Source: Candidatus Saccharimonadota bacterium
GTDB lineage: Bacteria > Patescibacteriota > Gracilibacteria > BD1-5 > UBA6164
Direction of reading: 5' to 3'
Length of the DNA: 32,000 nt
Assembly: GCA_965229705.1 (NCBI GenBank)
Contig: OZ245922.1
Location: 60,001-92,000, forward strand
Shown: positions 1 through 32,000 of the stretch, one piece after another
How the letters are laid out: each line of letters opens with the position of its first letter
Position numbering within the stretch: position 1 is the stretch's first letter
Translations under genes and position numbers: made by a program
Notes under the pieces: generated by a model
Told to the model about the DNA's origin: nothing
The model's input: only the letters and a program-made list of their open reading frames with translations
The model's database searches: none

Positions 1-22
1 CTTCTCGACAATCCTTGAGAAA

Positions 23-1096
23 CTATTGAATTGTATCAACTTCTTCAATCTTCAGTTGTCGTTTTTTAGTATCATCAGGAGCAATCATCACAATATCTTT
101 ATCAATAATATCGAGGCGTTTTTTGCCATCATTGTAGTGATTGACTGTTGTATTGAGAGCGTTTCCGAGTTTTTGGTACCCCAGCTCATATTTTTCGAGA
201 TCTTTTTGGAGTTTGAGAACATATTTTTGGATTTCTTTTGCTTGTTTTTCGATTTGTAGAGACTTCATTCACTGGATAACTGTCTGGAGATAGGCATAAA
301 AACCGCTTGGGGAGCAGATGATGACTTTTTTTGAAAAGCCATATTCTATGAGTTTTTGAGGAGCTATATCTCACAGTTTATTGATAAAAATATCATAATA
401 CATTCACTCTGCAGGAATGAGCATAAAAGCGAAATCTGTAGTGCCTTCATTGGGAAGAATATACTTTGCGACTTCATCAATTCGAGTATGTATATCTTTT
501 TTGAGAGCGTTGGAATAACTCTTGATCACAAAATCTTCTTCGGCTGAAACAAGTTTTTCATAGTTTTCTTGGGGAAACTTTGCGTCTATAGGGATAGTCA
601 TATTTCAGACAAAGAGTGCCGCATCAACGATACCTGTTGAAAGCTGATACTGTAGTAAATATTGACCCTCAGTAAAGACATTTTCCAGAAGTTCTTTGAG
701 GAAATATTCTCAGAGATTTCCTCGTCTTTTTGGATTCTTGAGAATACTCTCGAGTCACTCAAGGCGACTTCATATATCTTTGATATGCTTATTTGTTTCA
801 GTGATTTCTGTCAGTTTTTTGGTGATGTTTGCAATATTGGTATTGGATATATGAGCGACTTCTTGAGAGTTTTTTATCGTTTGAGACATATTCTGCGTGA
901 GAGACTTGGTACTGTCTGAGAGCTTTGTATCAAGAGTATGCGAGAGGTGTAGGAGCTGTTTTTGGAGGAGCTGGAGTTCTCAGGAGTTATTTTTTCATTG
1001 ATATTTTTTTGAAAGTAGCAGTATCACTCAAACACATACTCCTATAAGAAGTACAAAAGAGAGTGAGAGCAGGATAAAAAATATATCGAGGGACAT
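23..1096 (-). CDS. rmuC: DNA recombination protein RmuC (357 aa with TGA = Gly)
   Basis: Track fragments 23..268 and 404..601 share one frame and join through in-frame TGAs. N-terminal TM helix MSLDIFFILLSLSFVLLIGVCVGVILLL. Motif KNPKRRGNLGEYFLKELL, where the G of the G-E pair is the TGA at 710-712. Further RmuC-like stretches: IDAKFP, FMLIPAEG, VIICSPSGFYAYLQTV. ATG at 1096-1094, true stop at 25-23. Confidence 0.85.
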
Positions 1097-1192
1097 AGTC
1101 GTATTTAAGAGGATATTTTGTAAAAGTATATAATAACTTTGAAAAACTGCGAAAAATAATCCAGATTTTTGCACTCAAGGAAAAAGTGTGCT

Positions 1193-3724
1193 ATGTTTAC
1201 GAGGATACTCTCTAAATACCATATACATATGTACTTTTTACAGCAGATATACACGCAGTTTTGCTCTCATGTATTCTTAAGATTTCAGACTCCAGAAGAG
1301 GCGATGATGCAAGACAGGCAAGAATGAATCGATGATATCGATGAAGCACAAAAATATATAGAAGCGCTCCAAGCATCACAATCTATCGTATGAAAGCATG
1401 TACAAATCTTGTCCAACTTTCTCACAAAGGTCGAGGCGTGAGAGATAGCCTGACTCTCATCTGAAGATGCAGAGTTTTTACCACTCAAAGAAAAACTTGA
1501 TCGAAAGATAATAGAGCTCGAAAATCTCAAAGGAGATAGAACACTTCTCTCTCATGTGCAAGATAATGCTCTTGAGGATGTAGGTATTGAGGCGTATAAA
1601 GAAGTGATTGATACGAGTATTGAGAACAGAGAAAAGTGAGAATTTTTTTCGCGACTCGAAAGCGTTACGATTGAAAGTTTACAAGAAGGTGAAGCTAACA
1701 GTATTATTACAGAATTTGGAGAAGTATATATTTCTCAATGGCAAGCAGAGCTTGCTGAGCAAATAAGGTTCGAAACACCAGACGCAAAAACGCAGGGATT
1801 TATAGAAAAAATAGCGCAGATTCAGAGTATTTTTGAGATGGAGTCTTCTTCAAAAAATGGAGAAAGAAGTGGTGAGGTGATAGAGTTTTATAATAAGATA
1901 AAAGATATAGAAGAACCCCTCACTCTTGAAAGTGCAAAAGGTATAGTTGAGGAGTTTGGTTTCTGACTTATTCGATCATGGATAGATGAAAAACAGGAGT
2001 TTCTCCAATCTGATCCTCAATTTTCAAATCATATAGCATGACATATACAGCAGGCAAAAGAGATTTTGAGACTGGCTGACAATCGAGACTTTGAAGATAT
2101 GCAGGAGCTTGTCACGATGAAGAGAGAAGATTTTTTTACGCGTTATGATCACACTCAGAGACTCCGCTATGTGACTCGCGAGGCTATTGATCCAACAAGC
2201 CTAGAAGTTGATACTGAAATGGAGTTTCAGTTTCATTTTCTCTGAGAACTGAATACTGACCTAGAACGCCTCTCAGCAGGAGATGTCCTCCCAGATACGG
2301 TAGAGGCAGTAACAAAGGGGGATAAGACCTATACTCGTCGTGGACCTCTGGGAGACTTTGTTGAAGATACTTCAGATGGATCATTGTGAGCAAGACTTAC
2401 GCTCCTTGATGGAGAAACACTCACTATCAAAACACTGAGAACAGATGACGCACTTTCATCAATATATGCAGGCATAGATGAAACGCTACAAGAGAGTGGT
2501 CTAAACGGAGCAGAGCTCGATGTGGCTCGTCAGGCACTCAATACGTGACAAGATATTCCACCAGCAGAAGTGACGCAAGCTCTTGTAGAGTATGCCAGAT
2601 CATGAGGAAATATCGAAAAAGAGCTAAACAATATGTTTGATGTTTTTGGCGTGATTGCAGAAAGTTTGTGAGAAAATTCACTTGTAGGAAAACTTCTCAA
2701 AGGCTTTATTGATATGCTCTCAAGCTCCGATCTTTTGGCAGATGAGGGAGAATGATGACTTGGAACACATTCATTTGAATGATTTTGGAATTATGGTCCT
2801 GTCTGAGATCAACTTGCAAGTTTTTTGATCACACACAGACCAGTATATAATGGACAACCATATTACTGTGGACAAAATGTTTGAGAAGCGCTGAATCACT
2901 TTGGTATAGAAGGTCTGCCCCAGTCAGGAAGACATGGTCATAAGTGGGCAGATATCTGTAGATCAAGACCAAACCAGTTTCAAAAATGGGAGTGAAGAGC
3001 TGAAGATGCTCCTGCGTGAGCAGTGATCTCTTATCATAAAAACACATGATGAAGTCAAGAAAGGCAAGAGCATGGTCATGTGGAAATCGCTCTCGGAAAT
3101 GGGCAGTTTTATTTTGGGCAAATCAATAATCATCCGGGAGGAAGCAATACTTCACCACAACCATGAGAATATGAGATATATATTTCTATTGCGAAAAAGG
3201 TCGATGGGAGTGATAGAGACCTCTGATTTGCGGATGCAGAAGGGATAAATACGGATAGTTTACATCCTCATAGAAAAGCCATTGTTGATGCAGCACTGAC
3301 ATCATATAATCAGAGAGATATTTGTGATGCAGAGCACTGTACTGATTGGGTAGATAAGATATATGCTAGGGCTGTTTTAAATAGTGTACATAATAAGCCA
3401 CAAAAATTTAATAGTGTGAGCGAGGTTTCACCAACTGGTAGTGGTGACACCTGACTGCGTCCAGGAGATGAGGGTTATGCTGGAAACGATGTGATAAATA
3501 CACTCGAACCAGGTGATCATATCATGGTAGATCATGGACCAAACTATGGGCGATGAAGAACTCATAGTGCCATCATACTCGAAGCGCCGGTTGATGGTAT
3601 TGCTCGAGTTGTGAGCTATCCAAATCATGGACGTCCTCCACAGATAGAACGTTATGATCTTACATGACAAGGGAGATGAGGAGCAAGACCAGAAAAGATA
3701 CTCAGAGTACATTCTGCTGTGTAA
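1193..3724 (+). CDS. Large (843 aa) multidomain cell-wall hydrolase: long alpha-helical/acidic N-terminal region, CHAP-like amidase domain, second NlpC/P60-like Cys-His domain
   Basis: One frame stays open from ATG 1193 to TAA 3722-3724 once the many TGAs are read as Gly. The standard-code track lists no + ORF here at all. C-terminal part: YNGQPYYCGQNVGEALNHFG...HGHVEIALGNGQFYFGQ (Cys/His papain-like CHAP signature). This is followed by ICDAEHCTDWVDKIYARAV...GDHIMVDHG...THSAIILE (NlpC/P60-like). It is paralogous to the C-terminus of 7334..10714. No obvious signal peptide. Confidence 0.7.
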
Positions 3725-3737
3725 TATTGATACTGGT

Positions 3738-3846
3738 CTTAAGGAAACTCTGAAAAATAGAAAAATTCTAATCCTCTCTGGCTCTATGGAGACATCTCTC
3801 CTTTGAAAAAGGAGAGAAAAAAGGAGTTTCTCAGAGCTTCCTTAAA
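3738..3846. repeat. MITE/REP-like intergenic repeat, type A core (copy A1)
   Basis: Terminal inverted repeats cttaaggaaactctgaaaaa ... tttctcagagcttccttaa. They flank the core ctaatcctctctggctctatggagacatctctcctttgaaaaaggagagaaaaaaggag, which contains the hairpin ctctccttt-gaa-aaaggagag. Near-identical copies at 4666, 5460 and (inverted) 29334. Confidence 0.8.
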
Positions 3847-3871
3847 ATAAAATCTATAAATCAATTACGGT

Positions 3872-4660
3872 ATGTTAGAACATTTTAATACTTCATGATC
3901 TTGAGAAATCCCTTTTCATAGCAATGAAAAGGGTATTGTGGAAGATCAGTCTCTAGAGCTTGTAATGAGACCGGTCTCATCGAATTTCAGAGACTCCTTA
4001 ACACAGCTGCAAGAAGATATATGAGGTAGTAGCGATGTTTTGCCTGTAGATTTTTCAGAAAATATCAATACGAGAATGAGTCCTGAAGAGCTTCAAGAAC
4101 ATATAGAGAGGTACATAAATGAGCTTGATGTTGAGATACTCACAGACGAAGAGTTTCTCAGAGAACTCATAGCTTTATGTGGAAGACGATCGATATATGT
4201 TGAAGATATGCTCTTTATGATGTATAGTGAGTCCTACCTAGATCCTCAGGCGCAAAATAGTCAGTCATGAGCAGTATGACTCATACAATTTATGCCTTCA
4301 ACTCTCACGCGTCTTGCAAAATCTCTTGGTCATGGAACAATGACGCCGGAAAACATGAAAAATATGTCAGGGACACAGCAACTCGAATATGTAGAGGCAT
4401 TTTATGCAGGGTTTTGAGAACGAAATCTGGACTCTTTAGAGAAACTCCATCTTGCAGCTTTTTATCCTGTGGCTTTATGAAAGCCAGAAGATTTTGTACT
4501 CGGGAGTGAGAGCTCTAATCCTCGTCGTTCTCACATTATTGCAGAGCAAAATCCTGCTATTGCAGACGCTGCCGGAAGAGATGATGGACTGATAGATGTA
4601 CAGGGATTTTATCGTTATGTTCAAGGAAAGGTAGCTGAGACTGGTCTCAATATACGGTAA
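3872..4660 (+). CDS. Lytic transglycosylase, SLT-domain protein (start uncertain: ATG 3872, TTG 4040 or ATG 4073)
   Basis: Track ORF 4040..4270 continues through TGA to TAA 4658-4660. Catalytic-region signature: MYSESYLDPQAQNSQSGAVGLIQFMPSTLTRLAKSLG (E-S ... GL.QFMPsT of SLT/goose-lysozyme-like transglycosylases). The longest ORF starts at ATG 3872, but 3900-4003 contains a perfect hairpin and a repeat remnant, so a downstream start is plausible. Confidence 0.65.
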
Positions 4661-4665
4661 GATAG

Positions 4666-4793
4666 CTTTGGAGAAAAATCTCTCATCCTCTCTGGCTCTA
4701 TCGAGCTATCTCTCCTTTGAAAAAGGCATTTTCGCTTTCTCGAGACCGGTCTCTTTTACACGAGATTTTTCTATTTCTCAAAACTTCCTTAAA
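4666..4793. repeat. MITE/REP-like repeat, composite: truncated type A core fused to an inverted type B core
   Basis: Left part tcatcctctctggctctatcgagctatctctcctttgaaaaagg is a type A core. Right part cattttcgctttctcgagaccggtctcttttacacgag...tttctcaaaacttccttaaaa is a type B core with GAGACCGGTCTC at 4742-4753, in reverse orientation. The repeat overlaps the last codons of the tsaC-like gene. Confidence 0.7.
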
Positions 4794-5349
4794 ATCGTCT
4801 AACATAATCAACCTCGCAAGAGTCTCAGATAAAGCGAAAAACATCTGAGGCTTTGTTGTCTTCATCAAGATAGTATGATCCTAGGAGTTCTATCTGACCA
4901 TTTTTGAGATAGTATCAAAAATCTTCTTCTACCTCTTCGGGAGTATATATCTCTCACTGACGTGAAATATTTGCTGAAGTCATCCAAAGAGGACCATGAG
5001 TTTGTATCAGCATATCTTGCACATCATTGTGACTTACTCGAAAAGAGAGTTCTTCATAAATATCTTTATTGATTAGGTATTGTTCTTTTTCGTCTTGGTA
5101 ATTGAGGAAGAGTGATATATATGTTGACTGCGTTAATATGGTAAATGGTCGAGGATAGTTTCTGAGAAACTCTATCTGTTCCTGATTTAGAGTAGTATTT
5201 TCCTTGATCCAGTCAAAGCTTTCTACCAAGATTGCCATAGGTTTTTCGAGAGAGCGTTTCTTGATTTTGTAGATTTGCTCATAGCTATTTTTATCATGCA
5301 GTGGGCAGGCAATACCATAACAGGTATCTGTAGGAAGAATAAAAATCAT
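4789..5349 (-). CDS. tsaC: L-threonylcarbamoyladenylate synthase, YrdC/TsaC-family domain protein (186 aa)
   Basis: N-terminus MIFILPTDTCYGIACPL...KIKKRSLEKPMAILV...PLWMTSANISRQ matches the YrdC-fold motifs (PTDT.YG, K.R...KP, TSAN.S). The track stop at 4954 is a TGA. Read-through continues GEIYTPEEVEEDFGYYLKNGQIE... to TAA at 4791-4789. Confidence 0.75.
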
Positions 5350-5459
5350 AGGGGAAAATTGAATGGTATGTAAATTGTAATATGAAGTGCAACTATCTTT
5401 TTTAAAAAAGAGATTTTGTCAAAGTCATTTTTTGCGAAGTTTCTAAAAATGTGCTATTG

Positions 5460-5650
5460 TTAAGGAAGTTTTGAGAAATAAAAAAATTTTCTAATCCTCC
5501 CTGGCTCTATCGAGTCATCTCTCCTTTGAAAAAGGAGAGAAAAAAGGAGTTTCTCAGAGCCTCCTTAAGGAACTTCTGTGAAACAAGAGAATTTTGTGAA
5601 AGGAACTGGTCTCGCGAAAAACGAAAATACCTTTTCTCAAAGACCTTATA
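5460..5650. repeat. MITE/REP-like repeat, tandem composite: full type A unit (5460-5569) abutting a type B unit (5564-5650) that shares one terminal cttaagg
   Basis: Type A unit: ttaaggaagttttgagaaa...ctaatcctccctggctctatcgagtcatctctcctttgaaaaaggagagaaaaaaggagtttctcagagcctccttaagg. Type B unit follows: aacttctgtgaaacaagagaattttgtgaaaggaactggtctcgcgaaaaacgaaaatacc ttttctcaaagacctta. Confidence 0.75.
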
Positions 5651-5670
5651 ATCAAATAATACATATTGCT

Positions 5671-7245
5671 ATGTTGTGAACAACATATCTCTACATGCTT
5701 GCACTCTCCTCATATACTTTCTCCTTTGGAGAAGGTGCTGAATGAAGCGAAGAGACAGAACCTCAACCATCTATATCTGATCTTCTTCGAGAGTTCCGCG
5801 AACAAAATGAATATAATCCATGAAATACTCCAGCTCAGAGTGCTATTCCTGAAGGTTTTTATGAAGTAGAGGGATACGGAGATATGTTATTTCAGAGCTT
5901 TTTCGATTATTTGGAAGGTATAGAGTTAAAACCAGAAAATATGCATGAGGTAATAGAGACAGTGCAAGATAAGTATAGTATATCTCTTCTCCATCGAGTG
6001 ATACAGGAAAATACTGCTCAAAGGACAAAGGCTATAACGCTGATGATCCTGATGGATAAGAGAGGACTCTCAGAGGATGATACACAGAGGGGAAAAACAC
6101 TATCTTGGGAGGAGTTTTTAGATGTGTATCCTCAGAGTGAAAGGCTCGCCTTTCTCACTCGCCATGGGATGACAGATGACTCTTGCAAACTATGAGCACA
6201 GGGAGAATTTTATTTTTATTTTGCTTGAGTATATAACAGAAACTTGAGCGAAAACTTTGATGTATTTACAGTTATGCCAGAACATGTTCAGAGCTTTACT
6301 ATGGAATGAAACGAATATGTGCGAGATGCAGAGAGAAAATGATTTTATAGTCAAACAGGAGAAGAGGCTGATATTTCTCAGTGAAGCAAGTTTGAGATAT
6401 CGAGCTTTGTCTCAAACAAAGTTGCACAGTGACAGGATCAGTGAAATGAAGATCCTACTGTTCCACAGACACTTACCCTTGAACCTCTTTCTGCTGAAAC
6501 GCCTGAACCACAGACATTTTCTGCACCAGAAGTTCCTCTACAAATACCTGAAAATCAGGAAGATATCCCTGTACAGCATGTTGTTGCTCTCAGAGAGAGG
6601 AATAGGCTCTTATCCTGAGATATACACTCAGTTGTGAGCGCCTATAGAGAAAAATACCCAGGAACATCTGAAAGTGAAAATATCCTCTCTTCGGGAACGC
6701 TTGCTTTTTATGAGCAAGACTCTCAGTGGTCAAAGGCTCTTGCAGATATGCGAACAAGAGTTCCTGATATCGATACCAAGCCACTAGCGTTTGTAGGAGA
6801 CTTTGATAATGAGGAGTTACTTATCATTGCTCATGGTCAAGCGGTAGTAGTGAAATCTCTTATGTGAGCATCGAGACCTCCACATAATAGCTTTCGAACC
6901 TCTACGCAGATGGCAGTCAGTGATCAAAAGCATGGAGATACCAGCCTCGCATGATCGGCAACGGTTGTAGGTGTTGCATTTTATTTTGGAGATGAATACC
7001 ATGTTCACGGAGTAGATCAGGGAAGGATCAATATTAACGGAGAAACTCTTGGCTGCACTACGACGGAGGCAGATCTCTTGCGTGATATAGCTCTGAATCT
7101 TGTAGAGCAGGGCTACGCTCGGGAAGATACAAGATACGGAACTTATAGGAGAACGGGAAGAAAGAATACTCATGGATGGAAAAGTCTGACAGGAAATACC
7201 ACAAGATATCTAATAAATACATCTATACCACATTTATTGTTTTAG
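5671..7245 (+). CDS. Hypothetical protein, 524 aa (function unknown; sits inside the cell-wall hydrolase island)
   Basis: Track fragments 5884..6195 and 6634..6867 are in the same frame. I checked every codon from 5671 to 7245 and found only TGA interruptions. First ATG after the upstream TAA (5566-5568) is 5671; TAG stop at 7243-7245. Contains a Pro/Glu-rich linker (TLTLEPLSAETPEPQTFSAPEVPLQIPENQEDIP). I recognise no family motif. Confidence 0.55.
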
Positions 7246-7333
7246 TAAATATTTTTCTCTGACTATTTTTTGATTCAATACAGAGAATATGATAGTATAT
7301 TGTTATAAATATTATATTATAATATATAAAGCG

Positions 7334-10300
7334 ATGCGAAATATATTTTTGAGAAGCATATACCATTCTTTTGAGAGTTTTATGACTCTTTCATTTGAAG
7401 GAAATAATGATAGAGGAAACGATGCTCAAACGGATAATATTCCTACAGGATCTGATTCTCAAGATACTACTTTTGAGTGAGATCATCGTTCAGAAGCTCC
7501 TGGTGTACTTGCAGAATCAACTGCTCAAAGATGAGATTTGAGAGCAAGTTTAGTGAACCCATCTGAGTGATCATCTACTCCTACACTCTGAAATTCACAA
7601 ATATCAGAACAATCAATAAACTGGGATACGACAGATTTTAATGTGGATGATATGTTTGAGAGCTATGAAGAATTTGCTGATCTCAAGAAAGATATTATAA
7701 AAATGAGTGCAGACTTTCAAAACTATACGCCTGAAGACTTTCAGAGAGCTCAAGAAATTTTAGATCGTGGTTTGGATGAATTGCATGATTTTGCTCAGGT
7801 GTATAACCATGACTTTATTGAAGATCATAAAAATAGTAGTCAAGATAATGATCCAGATAGAAAATATTATAAAGCCATCGTTCTTATTGGTGCAAAGGAC
7901 GAAAGAGGTCTTCCTGCTGAGTTAGCTGAGAATTTACAGAATATGACGGCTAATGAGTTTACTGAACAATATAATCAAAATGACAGAATCTTTATACTTA
8001 ATGCAAACGGTCATAGAGCAGAAGACCTAGAGGTAGGAAGTGAACTTACTATGTATATGTATTTTAATAATGATTATAATGCAAATTTTGAAAATTTGAA
8101 TCTTGGAGACACACTTCCAGATATTGTAGAGGGTATTACTATTCATGATATATGAAATACAGAGTTTACGAGACAAGGTCTTATTTGAGATTTTTATAAT
8201 GTAGACGGTGTTATGGCAAGAGCTACAATGTGAGAAAAAGTCATTATCCTCAGACTTCGTTCTCCACAAAAAGTTCAAGAAATGTATGATGAGATTGACA
8301 AGCAGATAGCTGACCTCCTTGCTGATTATCCAGAATCTCGGCATGAGTATATGCAAGGGATTGTGCGACCTCTCCTTTTGAGAGGTGAAGAGCTGCCAAG
8401 CAAGAGGTTTTTGGCATTTCTCAGTCATGATATAGTGAGAGACTTTTTATGAGGAGAGGATGCTATGCAGAGGAGAATGGCAGAGATCATGGAAGTATAT
8501 AAAAATCAGTCTTTTGATAGAGAGACTGTAGCTAACACTTTTAAATGGATCTTTTCTGATATACAAAAAGAACAAATACAAGAGGCTCTCTGAACAGATG
8601 ATATGAGAATATTAGCTGATATCATTGTTGTATACCAAATGTCAGAGAGTATGACACAAGCTACTTGAGTCTTTTCAGTGAGAGATGTAATTACAAGACT
8701 TACAGAAAAAATGGGAGTTTCTGAAGATATTTTCAAGACAGACGAAGAGTTACTCCGTGAATATCCATATGATATTGGAGAAGCAATCATATATATTGAT
8801 TTTCACTACTCAGAAGATGAAAGAAAAGATTTGCAGAGAGTACTTGGTTTAAATACTTATGACGCGAGTGAAATTGCTCTCGCAGTTGCTCTTTGGCAAA
8901 TCAAAAATAGGGACAACCCAGAGTTTGAGGATATTGCTGTTGATGGAAGACCATGAAGCTTGGAACTTGAGGAGCTTGGTATTACTCGTGAACAAAATGT
9001 TTCATTTAACGAGCAGAAGGCAGCTACATATATATGAAAGCAAAATGTGCAAGAGATAAGAAGACTTTTTCGCGCTAAAGAGACAGATAGTCTTGAGTTC
9101 CTTGCTCTCACGGTTGCTCGTTGGCAGCAAGCAAATGGCGCTTATGTTGATGGAATGCCTGGACCTAATACACTTGGCTCGTTAAGAGAAAACTATCCAG
9201 AATCACTTTTCTCCTCAGATCTATATGCGAAGTATGAAGATATAAATGGTCTAAAAAATCCTTCGATAGAATATAAAGAATCTATCTGGTGGGAAAAAGA
9301 CCCCAGTGCTTACAAAAGTTATAATATTATCGAAGCTGCTAGTTATATTGATGATCTTTCTTCAGATAATATAGAAAAATTGATTACTCTTTTTGATATA
9401 TTAGGAGAAAATATTGGCAGTGAAGCTATTGCTTATTGGATTGCAAAAGCTCAAATAGCGTATAACTCAAATCATCATATAGAGGACTTAGAAGGAGCTC
9501 TAGAGGTTACTGGTATACCCTCAGAGGAAACGCTTCAGGCATTATTTGGAGCAGAGACTCTTGATGAGGTATTTGAAAATAATTCTCAGTGAGAAGCAAT
9601 AAGTCAAATAGAATATAGAAAAGAAGATTATTACAACGAACACCAAGCGAGGTCGTATCTTAAAATGCTTTATACTGACGATCAGATCGGGCTGTTACAG
9701 AATGCATTTTTTCCTTCTAATACTGAAGATAATGATTCTAGTGATTTAGAACAGATTAACAATCTTACATCGGTAATCGCTGATTTCCAATTGCGTATAG
9801 GTTTGATACCTGATGGAAAAATATGACCAGAGACTAGACCACTTGTAGCACAATATTATCCAATTGAAGAATCTCAGTTAGAACCAGTAGATCGAACTAC
9901 TATAGTAGGGAATACTACTTCATCACAAAACAATCTCCTTGAAGGTACATGAGAGCCTGAAATAAACTATGAAGTAGCTATTAATTATATGGAGAAATAT
10001 TTTACAGTAAAGGATTTACGAAAAATTCGTAGTATGCTATGAAATGGTTGGATGAGAAATAGATGAATCGTAAATGCCGTAGCAGAGTATCAAAGAAACA
10101 ATAATATACCCGTAGACGGACTCCTCCGAACAGAATACCTTTTAGCAGGATTACCAAAACCAAATACAAATCCACAAGAAATAGTACAAATACATCCAAA
10201 AGACTTAGATATACAAGAAACAACTCTTTGACAAGAAATAGCGATATCTATTAATTATCATGGTACAATACATAACGCTAATGAGTTTACTTGTGGGATA

Positions 10301-10714
10301 AATGTTTGAACTGAGCTCATTGCAAATGGCTTTGAAAATATGCCTAGATCAAGGAGACATGGATATAGATGGGAAGAGATTTTAAGAGATAGGCCAGACC
10401 AGTTTCTCGATGTAACACACCTCTACACTCCATCCACAGCTCCTCCATGATCGGTTATATCTTATGATAAAAATACATGATGATCACAGCAGCGTCAAGA
10501 TTATGGTCATGTAGAGATAGCTCTTGGAGATATTGGAAAAGGTAAAAGATGATATTACTTTGGTCCGATTGAAAATAGACCAGGTTGAAGTAACCCAAAT
10601 TTTGAAGAAGGAACTTATAGTATATTTCTTCCGATTTCCAAGAAGATTCCAACGACGCCTTTACAGATAGCTCAAAATATTTTAACACCAAGTGATGTAG
10701 GGACTTTGGATTAG
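7334..10714 (+). CDS. Giant (about 1126 aa) peptidoglycan-binding / CHAP-like cell-wall hydrolase
   Basis: Track fragments 7289, 7643, 8678 and 9047 share one frame, and every line to TAG 10712-10714 was checked. Four PG_binding_1-like repeats: LAVALWQIKNRDNPEFEDIAVDGRPG; LTVARWQQANGAYVDGMPGPNTLGSL; IADFQLRIGLIPDGKIGPETRPLV; AVAEYQRNNNIPVDGLLRTEYL. C-terminal CHAP-like domain: EFTCGINVGTELIANGF...YGHVEIALGDIG. The start could be 7289, 7334 or 7382. Confidence 0.75.
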
Positions 10715-10740
10715 TACATTGAGACCGTCTCAGTTATATC

Positions 10741-11466
10741 TTATAAATGATCCTTGAGAGGTATACCCACCTTTCGAGGATATTTTTTGTGACAAGATGC
10801 TATTTTTTGTATAAACACGATACTGCGTTCTTGGTCTGCGAGATGATAGTTTTTGATCTTATATATTTTTCCTCACAGTTTTGAGAGTGCGTTTTTGATA
10901 CTCTGAAATTCTTGCTTGTCTGTGAGCTTATACGCAGCAAGTATTCATCAAACTTTGAGAAGCGGGAGGCTATACTCGAGCAAGGTTGGAAAGTACGCAG
11001 TTGCTCGCGAAACAACGAGATCAAAACTCTCTCTATAGCGCTTATCCTGTCAAATGTTTTCGGCTCTTCCAGAGAGCGTTGTGATATTTTCCAGTTGTAA
11101 ACTTTGAGCAAACTCTCATACACATCTCAGTTTTTTTACAACAGAGTCTATAAGCGTAAAGGTTATCTCTGGATAAATAATAGCAAGAGGAATCCCAGGA
11201 AAACCTCCTCCGGTTCAAAGGTCGGCAACGGTAATAGTTTGAGACCGGTCTCAAAAAAATTCTTGTATTGATGTGGGAGAGAGATCAAAAAATACAGCGA
11301 GCATCAGAGAGTCGATAAAATGTTTTTCTATAACTCACTGCTCGTCTCTGATAGATGAGAGGTTTATTTGTGTATTTTTTTCAAGAAAGAGTTTCAGAAA
11401 CTCTTGAAACTTCTCTTGTTCTCGAGCTTCAAGCTCTATGTCATATTTTTTGAAGAGGTTTTGCAT
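10741..11466 (-). CDS. rsmG: 16S rRNA (guanine527-N7)-methyltransferase RsmG/GidB (alternative upstream ATG at 11529)
   Basis: Joined through TGAs: [20 protein letters not shown], then the SAM motif [33 protein letters not shown] (the first G is the TGA at 11217-11215), then SGRAENIG. TAA stop at 10743-10741. [12 protein letters not shown] (ATG 11466) fits the usual RsmG N-terminus better than the 11529 start. Confidence 0.85.
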
Positions 11467-11535
11467 ATTTGAATGATATGTTGTAATGAGACCGGTCTCA
11501 ATTGTATCAAAAACATTCCTCACATACAATACTTT

Positions 11536-11544
11536 TGATATAAT
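11536..11544 (+). promoter_or_regulatory. Extended -10 element TGaTATAAT directly upstream of recG (possible leaderless transcript)
   Basis: tttTGaTATAATacaaacATG. The TATAAT at 11539-11544 ends 6 nt before the recG ATG (11551). There is no purine-rich Shine-Dalgarno sequence in between. Confidence 0.4.
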
Positions 11545-11550
11545 ACAAAC

Positions 11551-13557
11551 ATGAATACAACACAGCTCACAAAATCACTTCTTCGAACAACCGAGAATTA
11601 TATCAGTGCTCTGAAAAAAGCGGGAATATCTACAGTCGCAGATATGCTGATGTTTTTTCCTCGAGAGTATGAAGACAGGACTGAGGTGCTTGATAGTTTT
11701 TCTCTCGTAAACATCAAAGAAAAAAACACAATACTTGTCACACTCTTGTCTCTTGAGACAAAACGAACAGCAGGGAATAAGCTTTTGACAAAAGCCGTTA
11801 TAGAAGACAAAAATGGTTTTCTTGTAGAAGCAGTATGGTTCAATAGAAAATATCTTGCTTCACAGCTCAAGCTTTATGAGGGAAAGAAGATTATCCTTTC
11901 AGGAAGAGTAAAATACTCTTATGGAAAAGTCAGTCTAAGTTCTCCAGAGGTAGAAACAGATCTCACAAAGGTATCAGGAGGGATAGTTCCTCTCTACTCA
12001 GATGCTCAATATATACCAGGACGATGGATAGAGTCCAAGATGGAATATCTCGAAAAATACATAAGCGAAATACCAGAAAATCTTCCAGAAAAACTCATCA
12101 AAAAATACAACTTTATTTCTCGAAAAGAGGCTTTTTATAAAATACATTTTCCAAAAAATTCTCATGATATAGACGTGGCAAAACACCGTCTTGCTTACGA
12201 GGAACTCTACAAGATCAATTATCAGTCTATTTCTGCAAAGCATCAGCGTTTTCATAACTCTCAGTGAAAGTCTTGTAGCATACAGCTTAATCCAGAATAT
12301 GTAAAAGAGATATTTACCCATATCCCGTTTGAGCTTACGGGATGACAAAAGGTTGCTCTTTTTCAAATACTCAAAGATATGGAAAAAAACCATGCAATGC
12401 AAAGACTTCTAGAATGAGATGTTGGAACAGGGAAAACTATTGTGTGTCTTATTGCCTTAATTCACGCGATAAAACAAAGTGAGAAAAATGCTGAAAAGAT
12501 ACAAGTAGCACTTATGGCTCCAACAGAGATACTTGCCCGTCAGCATTTTGCGAGCATGGAAAAAATGTTGATTGAGTTTGGGATCACCTCACACTTGCTT
12601 GTCGGGAGTACAACAGCAAGTCAAAAAAAGGCTATCAAGACAGAACTCAAGGCCGGGCATGTTGATGTGGTTATTGGGACACATGCACTCTTGCAGGAAA
12701 ATGTCGGTTTTTATAATTTAGGGTTTGTGATCATTGATGAGCAGCATCGATTTGGTGTCAAACAGCGAGAAGTACTGGAAAAGTGATGGGGAAACGCTTC
12801 GGGTATTATTCCACATAATCTCAATATGACAGCTACGCCAATACCACGAACACTGGCTCTCACATTGTATGGAGATCAGGATCTTTCTATTATTTCACAG
12901 TATCCAAAAGGGAGAAAAACTATTCATACAAAGGTAGCGAAAAATGATGTAGAGCGTCAGCAAATCGAACTTTTTATCAGATCAGAGCTTGAAAAGGGGA
13001 GGCAATGTTTTTGGATTTCTCCTTTGGTAGAAGAGTCTGAGAAGATAGATCTTGCAAATGCGGTTCATACTTATGAGTCTCTTGTAGATATTTTTCATCC
13101 TTTCCAAGTAGGACTTTTACATGGGAAAATGAAACCAAAAGAAAAAGAACAGATTATGAAACACTTTTCAGAAAATAATACGCAGGTACTTTCGAGTACT
13201 TCAGTTGTAGAGGTATGAGTAGATATTCCAAACGCTACGATTATGTGTATCGAGGGAGCAGAGCGTTTTGGTTTGTCCCAACTCCATCAGTTTCGTGGTC
13301 GAGTTGGTCGAGGAACTCATCAGTCGTATTGTTATCTTTTTCCGAGTACATCTCAATCAACAGATAGACTGAGAGCTATGGAGCAAACGAATAATGGTTT
13401 TGAGTTATCTGAGGTGGATTTGGAGATTCGTGGTCCGGGAGAAGTGTATGGTGTCCGTCAGTCTGGTCTTCCTGATCTCAAGATTGCTGATATCACGGAT
13501 TTGCAGCTTGTGAGTCAGATTCGAGAGGATATTGAGGAGATGTTTGAGGGGAAATAA
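11551..13557 (+). CDS. recG: ATP-dependent DNA helicase RecG (668 aa)
   Basis: Four track fragments (11551, 12442, 12826, 13243) share one frame. Walker A is LLEGDVGTGKT, with the first G encoded by the TGA at 12415-12417. Also DEQHRFGV; MTATPIPRTLALTLYGD; VVEVGVDIPNATIM, whose G is the TGA at 13216-13218; and QLHQFRGRVGRG. Confidence 0.95.
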
Positions 13558-13619
13558 AATTAGGAACTAAAGATTTTTCTTATATATATACAATGTATCT
13601 TTATTTACAATTTTCTCAT

Positions 13620-14255
13620 ATGAACAAAACACCATTTGTAGTCGATGAGGTTCACGGAGTTCTTAATACACCACGCAAAAGAACACTGGAAGAGTATCTT
13701 ACTCTTATAGAGTGAGAAAACGTTCAAGCATGTCTCAAAATGTATGAGGATGATAAGCATATGTATATCTCAGCTCCTGGTTCTTCTCACAATCATCAAC
13801 ATTGGTCAGGCTGATACTACGACCATATCCGAGATGTATGTTATCTTGCAGAACAGTTTTATGGTCTCTTAGTGAGTCTTGGGAGACGACCAGATTTTTC
13901 TCTCGGAGACGTAATACTGACATTGTTTCTTCACGATCTTGAAAAACCAGTAAAATATTCATGAACAGAAGAACAAAAACAAGAACTCTATTCTTTCTGC
14001 ACAGATGAAAATGATAAATGATGGTATCAGAACTTTATACTGTATAAGGCAGAGAAATATGGGATAGTACTTTCTGATATTCATCTAAATGCTATCAAAT
14101 ATGTTCATGGTGAATGAGATGACTACACTTGAAACAAGCGTACACAACTCCCACTTGCAGCGTTTATTCATAGTTGTGATACTATGAGTGCTCGTATGTT
14201 TTATGACTATCCTCTTGTAGGAGATAGAGTTCGGAACAAGAGTAATATAGAGTAA
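13620..14255 (+). CDS. HD-domain metal-dependent phosphohydrolase (211 aa; in-frame alternative ATG at 13593)
   Basis: Open through 6 TGAs. HNHQHWSGGYYDHIRDV ... LTLFLHDLEKPVKY (H...HD signature) ... AAFIHSCDTMSARMF. TAA stop at 14253-14255. The antisense track ORF 13735..13962 is a shadow of this gene. Confidence 0.65.
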
Positions 14256-14306
14256 ATATCAGGCACCAGTCTCAGAAAAATAAAAAAACCCCTTTTTGAG
14301 AGACTC

Positions 14307-14681
14307 TTAAAAAAAACAAAAGAGCCTGAATATATCAGGCTCTTTTTCAGTGGATTGTTCAGATATTCATTCATTAAAATGAAGGATACCTATAGTAACT
14401 CGATTATCCCAAAGGTTAAAAAGAAAAAGTAAATAAAACAAACTCAATAACTGTAAAAACAAAGCAAAAAGTATTTTGTTTATTTTAAACAATTCTGGTG
14501 ATATTCGTGTAAATTCTATACATTTTATTATATAGATATTAAATAACGAGTAGGGTATTAATATGAGTAAAAAATCTATTGGATAGGTATCATTAAATAA
14601 GGCTTTATCTATGATGAATAGAGATACGCCTACACTTATAATGACCGAGATCCTTGTATACCATACGCTACTTCCAGTCAT
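14307..14681 (-). CDS. Small AT-rich integral membrane protein (124 aa if the TGA at 14367 is read through)
   Basis: The track ORF 14367..14681 is strongly hydrophobic with several predicted TM segments. Its stop is a TGA. Under code 25 the frame runs on through the terminator hairpin to TAA at 14309-14307. Confidence 0.35.
14321..14348. terminator. Bidirectional rho-independent terminator hairpin
   Basis: aaaaaaaacaaa AGAGCCTGA atata TCAGGCTCT ttttc: a 9-bp perfect stem with a 5-nt loop, an A-tract upstream and a T-tract downstream. It lies between the convergent HD gene and the 14307..14681 gene. Confidence 0.7.
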
Positions 14682-14915
14682 TTTTTTGTCTCCTTATTTT
14701 GAGGGGGTGAGTTTACGGAATGGAAAGTAATTATTTTATACGAAATTATTCTTAAAAAACAAATTTTTCAGATAATAAATATCGTAAAGTATGGTGTAAT
14801 ATATAAAAAATACCTTAAATTTTTTCTATAAAAAAATACAAAGTTTTGCGAATATAAAGAGATAAAGTATCCTATAGTATTGTGTACTATTTGACAGTAA
14901 CAATACTGTAGAAAG

Positions 14916-17765
14916 ATGAGATATTTTGTCAGTATATTTTTCTGAGTTTTTCTCCTATGCATTTATACCTGAGTAAATGCTCATTTCCGTATTGTTGAGG
15001 TACTCCCAAATACCATAGATGATGCACAGCTAGAGTACATTACTCTCCAAAATATTTGCGATACTCCTTGAGATATCCAAGACTACATACTTTCAGATAA
15101 ACTCAAAGATTATCATATAGCAGACTCACTTATTATTCAGCCAGGCGAAAGAGTGACTTTTCCCAGAACACAGACCAAACTGGTACTCAATAATACCGAT
15201 GAAGAACTCTTTGTAACAAACCCTCAAGGAGAAGTAGTAGATCAGGTTTCCTATAGCACTTCGGAAAAATGAGAACCTCTCGTATTTTCTCAAGATTCAT
15301 GAGAAGACTGCTGAGTATCAAGCTCAGAAACTTCCGTAGAGTTAGAAATTGTTGAAGTACTACCAAATACTGTTGATGATGCAGAGCTTGAATATATAGT
15401 GATACAAAATTTTTCTTCAGAACCCTATGATCTTCAGCATCATATCCTCTCAGATAAGCTCAAAGACTATGTTATTACGGACTCAAAAATAATCCTCCCA
15501 GGAGAAACTCTCGTATTTCCTCGAACAGAAACAAAACTCGTTCTCAACAATACGGATGAAGAACTCTTTTTACAAAATCCCCAAGGAGAAATTATTCATC
15601 AAGTTGCCTATGAGGACTCAGAGAAATGAGTTCCTATATTTTTTCATAAATCGACTGATGAGTGAGAGCAAGAGAGTTGAGAGACATATGAAGATAATCA
15701 AGAAGATGATAACTCCTGAGAAGAAGAAATACAAGAAGATCCAGAGCAAGAAGATGAAGGTCAGTGAGAAGAAAGTGAAGAAATAATTGTACAAGAAGAT
15801 ACGCAAGAAACTCCAGAAAGTCTCGAAGTGCAGATATCACTCCAAAATCCGAGCTATATTTTTGAAGTTTCAGAAAATACCTATCATTGTGATAAGGACA
15901 AAGAAGTGTGTAAAGTAAATTTTGATATGCGTGACAGTTTCTCAGAGGATTTTCCCGAAAAAGACTATGAGTGCAAGATAGATTTTTGAGTCTTGTGATA
16001 CAGTGAAGAGTCTCAAAAATGTAATCCCAATAAAATAGAAATACCTATAGGAGAGTTTGAGATATATTTCCAAATATTTTATGAGGAGAGCAGTCAGCAA
16101 GTATGAGACAGAAAAATACTTATCATACACACGCAAGAAGAAGGTAATACCGATAATCAAGAAAAAGAGCAAGATACAGATGAGAGCATACAAGAAGGTC
16201 ATCACGATGATGAGGATTCGCAACAGGAGAATGAAGAAGATACAGAAGTAAACCAAGAAATAGATGAGCAAGAAGATGGGTATCAGTGAGAAGAAAGTGA
16301 AGAGGTAAGCAGAGAAGAAGAGGCCCAAGAAAAGCCAGAAAGTCTTGAGGTGCAGGTATCACTACAAATCCCCAGTTATATTTTTGAAGTCTCAGAAAAT
16401 GTTTATCACTGTGATGGAGAGAAAGATATTTGTAAAATAAATTTTGATATGCGTGACAGTTTTTCAGAAGATTTTCCTGAAAAAGATTATGAGTGCGAGA
16501 TAAATTTTTGAGTCTTGTGATACAGTGAAGAATCTCAAAAATGCAATCCCAATACTATAGAGCTTCCCGTAGGAGAGTTTGAGATATACTTTCAGATATT
16601 TCACGAGGAGAACAGACAACAAGTTGGAGAGAAGAGAATGCGTATTATTAATACGCTAGAGGTACGCAATACTGTGAAACCTCAAATACCAAAGATTCAT
16701 ATTCTCCATCCAAAAATACAGGTACAAAGTGGAGTCAGCGGGAAGGGAAGATATTTTCACTGTGAAAAAAACTCCTGTAAAATGAACCTCAAATATGAAA
16801 AACGCCATGACTCAGAAAGGTGTTTCTGGCATTGGGGACATTCAGGAGCTCTTTTATCTGATCACTATACTTCTCATCGTTGTAATCCTGGGGCTGTGAG
16901 TATTCCTCTCTGAACACACGATATGTCACTGAAGGTGTATGAAGATGACCATGAAAGTAATAGAAAGAGGACAAAGTTTTATGTCTATAATATTTTGGAA
17001 GAAGATATAGTAGATGAGCAAGATACTGGAGAAGAAGAAACAGATGATCTCCTGATAGTGAAGCAATATACCTCTTCTACCTCTTTGCCGATGCCTTTGA
17101 GTGGAAGTATTTCTTTTGAGGAGAGAAAAGATGTAAGTATTCAACTGCAAGGAAAACTCTCAAGTACAAAATCACTTCAGCGGAACTCTTTACGCTGTTT
17201 TGATACAGAAAAGTGCCATGTAAATTTTAATAGTAATATGAGAGGAGACGGTGAAGATCTGGAGTATTTTTGGATATATGACGGAGAGATTTTTTCCTAT
17301 GAGAAAAACCCAAAAGCATTTTGGATGCAGTGAACGGGAAAGCATAAGGTATATTTTTATTTGGTAAAAAATGCAAAAGTACTCTGAAAATCACAATTTA
17401 TCGTAGATATTATTTCAGAAAAAAAAGACGCTCTTCTCTCATCAGCGCCAGAAATATCATCGTCATATAAACAAGTAAAGCAGACAACAACCTCCCAAGA
17501 TCGAAGTTACTGAAAAACACTTTCTCCAGAGTCTCCTAAAAAAATACAGATAGTTGTTCATCCACAAAAAAAACAGCAAGATCTGGATCATCAGATATCA
17601 ACAAAGATGGTGTGAGTATATGTTATAGTGATAGCAGCGATATTTTTTATAGGACTTTATTTTTTTGTTTCTTTATTGATTGTATTTTTTTCCCAGAGAT
17701 TTCTCACAGAATCTTATATGATCCATTTTCTTACTCGTCAAAAGGTAGTGCTTCTTATTGGGTAG
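14916..17765 (+). CDS. Surface-anchored repeat protein (949 aa): signal peptide, 2 lamin-tail (LTD) domains, acidic linkers, 4 Cys-containing beta-rich modules, C-terminal TM anchor
   Basis: MRYFVSIFFGVFLLCIYTGVNA is a signal peptide. Two LTD-like units have the pattern IVEVLPN..DDA.LEYI.(L/I)QN...D(I/L)Q..ILSDKLKDY.I.DS.II.PGE...FPRT.TKLVLNNTDEELF..NPQGE..(D/H)QV(S/A)Y. Very acidic linkers (EDNQEDDNSGEEEIQEDPEQEDEG). Repeated modules with spaced cysteines (YHCDKDKEVCKVNFDMRD...YECKIDFG...QKCNPN). C-terminal helix VGVYVIVIAAIFFIGLYFFVSLLIVFF. Fragments 15399, 16638 and 16923 are all in frame 0. Confidence 0.7.
15745..16662 (+). repeat. In-frame tandem duplication inside the LTD protein gene (period 522 bp = 174 codons)
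   Basis: cagtgagaagaaagtgaag occurs at 15762 and again at 16284. ccagaaagtctcgaagtgcagatatcactccaaaatccgagctatatttttgaagtttcagaaaat matches ccagaaagtcttgaggtgcaggtatcactacaaatccccagttatatttttgaagtctcagaaaat, and the similarity continues for about 400 bp at high identity. A separate 357-bp-period duplication (14991 vs 15348) gives the two LTD domains. Confidence 0.8.
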
Positions 17766-17825
17766 AATTCTTTACTCTTTTATTTTTTTCACTACACTCA
17801 CTTTCAAACTCTCTATTTCAACATT

Positions 17826-19829
17826 ATGGACAGAAAAAACATTCGAAACTTTTGTATCATTGCACATATTGATCATGGGAAATCAACGCTTGCAGATAGA
17901 CTCTTGGAGATCACTGGAACAATAGAAAAGCGTGATATGAAACATGGGCAAATGCTTGATACTATGGAGCTTGAACAAGAAAGAGGAATCACAATAAAAT
18001 TGCAACCTGTTCGCATGCTCTGGAAAGATCATGAACTCAATATTATAGATACTCCAGGTCATGTAGATTTTCAGTATGAGGTTTCTCGGAGCCTGGCATC
18101 TGTAGAGGGAGCACTACTGGTGGTAGATGCTACACAAGGGATAGAAGCGCAAACACTTTCAAATGTGTATCTTGCTATAGAAAATGAGCTACAGATTATC
18201 CCCGTTATCAACAAGATAGATCTTCCAGCTGCAGATGTGGAGAGAGTCAGTGAGGAAATCATCAGTTTACTTGGGTGTTCTTGAGAAGATATTATTCCTG
18301 TCTCTGCAAAAACATGAGAAAATGTAGACGCTATTTTAGATGCAGTTTTGAAGAGAGTCCCAGAACCAAAAGTGTATGTTTCTGAGTCTTTACCACCAAA
18401 AAAAGAGGAGAGTATAACAGTAGATCAGCAGGAGTTGAAGGCTCTGGTCTTTGATAGTCAGTATGATTCATATAGGGGAGTCGTATCTTATGTAAAAGTA
18501 TTTTCTGGAGAAATCCAAAAATGAGATATACTCCATTTTCTCAATACTGGAAAAAAGATAGAAGCCTTGGATGTATGATATTTTTCTCCTCAGTATGAAA
18601 GTAGTAAAAAAATTGATAATGGCTCTATAGGATATGTCGTAACAGGCCTAAAATCCATTCGTGATGCACAAGTATGAGATACTCTCTGGAAACCTGAAAA
18701 TGTGCAGTGACCAAAAGCAAAACTCGAAGAGGCGAGTTCTATTGAATGATTTAAAACGGTAACACCATTTATATATGCGGGAGTTTTCCCGATGGCAACA
18801 GATGAGTATCCACAGCTTGCTGATGCGATGGAACGACTGATGTTGAATGATTCGGCTCTTACAAAAGAATCAGAGGCGTCAGCCGCTCTTGGGCAGGGAT
18901 TTCGTTGTGGATTCCTTGGGTTATTACATCTGGATATTGTAAAAGAGCGTCTTTTCAGAGAGTTTGATATGGATGTTATCATGACTTCTCCGCAGGTAAC
19001 TTATAAAATGCGTATGTATGGGGACAAGACCTCAGAGTTTTCACGGCTATCACCAGAACTTGGTATAAGTCTTGTTCCTAGTAGTAAATATAGCACATTA
19101 TCTTGACCAGCATCTTTTTCTGAGCATTCCTCATCCTCAAGAAGCCTCGAAAATTCTGAGGAGAGTTCTTGTAAGTATACATTTCTCTCGATATCAAATC
19201 CTGAGGATATGCCTCCAAGAGAAACGGTTGACGCGATTTTTGAGCCAGTTGCAAAGATTGAGATTATTAGCCCTACAGAATATGTAGGAACACTTATGCA
19301 GTTATGCCAGGAAAGAAGGGGAGTATTTAAAAATCAGCAATTTATTGATAATTCACGAGTGATGCTCAGTTATGAACTTCCTATGAACGAGCTTATTGGT
19401 GACTTCTATGATGAGATGAAGTCTCTTTCAAGTGGGTATGCGTCTTTGCATTATGAGTTTCTTGAGTACCGAGAAGATGATCTGGTAAAGCTTGATATAT
19501 TGATAGCAGGAGAGAGAGTCTCGGCGCTTTCTTTAATGTGTCATCGTAATCAGGCGAGGTATATCTGAGGTAAGATCGTCAAAAACTTAAAAGAAGTCGT
19601 TCCTCGAGCTCAGTTTGCTATTGCTTTGCAGGCGGCTATTGGAAGCAGTGTTGTTGCTCGTGAGACACTTTCGGCATTTCGAAAAGATGTGACAGGACAT
19701 TTGTATGGTGGAGATGTCAGCAGAAAGAAGAAGCTTCTTGAAAAGCAAAAAAAAGGGAAAAAGAAGATGAAACAGTTTGGAAAAGTGAGTCTTCCAAGTG
19801 AAGCTTTTGTAAATTTGTTAAAGAAATAG
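17826..19829 (+). CDS. lepA: Elongation factor 4 (LepA), 667 aa
   Basis: Fragments 17826, 18792, 19209 and 19626 share one frame. [18 protein letters not shown]; DTPGHVDF; NKIDLPAA; VSAKTGENV, whose G is the TGA at 18315-18317; [22 protein letters not shown]. The C-terminus [27 protein letters not shown] is typical of LepA. Confidence 0.95.
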
Positions 19830-19918
19830 TACTATGAAGAAATTTCTGAGAAGTAAAAAAATATTATTTGAAATATTGTATTTCAGAATATCAGGTTATA
19901 ATACCAGCGTTTTATTTT

Positions 19919-20004
19919 CTTAAGGAGTCTCTGAGAAACAAGAGAATTTTGTGTAAGAGACCGGTCTCGAAAAACGAAAATGTCTTTCTCAGAGTTTCAT
20001 TAAC
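19919..20004. repeat. MITE/REP-like repeat, type B core (copy B4)
   Basis: cttaaggagtctctgagaaa caagagaattttgtgtaa GAGACCGGTCTC gaaaaacgaaaatgtc tttctcagagtttcattaac. Same terminal inverted repeats as type A, with the 12-bp perfect palindrome at 19957-19968. Confidence 0.8.
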
Positions 20005-20007
20005 TAT

Positions 20008-20526
20008 ATGGCTATGAAAAAAATAGCGCTTATACAATCATCTCTCAGACAATGAGGAAACACAGAAATAGTTTGTAAAGCATTTGCAGAAAAATGTGAT
20101 GCTCTTGGAATTCACGTAAACTATATTGATCTCAAGAATGTAAAAATGGACTTATGTGATGCTCGCAGTCTAGAGGCATATTCTCAAGATATTCAAAATG
20201 TTTATAAGATCATTGAGGATTCAGATATTGTCGTTTTTTGAATGCCAGTTTATCAATATTCAATGAGCGGAGTACTCAAGAACTTTATTGATATTGCTGG
20301 GTGATCTATGGCAGGGAAACCTGTAGGAGTTATTGTGAACGCAGGAGGACCAAACTGTTATATGGCAAGCCAAGATGTATTTAACGCCCTTCAATTTGAG
20401 TACGCATGTACAAATATCATGCCAACCCCATATACCTGGTCAGCAGATTTCAAAGACGGAGTACTTGTAAATGAGAAGTCTCTTGAGAAACTCGATGAAC
20501 TTGCTCAAAAAATCATTTCTCTTTAA
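20008..20526 (+). CDS. NAD(P)H-dependent FMN reductase / flavodoxin-like fold oxidoreductase (172 aa)
   Basis: MAMKKIALIQSSLRQGGNTEIVCKAFAE...DSDIVVFGMPVYQYSMSGVLKNFIDIAGGSMAGKPVGVIVNAGG. This follows the FMN_red pattern (S.R..S.t..., P.Y..s..g.LKn.iD). It joins the track ORF 20308..20526 through TGAs. Confidence 0.65.
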
Positions 20527-20535
20527 GTAGTAGCT

Positions 20536-20901
20536 ATGTGGAAAATCATAAAGTGGCTTTGTGGTTGGAAGACTCATAAAAAACTTTCTCGAAAAGATTC
20601 TCAAATCTTACGATGACATATACAAAAGATATGAGATCTTTCTCCTAAACAGCAAGTCATAGAATATGATAAGGTATATCATCATGCTCTGAAAAAACTT
20701 GGTTATGAATGAAGTTTTTGAGAAATACTCAGAAAAGAACCTGTCGAAATATGAAACCTGCAAGAAGTATGGGAGTTACATAAACTGAGAAATACTCTTG
20801 TACATGATTTGAGAGATTTTGATGAAAGGTATATCATGAAACAAGCACAGGAATACAAGAAGATTTTGCTACAGTGTATCTCTCAGTGTTCTCGCTCATA
20901 A
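20536..20901 (+). CDS. Hypothetical protein (121 aa)
   Basis: ATG 20536 to TAA 20899-20901, open with 5 TGAs read as Gly. MWKIIKWLCGWKTHKKLSRKDSQILRGHIQKIGDLSPKQQVIEYDKVYHHALKKLGYEG.... No motif recognised. Confidence 0.4.
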
Positions 20902-20937
20902 AAATGGAGAATCAGGGCAAAGAGAAATATACAAAAA

Positions 20938-21025
20938 CTTCCAGGAAACTCTGAAAAGCAAAAGTCTTGTGTAAGAGAACGGTCTCGAGAAAACAAAAAG
21001 GAGTTTCTCAAAGGTTCCTTTAAAG
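20938..21025. repeat. MITE/REP-like repeat, type B core, degenerate (copy B5)
   Basis: cttccaggaaactctgaaaa gcaaaagtcttgtgtaagagaacggtctcgagaaaacaaaaaggag tttctcaaaggttcctttaaag. Lies between convergent genes. Confidence 0.7.
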
Positions 21026-21032
21026 TAGAGAG

Positions 21033-21710
21033 CTATATTTTTATATTTTCACTTATAGAGATTTTATTTATATCTACAATAGTCTTGATAGAGTCTTTGA
21101 TAACAAAGAGGTTTTCATCTTTTCGGATTTTCCCCACTATGGTAAGATGACAATTTTTCCCATCTTCTTTTATGTGTTTTGAAACGACTGTTAGAGGAAG
21201 TTTCTGTATTTTTTTGTATACATCAGAAACTTTTTTATTTTTTTGAGAAAAATGTATGTCTATAGTACAGAATCTACGGGGGATAATAATCATTTTTTTG
21301 AGTTCAGTAACTACTATGAGGTTTATAAAAATAATTACTGTAGCAATAAAAGCTACAAAATAAAAACCAGATCATACTACAAGTCAGATTGCTGCGGTAG
21401 CCCATATATTGGCAGCGGTAGTAAGACCACGCGTATCAACTCAGAGTTTAATAATTGCTCAAGCTCCAAGAAATCAAATCCCAGATACTACCTGGGCTGC
21501 GATTCTGCCAGGGTCATTGATATTTGAGTTATACATCTCAGGAACAAGTATAGATACAATCATCAGTACGCATGAACCGAGTCATATCAATACATGTGTT
21601 CGAATTCATGCTGGCTGGTTTTTCATTTCTCGCTCCAATCATAGTAAGAAAGCTATGATAAATATTACAAGAAGACGAAGGAGAATCTCACTGTTTGGTA
21701 TTATATCCAT
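21033..21710 (-). CDS. MgtC/SapB-family membrane protein with C-terminal ACT-like soluble domain (225 aa)
   Basis: Upstream of track ORF 21033..21293 the frame continues through TGAs: MDIIPNSEILLRLLVIFIIAFLLGLEREMKNQPAGIRTHVLIGLGSCVLMIVS...DPGRIAAQVVSGIGFLGAGAIIKLGVDTRGLTTAANIWATAAIGLVVGSGFY. These are the canonical MgtC motifs GlERe, AG.RTh, GiGFlGAG and GLTTAA. The + track ORF 21409..21831 is its antisense shadow. Confidence 0.85.
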
Positions 21711-21849
21711 AAAAAAATACAAGATAATAATATACTTTATAGGATCATTATATCATAATTTCTTTGATAAAGCGAAAAAACGCAATTTTTTTGACTCAAA
21801 AAGTCTTTTTTATATACTTTCCGGGCTTTGAGAGTAAAATATATATTAT

Positions 21850-21927
21850 GGTGCTCGTAGTTCAGTTGGTTAGAATGCCAGATTGTGACTCTGGAGGTCG
21901 AGGGTTCAAGTCCCTTCGAGCACCCCA
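21850..21927 (+). tRNA. tRNA-His: tRNA-His (anticodon GTG) with G-1 and encoded CCA
   Basis: g-gtgctcg ta gttc agttggttaga at gccag attGTGac tctgg aggtc gaggg ttcaagt ccctt cgagcac c cca. The 7-bp acceptor stem pairs perfectly. The extra 5' G opposite discriminator C is the bacterial tRNA-His hallmark. T-loop ttcaagt. Confidence 0.9.
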
Positions 21928-23393
21928 TTTGAAAAATTTAAAATTCTGATGATTTCAAACAGCTCATTTTCCTGAATATAGAGCTGTTTTTTAGTGTCTA
22001 CAAAAAGTTCAAGGACAATCATTTCAATGATTTCTATTTTTTTATTCAAATCACCGTTTTTCCACGCAGTAGAGAGGTTTAAGAGGAGTTCGACTGATTT
22101 CTCTACAGCCATCAAAATTTCATCATTTATATACAAAATTCACTCCAATTCTCTCGTATATTTTAAACTTTCATCAAGATATTTTTTTCGTTGTTTATCA
22201 AAATCCTCCTGAGAAATTTTATCTTCACATAGTAGATTCAGTAAATTCTGCTGTTTTCCATTGATTCATCATAATTTAGAGTTTATTGACTGAAATTGAG
22301 ATTTAGCTTCTTTGTACTGTTCCGAAAAGAAGTTATGCAAGAGAGTTCGCACATCTCTTAGGGTGTCTTCGTCTATTATTATATAGCTTCATAGAGTTTT
22401 CTCAAACGCCTCAAGTATTATTTTTTGGTTAATATTCACATTGATTCCATCGCAGGTATCTTTGTTCGAAGAACGGTAGTAAATATTTCATTTTTTCTCG
22501 TATGCTCTAAAAGGCGTTTTTTTGCCCCAGTTTCATTTTATTATTCATTTGAGTGGGAATTTATCCTGTTCAACACTTTCGAAGCTCTTATGTTCTCTTT
22601 TTACTCGAATTTGGTTTATATATTCTGTGCTTACTATCAATTTATGATTATGTTGGAAAACTCTTCCTGCAAAATCATAGAATCCATCATGAAATTTATG
22701 AAAAAGCCATCTTCTCACTTGTTCTGCAGTTACAGGCGTGTTATTCTTTGTTGTGACTCAGTATTTATCGAACATTATTTGAGCTGTTTCTTTGTAAGAG
22801 GTTCACTTTTTGAGTATTCCAAGCATTTTTCTCCACTTCCACTCGTTATCTGGATGAGGGCGTACATCAGTTTCTCATTTTCTGATACGATAATTTTCAT
22901 ATCAGAAAGGAACTTTGTTCATTACTTTAAATTTATTTTCTGCAGCGTGAAGCATTTTTTTCTTCGTGTCTTCTGCTCTGTCTTTGTTTTCTTTTTTCCC
23001 GAGCATTAAAAAAAGTTCAAGACTGAGAACATCTCAAGAATTGTTTGACCTATATAGTTTATCTCAAATATAGACTCACTTTGCAAGTCATTCTTCAAGA
23101 ATCATTATTATTGCAGCCGTATCTCAAGTATTCCTTGAGAGTCTTTTTTCGTCATCAATTATGATAAAATCTACTTTTGAATCTTTTACTAGTTCAATAA
23201 GTTGTTTGAATCATGTTCTCTTTCAGGTATTTTTTATACTAGCACTATGACTTTCTGTGATTTCTTCAATTACACTTAAATCGTTCCTGTCAGCGATTTT
23301 TCGACAGGATTCAATTTGATACTCAAGAGAATTTGTTTGCTTATCATCTCTGTTTGTAGACTTTCTGCAATATATTACTGCGCGATTACTCAT
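21870..23393 (-). CDS. Large serine recombinase / integrase (507 aa to the TAA; 495 aa to the TGA at 21908-21906)
   Basis: MSNRAVIYCRKSTNRDDKQTNSLEYQIESCRKIADRNDL...VDFIIIDDEKRLSRN is the resolvase catalytic domain (YcR.St...Q..SLe.Q, catalytic Ser in RKST). It is followed by a recombinase domain (VPFGYENY...) and a long coiled-coil tail. About 20 TGAs are in frame. The last codons are the reverse complement of tRNA-His positions 21870-21927. Confidence 0.85.
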
Positions 23394-23413
23394 AATAAAA
23401 ATATACCTAGTTA

Positions 23414-24199
23414 CTAATTACACAGACTTCTATCTACATAAGTCTTATTCCCGTTACTATTCCAATAATAACACCCACCACGAGGTCATGTATAGTAAGT
23501 CTTATATCCACTAGTATTTGATTTGTAATACTCATATTCTTCCTCCTCTTCATAATCCTCCCAAATACCCCTTTCGAACCTAATAGCGTTCTCCTCATAT
23601 GTTTGAAACTCCTTTTGGTATTTATAGGCTTTGTTATATGTGTACTCTTCGGCATATCAGCTATTCACCATGTCTCAGTTTATATTTTCTTCTTCAAGAA
23701 AGATATAAGCTAAAACTCTGTCATATCTATCATACATTCATTGTGACTCATCAAACTCTATACTTACTTCTTTTCAGAGTATTTTTTCCGAGAGATATTC
23801 GCTTGCTTCACTATATCAAGCCTCTCATCTTTCGGGAGTATCTATACCAATCATTCTTACAGTAATTATTTCATCTCATTTTTGGTATTTTATCGTATCC
23901 CCATCAACGACATCTACTACAAGAAACTTTGTAGGATCGGGCAGTGTAGTTATTTCGTCTATATAAGATACCAGCATATAAAATAATGCGTATTCTCGAG
24001 AATCACTAGGAAGCAGAGACATATACCACTCTAAAGCAGTTTTCATTGATTCTAACTCCTCAGGATCTTCTTCATATATAACATCTATTTCTTCATATGT
24101 TCCTCGAAGAATCTTATAATCATTCGAGGTAAAATCATATGCAACGGCATGTGATACCATTGAAAAGAACAAGACAAGGGAGATAAGTATATTTTTCAT
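23414..24199 (-). CDS. Secreted thermonuclease (staphylococcal nuclease/SNase-like), 261 aa
   Basis: Track ORF 23876..24199 (signal peptide MKNILISLVLFFSMVSHAVA) runs through a TGA into VVDVVDGDTIKYQKGDEIITVRMIGIDTPERGEAGYSEASEYLSEKILGKEVSIEFDESQGMYDRYDRVLAYIFLEEENINGDMVNSGYAEEY...AIRFERGIW. These are the SNase motifs DGDT, R(l/m).GiD.PE, DrY.R.LAy and GlW. C-terminal tail: YYTGPRGGCYYWNSNGNKTYVDRSLC. TAG stop at 23416-23414. Confidence 0.8.
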
Positions 24200-24208
24200 A
24201 CAGATTTT

Positions 24209-24733
24209 TTAAGGAAATAAAATTTTCATTTTTCTTTCTATGAGTTTTCTTGGTACTCATAATTCAGAGGATAACACAGATACATCATCAGTATCTTTTA
24301 GCTTTTCTCTGAGAAGCGTATCAGGGATAAGCATATCCATTGCAAACTGGTCAGCTCTTTGTTCTATAAAATCACAAAAGCTATTATATCATCTATTTGC
24401 TCGGAGTTTATCATCATGTACTATATGCCCTAGCTCGTGAGCAATAACATATCTCTTGTACTTTGGATAGCTGTTTTCTTTGACGAGTATAAAATCTCGA
24501 CCAAACCTTTTGCAACTGTATCCATAAACTCATTTTGTATGTATTTTTACTTCTTCGAGAACTATTCACATTTGTAAGACAATTTTTTCTATATCCACAA
24601 AATCTCAGTATCCATATTCTTTTAGTATTTCACATGCTTTGGTGTTCATTATTTTTAGAAATATTTTACTATGAAATCTGTTTCGCACGTCCCGCATTTC
24701 TCGAACATATCTATGATTCGGTGCAGATTTCAT
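24209..24733 (-). CDS. ImmA/IrrE-family zinc metallopeptidase (174 aa)
   Basis: KRYVIAHELGHIVHDD (HExxH) ... EQRADQFAMDMLIPDTLLREKL, which is typical of the COG2856/ImmA anti-repressor proteases. ATG at 24733-24731, TAA at 24211-24209. A 9-nt gap separates it from the SNase gene. Confidence 0.8.
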
Positions 24734-24790
24734 TTTTTTTGTTAAAATTACAGTATCTACTAGTTCTTCAAAAGGCTTGTATTATTTCAT

Positions 24791-24823
24791 AGTCAATATA
24801 AAAAATAAATAAATAATTTGCAA
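24791..24823 (-). promoter_or_regulatory. Promoter copy 1 (TTGCAA-N17-TATATT on the minus strand) driving ImmA-SNase-recombinase
   Basis: The 33-bp block agtcaatataaaaaatAaataaataatttgcaa is repeated at 25877-25909 with one mismatch. Read on the minus strand it is TTGCAA attatttatttattttt TATATT gact. Confidence 0.6.
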
Positions 24824-24865
24824 AAAAAATTTGACTTCATTTCTAAAATAATATATTATGTCACT

Positions 24866-24921
24866 ACATCACGACGAAAGGGGAACCGAACGGCTAGTTA
24901 CCTAAGGGCACCCCTTTTTTT
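24866..24921 (+). ncRNA. Candidate small RNA (about 55 nt) between the NYN and ImmA genes, antisense to the NYN 3' UTR
   Basis: Plus-strand TTGACT (24831-24836), a 17-nt spacer, then TATTAT (24854-24859). About 7 nt downstream the sequence runs acatcacgacgaaaGGGGaaccgaacggctagttacctaagggcaCCCCttttttt (7 T at 24915-24921). No ORF. Confidence 0.35.
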
Positions 24922-24926
24922 ATATT

Positions 24927-25433
24927 TTATACCTGTATATATTTATCATATATAATCTTATTTTTTATACTATCATGTGATAAATTTGATCAGTATTGAT
25001 AGCTTATTTTATTATAGAGAGATGAATATTTATTATTTGGAAATAAAATTTTTTCAAGTCTTCATTTTTTTCGTATCCATTCTACTGTTTTTATGTAGTC
25101 TCAATCTCATGATACGAGCACAACTTTATAAAAGCTGTCCTCTTGTATTCTCTTCATTATCTCAAATACTATATCAGTATCTACATTTCATTTCTTGTTT
25201 CATATTTGAGATTTTCGATGTTCTCTAAAAATTACTATGTATCAAGCCTCTTGTAAATCACTATATAAATCTTCATTTTGGTCTTGTACACATCAAAGGA
25301 AGTAAAAAGCTTTTTGAATTTTATACTTTTCTTGTAGATAGATTCTAAATTTGTATATATCTACCTTCCAACCCTCACTCTTTGTTCAGTAGTGAAGGTT
25401 TTGACCATCTATGAATGCATAATTACTACTCAT
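24927..25433 (-). CDS. NYN/LabA-like (PIN-fold) ribonuclease domain protein (168 aa)
   Basis: MSSNYAFIDGQNLHYG...KGNVDTDIVFEIM...FYKVVLVSGDGDYIKTVEWIRKKGRLEKILFPNNKYSSLY. These are the NYN signature acidic residues (iDg.N, vD.di, lvSGD.Df, G..v). The ATG at 25433 is 1 nt after the Xre TAG. TAA at 24929-24927. Confidence 0.7.
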
Positions 25434-25434
25434 C

Positions 25435-25836
25435 CTACCTATCCTTATATTTCAAAGTAACCATATCAAGAAGATTCTTTGCTTCTCTATATGCTTCTTC
25501 ATTTGGAAACTCCTGTTTTAGAGCAAAATCAAACTCTATTTCTTCGGAGTTAGAAATTGATTGTCAGGTTGTGTGTTCGTATTCTGCTTCGCGGGCATCA
25601 TTAAATATTTTTTCAAATTCTGATGAGGATATTCAGAGTGCTTTAGCAATACTTTTCCATCTTTCATTGGATGCTACCTGACGACCGTTAAACATATTTG
25701 TTAGATACGATTGAGAAACTCATACTATACCGCTCAAATTTTCGTATGTAATTGATTTTTCGGATCTTATATAGTTTAGTTTCTTTCAGAGATATTTATT
25801 AAAAAATCCCTTATCAAAGCTATCATCTACCGCCAT
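25435..25836 (-). CDS. Xre/cI-family HTH transcriptional repressor (133 aa)
   Basis: GKKLNYIRSEKSITYENLSGIVGVSQSYLTNMFNGRQVASNERWKSIAKALGIS is an HTH_3 pattern (lk.iR......t.e.La...gvs.s.ls..e.G......ia.aLgv). Acidic C-terminal tail. It is divergent from the rightward early genes. Confidence 0.8.
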
Positions 25837-25876
25837 TATAACTAAAAAACATATAAATATAAGCTGATTATATTAA

Positions 25877-25932
25877 AGTCAATATAAAAAATCAATAAAT
25901 AATTTGCAATAGTTAGTATTTTAACATATAAT
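25877..25932. promoter_or_regulatory. Back-to-back divergent promoters sharing one palindromic -35 hexamer (switch region)
   Basis: Minus strand: TTGCAA (25909-25904), N17, TATATT (25886-25881), towards the Xre gene. Plus strand: the same TTGCAA (25904-25909, its own reverse complement), N17, TATAAT (25927-25932), towards the early genes. The 33-bp block 25877-25909 duplicates 24791-24823. Confidence 0.55.
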
Positions 25933-26133
25933 ACTTGCGTAACTTAGAGATAAGTATTGCTCATTAACATACAAAACTACCAAATAGTAATATAAGTAGT
26001 AGCAATATTGGGATTGGCTGAATTGAAGCGATCAGTAATATGTTAGTGATAATATATATATTATCCATATTGCTTAATTTTTACTATAAATTATATGTAA
26101 TATACATATAAAACTTAAAACAAAACCTAAAAA

Positions 26134-26301
26134 ATGAGAACTTACAAAACAAGAAAAAATCCACTCACGCTACTCCCTGTAGAAAGAAATATGACAAAAC
26201 AAGAGGTAAAGCAGTGATTGATAGATTTTTTCAATGACCCGGATGAGATATTTGAACTAGCCCATCTTGTGGCAATAGTAAATATCAGAAATAGTTTCTA
26301 A
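26134..26301 (+). CDS. Small hypothetical early protein (55 aa)
   Basis: First ORF downstream of the rightward promoter: MRTYKTRKNPLTLLPVERNMTKQEVKQGLIDFFNDPDEIFELAHLVAIVNIRNSF. One TGA. Followed by a hairpin terminator. Confidence 0.3.
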
Positions 26302-26364
26302 CATTTATTGTAAAGAACTATGTGAGAGATACTAACGACAATTTTACATAACCCGTTTTTTACA

Positions 26365-26390
26365 TCAGGGTTTATTGCCCTGACTTTTTA
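26365..26390 (+). terminator. Hairpin plus T-tract (putative intrinsic terminator/attenuator)
   Basis: TCAGGG tttattg CCCTGA cttttta. Confidence 0.4.
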
Positions 26391-26407
26391 TTTCATTACG
26401 AAGGAAT

Positions 26408-26602
26408 ATGAAACAACACCTAAAAGATGTACTCGACCAAATAGAAGGTTGGAGTTATGACGACATCGACCAGCTTGTATATGAATTACAAGGTATACAG
26501 ATCGAAATGATGGGGGGTGAAAAATCTTTCCCAGAAATTGATTACAAGTTTGAAAATCCTCTTAAACAATTACAAAAACTAACATGAGTGACCACGAATT
26601 AG
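26408..26602 (+). CDS. Small acidic hypothetical protein (64 aa)
   Basis: MKQHLKDVLDQIEGWSYDDIDQLVYELQGIQIEMMGGEKSFPEIDYKFENPLKQLQKLTGVTTN. Codon-by-codon check from ATG 26408 to TAG 26600-26602. Confidence 0.35.
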
Positions 26603-26740
26603 AATGCTGATATGATGAATATCAATGATATTATTGAGAGCTTATACAGCCTCTTGAAATTCTTCATGCTGAAACAAGCACAGCTTGGGAAATACAAAAG
26701 CTCCTAGATATAGGAGCTAAGTAAAAGCCCCCCGACAGAG

Positions 26741-26780
26741 AAAGACTTTCCTGTGATTATAGGAAAGTCTTTTATTATTT
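26741..26780 (+). terminator. Strong rho-independent terminator
   Basis: AAAGACTTTCCT gtgattat AGGAAAGTCTTT tattatttc: a 12-bp perfect stem with an 8-nt loop and a T-rich tail. Confidence 0.75.
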
Positions 26781-26795
26781 CAATAAATTTTTTTT

Positions 26796-27371
26796 ATGAT
26801 ACAACAAAAACTACTAGAAATACAGAGAAGGAGTATTGCTCTAAAAAAAGATGCTGATAATCCTTTTTTCAAGAGTAAGTATATCACTCTCGATGCAATT
26901 ATATCTCAATATAATCCTATACTTACAGAGCTTCGTATTGTAGCTTATCATCATACAAAGGATAATAAACTTATTACTGTACTATATGATACTGAAAATA
27001 AGACACAGGTTGAATCTGAGTTCAATATATACAATACTGACCCGCAAAAACAAGGAAGTGAAGTTACATATTGAAAGAGATATAATTTATGACAACTTCT
27101 TAATATCCAAACTGATACTGACGATGACGGAAACCTTGCGAGTTCTTCGGGGAATACAAAGGAATATTATCCAAAATCTCAACAGAAGAATTGGCTGAAT
27201 TATGAATCTGCTCTTGAAATCATAAAAGCTGGAAACGATACTCCCGAATCTTTCTGAAAAATTGTAAAAGAAGATGGATATGACTTATCAAGCTATGCTA
27301 AGAAAGCTATAGCTGACTTTTTCAATACTTGAGAACTCAAGAAAAACTTATTTTTTAAACAAGCAAGATAA
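26796..27371 (+). CDS. ERF-family single-strand annealing recombinase (191 aa)
   Basis: KDADNPFFKSKYITLDAIISQYNPILTELRI...QKQGSEVTYGKRYNLGQLLNIQTDTDDDGN matches the ERF pattern (NPfF.SkYa.L..i, gS..TY.rRY.L, dDDdg). The track ORF 26796..27074 continues through TGAs to TAA 27369-27371. Confidence 0.7.
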
Positions 27372-27372
27372 T

Positions 27373-27786
27373 ATGAACGAAATATTAAAAGCAAAACACT
27401 TACAAGCTGTGCAATCCCTTGAGGAAGTAGTTGAGGGAGTTTTAAGCGGAGAGATTTCTCCTGTACAAGCATACTCAGTTATGAAGGACTTTAAAAAAAG
27501 TATGGATGATTCTTTGAAGTTTATTGAGACTCAAGTTATTTCTCAAATTGAAGCAGATCCAAATGAGTATCCTGAGTTCAGAATCTCTACTCGAAAGACA
27601 CTACAGTATAAAGATAATCCTTTGTATGCTGAAAAGCAAAAAGAACTCAAAGAAATAGAGTCTCAAATAAAAATTGCTACAGAAATGCACGAAAAGGGAG
27701 ATTCTTATGTAGATAGTGATGGAGTAATCATCGATCCTGTAGAGATAAAATTTACTCAGGTTCTTACATATACTCCTAAGAAGTAA
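27373..27786 (+). CDS. Hypothetical phage protein (137 aa), possibly Gp157-like by position next to ERF
   Basis: Intact ORF without TGA and with a true TAA stop. Helical, acidic. The assignment rests only on synteny with ERF, as in many siphoviruses. Confidence 0.4.
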   Translation: MNEILKAKHLQAVQSLEEVVEGVLSGEISPVQAYSVMKDFKKSMDDSLKFIETQVISQIEADPNEYPEFRISTRKTLQYKDNPLYAEKQKELKEIESQIKIATEMHEKGDSYVDSDGVIIDPVEIKFTQVLTYTPKK

Positions 27787-27885
27787 ATGAACCGAGTATG
27801 TGCCTGGTGCTGAAAAGTACTGGAAGAATGAGAGTGAGAAATATCTCATTGAATTTGTGAATCTTGTTTAGAGATTCATTTTTAG
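27787..27885 (+). CDS. 32-aa zinc-ribbon micro-protein
   Basis: MNRVCAWCGKVLEEGEGEISHGICESCLEIHF. It has CxxCG and HGICxxC knuckles. Four of the 32 codons are TGA, two of them supplying the knuckle glycines. Confidence 0.45.
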
Positions 27886-27888
27886 TTT

Positions 27889-27913
27889 AGGGGCTTTAAG
27901 CCCCTTTAATTTT
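27889..27913 (+). terminator. Hairpin terminator
   Basis: AGGGGCTT t AAGCCCCT ttaatttt. Confidence 0.55.
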
Positions 27914-28234
27914 ACACCTATGAAAAATAAAACAATCAAGTTCCAAGAAAGAACTTCTCGAAGAGGGTATCTCGTACCTGGTAGTAAAAAAATGTTTACT
28001 ACAAAACGAGATATGCAACTCAACACTATAGAGACCAATCTTATATTTCGTAATATTGATAAAAATGCATAGATGAAAAATTACAAAAATCATGTATTTG
28101 AACAAATTTACGGAGTGAAAAACTATAAAAGAAATCAAACAACAATTAAAAAAATCTTGTCATTACTGAACTTTCTTATCACTAGATACAGCAAGAATAG
28201 GTAGTGGTTTTTTAACTCCTACAGAAATGGATAT

Positions 28235-28648
28235 ATGATAGGAAACATACAAGAATGAATCCTGTTCTTGAAAAAACTTTCTCCCGATAATATCGTAAAA
28301 ATAACAGAGATTAGAGAGAATCGTTCACAGAGGCAAAATAGACTCTATCATCAATGGTTAAAAGATATACAGGTTTGTTTTGAAGAACAGGGTATATTTA
28401 TCACACACGATGAACTCCATGAGTGATTAAGAGATAAACTTATACCATGAAGTTATGAGATAAATCCTCTCACTTCAAGAACAATACATAAGAAAAAATC
28501 TACGACACAGCTCAATAAAAAGGAATTTTCAAAATACATACACGACTGCGAAAAATATCTCATAGACAGGTTTGAAATAAGCTATCCGCTTCCTGTAGAT
28601 ATTTTTTACACAAAAAAAAGAACCACCGACCAAAGTAATTCTTTTTAA
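28235..28648 (+). CDS. NinB/Orf-like recombination mediator (putative), 137 aa
   Basis: ENRSQRQNRLYHQWLKDIQVCFEEQGIFITHDELHEGLRDKLIPGSYE resembles the NinB pattern (R(S/T)..QN...(H/W)..L.DI......G.......W/H). ATG 28235, TAA 28646-28648. Confidence 0.4.
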
Positions 28649-28809
28649 ATGCCCTCAATGGGCTTTTATTCTCTGCCTTGTATAAATAATTTATACCAAA
28701 ACATATATTCATTATATGTATATATTTATATAAAGCAAATTTATTTTATATTGTAAAATATACTATTATGAAAAATACTTGATATATAGAAAATTTGAGT
28801 CAAGAATAA

Positions 28810-29085
28810 ATGATACTAGAACTGCTAGTGAAACAAAAATATGTCACACTTCCTGAGATACGGAGACTGTGAATTGCTTGTCATACTGCGAGGATTACAG
28901 GACTAAGGAAAAAGTGACATATTATTTTTAATACTGTGAAATATAAGAGGAAACTGTCTGGAAGAATGGTGGCGCATTCGGTGTATTTTTATTGAGGAAA
29001 CAGATTTGAGAAGAGACCTCTTTATAAGAAAGAGCAGTGATTTTTTGAGAAAATCAAAAATAAAATATTTGGTAAAAAACAATAA
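28810..29085 (+). CDS. Winged-helix/HTH DNA-binding protein (91 aa)
   Basis: KYVTLPEIRRLGIACHTARITGLRKKGHIIFNTV follows the ...G....ARI.eLRkkG..I.t pattern of small phage HTH proteins. Basic C-terminus. Confidence 0.4.
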
Positions 29086-29330
29086 TGGATAACACAAAAA
29101 TACTTCAATGGCTTAATAACGAAACAAACTGGCGAAGATTTACAGGAATATGTTTGAGTAGTCATGTTATAAAAAGGTTGAGAGAATATAAGTCTCGAGG
29201 AATGCTACCTTGAAAAACGATATTGTATAAGTTTATACAGGATTATAAGTTGTTAGAGAATGATACAAGAGATGATAGAGAAATTGCTATAGATTTATTA
29301 GCTTTAGTTGATAAAGATTTTACTTCATAG
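29085..29330 (+). CDS. Hypothetical protein (81 aa)
   Basis: The start overlaps the previous stop (TAATG). MDNTKILQWLNNETNWRRFTGICLSSHVIKRLREYKSRGMLPGKTILYKFI.... TAG at 29328-29330. Confidence 0.35.
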
Positions 29331-29333
29331 ATT

Positions 29334-29441
29334 CTTAAGGAAACTCTGAGAAACTCCTTCTTTCTCTATTTTTCCAAAGGAGAGATGGCTCGATAGAGCC
29401 AAAGAGGATTAGAAATTTTTTGTTTTTCATAGATTCCTTAA
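29334..29441. repeat. MITE/REP-like repeat, type A core, inverted orientation, located inside the mobile element
   Basis: cttaaggaaactctgagaaa ctccttctttctctatttttccaaaggagagatggctcgatagagccaaagaggattagaaatttttt ...tcatagattccttaa. This is the reverse complement of the A1/A3 core. Confidence 0.8.
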
Positions 29442-29485
29442 AAAAATAAGGAAAGCACAACTATATTTAATAATAAATCCTATCA

Positions 29486-30259
29486 ATGAAGTACAACGGA
29501 AATATAAACTATATCAAGTGCCTAGAATTTGGATTAAATCTGAGTCAATGAGCTGTAATGGATTTGATGACTCATTTATCGACTTGGGCTGAATGAAAAG
29601 ATATAGATGGGGAGATATACTACTATCTTTCAACACAAAAAATGACACAAGAACTACCACTTATTTCTGAGAATAAAAATACTTTTTTGAAGATATTGAA
29701 AAACCTCAAAGAAAAGGAACTCATTGAGCATAAAATATATTGGAATAAATGATATTATAAACTCTCAGAAAAGTGAAAAACTTTTGTATCAAAAATATTC
29801 TCTGCAGATATTCAAGGTGTGGAAAAAAATCCATACAAGTGTGGAAAAAAATCCACACTAGGTGTGGAAAATTTTCCACACAATAATAATACTAGTAATA
29901 ATAACACTAATATAAATAATAACTCTAAAGAGTTATTACAGCAAAATGCTGAATCTGAAAAAAATTTTTGAGATGAGAATATAAATATGCTTTTGTCATT
30001 TTTGTATCAGACGATTGGTATAGACCAGTTTAAAGAATCACAAAAACTTGAGAGAATGTATGCTCGGCATCTTATAAATTGGATCAAGAAACATGGAAAA
30101 GAACAGTTTGTGTCTCGCGCTGGCCAGATTTTGTCTGATGATTTCAAATCCAAGAACTGTAACAGCATAAAATATTTTTATAACGAGCTGAAAAGTTTTA
30201 TTCATACTCCAGGAATTACGAAAAAACCACGAAACAATAACAATGTAACTTTTTGATAA
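29486..30259 (+). CDS. Putative replication initiator / replisome organiser (257 aa) carrying its own origin
   Basis: The N-terminal winged-helix-like region (YIKCLEFGLNLSQGAVMDLMTHLSTWAEGKDIDGEIYYYLSTQKMTQELPLISENKNTFLKILKNLKEKELIE) resembles phage replisome-organiser N-domains. The central low-complexity linker is encoded by the iterons plus an AT-rich tract. C-terminal helical domain. TGA then TAA at 30254-30259. Confidence 0.45.
29817..29881 (+). repeat. Three 20-bp iterons (putative ori) inside the initiator gene
   Basis: GTGTGGAAAAAAATCCATAC (29817-29836), GTGTGGAAAAAAATCCACAC (29839-29858) and GTGTGGAAAATTTTCCACAC (29862-29881, a perfect 20-bp palindrome). Spacing is 22-23 bp. Immediately followed by the AT-rich tract caataataatactagtaataataacactaatataaataataac. 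Confidence 0.7.
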
Positions 30260-30738
30260 TGAACACAGAACTAAAAAAACATACTCCGATGATGGTAGTA
30301 GAAGTTGCTTTTTGATCAGAAAAAGAGTTTTTGTACTGGGAATGAACAAAAGAGCAGTTTCGCGAAAAACTCCAATCAACCTATATAAATTTTCCTTTGT
30401 ATTCCAATAGAGATGTTCTGCGTCAGAAAATAAAAGATTACTGGGTATTGGACTCAAAAGATGAGATATCTCTAGAGATGAGACTCTCGAGTCTGACTAT
30501 GACGCAAAAGACACAGGTCAAAGAATACATCTCACGAATGCAAAAGAATATTGGGAGATATCCCACACAGAAAGAAATAGAATCAATGATACAAAAGGCT
30601 CTATGAATCACTCAAGAGGAAGAACACCGCAAAGATTTTAGTAGTCTTGAGAGATTTAAAACGAGTCTTGTTATCAAAAGACAGAGGATAGCGAAAATCA
30701 TTACTTGAACCTTTCTTTGATTTCGAAGAGTATGATAG
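30259..30738 (+). CDS. Hypothetical protein (159 aa)
   Basis: ATG overlaps the initiator stop (TAATG). It incorporates track ORF 30397..30606. TAG at 30736-30738. No motif recognised. Confidence 0.4.
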
Positions 30739-30793
30739 CAATCAGCCCTTTGAGAGGTAACAAATGCATAGTATTTTCTAAAAATAAGTCACT

Positions 30794-31225
30794 ATGAAAA
30801 AAGAAGAATACATAGAGGGAGACATTCTTGATTGGCTGAAAATGCACTGAGTGGAGTGTTATAAGAACGACATCAAAGGTTACTACAACGAAAAGAAGTG
30901 ATACTACCAAAAAAATAAAAGTAATTATATCCGAAGATGAATATCAGATATAACTGCAATTATTGAGGGGAGATATATCGCGATAGAAGTAAAAAAACCA
31001 AGTGAGATGAAGTTTTTTGATAAATCTCTCCAGGAACTAAAAAAAAATCTCGAAGAGGCATATACTCGAAATATCTCTGAGAGTACCATTAAAAAATATA
31101 TCCACGCTGTGGAGCAAAGAGGCTTTCTTGATGATATTATAGCAAGCGGTGGAATCTGATTTTTTACTCAGTCTATAAAACAAACTCAAGAAAGACTTGA
31201 GGAAAATTGATATATTATTTCTTAA
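30794..31225 (+). CDS. VRR-NUC / PD-(D/E)xK nuclease (143 aa)
   Basis: RRGISDITAIIEGRYIAIEVKKPSE follows the G.(P/S)D...... ....(I/V)E(V/L)K core of VRR-NUC, followed by ...QRGFLDDIIASGGIGFF. Confidence 0.5.
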
Positions 31226-31238
31226 TTTTAAAAAAATT

Positions 31239-31493
31239 ATGCAAAACACGAAAAAAATACTAATAAGTGCATGAATTGTACTTATTTTGATAATCACTAA
31301 CGTGATTACACTGTATGCTATCAGTCCAAGTGAAATAGAAAAGAGTAAAAAAATAAGATTACTCAATCGGGATACGATAGAAAATCTCGAAAAAATGATA
31401 ACTGCATTTCAGGAACAAGTACAAGAACTTGAACAAGAAAATGCTAGTCGGAGGGAATTTGAGTGTAGTATCAATCCCGAATGTGCAAAATAA
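31239..31493 (+). CDS. Small type-II membrane protein with coiled coil (84 aa), holin/spanin-like by context
   Basis: MQNTKKILISAGIVLILIITNVITLYAI is a single TM segment. It is followed by ENLEKMITAFQEQVQELEQENASRREFEC. Extends track ORF 31287..31493 upstream through a TGA. Confidence 0.45.
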
Positions 31494-31537
31494 AAGCTCC
31501 GAAATCTGAGCGTAAACTAAGACAATCGGATCTGGAC

Positions 31538-31834
31538 ATGGATAAACTAGCTTATGCAGTAGCAATGGCAGAGACAAAGGATTGTACTCTTTGATATGGA
31601 AAGACTCATAATAACTGTTTTTGAATCAAACATTGAAATACCGTTCCTTGTCCTGGAGTAGCAAAGTTATCTATGTGTAGATTTGAATCAAAAGAAGCCT
31701 CGTATGAGGCTTTTAAAATTATTTGGGGTACTTGGTACAAAGATTATCCAAACTACACTCTTGCTCATAAATGGACTTGATGAGACAGGGTCTGAAACTG
31801 GATGAATACGGTAAATTATTTTTATAATTTTTAA
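31538..31834 (+). CDS. Putative cell-wall hydrolase with glucosaminidase (FlgJ/LytD-like) motif (98 aa; start may be further upstream)
   Basis: AYAVAMAETKDCTLGYGKTHNNCFGIKHGN resembles A.a.lE(S/T)g.g.s.....NN.FGIK of mannosyl-glycoprotein endo-beta-N-acetylglucosaminidase domains. Six TGAs. TAA at 31832-31834. Confidence 0.4.
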
Positions 31835-31838
31835 GTTT

Positions 31839-32000
31839 ATGAAAACAATAAAAATTGCTTTTGATGTAGACGGAACTCTGATAAGCAATGAGTTTTGAGA
31901 TAATGATATAATACCAAATAAGCGTATTGTAGAAATGTTGAAGACTTTTTACAGCTTCAAAAATGTGAAAATATATGTTTGGAGCGGTAGAGGGGAAAAG
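31839..32000 (+). CDS. HAD-superfamily hydrolase, 5' partial (runs off the window)
   Basis: MKTIKIAFDVDGTLISNEFGDNDIIPNKRIVEMLKTFYSFKNVKIYVWSGRGEK contains HAD motif I, (F)DxDGTL. Confidence 0.5.

Follow-up and report, generated by a model that had tools for sequence, protein, structure and literature searches.

Evidence for glycine at UGA (genetic code 25) in a 32-kb Gracilibacteria locus and in the prophage beside its tRNA-His

Translation with table 11 shreds every gene in the window, by which we mean the whole 32,000-nucleotide stretch of DNA analysed here, and translation with table 4 places tryptophan for glycine, including in the Walker A motif of RecG and the SAM-binding motif of RsmG. 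The question that the locus raises is, then, in which code it is written. The reading that we regard as almost certainly correct is genetic code 25, with UGA as glycine, UAA and UAG as the only stops, UGG as tryptophan, and CGA and CGG as arginine, in a host from the Gracilibacteria (BD1-5); all downstream interpretation of the window hinges on table 25.

In-frame TGA codons and gene ends

Across the window (1..32000, with TGA as glycine and only TAA and TAG as stops), we counted 25 genes with 8,728 codons, which contain 217 in-frame TGA codons (2.5% of codons) and 0 in-frame TAA or TAG, and all 25 of which end at TAA or TAG. Given that TGA accounts for only 46% of off-frame stop triplets, the probability that chance alone would make every one of the 217 in-frame stops a TGA is about 3e-74. 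Re-calling of genes with TGA as a sense codon, as suggested in the initial annotation, increased the longest ORF from 242 aa under table 11 to 1,165 codons and produced a non-overlapping ORF set that spans 94% of the window, whereas reading through TAA or TAG instead gave ORF maxima of only 250-270 aa, with no such gain. The description of genes split at TGA only agrees with the counts above, and RecG and LepA each fall into about 5 same-frame pieces in the table-11 ORF list, but the accompanying figure of 2-6 pieces is too low because the 843-aa gene alone contains 27 TGA codons. Among the long proteins that had been singled out, those of 843 aa and 949 aa are as described, whereas the one given as 1126 aa is the second-ATG version of a gene whose first ATG gives 1,141 codons.

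The host genes start with an RmuC family gene (23..1228, minus strand, 11 TGA; Pfam PF02646, E = 3e-44), next to which the 843-aa protein (1193..3724, plus strand) is encoded. This protein has no Pfam match and is a paralogue of the 524-aa protein (5671..7245, plus strand, 13 TGA) and of the 1141-aa protein (7289..10714, plus strand, 24 TGA), the latter containing PG_binding_1 repeats (Pfam PF01471, E = 1.2e-12) and, at its C-terminus, a weak hint of CHAP (E = 0.029). A protein with an SLT lytic-transglycosylase domain (3872..4660, plus strand, 7 TGA; Pfam PF01464, E = 1.9e-5) and a member of the Sua5/YrdC (TsaC) family (4789..5349, minus strand, 3 TGA; Pfam PF01300, E = 9.5e-25, and solved-structure alignment) are encoded between the first two paralogues. 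Further along lie the genes for the 16S rRNA methyltransferase RsmG (GidB; 10741..11466, minus strand, 8 TGA; PF02527, E = 5e-36), the helicase RecG (11551..13557, plus strand, 5 TGA; 1gm5, E = 1e-143), the 949-aa protein with lamin-tail domains and internal repeats (14916..17765, plus strand, 22 TGA; Pfam PF00932, E = 4e-22) and LepA (EF4; 17826..19829, plus strand, 9 TGA; 2ywe, E = 9e-179). An NADPH-dependent FMN reductase (20008..20526, plus strand, 3 TGA; Pfam PF03358), with one TGA column that is S/T/G/A in solved-structure references, and an MgtC family membrane protein (21033..21710, minus strand, 8 TGA; Pfam PF02308, E = 4e-31), for which the solved-structure search gave nothing usable, follow LepA. 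The five codons quoted in the initial annotation are all TGA in the frame and context claimed, namely RLLE[TGA]DVGTGKT at 12415-12417 and VVEV[TGA]VDIPNA at 13216-13218 in RecG, SAKT[TGA]ENV at 18315-18317 in LepA and, on the minus strand, ADL[TGA]TGGGFPG at 11217-11215 in RsmG and RGNL[TGA]EYF at 712-710 in RmuC.

Gene ends were set by TAA or TAG, and a UGA that acts as a stop shortly before one of these triplets would escape notice, as it might if UGA were context-dependent, mostly read as glycine but terminating translation at some gene ends. We consider this very unlikely: in solved-structure alignments, the TAA or TAG that closes LepA, RecG and RsmG coincides exactly with the ends of their homologues, the genes are tightly packed (94% coverage), and we saw no homologue that terminates at a TGA of the window.

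The residue aligned to TGA

The 120 best matches from the RecG homologue search were without exception close relatives within the window's own recoded lineage, which are not neutral references, and we therefore used LepA instead, with a reference set of 70 homologue loci from a genome scan, all of which lack in-frame TGA. Comparison of the LepA of the window to these homologues shows that 6 of the 7 alignable TGA columns have a glycine majority (70/70, 70/70, 70/70, 70/70, 66/70 and 54/70). The TGA at residue 153 falls in a column that is variable in the references. The summed log-odds are +18.4 bits for glycine and −27.3 bits for tryptophan, and the glycine score per TGA column (2.63 bits) is close to that of the window's own GGN codons (2.82 bits). 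When LepA from all recoded genomes, including the window, was considered, 89 of the 113 alignable TGA instances were in glycine-majority columns, and the reference composition of the TGA columns was 74.6% glycine vs. 6.8% in the background. In the codon-to-aligned-residue table, TGA resembles GGN, with a glycine fraction of 0.45-0.59 and a tryptophan fraction of at most 0.007, compared to a tryptophan fraction of 0.16-0.47 for TGG.

Solved structures point to the same residue. TGA occupies the Walker A glycine (12415-12417) and the EVGVDIP glycine (13216-13218) of RecG, both of which are G in 3/3 references, four glycines of LepA, each of which is G in all three structures, and the motif I glycine of RsmG (11217-11215), a column that is G in 4/4 references. 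Two other TGA columns of RsmG are non-glycine in the references (E/E/E and E/E/R/R), and the TGA in the TY[TGA]KRY motif of Erf corresponds to alanine in 7/7 references; these columns and LepA residue 153 are compatible with ordinary substitution to glycine but do not prove it. Taken together, the LepA columns and log-odds, the codon table, and the invariant glycines of RecG and RsmG bear out the assignment of TGA to glycine in the initial annotation. Retention of TGG as tryptophan, which was also claimed there, agrees with the codon table and with the tryptophan of the RecG WFN motif, which is encoded by TGG. These are better evidence than the WQQANG and WIAKAQ segments originally cited, which are not conserved tryptophan positions.

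Code 25 might be accompanied by a second change, the reassignment of CGA and/or CGG to tryptophan, which Codetta predicts for Absconditabacteria, the sister lineage, and for some Gracilibacteria (PMC8629427). The content of TGG-encoded tryptophan in the host part of the window, which is rather low (0.56%), would fit this reading. For CGA, however, it is already contradicted by conserved arginine positions: CGA is common (67 codons, 77 per 10,000), aligns with R in 69/70 references at LepA residue 7, and encodes both arginines of the RecG motif QFRG-R-VG-R-G. CGG at LepA residue 88, the sole informative CGG column, aligns with R in 70/70 references. Since CGA and CGG align with arginine, the extra change of the Absconditabacteria type appears to be absent, and a tryptophan assignment of either codon is highly improbable.

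The Mycoplasma-type code 4, under which UGA is tryptophan, has in its favour that ORF lengths by themselves are indistinguishable from those under code 25, and that the translations of the window's RecG and integrase in a public collection have W at all TGA. The alignments nevertheless already refute it, and we rate it as extremely unlikely. Apart from the low tryptophan fraction at TGA and the LepA log-odds of the window, the tryptophan log-odds at the LepA TGA of five relatives (L001-L005) are −351 bits, and tryptophan would replace invariant glycines of the Walker A and SAM-binding motifs. Code 4 would also push tryptophan to 2.8% in the host part and 4.1% in the prophage and leave glycine at 4.4% and 2.5%, respectively, whereas with TGA as glycine these glycine frequencies become 6.6% and 5.5%. 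Retention of the standard code, with pseudogenes, sequencing errors, rare selenocysteine or programmed read-through accounting for the fragmentation of every gene under table 11, has a negligible probability given that no stop triplet other than TGA interrupts the genes (217 to 0), that all genes are affected, even those that are essential and highly conserved, that frames are kept throughout and independent relatives show the same pattern, and that TGA is far too dense for selenocysteine and aligns with glycine, not cysteine.

Host lineage, decoding of UGA and the prophage arm

The initial annotation placed the genome among the SR1/Absconditabacteria or Gracilibacteria lineages, and the closest relatives agree. 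The closest LepA match in the genome scan is the Candidatus Gracilibacteria MAG GFS_3055 (79% identity), and the closest RecG relatives, among the 120 best matches, are MAGs labelled Candidatus Gracilibacteria (81-82% identity); the matches in this set with a named source are all labelled Candidatus Gracilibacteria, and the others have no organism given. The closest relatives share gene order with the window and contain many in-frame TGA, that is, the same recoding, and the gene order from LepA to tRNA-His is also found in L001 and L002. Judged from these best matches rather than from a formal phylogeny, the host belongs to the Gracilibacteria/Absconditabacteria clade (GTDB class JAEDAM01) and, within it, very probably to the Gracilibacteria (BD1-5) branch of Patescibacteria/CPR; it uses NCBI translation table 25.

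In the public protein collection, the RecG and integrase of the window are stored with tryptophan at every TGA, as under code 4, and most relatives of these two proteins look likewise mistranslated. Such entries can bias the results of homology searches in this lineage, and likewise its family profiles and structure predictions.

The sole tRNA gene in the window encodes tRNA-His (GUG; 21851..21927, plus strand; ARAGORN and Rfam), and the Rfam search of the window identified tRNA only. ARAGORN found no tRNA with anticodon UCA in the window, nor was one found in 12 related loci (approximately 180 kb from recoded relatives), and the Pfam search of the 32-kb window gave no prfB. The tRNA expected with code 25 would combine the anticodon UCA with the glycine identity elements G1:C72, C2:G71, G3:C70 and U73. 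In the host, UGA would be read by such a dedicated tRNA-Gly, and release factor 2 has probably been lost, in which case there would be no competition at UGA; both steps follow the literature on the lineage, which leads one to expect tRNA-Gly(UCA) with code 25 and an RF2 gene in relatives that keep UGA as a stop (PMC8629427, PMC4032931, 10.64898/2026.05.24.727570). The outcome of decoding, glycine at UGA, is demonstrated by the placement of TGA in conserved proteins.

The prophage begins at tRNA-His, and its left arm (21870..32000), identified from Pfam and PHROGs matches, runs past the end of the window and contains 72 in-frame TGA by codon count. It encodes a large serine recombinase, SNase, an ImmA/IrrE protease, NYN, an XRE repressor, Erf and NinB; the solved-structure search with the NYN protein gave nothing usable. 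An integrase (phrog_95) that adjoins tRNA-His, ImmA/IrrE together with the XRE repressor, and Erf and NinB are features of a temperate phage. We found no att repeat and no structural gene within the window, beyond which (position 32000) the prophage extends. Downstream of tRNA-His, the sequence diverges from L001 and L002. The tRNA-His alignment was considered as a possible attachment junction and rejected: paired (compensatory) differences from L001 and L002 occur in both halves of the tRNA, which therefore does not mark a junction. For the prophage genes, there is less direct alignment evidence than for the host genes. Among the integrase homologues, W (from mistranslated TGA) alternates with G at the TGA columns of the window, and at five of these columns two homologues whose W and G content is ordinary both carry glycine (G/G).

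The prophage obeys the code 25 of its host and leans on TGA even more heavily, and its expression would be impossible in a host with the standard code. TGA makes up 56% of the glycine codons of the prophage and 34% of those in the neighbouring host genes (odds ratio 2.4, P = 1.4e-5). Selection could conceivably favour TGA loading in temperate elements whose hosts use code 25; if so, the loading would either fit an abundant tRNA-Gly(UCA) or serve as a genetic-code lock that confines the element to recoded hosts, but we consider such selection unlikely. A plainer account of the excess is weak constraint combined with the lower GC content of the island (29-33%, where the host part has 33-41%); in poorly conserved host genes (such as RmuC, RsmG, MgtC and a 121-aa ORF), TGA likewise makes up 50-71% of the glycine codons.

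Comparison with known recoded systems

The code itself is not new. Glycine at UGA in Gracilibacteria was established by 2013 and prophages with code 25 by 2023, so that the present assignment is a correct and needed annotation call, not a discovery. PMC8629427, PMC4032931 and 10.64898/2026.05.24.727570 deal with code 25 in Absconditabacteria and Gracilibacteria, with Campbell et al. 2013 and Rinke et al. 2013 (as cited in PMC8629427) and Hanke et al. 2014 (PMC4032931) as the references for table 25. Code-25 prophages of Gracilibacteria and Absconditabacteria are described in PMC10746230; like these, the prophage of the window is integrated, has an integrase, is dense in in-frame TGA, and would be expressible under code 25 only. 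It differs from them as a new example of which only the left arm, with no structural genes seen, lies in the window.

With code 4, found in Mycoplasmatales and insect endosymbionts, UGA is likewise translated and ORF statistics are the same as with code 25, but the residue is tryptophan there and glycine here. The Absconditabacteria (SR1) variant (PMC8629427) shares UGA = Gly with the window, whose CGA and CGG, in contrast, align with arginine, and CGA usage in the window (77 per 10,000) exceeds that reported for Absconditabacteria (<37 per 10,000; PMC8629427). The closed Gracilibacterium (BD1-5) genome 28_42_T64 (PMC6851277) uses the same code, and its RecG (P0040) is 72% identical to that of the window, but it is a different organism, the closest genome match of the window being MAG GFS_3055. 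From the decoding features in the window alone, we detected no difference from organisms with NCBI table 25 (the Candidate Division SR1 and Gracilibacteria code): the window shares with them UGA as glycine, UAA and UAG as stops and UGG as tryptophan, together with low GC content (35%), membership of the CPR, and a TGA share of approximately one third or more of glycine codons.

In-frame TGA codons and open reading frames

Under the standard bacterial code (table 11), the longest open reading frame in the window (GC 35%) is 242 aa, whereas reading TGA as sense yields frames of up to 1,165 codons, with a non-overlapping set spanning 94% of the window. When TAA or TAG was treated as sense as a control, the maxima were just 250-270 aa, which shows that the gain is TGA-specific. 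We delimited 25 genes, comprising 8,728 codons in total, in which in-frame TGA occurs 217 times and in-frame TAA or TAG never; each gene ends in TAA or TAG. Given that TGA accounts for 46% of the stop triplets in the other two frames of these genes, the probability that all 217 in-frame stops would be TGA is ~3 × 10−74. In the table-11 list, RecG and LepA are each split into ~5 same-frame pieces. The TGA-only interruptions described in the initial annotation are thus borne out, and the coordinates and peptide contexts of the five TGA codons it quoted were all confirmed.

Residues aligned to TGA

A LepA scan of species-representative genomes identified 80 loci, of which the 70 without in-frame TGA served as references, because references must not be translations of recoded genomes. 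Of the nine TGA codons in the window's LepA, four align to columns with G in 70/70 references, two to columns with G in 66/70 and 54/70, and one to a variable column in which E is foremost (28/70); the remaining two lie inside lineage-specific insertions. Over the seven alignable columns, the log-odds score is +18.4 bits for Gly, compared to -18.0 for the next-best residue and -27.3 for Trp, and the score per column, 2.63 bits, matches the 2.82 bits scored by GGN codons in the window itself. When all recoded genomes, including the window, were pooled, 89 of the 113 alignable LepA TGA instances fell in G-majority columns, and 74.6% of the reference residues at TGA columns were G vs. a background of 6.8%.

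We further used BLAST to match recoded loci to loci with TGA-free LepA (1.1 Mb), which were treated as standard-code on that ground, and tabulated the aligned residues per codon. TGA resembles GGN: G makes up a fraction of 0.45-0.59 of its aligned residues and W at most 0.007, whereas the W fraction of TGG is 0.16-0.47, in agreement with the earlier claim that Trp is still encoded by TGG. In alignments with solved structures, TGA encodes the RecG Walker A and EVGVDIP glycines (G in 3/3 references), four LepA glycines (G in 3/3), the RsmG motif I glycine (G in 4/4) and two more RsmG glycines. One TGA column of the FMN reductase holds S, T, G or A, all small residues; two RsmG TGA columns are E-rich, and one Erf column is Ala in every reference. 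These non-glycine columns in RsmG and Erf, none of which contains Trp, are compatible with ordinary substitution. If TGA is Gly, Gly content is 6.6% in host genes and 5.5% in phage-like genes, compared to 4.4% and 2.5% without TGA; code 4 (TGA as Trp) would give Trp contents of 2.8% and 4.1%. Both the initial observation and its interpretation as UGA = Gly are correct.

Gene content and prophage

Pfam and PHROGs searches identified, in order, RmuC, an SLT-domain protein (3872-4660), Sua5/YrdC, a 1141-aa protein with PG_binding_1 repeats (7289-10714), RsmG (10741-11466, minus strand), RecG (11551-13557), a 949-aa lamin-tail-domain (LTD) protein, LepA, FMN reductase and MgtC, followed by tRNA-His and a phage-like block. 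An 843-aa protein (1193-3724) follows RmuC, and a 524-aa protein (5671-7245) follows Sua5/YrdC. The three large proteins of 843, 524 and 1141 aa are paralogous and, together with the SLT-domain protein, form a cluster that may encode cell-wall-degrading enzymes; a C-terminal Cys/His domain is common to the 843-aa and 1141-aa proteins, and its match to CHAP is only weak (E = 0.029), short of the Pfam cut-off. The 524-aa and 1141-aa genes are missing between Sua5 and RsmG in L001, the locus of the closest relative. The 1.36 kb between RecG and the LTD gene (13558-14915) contains no convincing ORF under either code, and neither matches Rfam nor resembles the syntenic L001 region; its minus strand carries a terminator-like hairpin at 14346-14318. 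The window's RecG lacks the inserted DUF559 domain (~185 aa, very-short-patch-repair endonuclease-like) present in several close relatives (L001 2990-3545, and the protein entries P0008, P0012 and P0017).

The stretch from 21870 to the window end (32000), adjoining tRNA-His, belongs to a temperate phage, of which it forms the left arm; it codes for a large serine recombinase, SNase, NYN, Erf, NinB and an ImmA/IrrE protease with an XRE repressor. Its GC falls to 29-33%, and its 72 in-frame TGA make up 56% of Gly codons, vs. 34% in the host part (P = 1.4 × 10−5). The integrase ORF (21870-23393) and the tRNA-His gene lie on opposite strands and share ~58 bp at the 3' end of the former. Only 14 integrase homologues were present in the protein collection, of which 12 contain 2.9-5.2% W and 1-2% G, indicating code-4 translations of TGA-rich genes; in these, W and G alternate at the window's TGA columns, and the two of ordinary composition have G/G at five such columns. 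At 29815-29882, inside a 257-aa prophage gene (phrog_25527, function unassigned), a 22-bp unit, AGGTGTGGAAAAAAATCCACAC, occurs in three tandem copies, each an inverted repeat. The initiator gene O of phage lambda contains the replication-origin iterons, and the layout of the AGGTGTGGAAAAAAATCCACAC repeats, candidate iterons, resembles this arrangement.

Relatives, public translations and known codes

The top LepA match (79% identity) is a MAG labelled Candidatus Gracilibacteria, which shares the order Sua5-RsmG-RecG-LTD-LepA-tRNA-His with the window; the matches ranked 2-5 (66-69%) are heavily recoded too. Every named RecG relative at 64-82% identity, including the closed genome 28_42_T64 (72%), is Candidatus Gracilibacteria and none is labelled Absconditabacteria. 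Four more distant loci (L006, L007, L008 and L011; LepA identity 54-56%, GC about 40-42%), one of them labelled 'Peribacteria', have only 2-8 in-frame TGA in LepA, which nonetheless receive a Gly score (+19.6 bits). These results point to an unchanged code in which TGA is far less used where GC is higher, and to some doubtful taxon labels.

In the public protein collection, the window's integrase and most RecG and integrase relatives carry Trp at every TGA, as under code 4. The entry for the window's RecG (P0001) has W at every TGA and a false 149-residue N-terminal extension running antisense through RsmG. Among the best 120 RecG relatives, W exceeds 2% in 88, and the invariant Walker A glycine is W in 44 and G in 38. 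Such translations probably stem from a coding-density heuristic in which only table 4 is tried against table 11 (10.64898/2026.05.24.727570). As the initial annotation held, the code-25 call is essential to any further reading of the window.

UGA = Gly here is the well-documented code 25. Its basis would be tRNA-Gly(UCA) together with loss of RF2, as described for the lineage (PMC8629427; 10.64898/2026.05.24.727570); no tRNA(UCA) was found in the window or in the 12 related loci scanned, so this mechanism is taken from the literature. All Gracilibacteria and Absconditabacteria prophages have been reported to depend on code 25 (PMC10746230), with which the integrase evidence agrees. Shulgina and Eddy (PMC8629427) predicted Trp for CGA/CGG in Absconditabacteria, and for CGG in some members of the Gracilibacteria. 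The window, in which CGA is common (67 codons, and 9 of CGG), differs: CGA at LepA residue 7 aligns with R in 69/70 references, CGG at residue 88 with R in 70/70, and both arginines of the RecG motif QFRG-R-VG-R-G (13300-13311) are encoded by CGA. Such conserved arginines indicate that neither CGA nor, from its one informative column, CGG has changed to Trp in the window, which as judged from these alignments uses plain code 25, unlike the Absconditabacteria and some Gracilibacteria for which the Trp assignments were predicted.

Follow-up and report, generated by a model that had tools for sequence, protein, structure and literature searches.

A putative hot spot for modular peptidoglycan hydrolases in code-25 bacteria

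The segment 1193-10714 of the 32-kb window (the whole stretch of DNA analysed) carries four plus-strand genes encoding proteins of 843, 262, 524 and 1126 amino acids, together with a reverse-strand tsaC/YciO-like gene. Domains directed at peptidoglycan dominate this island. With middling confidence, it is interpreted as a set of muralytic enzymes, modular, exported and specific to the lineage, which would probably act against the wall of a host or prey cell. On a similar footing, the segment may represent one case of a conserved hot spot in code-25 bacteria of the Gracilibacteria class that stores changeable modular peptidoglycan hydrolases. The position is conserved and its content variable, as at least four other code-25 genomes share the spot and the lytic domains found there vary.

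Under translation table 11 the ORFs of the region are fragmentary, and long ORFs emerge once TAA and TAG are taken as the sole stops. Since five of the seven in-frame UGA codons of LepA that can be aligned to PDB 2ywe stand opposite Gly of that structure, UGA is read as Gly (code 25), in agreement with the initial annotation, which had placed the organism in a code-25 lineage. Read in this way, the island genes are real genes, and the code-25 ORFs reproduce the gene coordinates proposed earlier. The features are as follows:

23-1096, minus strand: rmuC, left island boundary (Pfam RmuC, E 4.9e-48)
1193-3724, plus strand: A843, the 843-aa protein, a code-25 ORF with 27 in-frame UGA codons
1229-1300, plus strand: putative A843 leader, MYFLQQIYTQFCSHVFLRFQTPEE, from the leader HMM match
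2057-2551, plus strand: M module of A843 (residues 289-453), from BLASTP to C1126
2768-3208, plus strand: domain X of A843 (residues 526-672), predicted CHAP-like papain fold, from alignment and AlphaFold/Foldseek
3227-3721, plus strand: domain Y of A843 (residues 679-843), predicted second Cys-His domain, from alignment and AlphaFold/Foldseek
3752-3845, no strand: MITE-like repeat copy 1; terminal inverted repeats TTAAGGAAnnTCTGAGAAA, 10-bp hairpin inside
3872-4660, plus strand: SLT lytic transglycosylase, 262 aa (Pfam SLT; domain at about nt 4145-4522)
4672-4726, no strand: MITE-like repeat, partial copy, from repeat analysis
4789-5349, minus strand: tsaC/YciO-like gene, 186 aa (Pfam Sua5_yciO_yrdC, E 1.1e-24)
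5475-5568, no strand: MITE-like repeat copy 2, upstream of the B524 gene
5671-7245, plus strand: B524, the 524-aa protein, with M module (nt 6004-6429) and HG-x13-GC motif (nt 7000-7056)
7334-10714, plus strand: C1126, the 1126-aa protein, with M, PG_binding_1 repeats and domain X
10750-11466, minus strand: rsmG/gidB, right boundary gene (tblastn, 63% identity to the GidB protein of genome L005)

A terminator scan located a terminator with a 13-bp stem at 10750-10781 between the converging C1126 and rsmG. The tsaC-like gene and the MITE-like repeats had already been recognised as interruptions, and the Pfam match and the terminal inverted repeats confirm both; the former is a housekeeping gene that divides the island in the window genome. 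One more copy of the repeat lies beyond the island, and copy 1 is found unchanged (100%) in the sister strain L001. A prophage-like region is located 11 kb from the island.

A843 is composed, in order, of a leader, an acidic helical region, the M module and the Cys-His domains X and Y, and yields no match in Pfam, NCBIfam or PHROGs; the database entry P0001 corresponds to A843 with UGA rendered as Trp. The true start is probably Met13 (nt 1229, giving 831 aa), because the conserved leader begins there. This leader of about 25 residues fits the family consensus MYFLxQIxxQF...(Y/F)xxGPEG and reads as amphipathic, with a hydrophobicity too low for a Sec signal. A leader HMM built without A843 matched A843 at E 4.4e-5 in a search of all window and locus ORFs, and this was its sole detection in the window; C1126 and B524 have N-termini that look similar by eye only, and the SLT protein bears neither leader nor M module. 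The motif begins 16 of 60 long homologues as well as tandem genes in the related genomes L002, L003, L005, L007 and L015. Nearly all complete UGA-containing ORFs recovered by a leader-seeded DNA scan were island genes of the leader type, and those examined for domains carried the lytic domains X, Muramidase or NlpC/P60-like, the exceptions being an acidic protein of 216 aa and a probable fragment of 176 aa. Judged from sequence, the leader appears to be a new N-terminal element of A843 and many relatives, which may function as a tag.

Of the four large proteins, A843, B524 and C1126 contain the M module of about 150 aa, with C1126 matching A843 at E 2e-13 and B524 at E 3e-12 (BLASTP). The AlphaFold model of M in A843 consists of four short helices, a beta-sheet core and further helices, with pLDDT 93-98 over most residues and lower values at both ends. 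No convincing PDB or BFVD neighbour was found, only partial matches of 44-76 columns, some of SH3 and KOW type. M is thus far best described as a putative new docking-like module.

B524 had been regarded as a protein with no recognisable motif, a description overturned by the M module that it has in common with the two giants. Its orphan C-terminal domain contains an HG-x13-GC motif (H446...C462) resembling the active site of YkuD L,D-transpeptidases; this domain gave no match in Pfam or PDB and retrieved only itself in a search of 5.8 billion proteins. Comparison of the motif region with the first island gene of L002/L005 by hhalign was weak (E 0.003, probability 10%).

C1126 comprises an acidic N-terminus, M (nt 7841-8308), three to five PG_binding_1 repeats (nt 8816-10168) and domain X (nt 10226-10648; candidate residues C987, H1059 and E1061). 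Four such repeats and a CHAP-like domain had been proposed for it. PG_binding_1 is confirmed, at 54 bits overall and above the Pfam cut-off, with three repeats detectable one by one (E 5.5e-4 to 3.7e-3), one weak (0.2) and one giving no match, whereas CHAP stays below its cut-off (15 versus 26 bits). Comparison with the sister strain revealed a mosaic, in which identity is 94-100% over most of M and falls to 33-58% in the repeat region.

The two giants are indeed paralogous, as had been suggested, with 46% identity across the Cys-His domain (E 3e-34) and a second common block (E 2e-13). In domain X of A843 the candidate catalytic residues are C559, H629 and E631; all 39 family members keep this Cys, His and Glu, and four of them match Pfam CHAP weakly (best E 1.4e-4). 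The AlphaFold model of X (pLDDT 89.8, pTM 0.85) retrieved the phage endolysin 8tw1 and the C. difficile autolysin 7cfl as top Foldseek matches (probability 0.90, TM 0.52-0.59, E about 0.1). Domain Y features the candidate catalytic residues C716 and H791, S808 being invariant too; all 37 members share the C, T, H and S, and about 10 of the 46 rows of alignment A6 are misplaced in the Y region. No significant sequence match of Y was found in Pfam, NCBIfam, PHROG or PDB. Its AlphaFold pLDDT is 85-98, and the whole-model Foldseek lists, whose matches we infer from aligned length to belong to Y, are topped by CHAP domains (4olk, 2k3a, 4csh, 5udm) and phage lysins, with a best E of 4e-3. The AlphaFold targets were the database versions of the proteins with UGA as Trp. 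None of the fold matches of X or Y reached E 0.001 (range E 0.004-0.2), and a profile comparison of X with Y was not significant.

The structures closest to X and Y are CHAP endolysins and autolysins (LysGH15 4olk, LysK CHAPK 4csh, PlyPy 5udm, Lys2972 8tw1) and the NlpC/P60 autolysin Acd24020 (7cfl), with which they have the Cys-His papain-like alpha+beta fold in common; both families keep Cys and His without exception, and X and Y are found in proteins that also bear SLT or PG_binding. Different from these lysins, both domains score below the Pfam cut-offs for CHAP and NLPC_P60 and are just 10-15% identical to their structural neighbours, at TM-scores of about 0.5. An H-x-E motif is invariant in X, and both domains terminate proteins of 800-1100 aa with leader and M rather than short endolysins or Sec-exported autolysins. 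The initial annotation had assigned a CHAP-like and an NlpC/P60-like domain to the end of A843; confident models lend the fold some weak support, and Pfam matches neither family. X is predicted to be a divergent CHAP-like cysteine peptidase or amidase, and Y is modelled as a second, unclassified papain-like Cys-His domain.

The 262-aa protein is the SLT lytic transglycosylase it had been called (Pfam SLT, 33 bits against a cut-off of 21.3, E 4.4e-8), and its domain holds the ES...GLIQF catalytic motif. Sequences of the relatives P0008 and P0059, read by eye, show an SLT domain of the same type fused to M or Y. In PHROG, the SLT protein also hits families of large phage proteins and a baseplate hub (E 4e-19 to 4e-14). 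Together with the phage lysins among the closest structures, the missing signal peptides, which endolysins typically also lack, the MITE-like repeats and the prophage-like region, these matches could speak for a decayed prophage or tailocin whose virion lysins, tape-measure-like proteins or endolysins are freed by lysis, and phage virion lysins and tape-measure proteins are likewise long and helical with SLT, CHAP or NlpC domains at the end. However, no capsid, tail, terminase, holin or integrase gene was found in the island of six genomes examined, no phage structural gene in the flanks read (±7-10 kb) and no recognisable holin gene near any locus. Pattern scans of 2.9 million viral contigs recovered neither the leader nor a relative of X or Y, and the chromosomal position is conserved across related genomes, in which the closest island proteins are about 40-55% identical to those of the window. 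The N-terminal regions had earlier been likened to phage tail lysins; an origin from such lysins is not supported, and a phage origin as a whole is highly improbable.

Searching 1.84 billion representative sequences with HMMER returned only 89 relatives, among which M, X and Y are recombined with one another and, in sequences read by eye, fused to SLT, lysozyme-like, NlpC/3D, CHAP or LysM regions. Trp exceeds 2.5% in 65 of 87 relatives, as is typical of UGA = Gly genomes translated with code 4, so that the family occurs for the most part in recoded lineages only. The neighbour rmuC was present in every related genome examined, flanking the islands of L001, L002, L005, L007 and L015. In L002 (a Peribacteria MAG), L005, L007 and L015, from two to five or six tandem leader genes lie beside rmuC, and where the other flank was read (L002, L005, L015) the island is enclosed between rmuC and tsaC-rsmG-recG, the tsaC/YciO-like gene, which splits the island in the window, forming the right edge there. 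Among the domains encoded in the islands of these four genomes are X, a VgrG3-like C-terminal domain (E 1.2e-6, L002), SLT, Muramidase PF11860 (E 3e-34) and an NlpC/P60-like domain.

The island proteins all lack a hydrophobic N-terminus, and their Kyte-Doolittle 19-residue maximum stays below 1.0, while two genes in the neighbourhood encode clear signal peptides (1.98 and 1.77), in line with the earlier remark that the large proteins lack a classical signal. All are acidic (pI 4.1-4.8), as had been stated for the N-terminal regions; the helicity claimed for these regions was seen solely from residue 289 of A843 onward. Type IV pilus or recognisable secretion genes, envisaged by the initial annotation as possible neighbours, were absent from the 32-kb window and from ±7-10 kb around the islands of four related genomes.

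Self-directed autolysins, serving growth of the own wall, daughter separation or insertion of a pilus or envelope machine, with variability due to relaxed constraint, are a possible yet rather unlikely explanation. The island occupies a conserved place surrounded by housekeeping genes, the window contains no candidate immunity gene, and SLT enzymes commonly open space in the wall for envelope machines. Work on such space-making is cited in PMC11452946, and self-directed roles are possible because code-25 bacteria build their own peptidoglycan by complete synthesis pathways (PMC8080830, PMC11452946). Nevertheless, gene number and lytic domain types vary between related genomes, whereas autolysins with housekeeping roles normally show one-to-one conservation and bear a Sec or lipoprotein signal. 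The island proteins lack Sec signals, although neighbouring genes demonstrate that the organism uses Sec; the relatives in other genomes lack them too and are located between rmuC and tsaC-rsmG-recG rather than in operons for division or autolysins. The wall-binding and catalytic part of C1126 is a mosaic at 33-58% identity between sister strains whose flanking DNA is 96-98% identical.

The layout of common N-terminal parts with interchangeable C-terminal wall-degrading domains, suggested at the outset and borne out here, is also that of type VI/VII peptidoglycan effectors (VgrG3, Tae/Tge, LXG toxins), which likewise lack a Sec signal and occupy tandem variable loci. A polymorphic-toxin locus killing rivals, the producer being shielded by immunity proteins or an altered wall, would fit this layout and the VgrG3-like domain in the syntenic L002 island, a domain known from a type VI effector family; the small unannotated proteins with a hydrophobic segment that close the islands of L002, L005 and L015 could be immunity proteins. 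Against it, Pfam revealed no LXG, WXG, PAAR, Rhs or other known trafficking domain, no secretion-system or spike/PAAR genes lie nearby, the effectors are not each trailed by a small gene, and the window yielded neither paired immunity genes nor a homologue of the small terminal proteins. To our knowledge, type VI/VII systems have not been described in reduced CPR-type bacteria, and competition toxins are an improbable reading.

For the exported muralytic set, a typical protein would consist of the leader of about 25 residues, a long acidic and largely helical spacer, M of about 150 residues and one or two C-terminal lytic domains. Export may proceed by a Sec-independent route recognising the leader, M and the PG_binding repeats may anchor the proteins to the cell surface or wall, X and Y would cleave stem peptides or cross-links, and SLT would cleave glycan strands. 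A host or prey cell is the most likely target, since code-25 lineages are reduced and the members described so far live as epibiotic predators.

The same role, opening or sculpting of the prey wall, is proposed for the predatory hydrolases of Bdellovibrio and for Vampirococcus lugosii, also of a code-25 lineage (PMC8080830). The Bdellovibrio enzymes discussed there are DD-endopeptidases with folds other than those of the island domains, and the Vampirococcus enzymes, for which secreted peptidoglycan hydrolases acting on prey walls were already proposed, differ in being predicted as secreted and in not being reported as a clustered family (PMC8080830). In the portions of the literature searched, PMC8080830 included, no mention of the leader, the M module or the rmuC-tsaC hot spot was found. 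With the leader and M module that recur in this family and without ordinary secretion signals, the enzymes of the hot spot are good candidates for breaching a partner cell's wall.

When open reading frames (ORFs) were called with translation table 11, the segment 1193-10714 returned only fragments of 60-180 aa, and limiting the stops to TAA and TAG resulted in long ORFs throughout the window. In lepA (17826-19829), five of the seven in-frame UGA codons that could be aligned to the solved structure 2ywe correspond to Gly there (SAKxG, GD, VG, IGDT and PGF), so UGA encodes Gly (code 25) in the window, as the initial annotation had assumed. This LepA alignment comprises two blocks, one on each side of a Ser-rich insertion of ~55 residues (residues ~398-453), which is not found in solved LepA/EF4 structures. 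In public databases, the island proteins (P0001, P0009 and P0091) are nameless and were translated with UGA as Trp. The genes of the island and its flanks are as follows:

23-1096, reverse strand: rmuC
1193-3724, forward strand: A843, encoding an 843-aa protein
3872-4660, forward strand: SLT gene, encoding a 262-aa protein
4789-5349, reverse strand: Sua5/YciO/YrdC gene by Pfam (tsaC- or YciO-like, tsaC below)
5671-7245, forward strand: B524, encoding a 524-aa protein
7334-10714, forward strand: C1126, encoding a 1126-aa protein
10750-11466, reverse strand: rsmG
beyond rsmG: recG

The island is split by tsaC, the small reverse-strand gene whose Sua5_yciO_yrdC match reached 87.3 bits in Pfam against a cut-off of 25.1, with A843 and the SLT gene lying before it and B524 and C1126 between it and rsmG. 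Promoter and terminator scans gave counts no higher than chance, with a terminator after C1126 as the sole exception.

Further downstream of recG, a 211-aa protein (13600-14255) without Pfam match carries an H...HD...D-like pattern, which suggests a candidate HD phosphohydrolase. It is followed by a 949-aa surface protein (14916-17765) that combines a signal peptide with a C-terminal membrane anchor and contains two Lamin Tail Domains (LTDs, Pfam E 1.5e-21) and, internally, a large duplicated region that is acidic and contains Cys. A similarly placed LTD protein occurs near recG in L005 and L015, two loci of related code-25 genomes, and thus belongs to the conserved neighbourhood. The window ends in a prophage-like region (21851-32000), where tRNA-His (21851-21927) and the 3' end of a large serine recombinase gene (21870-23417, reverse) overlap. 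Next come a secreted SNase-like nuclease, then genes read from the sequence as ImmA-like, NYN-like, recombination and VRR-NUC-like, and a glucosaminidase-like protein of small size (31469-31834, Pfam E 1.1e-4). In-frame UGA is abundant in most of them, which places the element in code 25 as well. The MITE-like element of ~94 nt, with inverted ends TTAAGGAAnnTCTGAGAAA and an internal 10-bp hairpin, has an 88% identical copy in this region (29335-29428, reverse) and a 26-nt partial copy at 20995-21020; having copies beyond the island, it is a dispersed genome repeat rather than an island-specific one.

Searches of Pfam, NCBIfam and PHROGs gave no match for A843 or B524, and the three large proteins A843, B524 and C1126 are invisible to Pfam and NCBIfam apart from the PG_binding repeats. 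The transglycosylase assignment of the 262-aa protein was upheld by an SLT (PF01464) match of 33.1 bits (cut-off 21.3) and by the presence of the catalytic Glu-Ser motif (YSES...SGAVGLIQFMP). PG_binding_1 (PF01471) scored 54 bits overall in C1126, above its cut-off, and the segment values of E 5.5e-4, 8.9e-4, 3.7e-3 and 0.2 make the originally counted four repeats about right: three are detectable, one is weak, and a fifth repeat-like segment went undetected.

The two giants A843 and C1126 had been described as paralogous, and this is borne out by two common blocks. One is X, a Cys-His domain aligned between A843 537-670 and C1126 965-1105 with 46% identity (E 3e-34); the other lies upstream of X (E 2e-13). 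The same upstream block is present in B524 (E 3e-12 to C1126), a protein initially considered to lack any recognisable motif. This ~150-aa module, termed M, is therefore the common chassis on which three of the four large proteins are built. AlphaFold, for which Trp was placed at UGA positions in the targets, modelled M with a pLDDT of 93-98 over most of its length; in the model, four short helices precede a beta-sheet core, which is followed by more helices. Fold searches of the PDB and BFVD gave no convincing structural neighbour for M, only partial matches of 44-76 columns, with SH3 and KOW-type domains and small phage proteins among the partners. A binding or docking role is inferred for M. 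A more divergent form, M-prime (NFGxN...AGDILP...INGxxGxR...PRPGYY...GRYLAIHDGYxIEI), lies upstream of SLT and lysozyme-like domains in relatives.

The two Cys-His domains of A843, X (residues 526-672) and Y (residues 679-843), had been proposed as CHAP-like and NlpC/P60-like, and profile HMMs of neither family recognized them at threshold. No CHAP (PF05257) match was obtained for X of A843, and the C-terminus of C1126, at 15.2 bits (E 0.032), fell short of the cut-off of 26. Across the X family, weak CHAP matches were returned by four of 39 members, with a best E of 1.4e-4, and PDB sequence searches with either a single X sequence or a profile gave nothing useful. Cys, His and a Glu two residues past the His are invariant in all 39 X sequences, corresponding to C559/H629/E631 in A843 and C987/H1059/E1061 in C1126. 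When rows with X alone and rows with Y alone shared one alignment, Y was stacked onto X; X was therefore folded separately, with an alignment of X rows alone (A3), resulting in a model with a pLDDT of 89.8 and a pTM of 0.85. Its top PDB neighbours were Lys2972 (8tw1), a phage endolysin of the CHAP type, and Acd24020 (7cfl), an autolysin of the NlpC/P60 type, both at probability 0.90 with TM 0.52-0.59 and E of about 0.1, followed by a transglutaminase, PlyPy and PlyC; no PDB match reached E 0.001.

Y of A843 matched neither PF00877 nor CHAP in Pfam. One of 37 members of the Y family matched CHAP (E 0.0014), NCBIfam and PHROGs gave scattered single-member matches of which none was significant, and the PDB sequence searches, by single sequence and by profile, yielded nothing useful. 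C29, T30, H104 and S121 of the Y alignment, equivalent to C716, T717, H791 and S808 of A843, are invariant in 37 of 37 sequences; the Cys and the His have the order and distance usual for these hydrolases, and we read the motif order HCTDW...PGDHIMVD...THS as a possible parallel to NlpC/P60. In a second AlphaFold job, A843 289-843 (M...X...Y) was modelled from an alignment of M and Y rows only (A6), in which the X region is poorly supported and ~10 rows are misplaced in the Y region; the Y part reached a pLDDT of 85-98. The fold lists of the whole 555-residue model, which do not state the aligned part, start with CHAP domains (LysGH15, S. saprophyticus CHAP, CHAPK and PlyPy), papain-like deubiquitinases and phage lysins, with best E values of 4e-3 in BFVD and 0.16 in the PDB. 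The hhalign comparison of X with Y was not significant, and a reading of Y as a diverged X copy was dropped for that reason. The fold matches agree in kind but score weakly, all of them above E 0.001, and X and Y are read from the models as putative divergent members of the papain-like CHAP/NlpC-P60 superfamily, outside either Pfam family.

The C-terminal domain of B524 is an orphan, without Pfam match even at E 10. PDB sequence searches by single sequence and profile gave nothing useful, a match to ArsD (E 1.1) being dismissed as chance. Its HG-x13-GC motif (H446...C462) recalls the YkuD L,D-transpeptidase active site, HG...(S/T)xGC(I/V)R, whose conserved Arg is missing in B524. A similar HG...GC motif occurs in the first island gene of L002 and L005, loci of related code-25 genomes. 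The hhalign comparison across the motif was weak (E 0.003, probability 10%) and BLASTP of the B524 C-terminus against the first gene of L002 was not significant, so that kinship between these domains may be taken as a lead, not a finding.

The family is rare. A HMMER search of 1.84 billion representative proteins with A843 289-843 resulted in only 89 relatives, which local HMMs split into three independent modules, with M in 20, X in 47 and Y in 42, in the combinations MX, MY, MXY, YX and each alone. Some relatives also contain SLT, lysozyme-like (GKYQF), NlpC plus 3D, classical CHAP or LysM regions, as judged by reading their sequences. Trp exceeds 2.5% in 65 of 87 relatives, a sign of code-25 genes mistranslated with code 4, and the family therefore resides mainly in recoded lineages. 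A word-index homologue search retrieved only the window's own proteins with A843 and B524 and nothing with the leader alignment. A genome scan with back-translated patterns gave three loci only, probably because UGA-coded Gly breaks such patterns; a Streptomyces locus (L004) was disregarded, as its match was a partial one of 38 residues.

A hydrophobic N-terminus is missing from all four island proteins, whose Kyte-Doolittle 19-residue maxima stay below 1.0, in agreement with the initial remark that the large proteins lack a classical signal peptide; the neighbouring LTD surface protein and nuclease have obvious signal peptides (1.98 and 1.77). Many relatives instead start with MYFLxQIxxQF, followed by about eight mixed residues, an aromatic residue and GPEG or similar. 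In A843 this leader begins at Met13, so nt 1229 is likely the true start. When every ORF of the window and the loci was searched with a leader HMM built without A843, this HMM recovered A843 at E 4.4e-5 and detected nothing at the N-termini of C1126 and B524, whose likeness is by eye only. Since start codons of metagenome-derived homologues are unreliable, the leader-bearing fraction is a lower bound. The hydrophobic spacing (positions 2, 3, 4, 7, 11 and 14-15) would, in our reading, suit an amphipathic helix ended by Gly-Pro. The N-terminal regions contain no Pfam domain and no known trafficking domain.

The position of the island recurs in related genomes. At L001, the locus of the sister strain, the gene set is that of the window and the DNA is 96% identical. 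In L002, from a Candidatus Peribacteria metagenome-assembled genome, rmuC is followed by five or six tandem leader genes on the forward strand and then by tsaC, rsmG and recG. Its island encodes the HG...GC domain, a lysozyme-like domain, X, a VgrG3-like C-terminal domain (Pfam E 1.2e-6) with another Cys-His domain, and M-prime with SLT. L005 has the same layout with four leader genes. A metagenome collection was also scanned with the leader pattern M-Y-F-L-[KQE]-Q-I-x-x-Q-F at the DNA level, a search seeded independently of any lytic domain, which led to L015 and L007. L015, on a 991-kb contig, reads recG, rsmG and tsaC, then two small genes, then leader genes of 673 and 387 aa, the latter with an NlpC/P60 match below threshold, and finally rmuC. 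L007 comprises rmuC and two further genes: a leader gene of 452 aa carries Muramidase PF11860 (E 3e-34), and a gene of 660 aa has an N-terminus resembling the leader and a C-terminus that, by reading, looks like X. The complete UGA-containing ORFs from the leader scan are nearly all island genes, and those scanned carry lytic domains, the exceptions being an acidic protein of 216 aa and a probable fragment of 176 aa. It is secure that a cluster of peptidoglycan-directed modular proteins of a rare family, largely specific to code-25 lineages, occupies a conserved hot spot.

In L001, an extra gene of 1404 aa (3322-7536) lies between rmuC and the A843 orthologue, at a point equivalent to ~1100-1190 of the window. 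It encodes an AAA_5 (MoxR/McrB-like) ATPase region, ten WG_beta_rep repeats and an unannotated C-terminus, with no sign of the leader or of M, X and Y, so that this site also takes up unrelated cargo.

Within the island, C1126 has diverged between the sister strains. The flanking DNA and A843 are 96-98% identical in the window and L001, and C1126 is a mosaic relative to its counterpart at L001 13823-17035, with 94-100% identity in most of M, 68-80% in X and 33-58% in parts of the PG-binding repeat region (33-48% at residues 617-716 and 44% at residues 867-916). Such a mosaic suggests that the repeats which bind the wall undergo recombination or diversifying selection. The main rival explanation is that these proteins are a self-directed set of autolysins; the mosaic of C1126, together with the domain shuffling across genomes, looks more like the pressure of a changing target than like housekeeping. 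It is likely, though inferred, that the proteins act on another cell's wall, and export by a Sec-independent route marked by the leader is likewise probable.

The initial annotation had suggested a check of the neighbourhood for genes of a type IV pilus or a secretion system. None was recognised, nor any holin or phage structural gene, in the window or in L002, L005, L007 and L015 with flanks of 7-10 kb at most, and the islands of the window and the loci read contain no integrase. Descent of the island from a phage, with the hydrolases as its remnant, is unlikely: the islands hold no phage genes, and scans of 2.9 million viral contigs for the leader, X and Y found no relatives. Phage endolysins and virion-associated lysins sit in a phage or prophage module, whereas the island proteins do not.

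Polymorphic toxin systems, like the island, combine a common N-terminal part with variable C-terminal effector domains at variable loci; they differ in that the island has no known trafficking domain, no secretion system linked within the flanks read and no immunity gene next to each effector. No candidate immunity gene was found in the window. In three related loci, small proteins of 174-206 aa close the island beside tsaC (L002 14887-15411; L005 14122-14739; L015 9451-10005 and 10050-10670), each with one hydrophobic segment and without Pfam match, those of L005 and L015 having similar C-terminal ends (...LGLIPVEV and ...LKLIPLEA). A role in immunity or as accessory proteins is conceivable; tblastn of the 205-aa protein of L005 and the 174-aa protein of L002 against the window gave no homologue.

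Action on another cell's wall fits published code-25 predators, as secreted peptidoglycan hydrolases were proposed to be directed against prey in Vampirococcus (PMC8080830). The searched passages of that paper, of a proteogenomic study of Gracilibacteria (PMC11452946) and of a 2025 review on contact-dependent predation make no mention of the family, the leader or the hot spot. A more specific scheme can be put forward only tentatively, and we consider it rather improbable as a whole: the leader would be the address tag of an unrecognised Sec-independent export or delivery route of the Gracilibacteria-class bacteria with UGA as Gly, used by wall-degrading effectors only; M would be a new fold docking the effectors on the producer surface or the partner wall; and the rmuC-tsaC hot spot would be a host-range or predation toolkit diversifying by domain swapping.

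Public entries for these proteins are code-4 mistranslations in which each UGA became Trp, so the whole family escapes standard annotation, which is a practical warning for annotators. The locus provides a compact list of candidates, comprising two unclassified Cys-His families, an SLT protein, an orphan domain, M and a non-Sec leader, that bears on how code-25 CPR bacteria, some of which are proven epibiotic predators, cross the wall of a partner, a question rendered testable by the recurrence of the same chromosomal landmark in related genomes.

What the first reader, a model, noticed from the sequence alone, without database searches (positions are those of the whole stretch)
21870..32000. 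The temperate element uses the host's UGA = Gly code throughout
Element genes are as TGA-rich as the chromosomal ones. The recombinase has about 20 in-frame TGAs. SNase, ImmA, NYN, ERF, the NinB-like protein, the initiator, VRR-NUC and the lysin-like gene all need TGA = Gly to be intact.

In the 32-aa zinc-ribbon peptide (27787..27885) four codons are TGA, and two give the canonical knuckle glycines (CAWC-G, H-G-ICESC).

The element is therefore code-locked to code-25 hosts. None of its genes, including early and regulatory ones, would be expressible in standard-code bacteria. This contrasts with phages that deliberately differ in code from their hosts. It bears on the host range and horizontal-transfer barriers of these lineages.
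Basis: partly seen in the sequence, partly recalled or inferred. Interest (0 to 1): 0.65.

Follow-up and report, generated by a model that had tools for sequence, protein, structure and literature searches.

The report
Prophage written in host's UGA-glycine code
A phage-like element integrated at a tRNA-His gene of a Gracilibacteria genome reads UGA as glycine in nearly all its genes, as its host does; this is real, but it has already been reported for prophages of these bacteria.

Summary
From 21870 to the window end, 16 of 17 ORFs carry in-frame TGA (86 in 2,743 codons; 19 in the recombinase). Pfam domains run across the TGAs.

TGA means Gly, not Trp. Five of seven Pfam matches score G > X > W. 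Standard-code homologues have Gly opposite the recombinase TGAs. In orthologues from related prophages TGA swaps with GGN 11 times and with TGG never.

The host is a Gracilibacterium that uses the same code. The element uses TGA more than the host genes in the window: 56% against 34% of Gly codons.

It belongs to a family of temperate elements found in other TGA-recoded genomes. They share a cI-like HTH, ImmA, a nuclease cargo gene in some, and a serine recombinase whose 3' end runs antisense into a tRNA gene. All are TGA-dense and none shows a suppressor tRNA.

Liu et al. [quoted passage not shown] Borges et al. say the same of code-25 phages.

One unexplained lead: a sublineage of this recombinase, still TGA=Gly and under purifying selection, sits among standard-code genes on two "Arenicella sp." MAG contigs; a third assembly, with no organism assigned, shows the same junction.

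The parts
21851..21927 (+). tRNA-His(GTG), the integration target. Its 3' 58 nt are overlapped antisense by the recombinase ORF.
   Evidence: ARAGORN; Rfam tRNA 68.8 bits
21870..23393 (-). Serine recombinase (integrase), 507 aa, 19 in-frame TGA
   Evidence: PF00239 Resolvase 63.9 bits; PF07508 17.4 bits, below its cut-off. PDB relatives 3g13, 3guv and TP901-1 integrase 3bvp. Family alignment.
21957..21992 (.). 9-bp inverted repeat AAACAGCTC/GAGCTGTTT inside the recombinase codons for KKQLYIQENELFE. On the tRNA strand it is a hairpin followed by a T-run. The DNA is near-identical in all family members found.
   Evidence: The fold is modest: -13.1 kcal/mol, z = -1.5.
23414..24199 (-). Staphylococcal-nuclease-like protein whose N-terminus looks like a signal peptide by eye (no predictor run), 8 TGA. 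Cargo gene next to the recombinase.
   Evidence: PF00565 70.2 bits. The same position holds an SNase in L033 and an Endonuclease_1 gene two genes upstream in L034.
24209..24733 (-). ImmA/IrrE-type metallopeptidase, 5 TGA
   Evidence: PF06114 56.3 bits. Orthologues in L008, L013 and L027.
24927..25433 (-). NYN-domain nuclease, 9 TGA (82% of its Gly codons)
   Evidence: PF01936 62.6 bits with G against 38.8 with W
25435..25836 (-). cI-like HTH_3 repressor, 4 TGA.
   Evidence: PF01381 35.5 bits. Orthologues in L027, L013 and L008.
26796..27371 (+). ERF single-strand annealing protein, 4 TGA
   Evidence: PF04404 60.5 bits; phrog_2324 9.5e-27
27373..27786 (+). 137-aa ORF, the only element gene without any TGA
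   Evidence: No family match.
27787..27885 (+). 32-aa CxxC...CxxC ORF. All four Gly codons are TGA.
   Evidence: Sequence. No homologue found, so it is unverified as a gene.
28235..28648 (+). NinB/Orf recombination mediator, 3 TGA
   Evidence: phrog_72 3e-14
28810..29330 (+). Two small ORFs (91 aa with 4 TGA; 81 aa with 1 TGA)
   Evidence: The 81-aa ORF has orthologues in L008 and L013
29486..30259 (+). 257-aa phage protein (putative replication/initiator), 6 TGA
   Evidence: phrog_25527 5.2e-26. 53% identical orthologue in prophage L027, with all 5 aligned TGAs conserved.
30253..30738 (+). 161-aa ORF, 6 TGA
   Evidence: 44% identical orthologue in L008
30794..31225 (+).
   Evidence: phrog_93 'endonuclease' 3.7e-10. 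No Pfam VRR_NUC match.
31481..31834 (+). 117-aa protein with a weak glucosaminidase-like match, 6 TGA
   Evidence: PF01832 23.3 bits, below the 30.2 cut-off
31836..32000 (+). Start of a HAD-like ORF, cut by the window end, 1 TGA
   Evidence: PF08282 E=0.008

Best explanation
Positions 21870-32000 are the left 10 kb of a temperate phage-like element. A serine recombinase integrated it into the 3' end of tRNA-His of a Gracilibacteria (genetic code 25) chromosome.

The visible part holds a lysogeny module on the minus strand: cI-like HTH, NYN, ImmA, SNase and recombinase. On the plus strand lie early recombination and replication genes: ERF, NinB/Orf, a 257-aa replication-type protein and an endonuclease.

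The element carries no decoding machinery of its own in the visible part. It is translated by the host's apparatus, in which UGA is a glycine codon, and has drifted to using TGA for more than half of its glycines.

Shown: in-frame TGA in 16 of 17 ORFs; TGA = Gly; the same code in the host; membership of a family of prophages found in other TGA-recoded genomes.

Inferred: that it is a complete, inducible phage, since structural genes lie beyond the window. Also inferred is that the heavy TGA use simply reflects mutation bias and adaptation to a host in which TGA is an ordinary AT-rich Gly codon.
For: - ORF structure: table 11 gives 22% cover and TGA-sense 79%.
- Domain matches span the TGAs.
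- G > X > W Pfam scores in 5 of 7 families, with summed G minus W of about 62 bits.
- Standard-code homologues have Gly opposite the TGAs.
- Orthologue codon table: TGA swaps with GGN 11 times and with TGG 0 times.
- Host code: 5 of 7 LepA TGAs lie on conserved Gly. The named LepA relatives are Candidatus Gracilibacteria, at 70-81% identity.
- Phage nature: ERF, NinB/Orf, endonuclease and phrog_25527; HTH, ImmA and recombinase module.
- Related prophages L008, L009, L013, L027, L028, L033 and L034 lie next to host genes in TGA-recoded contigs. They carry terminase-like, holin and amidase genes that are also TGA-dense.
- The only tRNA in the window is tRNA-His.
- Published precedent: PMC10746230 and bioRxiv 10.1101/2021.08.26.457843.
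Against: - No structural, packaging or clear lysis gene lies within the window, and the right end (attR) was not found. No tRNA-His fragment of 12 nt or more recurs in the window. A satellite or a decayed prophage therefore cannot be excluded.
- The rest of the element could not be fetched, so a suppressor tRNA or release factor further on is not excluded for this element.
- ERF and Resolvase Pfam scores do not favour G over X.
- The element's TGA use differs significantly from the neighbouring host genes. Related prophages show no consistent direction: fraction 0.62-0.83 in prophage against 0.53-0.91 in host. The excess here may only reflect which host genes happen to lie in the window; conserved LepA and RecG use little TGA.
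Confidence: 0.9

Rival explanations
1. TGA is read as tryptophan (code 4, as in Mycoplasma and Spiroplasma and in the code-4 phages), not glycine.
For: The protein database itself stores these genes translated with W at every TGA. ERF scores 1 bit higher with W than with G.
Against: - W gives the lowest Pfam score in 6 of 7 families.
- Standard-code homologues have W in 1 of 53 cells against G in 17 of 53.
- TGA never exchanges with TGG between orthologues, but exchanges with GGN 11 times.
- With W the proteins would be 3-5% Trp and 1-2% Gly.
- Host LepA TGAs lie on invariant Gly.
Confidence: 0.02
2. The TGAs are real stops: the region is a decayed, pseudogenised prophage remnant in a standard-code genome.
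For: Under table 11 the region looks like rubble, with 22% ORF cover.
Against: - Not one TAA or TAG interrupts the 16 long frames, whereas TGA does so 86 times.
- The host housekeeping genes LepA and RecG show the same pattern.
- TGA positions are conserved between orthologues that are only 33-53% identical.
- Recombinase orthologues give dN/dS of 0.05-0.30 when TGA is read as Gly.
Confidence: 0.01
3. The element is not a complete temperate phage. It is a smaller integrative island or phage satellite, or an inactive remnant, that keeps a phage-type lysogeny and recombination module.
For: Only early and lysogeny genes are visible. The 'lysin-like' match is below threshold. A HAD-like gene begins at 31836. 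attR was not found.
Against: The related element L027 shares the 257-aa protein (53% identity), HTH, ImmA and recombinase. It continues into ParB-like and terminase-size genes. L009 and L028 carry tail-size, holin and amidase genes upstream of the recombinase.
Confidence: 0.15
4. Sharing the host's code does not confine this family of elements to code-25 hosts. Members also reside in, or repeatedly enter, standard-code Gammaproteobacteria. 'Code-locked' would then overstate the barrier.
For: - Recombinase relatives at 47-51% identity lie on two 'Arenicella sp.' MAG contigs and one metagenome contig with no organism assigned.
- They carry 7-11 in-frame TGA, show TGA-GGN swaps, and have pN 0.13-0.18 against pS 0.70-0.79.
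- Their neighbours are standard-code: about 5,200 codons with no in-frame TGA, some with TGA stops, plus a type I RM system, AlpA, T4CP, relaxase and MobC.
- The recombinase to 113-aa ORF to AlpA junction recurs in three assemblies.
Against: - MAG binning is not proof of host.
- Only 12-21 kb of each contig was seen.
- No tRNA(UCA) is visible, so there is no evidence the genes are expressed there.
- The window's own element sits in a bona fide code-25 genome.
Confidence: 0.25

Closest known systems
Prophages of Gracilibacteria and Absconditabacteria described by Liu, Jaffe, Chen, Bor and Banfield, mBio 2023 (PMC10746230)
   Same: Integrated in code-25 CPR genomes. ORFs are dense with in-frame TGA and almost unannotatable in code 11. 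An integrase is present. [quoted passage not shown]
   Different: I could not tell whether this element is one of their 12 Gracilibacteria prophages. They used coding density and did not report TGA use relative to host Gly codons, the tRNA-overlapping serine recombinase family, or relatives in standard-code contigs.
Code-25 phages in Borges et al. (bioRxiv 10.1101/2021.08.26.457843)
   Same: TGA aligns with Gly. About 90% of genes contain in-frame TGA, read as full adaptation to a code-25 host. Here the figure is 16 of 17 ORFs (94%).
   Different: Those are gut-metagenome phage genomes assigned to Absconditabacteria. This is an integrated element in a Gracilibacterium.
Garnet and Topaz TAG-recoded prophages in standard-code Prevotella and Oscillospiraceae (same Borges paper)
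   Same: Temperate, integrated next to a tRNA, with recoded stop codons.
   Different: Their code differs from the host's, they carry code-switch machinery, and their integrases strongly avoid in-frame stops. Here the code equals the host's and the recombinase is among the most TGA-rich genes (19). The Arenicella-contig relatives break the Garnet/Topaz rule in the opposite way.
Large serine recombinase integrases of temperate phages (TP901-1, phiC31 type)
   Same: N-terminal resolvase catalytic domain with the YxRxST motif. Weak sequence match to TP901-1 integrase and two conjugative-transposon recombinases. About 500 aa, placed at the prophage end.
   Different: The Recombinase domain is below the Pfam cut-off and no zinc-ribbon domain is detected. 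The gene's 3' end overlaps the target tRNA antisense. It carries an invariant palindromic segment.

Membership tests
Code-25 prophage of Gracilibacteria/Absconditabacteria (as defined in PMC10746230) | Resides in a genome that itself uses TGA = Gly | tested here: met
   Host ORFs need TGA as sense. LepA TGAs lie on conserved Gly. LepA relatives are named Candidatus Gracilibacteria.
Code-25 prophage of Gracilibacteria/Absconditabacteria (as defined in PMC10746230) | [quoted passage not shown] | tested here: met
   16 of 17 ORFs; 31.4 TGA per 1000 codons; cover 0.79 against 0.22
Code-25 prophage of Gracilibacteria/Absconditabacteria (as defined in PMC10746230) | TGA stands for glycine, not tryptophan | tested here: met
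Code-25 prophage of Gracilibacteria/Absconditabacteria (as defined in PMC10746230) | Canonical phage genes (portal, tail, terminase or integrase) | tested here: inconclusive
   Integrase, ERF, NinB/Orf and phage-family proteins are present. Structural and packaging genes lie outside the window, if they exist. The relative L027 has terminase-size genes.
Code-25 prophage of Gracilibacteria/Absconditabacteria (as defined in PMC10746230) | No own code-switch machinery (suppressor tRNA, release factor, aaRS) | tested here: inconclusive
   None in the visible 10 kb, nor in about 10 kb each of four related prophages. The remainder of this element could not be fetched.
Large serine recombinase (phage integrase type) | Resolvase catalytic domain with the catalytic serine | tested here: met
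   PF00239 63.9 bits, residues 5-153. 'YCRKST' aligns with 'YCRVST' of 3g13.
Large serine recombinase (phage integrase type) | Recombinase domain (PF07508) and zinc-ribbon domain (PF13408) C-terminal to the catalytic domain | tested here: inconclusive
   PF07508 scores 17.4 bits, below the 21.1 cut-off, and is seen only with the G translation. PF13408 is not detected. More distant family members P0007-P0014 do carry PF07508, and P0012 and P0013 also carry PF13408.
Recoded phage of a standard-code host (Borges model) | Host uses the standard code; the phage carries a suppressor tRNA or release factor; early and integrase genes are free of in-frame stops | tested here: not met
   The host is code 25. 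The integrase has 19 TGA and the repressor has 4. No tRNA(UCA) was found.

The most novel reading that the evidence does not exclude
Members of this TGA=Gly recombinase and element family are resident in standard-code marine Gammaproteobacteria (Arenicella). There they are either kept functional by an unseen tRNA-Gly(UCA), or they arrive repeatedly from Gracilibacteria that live on those cells. The first would be a code-25 element in a standard-code host with a recoded integrase, the reverse of the published Garnet/Topaz pattern. The second would leave a genomic trace of a parasite-host pair and of DNA flow across a genetic-code boundary.
Probability: 0.2. Interest if true: 0.75.

Novelty: new member of a known kind. 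Interest (0 to 1): 0.25.

Why it matters
For this element, little is new. It is one more case showing that prophages of code-25 CPR bacteria are fully adapted to the host's code, and so cannot express their repressor, integrase or replication genes in ordinary bacteria. Liu et al. 2023 and Borges et al. already drew that conclusion.

Practical points:
- Gene callers and protein databases that use code 11 or code 4 shred or mistranslate these elements. The database used here stores W at every TGA.
- IMG/VR held no close relative, so such phages are under-counted.

The Arenicella-contig relatives are the part worth pursuing. If they are real, the genetic code is a barrier to expression but not to integration, and these elements could serve as markers of Gracilibacteria-host associations.

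Tried and rejected
- **Fetching the rest of the element.** An exact-protein look-up of the TGA-free 137-aa protein and of the database's own copy of the recombinase found nothing on record. The right end, structural genes and any suppressor tRNA stay unseen.
- **IMG/VR.** The single-protein recombinase scan found no relative. The alignment scan found only 20-26% identical recombinases in standard-code contigs. ERF hits at 28-35% are on contigs that mostly do not need recoding. An exact DNA pattern for the conserved palindrome found nothing.
- **INPHARED phages.** No DNA similarity to 24001-32000.
- **attR.** No repeat of 12 nt or more of tRNA-His elsewhere in the window.
- **General TGA excess in prophages.** Four related loci gave no consistent direction, so I do not claim a rule.
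- **Tandem-island explanation for the Arenicella loci.** I looked for a leftover tRNA fragment at the recombinase tail and found none. Identity of the L012 tRNA-Leu to E. coli (79%) says nothing about the host.
- **The conserved hairpin as a terminator.** The pattern scan does not list it because its loop is 15 nt. Folding is only 1.5 sd below shuffles. It remains an idea.
- **Code 4 and pseudogene readings.** Both rejected; see the rival explanations.

Full report
**What is in the window**

The window is 35% G+C. Under table 11, ORFs of at least 100 aa cover less than half of it. With TGA read as sense, long frames appear everywhere. Examples are an 851-aa ORF with 27 TGA, a 1141-aa ORF with 24, LepA with 9 and RecG with 5.

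A single tRNA, tRNA-His(GTG), lies at 21851-21927. Positions 1-21850 hold chromosomal genes.

From 21870 onward the genes are those of a temperate phage's left arm (Pfam; PHROGs):
- Plus strand: ERF, a 137-aa ORF, a 32-aa CxxC...CxxC ORF, NinB/Orf, small ORFs, a 257-aa phage-family protein, a 161-aa ORF, an endonuclease-like protein, a weak glucosaminidase-like protein and the start of a HAD-like ORF.

**Checking the observation**

The element ORFs hold 86 in-frame TGA in 2,743 codons. Sixteen of 17 ORFs have at least one, and the recombinase has 19. Only the 137-aa ORF at 27373-27786 has none.

In the 32-aa ORF all four glycine codons are TGA, at codons 9, 15, 17 and 22. I found no homologue for it, so whether it is a gene remains open.

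The TGAs are not stops. The Pfam matches to Resolvase, SNase, M78, NYN and ERF run in one frame across several of them. No TAA or TAG interrupts these frames.

**Glycine or tryptophan?**

I used three tests that do not assume the answer.

1. Pfam bit scores with TGA translated as G, X or W:

| Family | G | X | W |
|---|---|---|---|
| SNase | 70.2 | 65.6 | 63.5 |
| M78 | 56.3 | 50.8 | 46.2 |
| NYN | 62.6 | 49.4 | 38.8 |
| HTH_3 | 35.5 | 26.9 | 24.9 |
| Glucosaminidase | 23.3 | 18.3 | 15.5 |
| Resolvase | 63.9 | 65.5 | 59.0 |
| ERF | 60.5 | 61.5 | 61.5 |

Five families support Gly, none supports Trp over X, and two do not discriminate G from X.

2. The protein search with the recombinase returned 13 relatives. 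The database translates with code 4: the window's own protein comes back with W at all 19 TGA sites. Ten relatives are 3-5% W and 1-2% G, so they are TGA-recoded too. Three (P0012-P0014) have normal composition. Opposite the 19 query TGAs these three have G in 17 of 53 cells, against a 5.4% background, and W in one.

3. In orthologues of the HTH, ImmA, 257-aa, 161-aa and 81-aa proteins from related prophages, window TGAs align with TGA 23 times, GGN 3 times and TGG never. Their TGAs align with window GGN 8 times and TGG never.

The host behaves the same way. Of seven LepA TGAs alignable to solved EF4 structures, five fall on conserved glycines and none on Trp. The nearest named LepA relatives, at 70-81% identity, are all 'Candidatus Gracilibacteria bacterium'. 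The host is therefore a code-25 Gracilibacterium.

**Density compared with the chromosome**

| | Host (13 genes) | Element |
|---|---|---|
| TGA per 1000 codons | 22.5 | 31.4 |
| TGA as share of Gly codons | 34% | 56% |

Fisher tests give p=0.016 per codon and p=1.3e-6 among Gly codons. The per-gene Mann-Whitney test on the Gly share gives p=0.016.

The element is thus more TGA-rich than its neighbours, not equally so.

I do not read it as a rule. Host values range from 0.12 (RecG) to 0.71. In four related loci the prophage and host shares differ in no consistent direction.

**Relatives**

Contigs carrying the recoded recombinase relatives are prophages beside housekeeping genes in TGA-recoded, 21-31% G+C genomes: L008, L009, L013, L027, L028, L033 and L034.

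They share with the window:
- the HTH-ImmA-recombinase module;
- the 257-aa protein, at 53% identity in L027;
- the 161-aa and 81-aa ORFs;
- in L033 an SNase gene directly before the recombinase, and in L034 an Endonuclease_1 gene two genes upstream of it.

Their late genes are also TGA-dense. A 678-aa tail-size protein has 51 TGA, and holin, amidase and terminase-size genes carry them too.

None of these loci has a tRNA other than the integration target. IMG/VR and INPHARED hold no close relative.

**Comparison with what is known**

Liu et al. (mBio 2023, PMC10746230) examined 15 Absconditabacteria and 12 Gracilibacteria prophages. [quoted passage not shown] They suggest an advantage akin to codon optimisation.

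Borges et al. (bioRxiv 10.1101/2021.08.26.457843) report code-25 phages with about 90% of genes carrying in-frame TGA, 'fully adapted' to code-25 hosts. They contrast these with recoded phages of standard-code hosts, whose integrases avoid in-frame stops.

This element is one more member of that kind.

**Mechanism**

The best-supported account is passive. The element is translated by the host's machinery, in which UGA is decoded as glycine. In an AT-rich genome TGA is the most AT-rich Gly codon, one T/G change away from GGA.

No evidence points to a regulatory use of the codon. Early, regulatory and, in relatives, late genes all carry it.

The expression lock follows from the sequence. Under the standard code the repressor would stop at codon 17, the recombinase at codon 57 and NYN at codon 16.

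**Seen on the way**

*Recombinase overlap with the target tRNA.* In every code-25 member of the family the recombinase ORF ends antisense inside the target tRNA: His, Cys, Glu or Arg. This explains the variable C-terminal tails.

*An invariant palindrome.* Just upstream, the peptide DTKKQLYIQENELFE and its DNA are almost invariant, even at synonymous sites and even in 21-24% G+C genomes. The DNA is a 9-bp inverted repeat which, on the tRNA strand, is followed by a T-run. It could be a terminator supplied for the tRNA, or an att-related site. Neither is tested.

*A sublineage next to standard-code genes.* The scan of reference genomes found the family only on two contigs labelled 'MAG: Arenicella sp.', a gammaproteobacterium. 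A third assembly, a JGI metagenome contig, shows the same arrangement.
- The recombinases carry 7-11 in-frame TGA at Gly columns, with TGA-GGN swaps between copies. Synonymous sites are saturated but pN is only 0.13-0.18. They have therefore evolved under TGA=Gly and purifying selection.
- A RadC gene, an N6/N4 methylase and an HTH gene beside them are recoded too.
- The genes on either side are standard-code. About 5,200 codons have no in-frame TGA and some end in TGA stops. They include a type I RM system, AAA_13, AlpA, T4CP, relaxase and MobC.
- A further contig, 100% identical to the flank, stops 67 nt inside the recombinase tail. That is where the relatives have their att junction.
- No tRNA(UCA) is visible.

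I cannot decide between true residence in a standard-code host, repeated dead-end entry from a Gracilibacteria donor, and binning or assembly error. The junction recurring in three assemblies argues against a simple chimera.

**Verdict**

- Observation: confirmed.
- Interpretation: supported.
- Novelty: low, a new member of a known kind.
- Interest: 0.25 for the finding as given. The Arenicella lead is worth a separate look.

Noticed in passing
window 21851-21927 and 21870-23393; L008 11428-11506; L009 8479-8553; L013 4178-4254; L027 11457-11536; L028 8706-8782; L033 7594-7667; L034 3292-3366: In every code-25 member of this recombinase family, the recombinase ORF's 3' end runs antisense into the tRNA gene at which the element is integrated (His, Cys, Glu or Arg). 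The variable C-terminal tails are antisense tRNA sequence.
   Followed up: partly
window 21945-21992 (peptide DTKKQLYIQENELFE of the recombinase); same motif in L008-L013, L028, L029: The DNA encoding this peptide is almost identical at synonymous sites across family members with only 27-50% protein identity and 21-38% G+C. It forms a 9-bp inverted repeat AAACAGCTC/GAGCTGTTT, followed by a T-run on the tRNA strand. It may be a terminator for the tRNA or an att or recombinase-binding site. The fold z-score is only -1.5.
   Followed up: partly
L010 6198-11572; L011 501-2081 (= L031 19548-21128); L012 1-3137: A sublineage of the same recombinase carries 7-11 in-frame TGA read as Gly and has dN/dS below 0.1. 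Recoded RadC, methylase and HTH genes lie beside it. It sits between standard-code genes (type I RM, AAA_13, AlpA, T4CP, relaxase, MobC) on two 'Arenicella sp.' MAG contigs and one metagenome contig. This is the opposite of the published rule that recoded prophages in standard-code hosts keep their integrase free of in-frame stops.
   Followed up: partly
window 23414-24199; L033 5322-6173; L034 1-1104: Nucleases lie on the element side of the recombinase in several family members: an SNase, with an Excalibur domain in L033, directly upstream, and an Endonuclease_1 in L034 two genes upstream. The window SNase has a signal-peptide-like N-terminus by eye. They may be cargo useful to a DNA-scavenging CPR host.
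   Followed up: no
window 17826-19829 (LepA), residues about 398-453: The host LepA is 667 aa against about 627 in its relatives. It has a Ser-rich insertion of about 40 aa that does not align to any solved EF4 structure.
   Followed up: no
window 1169-3724 and 7289-10714: Two very large host ORFs (851 and 1141 aa) share a similar C-terminal region (…GHVEIALG…GGSN…). They use TGA for about a third of their glycines. They were not annotated here.
   Followed up: no
protein database entries P0001-P0011: The large protein collection stores these Gracilibacteria-type genes translated with code 4, with W at every TGA. This gives proteins of 3-5% Trp and 1-2% Gly. It lowers search sensitivity and could mislead annotation.
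   Followed up: yes

What the first reader, a model, noticed from the sequence alone, without database searches (positions are those of the whole stretch)
23414..25836. ImmR/ImmA-type switch with two embedded nucleases (Xre - NYN RNase | ImmA - secreted SNase - integrase): candidate undescribed protease-gated nuclease module
The leftward arm resembles the ICEBs1/phi105-style immR-immA-int cassette, but two nuclease genes are inserted into it.
- A NYN/LabA PIN-fold RNase is translationally coupled to the Xre repressor. The repressor TAG and the NYN ATG are 1 nt apart (aggTAGgATGagt).
- A signal-peptide-bearing staphylococcal-type thermonuclease sits 9 nt downstream of the ImmA metalloprotease and 20 nt upstream of the integrase.

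Both sub-operons are preceded by the same 33-bp promoter block.

The int-to-repressor interval of temperate elements is a known hotspot for superinfection-exclusion and defence cargo. HTH plus COG2856 protease pairs are known sensor/switch modules.

A plausible but untested reading is a three- or four-part system. ImmA-mediated loss of the Xre protein would de-repress or unleash an intracellular RNase (abortive infection or toxin) and an exported DNase (nutrient scavenging or attack on host/prey DNA).

I do not know of a described system with this gene order.
Basis: inference. Interest (0 to 1): 0.8.

Follow-up and report, generated by a model that had tools for sequence, protein, structure and literature searches.

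The report
Prophage switch carrying two nuclease cargoes
This is the ordinary repressor/protease/integrase control arm of a prophage in a bacterium that reads TGA as glycine; its two nuclease genes are separate add-ons rather than one new system, but one of them turns out to be paired everywhere with a small structured RNA that I could not find described.

Summary
With TGA read as glycine (code 25), 23414-25836 encodes, on the minus strand, Xre, NYN, ImmA (M78) and a secreted SNase, followed by a large serine integrase that overlaps tRNA-His. The spacings are as reported, and a 33-nt block occurs twice.

The proposed protease-gated nuclease system is not supported. In about 11 homologous code-25 elements the backbone is Xre-ImmA-integrase. 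NYN is absent from all of them and SNase occurs in one, which lacks ImmA. Each nuclease recurs on its own in unrelated temperate phages:
- HTH-M78-SNase-integrase is common in IMG/VR and is already present in two published phages (A403 with an annotated Zn peptidase; AP45 similar).
- Repressor-NYN-integrase recurs in three unrelated phages and one close relative.

New result: NYN is not a stand-alone gene. On the opposite strand (window 24831-24926) lies a conserved promoter, a roughly 60-nt structured RNA and a terminator. This element is recognisable next to about 83 of 87 NYN genes across candidate phyla radiation (CPR) bacteria, other bacteria and phages. Ten of its 12 base pairs covary. 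It is absent from Rfam 15 and from the literature I searched. The NYN-plus-RNA cassette split the immR-immA operon, and a duplicated Xre promoter now precedes ImmA.

The parts
21851..21927 (+). tRNA-His; probable integration site of the prophage. Its 3' part is overlapped antisense by the integrase gene end.
   Evidence: ARAGORN; Rfam tRNA, 68.8 bits. The same overlap with tRNA-His or tRNA-Cys is seen in relatives L091, L092 and L093.
21870..23393 (-). Large serine recombinase (integrase), 507 aa.
   Evidence: Pfam Resolvase E=2e-17 plus a weak Recombinase hit. Homologues at 37-52% identity sit at the ends of code-25 elements.
23414..24199 (-). Secreted staphylococcal-type nuclease, 261 aa. 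Cargo at the integrase-proximal position.
   Evidence: Pfam SNase E=2e-19. Catalytic residues conserved in the alignment to S. aureus nuclease. Homologue in L092 at 37% identity, directly upstream of its integrase. The same position recurs in many temperate phages.
24209..24649 (-). ImmA-type M78 metalloprotease, 146 aa. An upstream in-frame ATG at 24733 would give 174 aa.
   Evidence: Pfam Peptidase_M78 E=3.5e-15; HELGH motif. The source annotation P0121 and homologue P0122/L089 both start at the M29 equivalent.
24781..24823 (-). Duplicate copy of the Xre promoter block (TTGCAA-N17-TATATT), now preceding ImmA-SNase-integrase.
   Evidence: 43-nt direct repeat, 91% identity. The 33-nt core occurs twice, with none expected by chance. 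Promoter-like match.
24831..24859 (+). Promoter of the NYN-associated small RNA (TTGACT-N17-TATTAT).
   Evidence: Consensus scan, 10 of 12. TTGnnn-N16-18-TAnnnT is present at the same distance in 63 of 64 homologous loci.
24862..24926 (+). Conserved structured small RNA of about 60 nt, convergent with NYN, with a terminator hairpin and U-tract abutting the NYN stop codon.
   Evidence: Covariance model R1 hit, 57.9 bits, E=4e-8, the only hit in the window. Terminator-like site at 24904-24916. Family alignment: 10 of 12 pairs have compensatory changes and 94.7% of cells are paired; none of 500 shuffles reaches the observed values. No Rfam match.
24927..25433 (-). NYN/LabA-like PIN-fold nuclease, 168 aa, translationally coupled to Xre.
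   Evidence: Pfam NYN E=5e-17. 3423 homologues; acidic active-site residues invariant or nearly so. Nearest solved structure 2qip.
25435..25836 (-). Xre/ImmR-like repressor, 133 aa.
   Evidence: Pfam HTH_3 E=1e-8. Same family as the HTH proteins that precede ImmA in relatives.
25867..25909 (-). Original Xre promoter block.
   Evidence: Repeat. 28 of 33 nt are conserved upstream of the Xre gene of relative L091.
25836..25856 (.). Imperfect copy of the operator-like palindrome, at the Xre start codon.
   Evidence: 3 mismatches to TTATATGTA-N3-TACATATAA. Only two sites in the window, 0.11 expected by chance.
26091..26111 (.). Perfect 9-nt-arm palindrome, 23 nt upstream of the first rightward gene. 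Candidate repressor operator.
26134..26301 (+). First rightward (early) ORF, 55 aa. It is followed by Erf, NinB and VRR-NUC-like genes, which mark the element as a prophage.
   Evidence: ORF listing under code 25; PHROG hits to Erf, NinB and an endonuclease.

Best explanation
The interval is the lysogeny-control arm of a code-25 (Gracilibacteria/Absconditabacteria-type) prophage integrated at tRNA-His.

Backbone. The backbone is the known three-gene cassette of an Xre/ImmR-like repressor, an ImmA-type metalloprotease and an integrase, here a large serine recombinase. By analogy with ICEBs1 and phi105, the repressor silences the divergent early promoter. ImmA would cleave the repressor on an induction signal. 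This step is inferred, not shown.

Two unrelated cargo units were inserted into the backbone.

(1) A self-contained cassette directly after the Xre stop codon. It consists of a promoter-less NYN nuclease gene and, on the opposite strand, a small structured RNA gene with its own sigma-70-type promoter. The terminator hairpin of that RNA is shared with the NYN 3' end.
- NYN is therefore made from the repressor transcript in lysogens.
- The bidirectional terminator cut ImmA-SNase-integrase off from the Xre promoter. A 43-nt duplicate of that promoter now sits in front of ImmA.
- My committed reading of the cassette, which is inference: an RNA-controlled RNase module of toxin-antitoxin type, used for prophage addiction or abortive-infection defence.
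- In this reading the short RNA restrains NYN either by pairing with the complementary 3' end of its mRNA (about 40 nt or more) or by binding the protein through its conserved loops.

(2) A secreted SNase at the integrase-proximal hotspot. This is a lysogenic-conversion nuclease of the kind found at the same position in many temperate phages. It probably degrades extracellular or incoming DNA, serving as a barrier to foreign DNA or for nucleotide scavenging. This too is inference.
For: Prophage context. Erf, NinB and VRR-NUC-like genes lie to the right and tRNA-His lies at the left end.

Backbone.
- L091, L093, L103/L104, L105, L106 and L114 have Xre-ImmA-SerRec. L089 has ImmA-SerRec preceded by a 9-residue Xre-like C-terminus.
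- The Xre proteins form one family.

Cargo status.
- NYN is found in none of these elements and SNase only in L092.
- Other cargo occupies the same slot: a 70-aa membrane protein in L089, and 46-aa plus 170-aa proteins in L093.

SNase recurrence.
- 24 of 58 viral SNase loci have an integrase within 3 kb, and 7 also have an M78 protease.
- Pfam confirms the order for L122 and L138.
- Published phages A403 and AP45 show the same layout.
- SPbeta YokF is a prophage-encoded SNase-type nuclease that blocks plasmid transfer (bioRxiv 10.1101/2025.10.26.684598).

NYN recurrence after repressors.
- L115: Xre 33% identical, NYN 65% identical, 0-nt gap between them.
- L087: Xre then NYN with a 1-nt gap, then a tyrosine integrase.
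- L085 and L086: CI/S24 repressor, NYN, tyrosine integrase.
- The repressors and integrases of L085-L087 are nearly unrelated to each other.

The RNA.
- Conserved element next to NYN.
- Promoter present in 63 of 64 loci and U-tract in 59 of 64.
- Covariation: 10 of 12 pairs, none of 500 shuffles reaches the observed values, and slid controls are far lower.
- G-U pairs (59 cells) outnumber A-C pairs (15 cells) on the strand opposite NYN.
- All 15 covariance-model hits in 1.03 Mb are NYN-adjacent, and there are none in about 75 SerRec and SNase loci.
- The core motif is present next to 69 of 87 NYN genes, against 13 hits in the remaining 837 kb of the same loci.
- In L033 the RNA gene is inverted relative to NYN, which suggests an independent transcription unit.

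Promoter duplication. The block is conserved upstream of Xre in L091, 28 of 33 nt. In relatives the Xre-to-ImmA gaps are only 5-91 nt.
Against: - No expression, cleavage or toxicity data exist for any part.
- For the window copy alone, the NYN-sense strand folds more stably (-18.4 versus -14.4 kcal/mol). The strand assignment therefore rests on family-level evidence.
- Any terminator stem covaries, so part of the covariation signal is not specific to a functional RNA.
- The RNA's conserved 5' tail shows no conserved pairing with NYN mRNA beyond chance.
- NYN is highly conserved (55-60% identity across phyla) and sits among housekeeping genes in several genomes. That fits a cellular RNase as well as a toxin.
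- The census of homologous elements is small, about 11, and several are short contigs.
- The candidate operator palindrome is absent from the ImmA promoter copy, so co-regulation of the two transcripts is not shown.
Confidence: 0.72

Rival explanations
1. Xre, NYN, ImmA and SNase form one dedicated three- or four-part system in which ImmA-mediated loss of Xre unleashes an intracellular RNase and an exported DNase.
For: - All four genes are co-oriented and tightly spaced.
- Both transcription units carry the same promoter block.
- HTH plus M78 pairs are known to gate associated operons: CapH/CapP, and the best PADLOC hit for ImmA is CapP.
- One cellular locus, L019, has Xre-ImmA next to a nuclease-like gene, with NYN 2 kb away.
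Against: - NYN is absent from all other homologous elements, and SNase is present in one that lacks ImmA.
- No other locus out of more than 150 examined has both nucleases.
- NYN follows S24-type repressors with no ImmA present.
- NYN has its own conserved RNA partner.
- NYN is co-transcribed with the repressor, so it is expressed while the repressor is present, not when it is lost.
Confidence: 0.06
2. Xre and NYN form a type II toxin-antitoxin pair. The HTH protein is a protein antitoxin that directly neutralises the NYN toxin.
For: - Translational coupling with a 1-nt gap in the window, a 0-nt gap in L115 and a 1-nt gap in L087.
- Xre-type antitoxins are common (established knowledge).
- The ImmA protein has a weak NCBIfam hit to the 'spr1629 family repressor/antitoxin' model.
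Against: - Only about 6 of roughly 90 NYN loci have an HTH gene directly upstream. Upstream neighbours are otherwise heterogeneous.
- The upstream proteins are bona fide phage repressors of different architectures, ImmR-like or HTH+S24. They sit opposite Cro-like genes.
- NYN occurs alone inside a trp operon and among nucleotide-metabolism genes.
Confidence: 0.07
3. NYN plus the small RNA is a cellular housekeeping pair with no conflict or defence role. NYN would be an RNA-processing nuclease with a cis-antisense regulator or an RNA cofactor or substrate. The prophage merely carries a host-derived copy as a neutral or mildly beneficial passenger gene.
For: - 55-60% identity across CPR phyla.
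- Locations next to housekeeping genes and rRNA or tRNA genes in some genomes.
- The literature links bacterial NYN to tRNA or rRNA processing by gene context only (PMC5499597).
- The window NYN is closest to Gracilibacteria chromosomal copies at 61% identity.
- No PHROG match.
Against: - NYN has been captured repeatedly and independently at the same slot behind prophage repressors, in phages with unrelated integrases.
- It is scattered and variable in genomic context, including an insertion inside a trp operon.
- It is present in non-CPR bacteria and in phage structural modules.
- There are weak PADLOC hits to candidate defence NYN proteins.
- Possible orphan RNA copies occur in phages.
Confidence: 0.25
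4. The conserved element downstream of NYN is not a functional small RNA. It would be only a bidirectional terminator, or a DNA-level site such as a cassette end or recombination site.
For: - It is a hairpin flanked by an A-tract and a T-tract, and terminator stems covary trivially.
- The window copy folds better on the NYN strand.
- NYN behaves like a mobile single-gene cassette.
Against: - The loops and the 5' tail (AUCAAKACGAAAA, CGAACGG, CCUAAGG) are conserved in sequence across phyla, which terminators do not require.
- A sigma-70-type promoter at fixed distance on the opposite strand is found in 63 of 64 loci.
- There is a G-U excess on that strand.
- Four loci keep the promoter and the 5' motif with a different hairpin.
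- In L033 the whole unit is inverted.
- No matching conserved sequence is possible at the other end of the gene, since there is only a 1-nt gap to Xre.
Confidence: 0.1

Closest known systems
ImmR/ImmA/Int cassette of Bacillus subtilis ICEBs1 and phage phi105 (Bose et al. 2008; Bose and Grossman 2011, as cited in bioRxiv 10.1101/2022.04.27.489752)
   Same: An HTH repressor, a small single-domain M78/COG2856 metalloprotease and an integrase are co-oriented at the element end, divergent from the genes that drive excision or lytic growth.
   Different: - The integrase is a large serine recombinase that overlaps a tRNA gene.
- The operon is split by an inserted NYN-plus-RNA cassette and re-promoted by a duplicated promoter.
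- A secreted nuclease lies between protease and integrase.
- The host uses code 25.
- Cleavage of Xre by ImmA is untested.
CapH/CapP regulators of CBASS and other defence operons (bioRxiv 10.1101/2022.04.27.489752; PMC13228613)
   Same: An HTH plus M78 peptidase pair. The best PADLOC hit of the window ImmA is CapP, E=1e-16. The concept is that repressor cleavage de-represses an associated operon.
   Different: - The match covers only CapP profile positions 7-125 of 242, so the protein shows no match to the C-terminal half (the GAF domain described for CapP).
- No divergently controlled immune operon is present.
- The associated genes are prophage lytic genes.
- NYN and SNase are not conserved partners.
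Lysogeny modules with a nuclease between repressor/protease and integrase: Anoxybacillus phage A403 (MG969427), Aeribacillus phage AP45 (KX965989), IMG/VR contigs L122, L138 and L139
   Same: The order is repressor, Zn peptidase (M78), SNase-family nuclease, recombinase, all on one strand and opposite Cro. In the IMG/VR contigs the SNase has a signal-peptide-like N-terminus by a crude heuristic.
   Different: - These phages lack NYN and use the standard genetic code.
- Extra genes are interspersed in A403 and AP45.
- AP45 has an unannotated hypothetical protein where A403 has the Zn peptidase.
- Sequence identity in the SNase domain is only 35-43%.
SPbeta prophage YokF (bioRxiv 10.1101/2025.10.26.684598)
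   Same: A prophage-encoded SNase-family nuclease exported to the cell envelope. It shows 30-31% identity over the SNase domain in a tblastn search.
   Different: - YokF is membrane-localised and acts on plasmid transfer through nanotubes.
- The window protein has an AxA-type signal peptide with no lipobox, plus different N- and C-terminal extensions.
- Its function is untested.
Type I toxin-antitoxin loci with convergent 3'-overlapping antisense RNA (B. subtilis bsrG/SR4, txpA/RatA; own knowledge and reviews listed)
   Same: A protein gene and a small RNA gene are convergent and overlap at their 3' ends. The RNA has its own constitutive-looking promoter. Such loci are frequently located in prophages.
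   Different: - The 'toxin' here would be a 168-aa PIN-fold nuclease, not a small hydrophobic peptide.
- The RNA has sequence-conserved loops, suggesting protein binding.
- Toxicity is untested.
NYN.COG1432 / LabA-like family, structure 2qip (PMC5499597)
   Same: Pfam PF01936 match, four conserved acidic residues, and the nearest solved structure is 2qip.
   Different: The family is annotated 'function unknown'. The 2017 survey lists one dsDNA-virus member. In the passages I retrieved it reports no associated RNA and no prophage-repressor linkage.

Membership tests
ImmR/ImmA-type switch (ICEBs1, phi105) | Xre-family HTH repressor gene | tested here: met
   HTH_3 E=1e-8. It aligns with the HTH proteins that precede ImmA in relatives.
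ImmR/ImmA-type switch (ICEBs1, phi105) | Single-domain COG2856/M78 metalloprotease with an HExxH motif, encoded with the repressor | tested here: met
   Peptidase_M78 E=3.5e-15; HELGH motif. It is directly adjacent to Xre in relatives L091, L093, L103-L106 and L114, and probably in L089.
ImmR/ImmA-type switch (ICEBs1, phi105) | Integrase co-oriented at the element end, with divergent genes under repressor control | tested here: met
   Serine recombinase at the tRNA-His end. Divergent early genes and an operator-like palindrome are present.
ImmR/ImmA-type switch (ICEBs1, phi105) | The protease cleaves the repressor on induction | not testable with these tools
   Needs biochemistry. There is only a conserved E...G linker motif after the HTH domain.
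CapH/CapP defence regulators | CapP architecture: M78 domain plus a C-terminal GAF-like domain with a cysteine-switch loop | tested here: not met
   The protein is 146-174 aa. The PADLOC match covers CapP profile positions 7-125 of 242.
CapH/CapP defence regulators | Conserved association with a neighbouring immune operon | tested here: not met
   In homologous elements the conserved neighbour is the integrase. NYN and SNase are not conserved.
Staphylococcal nuclease (SNase, PF00565) | Ca-binding and catalytic residues D21, R35, D40, T41, E43, R87 (S. aureus numbering, my assignment) | tested here: met
   The residues I match to those positions are conserved in the alignment to PDB thermonuclease chains. 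Pfam E=2e-19.
Staphylococcal nuclease (SNase, PF00565) | Export signal | tested here: inconclusive
   An N-terminal K-hydrophobic-AVA motif is seen by inspection and by a crude heuristic. No dedicated signal-peptide predictor was available.
NYN / LabA-like (PF01936, NYN.COG1432) | PIN-like fold with four conserved acidic residues | tested here: met
   Pfam E=5e-17. D85, D87, D110 and D112 are invariant and D9 is nearly invariant across 31 sequences. Hit to 2qip.
Type II toxin-antitoxin (Xre antitoxin plus toxin) | Conserved adjacency of the antitoxin gene and the toxin gene across the family | tested here: not met
   An HTH gene lies directly upstream in about 6 of roughly 90 NYN loci.
Type I toxin-antitoxin | Cis-encoded antisense RNA overlapping the toxin mRNA | tested here: met
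   A convergent RNA gene shares the terminator hairpin with the NYN 3' end in about 83 of 87 loci. Transcription itself is inferred.
Type I toxin-antitoxin | Small hydrophobic membrane-active toxin peptide | tested here: not met
   NYN is a 168-aa soluble PIN-fold nuclease.
Type III toxin-antitoxin (ToxIN-like) | Tandem-repeat RNA antitoxin encoded upstream of, and co-oriented with, an endoRNase toxin | tested here: not met
   The RNA is a single copy on the opposite strand, downstream of NYN. Only L087 has two copies of the core.
Any Rfam 15 RNA family (for the NYN-associated RNA) | Covariance-model match | tested here: not met
   No hit at E<=1 at the element in the window or in 11 other loci.

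The most novel reading that the evidence does not exclude
The NYN/LabA-like nuclease and its convergent small RNA form a previously undescribed, horizontally mobile two-component protein-RNA module. The RNA is about 60 nt, is structurally conserved, and has its own promoter and terminator. The module would be an RNA-controlled RNase of toxin-antitoxin or abortive-infection type. It is widespread in CPR bacteria, also present in other phyla and in phages, and repeatedly captured directly behind prophage repressor genes so that it is expressed in lysogens. Rare orphan copies of the RNA in phages (L202/L250) could then be anti-module decoys.
Probability: 0.35. Interest if true: 0.8.

Novelty: new variant of a known kind. 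Interest (0 to 1): 0.55.

Why it matters
As originally framed, the finding is an ordinary prophage lysogeny arm with cargo genes. Its main value there is as a clean example from a code-25 CPR-type host, a group with few described prophages (PMC10746230).

The follow-up result has more weight. A large, functionally uncharacterised nuclease family (NYN.COG1432, 'function unknown' in PMC5499597) turns out to have a conserved RNA partner with covariation support that is not in Rfam. That gives the family a directly testable hypothesis: an RNase controlled by, or acting with, a specific small RNA. It also offers an explanation for why the gene appears as a single-gene insertion in operons, phage modules and behind prophage repressors.

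If the pair is a toxin-antitoxin or defence module, it would add a new toxin fold and RNA architecture to RNA-antitoxin systems. It would also add a candidate immunity function to CPR bacteria and their phages.

Tried and rejected
- Exact look-up of the source contig with P0001 and P0121 found nothing on record. The cluster look-up gave no accession.
- A scan of viral contigs with the single Xre protein found no relatives. The Xre family alignment had no stretch conserved enough to scan with.
- The ImmA protein search returned only itself and one homologue.
- phmmer with the window Xre, ImmA and SNase against 81 NYN loci found nothing. Small family profiles added only L019 and L085.
- I tested whether the NYN-downstream hairpin was merely a stable terminator. 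The single-sequence fold was not significant (z=-1.55), so I turned to comparative analysis.
- I tested for trans pairing of the RNA 5' tail with NYN mRNA. It was no better than shuffled controls.
- An exact-pattern scan of viral contigs for the RNA core gave 104 stretches. Of the 80 listed, the covariance model kept only 3, so most look like chance matches.
- I considered SRP RNA, a tRNA T-arm, 16S helix 45 or anti-SD mimicry, and kink-turn motifs for the RNA, by inspection. None fitted consistently across the family, and they are not claimed.
- PHROGs has no family for this NYN, and NCBIfam has none either.
- My automatic code-11 versus code-25 assignment misclassified a few high-GC loci, such as L162. 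Those calls were checked by eye and with Pfam.

Full report
**1. The observation**

Under table 11 the interval contains only short ORFs. Allowing TGA as a sense codon raises the total length of ORFs of at least 100 aa from 15 kb to 66 kb and yields a compact gene map. In an alignment of 31 NYN homologues, the window's TGA codons fall on invariant glycines such as SGDGD. The database copy of the same protein, P0001, carries W at those positions because it was translated with code 4. The code is therefore 25, as in Gracilibacteria and Absconditabacteria (PMC10746230).

With that code the minus strand encodes the following genes (Pfam):
- Xre, 25435-25836.
- NYN, 24927-25433.
- ImmA/M78, 24209-24733, more likely starting at 24649.
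- SNase, 23414-24199.
- A large serine recombinase, 21870-23393.

The reported junctions are exact: 1 nt, 9 nt and 20 nt. The 33-nt block occurs twice in 32 kb, with none expected by chance. It extends to 43 nt at 91% identity and contains a TTGCAA-N17-TATATT promoter-like match.

The catalytic residues of NYN and SNase and the HExxH motif of ImmA are intact. The right flank carries Erf, NinB and VRR-NUC-like genes. The recombinase gene end overlaps tRNA-His. This is the left arm of a prophage.

**2. Is it one system? Homologous elements**

The recombinase has few relatives, and all of them sit in code-25 DNA. Their upstream regions are:

| Locus | Arrangement upstream of the integrase |
|---|---|
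| L091 (=L094) | Xre-ImmA-SerRec-tRNA-His |
| L093 | Xre-ImmA-46 aa-170 aa-SerRec-tRNA-Cys |
| L103/L104, L105, L106, L114 | Xre-ImmA-SerRec, contiguous |
| L090 | Xre-SerRec |
| L092 | 51 aa-SNase-SerRec-tRNA-Cys, no ImmA |
| L095, L097 | Other genes |

Sources.

The closest ImmA homologue (about 60% identity, L089) is preceded 5 nt upstream by the end of an ORF...DYVTAKYKD*. This matches the window Xre C-terminus ...DMVTLKYKDR*. It is followed by a 70-aa membrane protein and then the recombinase.

The ancestral unit is therefore Xre-ImmA-integrase. NYN occurs in none of these elements. SNase occurs in one, without ImmA.

**3. SNase is a recurrent integrase-proximal cargo**

A scan of IMG/VR found 68 SNase loci.
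- Of the 58 with a called SNase ORF, 24 have an integrase within 3 kb, usually immediately downstream. Seven also have an M78 protease.
- Pfam confirms HTH_3, Peptidase_M78, SNase and serine recombinase in that order in L122. It confirms HTH_3, Peptidase_M78, SNase and tyrosine integrase in L138.
- In GenBank, Anoxybacillus phage A403 is annotated Cro | immunity repressor, Zn peptidase..., DNase/RNase endonuclease..., recombinase. Aeribacillus phage AP45 has a similar layout, with a hypothetical protein where A403 has the Zn peptidase.
- SPbeta YokF is a prophage SNase-type nuclease shown to block plasmid transfer.

The int-to-repressor slot is a known site for lysogen-expressed genes. One example is ltp, which lies within the lysogeny module of Streptococcus thermophilus phage TP-J34 (PMC3952083).

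**4. NYN is widespread and usually has no HTH neighbour**

The NYN protein has 3423 homologues. Many are 55-60% identical across CPR phyla, and some are in other bacteria.
- In 81 cellular loci no homologue of the window Xre, ImmA or SNase lies within 6 kb.
- Upstream neighbours are heterogeneous.
- With family profiles, only L016 has an HTH gene directly upstream, and only L019 has Xre-ImmA 2 kb away.
- Contexts include nucleotide-metabolism genes and the middle of a trp operon.

**5. NYN nevertheless recurs directly behind prophage repressors**

- The closest homologue (L115, 65% identity, code 25) follows a 33%-identical Xre with a 0-nt gap.
- Three of the seven NYN-bearing viral contigs have Cro | repressor, NYN, tyrosine integrase.
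  - L085 and L086 have HTH+S24 repressors.
  - L087 has a 144-aa Xre with a 1-nt gap to NYN.
- The repressors and integrases of those three are almost unrelated to each other.
- The window NYN is closer to chromosomal Gracilibacteria copies (61%) than to those phage copies (44-50%).

This argues for independent capture into the same slot, and for a role in the lysogen that does not depend on ImmA.

**6. The unexpected part: a conserved RNA gene opposite NYN**

Comparing the DNA downstream of NYN stop codons revealed a conserved element of about 100 nt in nearly every locus. Read on the strand opposite NYN, it consists of:
- TTGAC(A/T)-N16-18-TATAAT, found in 63 of 64 loci, with the -10 element ending 6-8 nt before the conserved start motif in 58 of the 63.
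- The conserved sequence AUCAAKACGAAAAGGGAUCCGAACGG(U)GUUAGUGCCUAAGGAGCCCUUUU.
- A U-tract, found in 59 of 64 loci.

RNAalifold predicts one long hairpin with three helices, P1 to P3.
- Ten of the 12 pairs have compensatory changes.
- 94.7% of cells are paired, none of 500 shuffles reaches any of the five measures, and slid controls are far lower.
- G-U pairs (59 cells) outnumber A-C pairs (15 cells) on this strand. The same structure on the NYN strand would therefore be about 88% paired (calculated).

A covariance model behaved as follows:
- It found 15 hits in 1.03 Mb. All are immediately adjacent to NYN, and none falls in about 75 SerRec and SNase loci. The only window hit is at 24862-24926 (+).
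- A second 0.89 Mb gave only L202/L250, which are the same phage with no NYN nearby, and a weak L245 hit.

A simple core motif is present next to 69 of 87 NYN genes, against 13 hits in the remaining 837 kb of the same loci. Twelve further loci carry covarying variants already included in the alignment. Two more, L014 and L086, carry variants recognisable by eye. Four keep the promoter and the 5' motif with a different hairpin.

In L033 the whole unit is inverted relative to NYN. That fits an independent gene rather than a 3' UTR.

There is no Rfam 15 match. Four literature searches found no description. The PIN-superfamily survey lists this NYN group as 'function unknown'.

In the window, the RNA promoter is TTGACT-N17-TATTAT at 24831-24859 (+) and the terminator is at 24904-24916 (+). 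Both had already been picked up by the blind scan.

**7. How the pieces fit in the window**

The segment from 25433 to about 24828 is a promoter-less NYN gene plus the RNA gene. It sits exactly between the Xre stop codon and the position where ImmA begins in relatives.

Its bidirectional terminator would cut ImmA-SNase-integrase off from the Xre promoter. Immediately beyond it, back-to-back with the RNA promoter, lies the 43-nt duplicate of the Xre promoter block. The copy upstream of Xre is the original one, because 28 of 33 nt are conserved upstream of Xre in L091 and a similar motif is present in L115.

Candidate operators flank the divergent region but are absent from the ImmA copy:
- A perfect palindrome at 26091-26111.
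- A degenerate copy at the Xre start.

All five genes use TGA-Gly heavily. NYN has the highest usage at 82%. Neither cargo gene therefore looks like a recent import from a standard-code organism.

**8. Mechanism and its status**

Shown:
- Gene identities and intact catalytic motifs.
- The conserved backbone.
- The cargo status of both nucleases.
- The NYN-RNA association and the RNA structure.

Inferred from the ICEBs1 and phi105 precedents: ImmA cleaves Xre to induce the prophage.

Inferred:
- NYN is made from the repressor transcript in lysogens.
- The small RNA restrains NYN either by pairing with the complementary mRNA 3' end or by binding the protein through its conserved loops.
- The 5' tail shows no conserved pairing with NYN mRNA.
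- The pair acts as a toxin-antitoxin-like addiction or abortive-infection module.
- The SNase is exported and degrades extracellular or incoming DNA.

A housekeeping role for NYN plus the RNA remains a serious rival.

**9. Verdict**

The ImmR/ImmA/integrase reading is right. The single protease-gated nuclease system is not supported, and the ImmA-SNase-integrase order is already in public phage genomes.

The most interesting outcome lies inside the reported coordinates but was not part of the finding. It is a conserved, apparently undescribed small RNA paired with a widespread NYN nuclease.

Noticed in passing
window 21851-21927 and 21870-23393; L091 4178-4254; L092 7594-7667; L093 9428-9502: In this whole family of large serine recombinases, the 3' end of the integrase gene overlaps a tRNA gene on the opposite strand: His in the window and L091, Cys in L092 and L093. 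The last roughly 20 residues are therefore encoded by the tRNA complement. Other members end in ...WWVIRDSNPGPSP, which looks like the same arrangement.
   Followed up: partly
L116 7001-7640 and L117 2990-3620: The NYN gene plus its small RNA sits inside a tryptophan biosynthesis operon, between the PRAI (trpF-type) gene and a PALP-domain (trpB-like) gene. It looks like a single-gene insertion.
   Followed up: partly
L202 480-542 and L250 2877-2939 (same phage); L245 439-504: Copies of the NYN-associated RNA (promoter, 5' motif, hairpin, U-tract) occur in viral contigs with no NYN gene nearby. In L245 a weak match (E=0.07) lies just upstream of a 504-aa ORF whose function I did not identify. 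These could be decoys, remnants or chance matches.
   Followed up: partly
L087 8504-8600: There are two tandem copies of the RNA core (...CGAACGGAGAGATACCTAAGC...) downstream of one NYN gene.
   Followed up: no
L007, L010, L014, L034-L040, L046, L067, L084 (downstream of NYN): A variant of the RNA, found mostly in Saccharibacteria loci, has a 5' AUACCGAYRC motif and a GGGCRAUUCGAACGGAGAGAUACCUAAGAAGAACCCG hairpin. Covariance model R1 misses it at E<0.1, so a second model iteration is needed.
   Followed up: no
L019 1304-6501: A Bdellovibrionales metagenome-assembled genome has a large helicase-like protein, Xre, an M78 protease and a 500-aa nuclease-like protein in a row. A small gene and then NYN plus the RNA follow just downstream. 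This may be a CapH/CapP-style regulated defence cluster.
   Followed up: no
P0001, P0121, P0123 (database copies of the window proteins): The public protein records for this genome (contig of 1,006,762 bp) carry W where the family has invariant G. The source was therefore translated with code 4 rather than code 25.
   Followed up: partly
window 21892-22048 (-): A weak Rfam hit to HPnc0260 antisense RNA (46.7 bits, below the gathering score of 59, E=0.004) overlaps the tRNA-His and integrase-end region. It is probably chance.
   Followed up: no
L089 466-678; L093 7349-8013: Different cargo occupies the ImmA-to-integrase slot in relatives. L089 has a 70-aa two-helix membrane protein. L093 has a 46-aa protein plus a 170-aa protein with an N-terminal membrane segment. 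This fits a superinfection-exclusion-type hotspot.
   Followed up: no
window 23414-23560 (SNase residues about 215-261): The SNase has an acidic EEEEEYEYY linker and a C-terminal tail, GPRGGCYYWNSNGNKTYVDRSLC. The C-terminal region matches only an uncharacterised PHROG (phrog_2459, residues 186-257, E=3e-4). The L092 homologue has an Excalibur-type Ca-binding tail instead.
   Followed up: no
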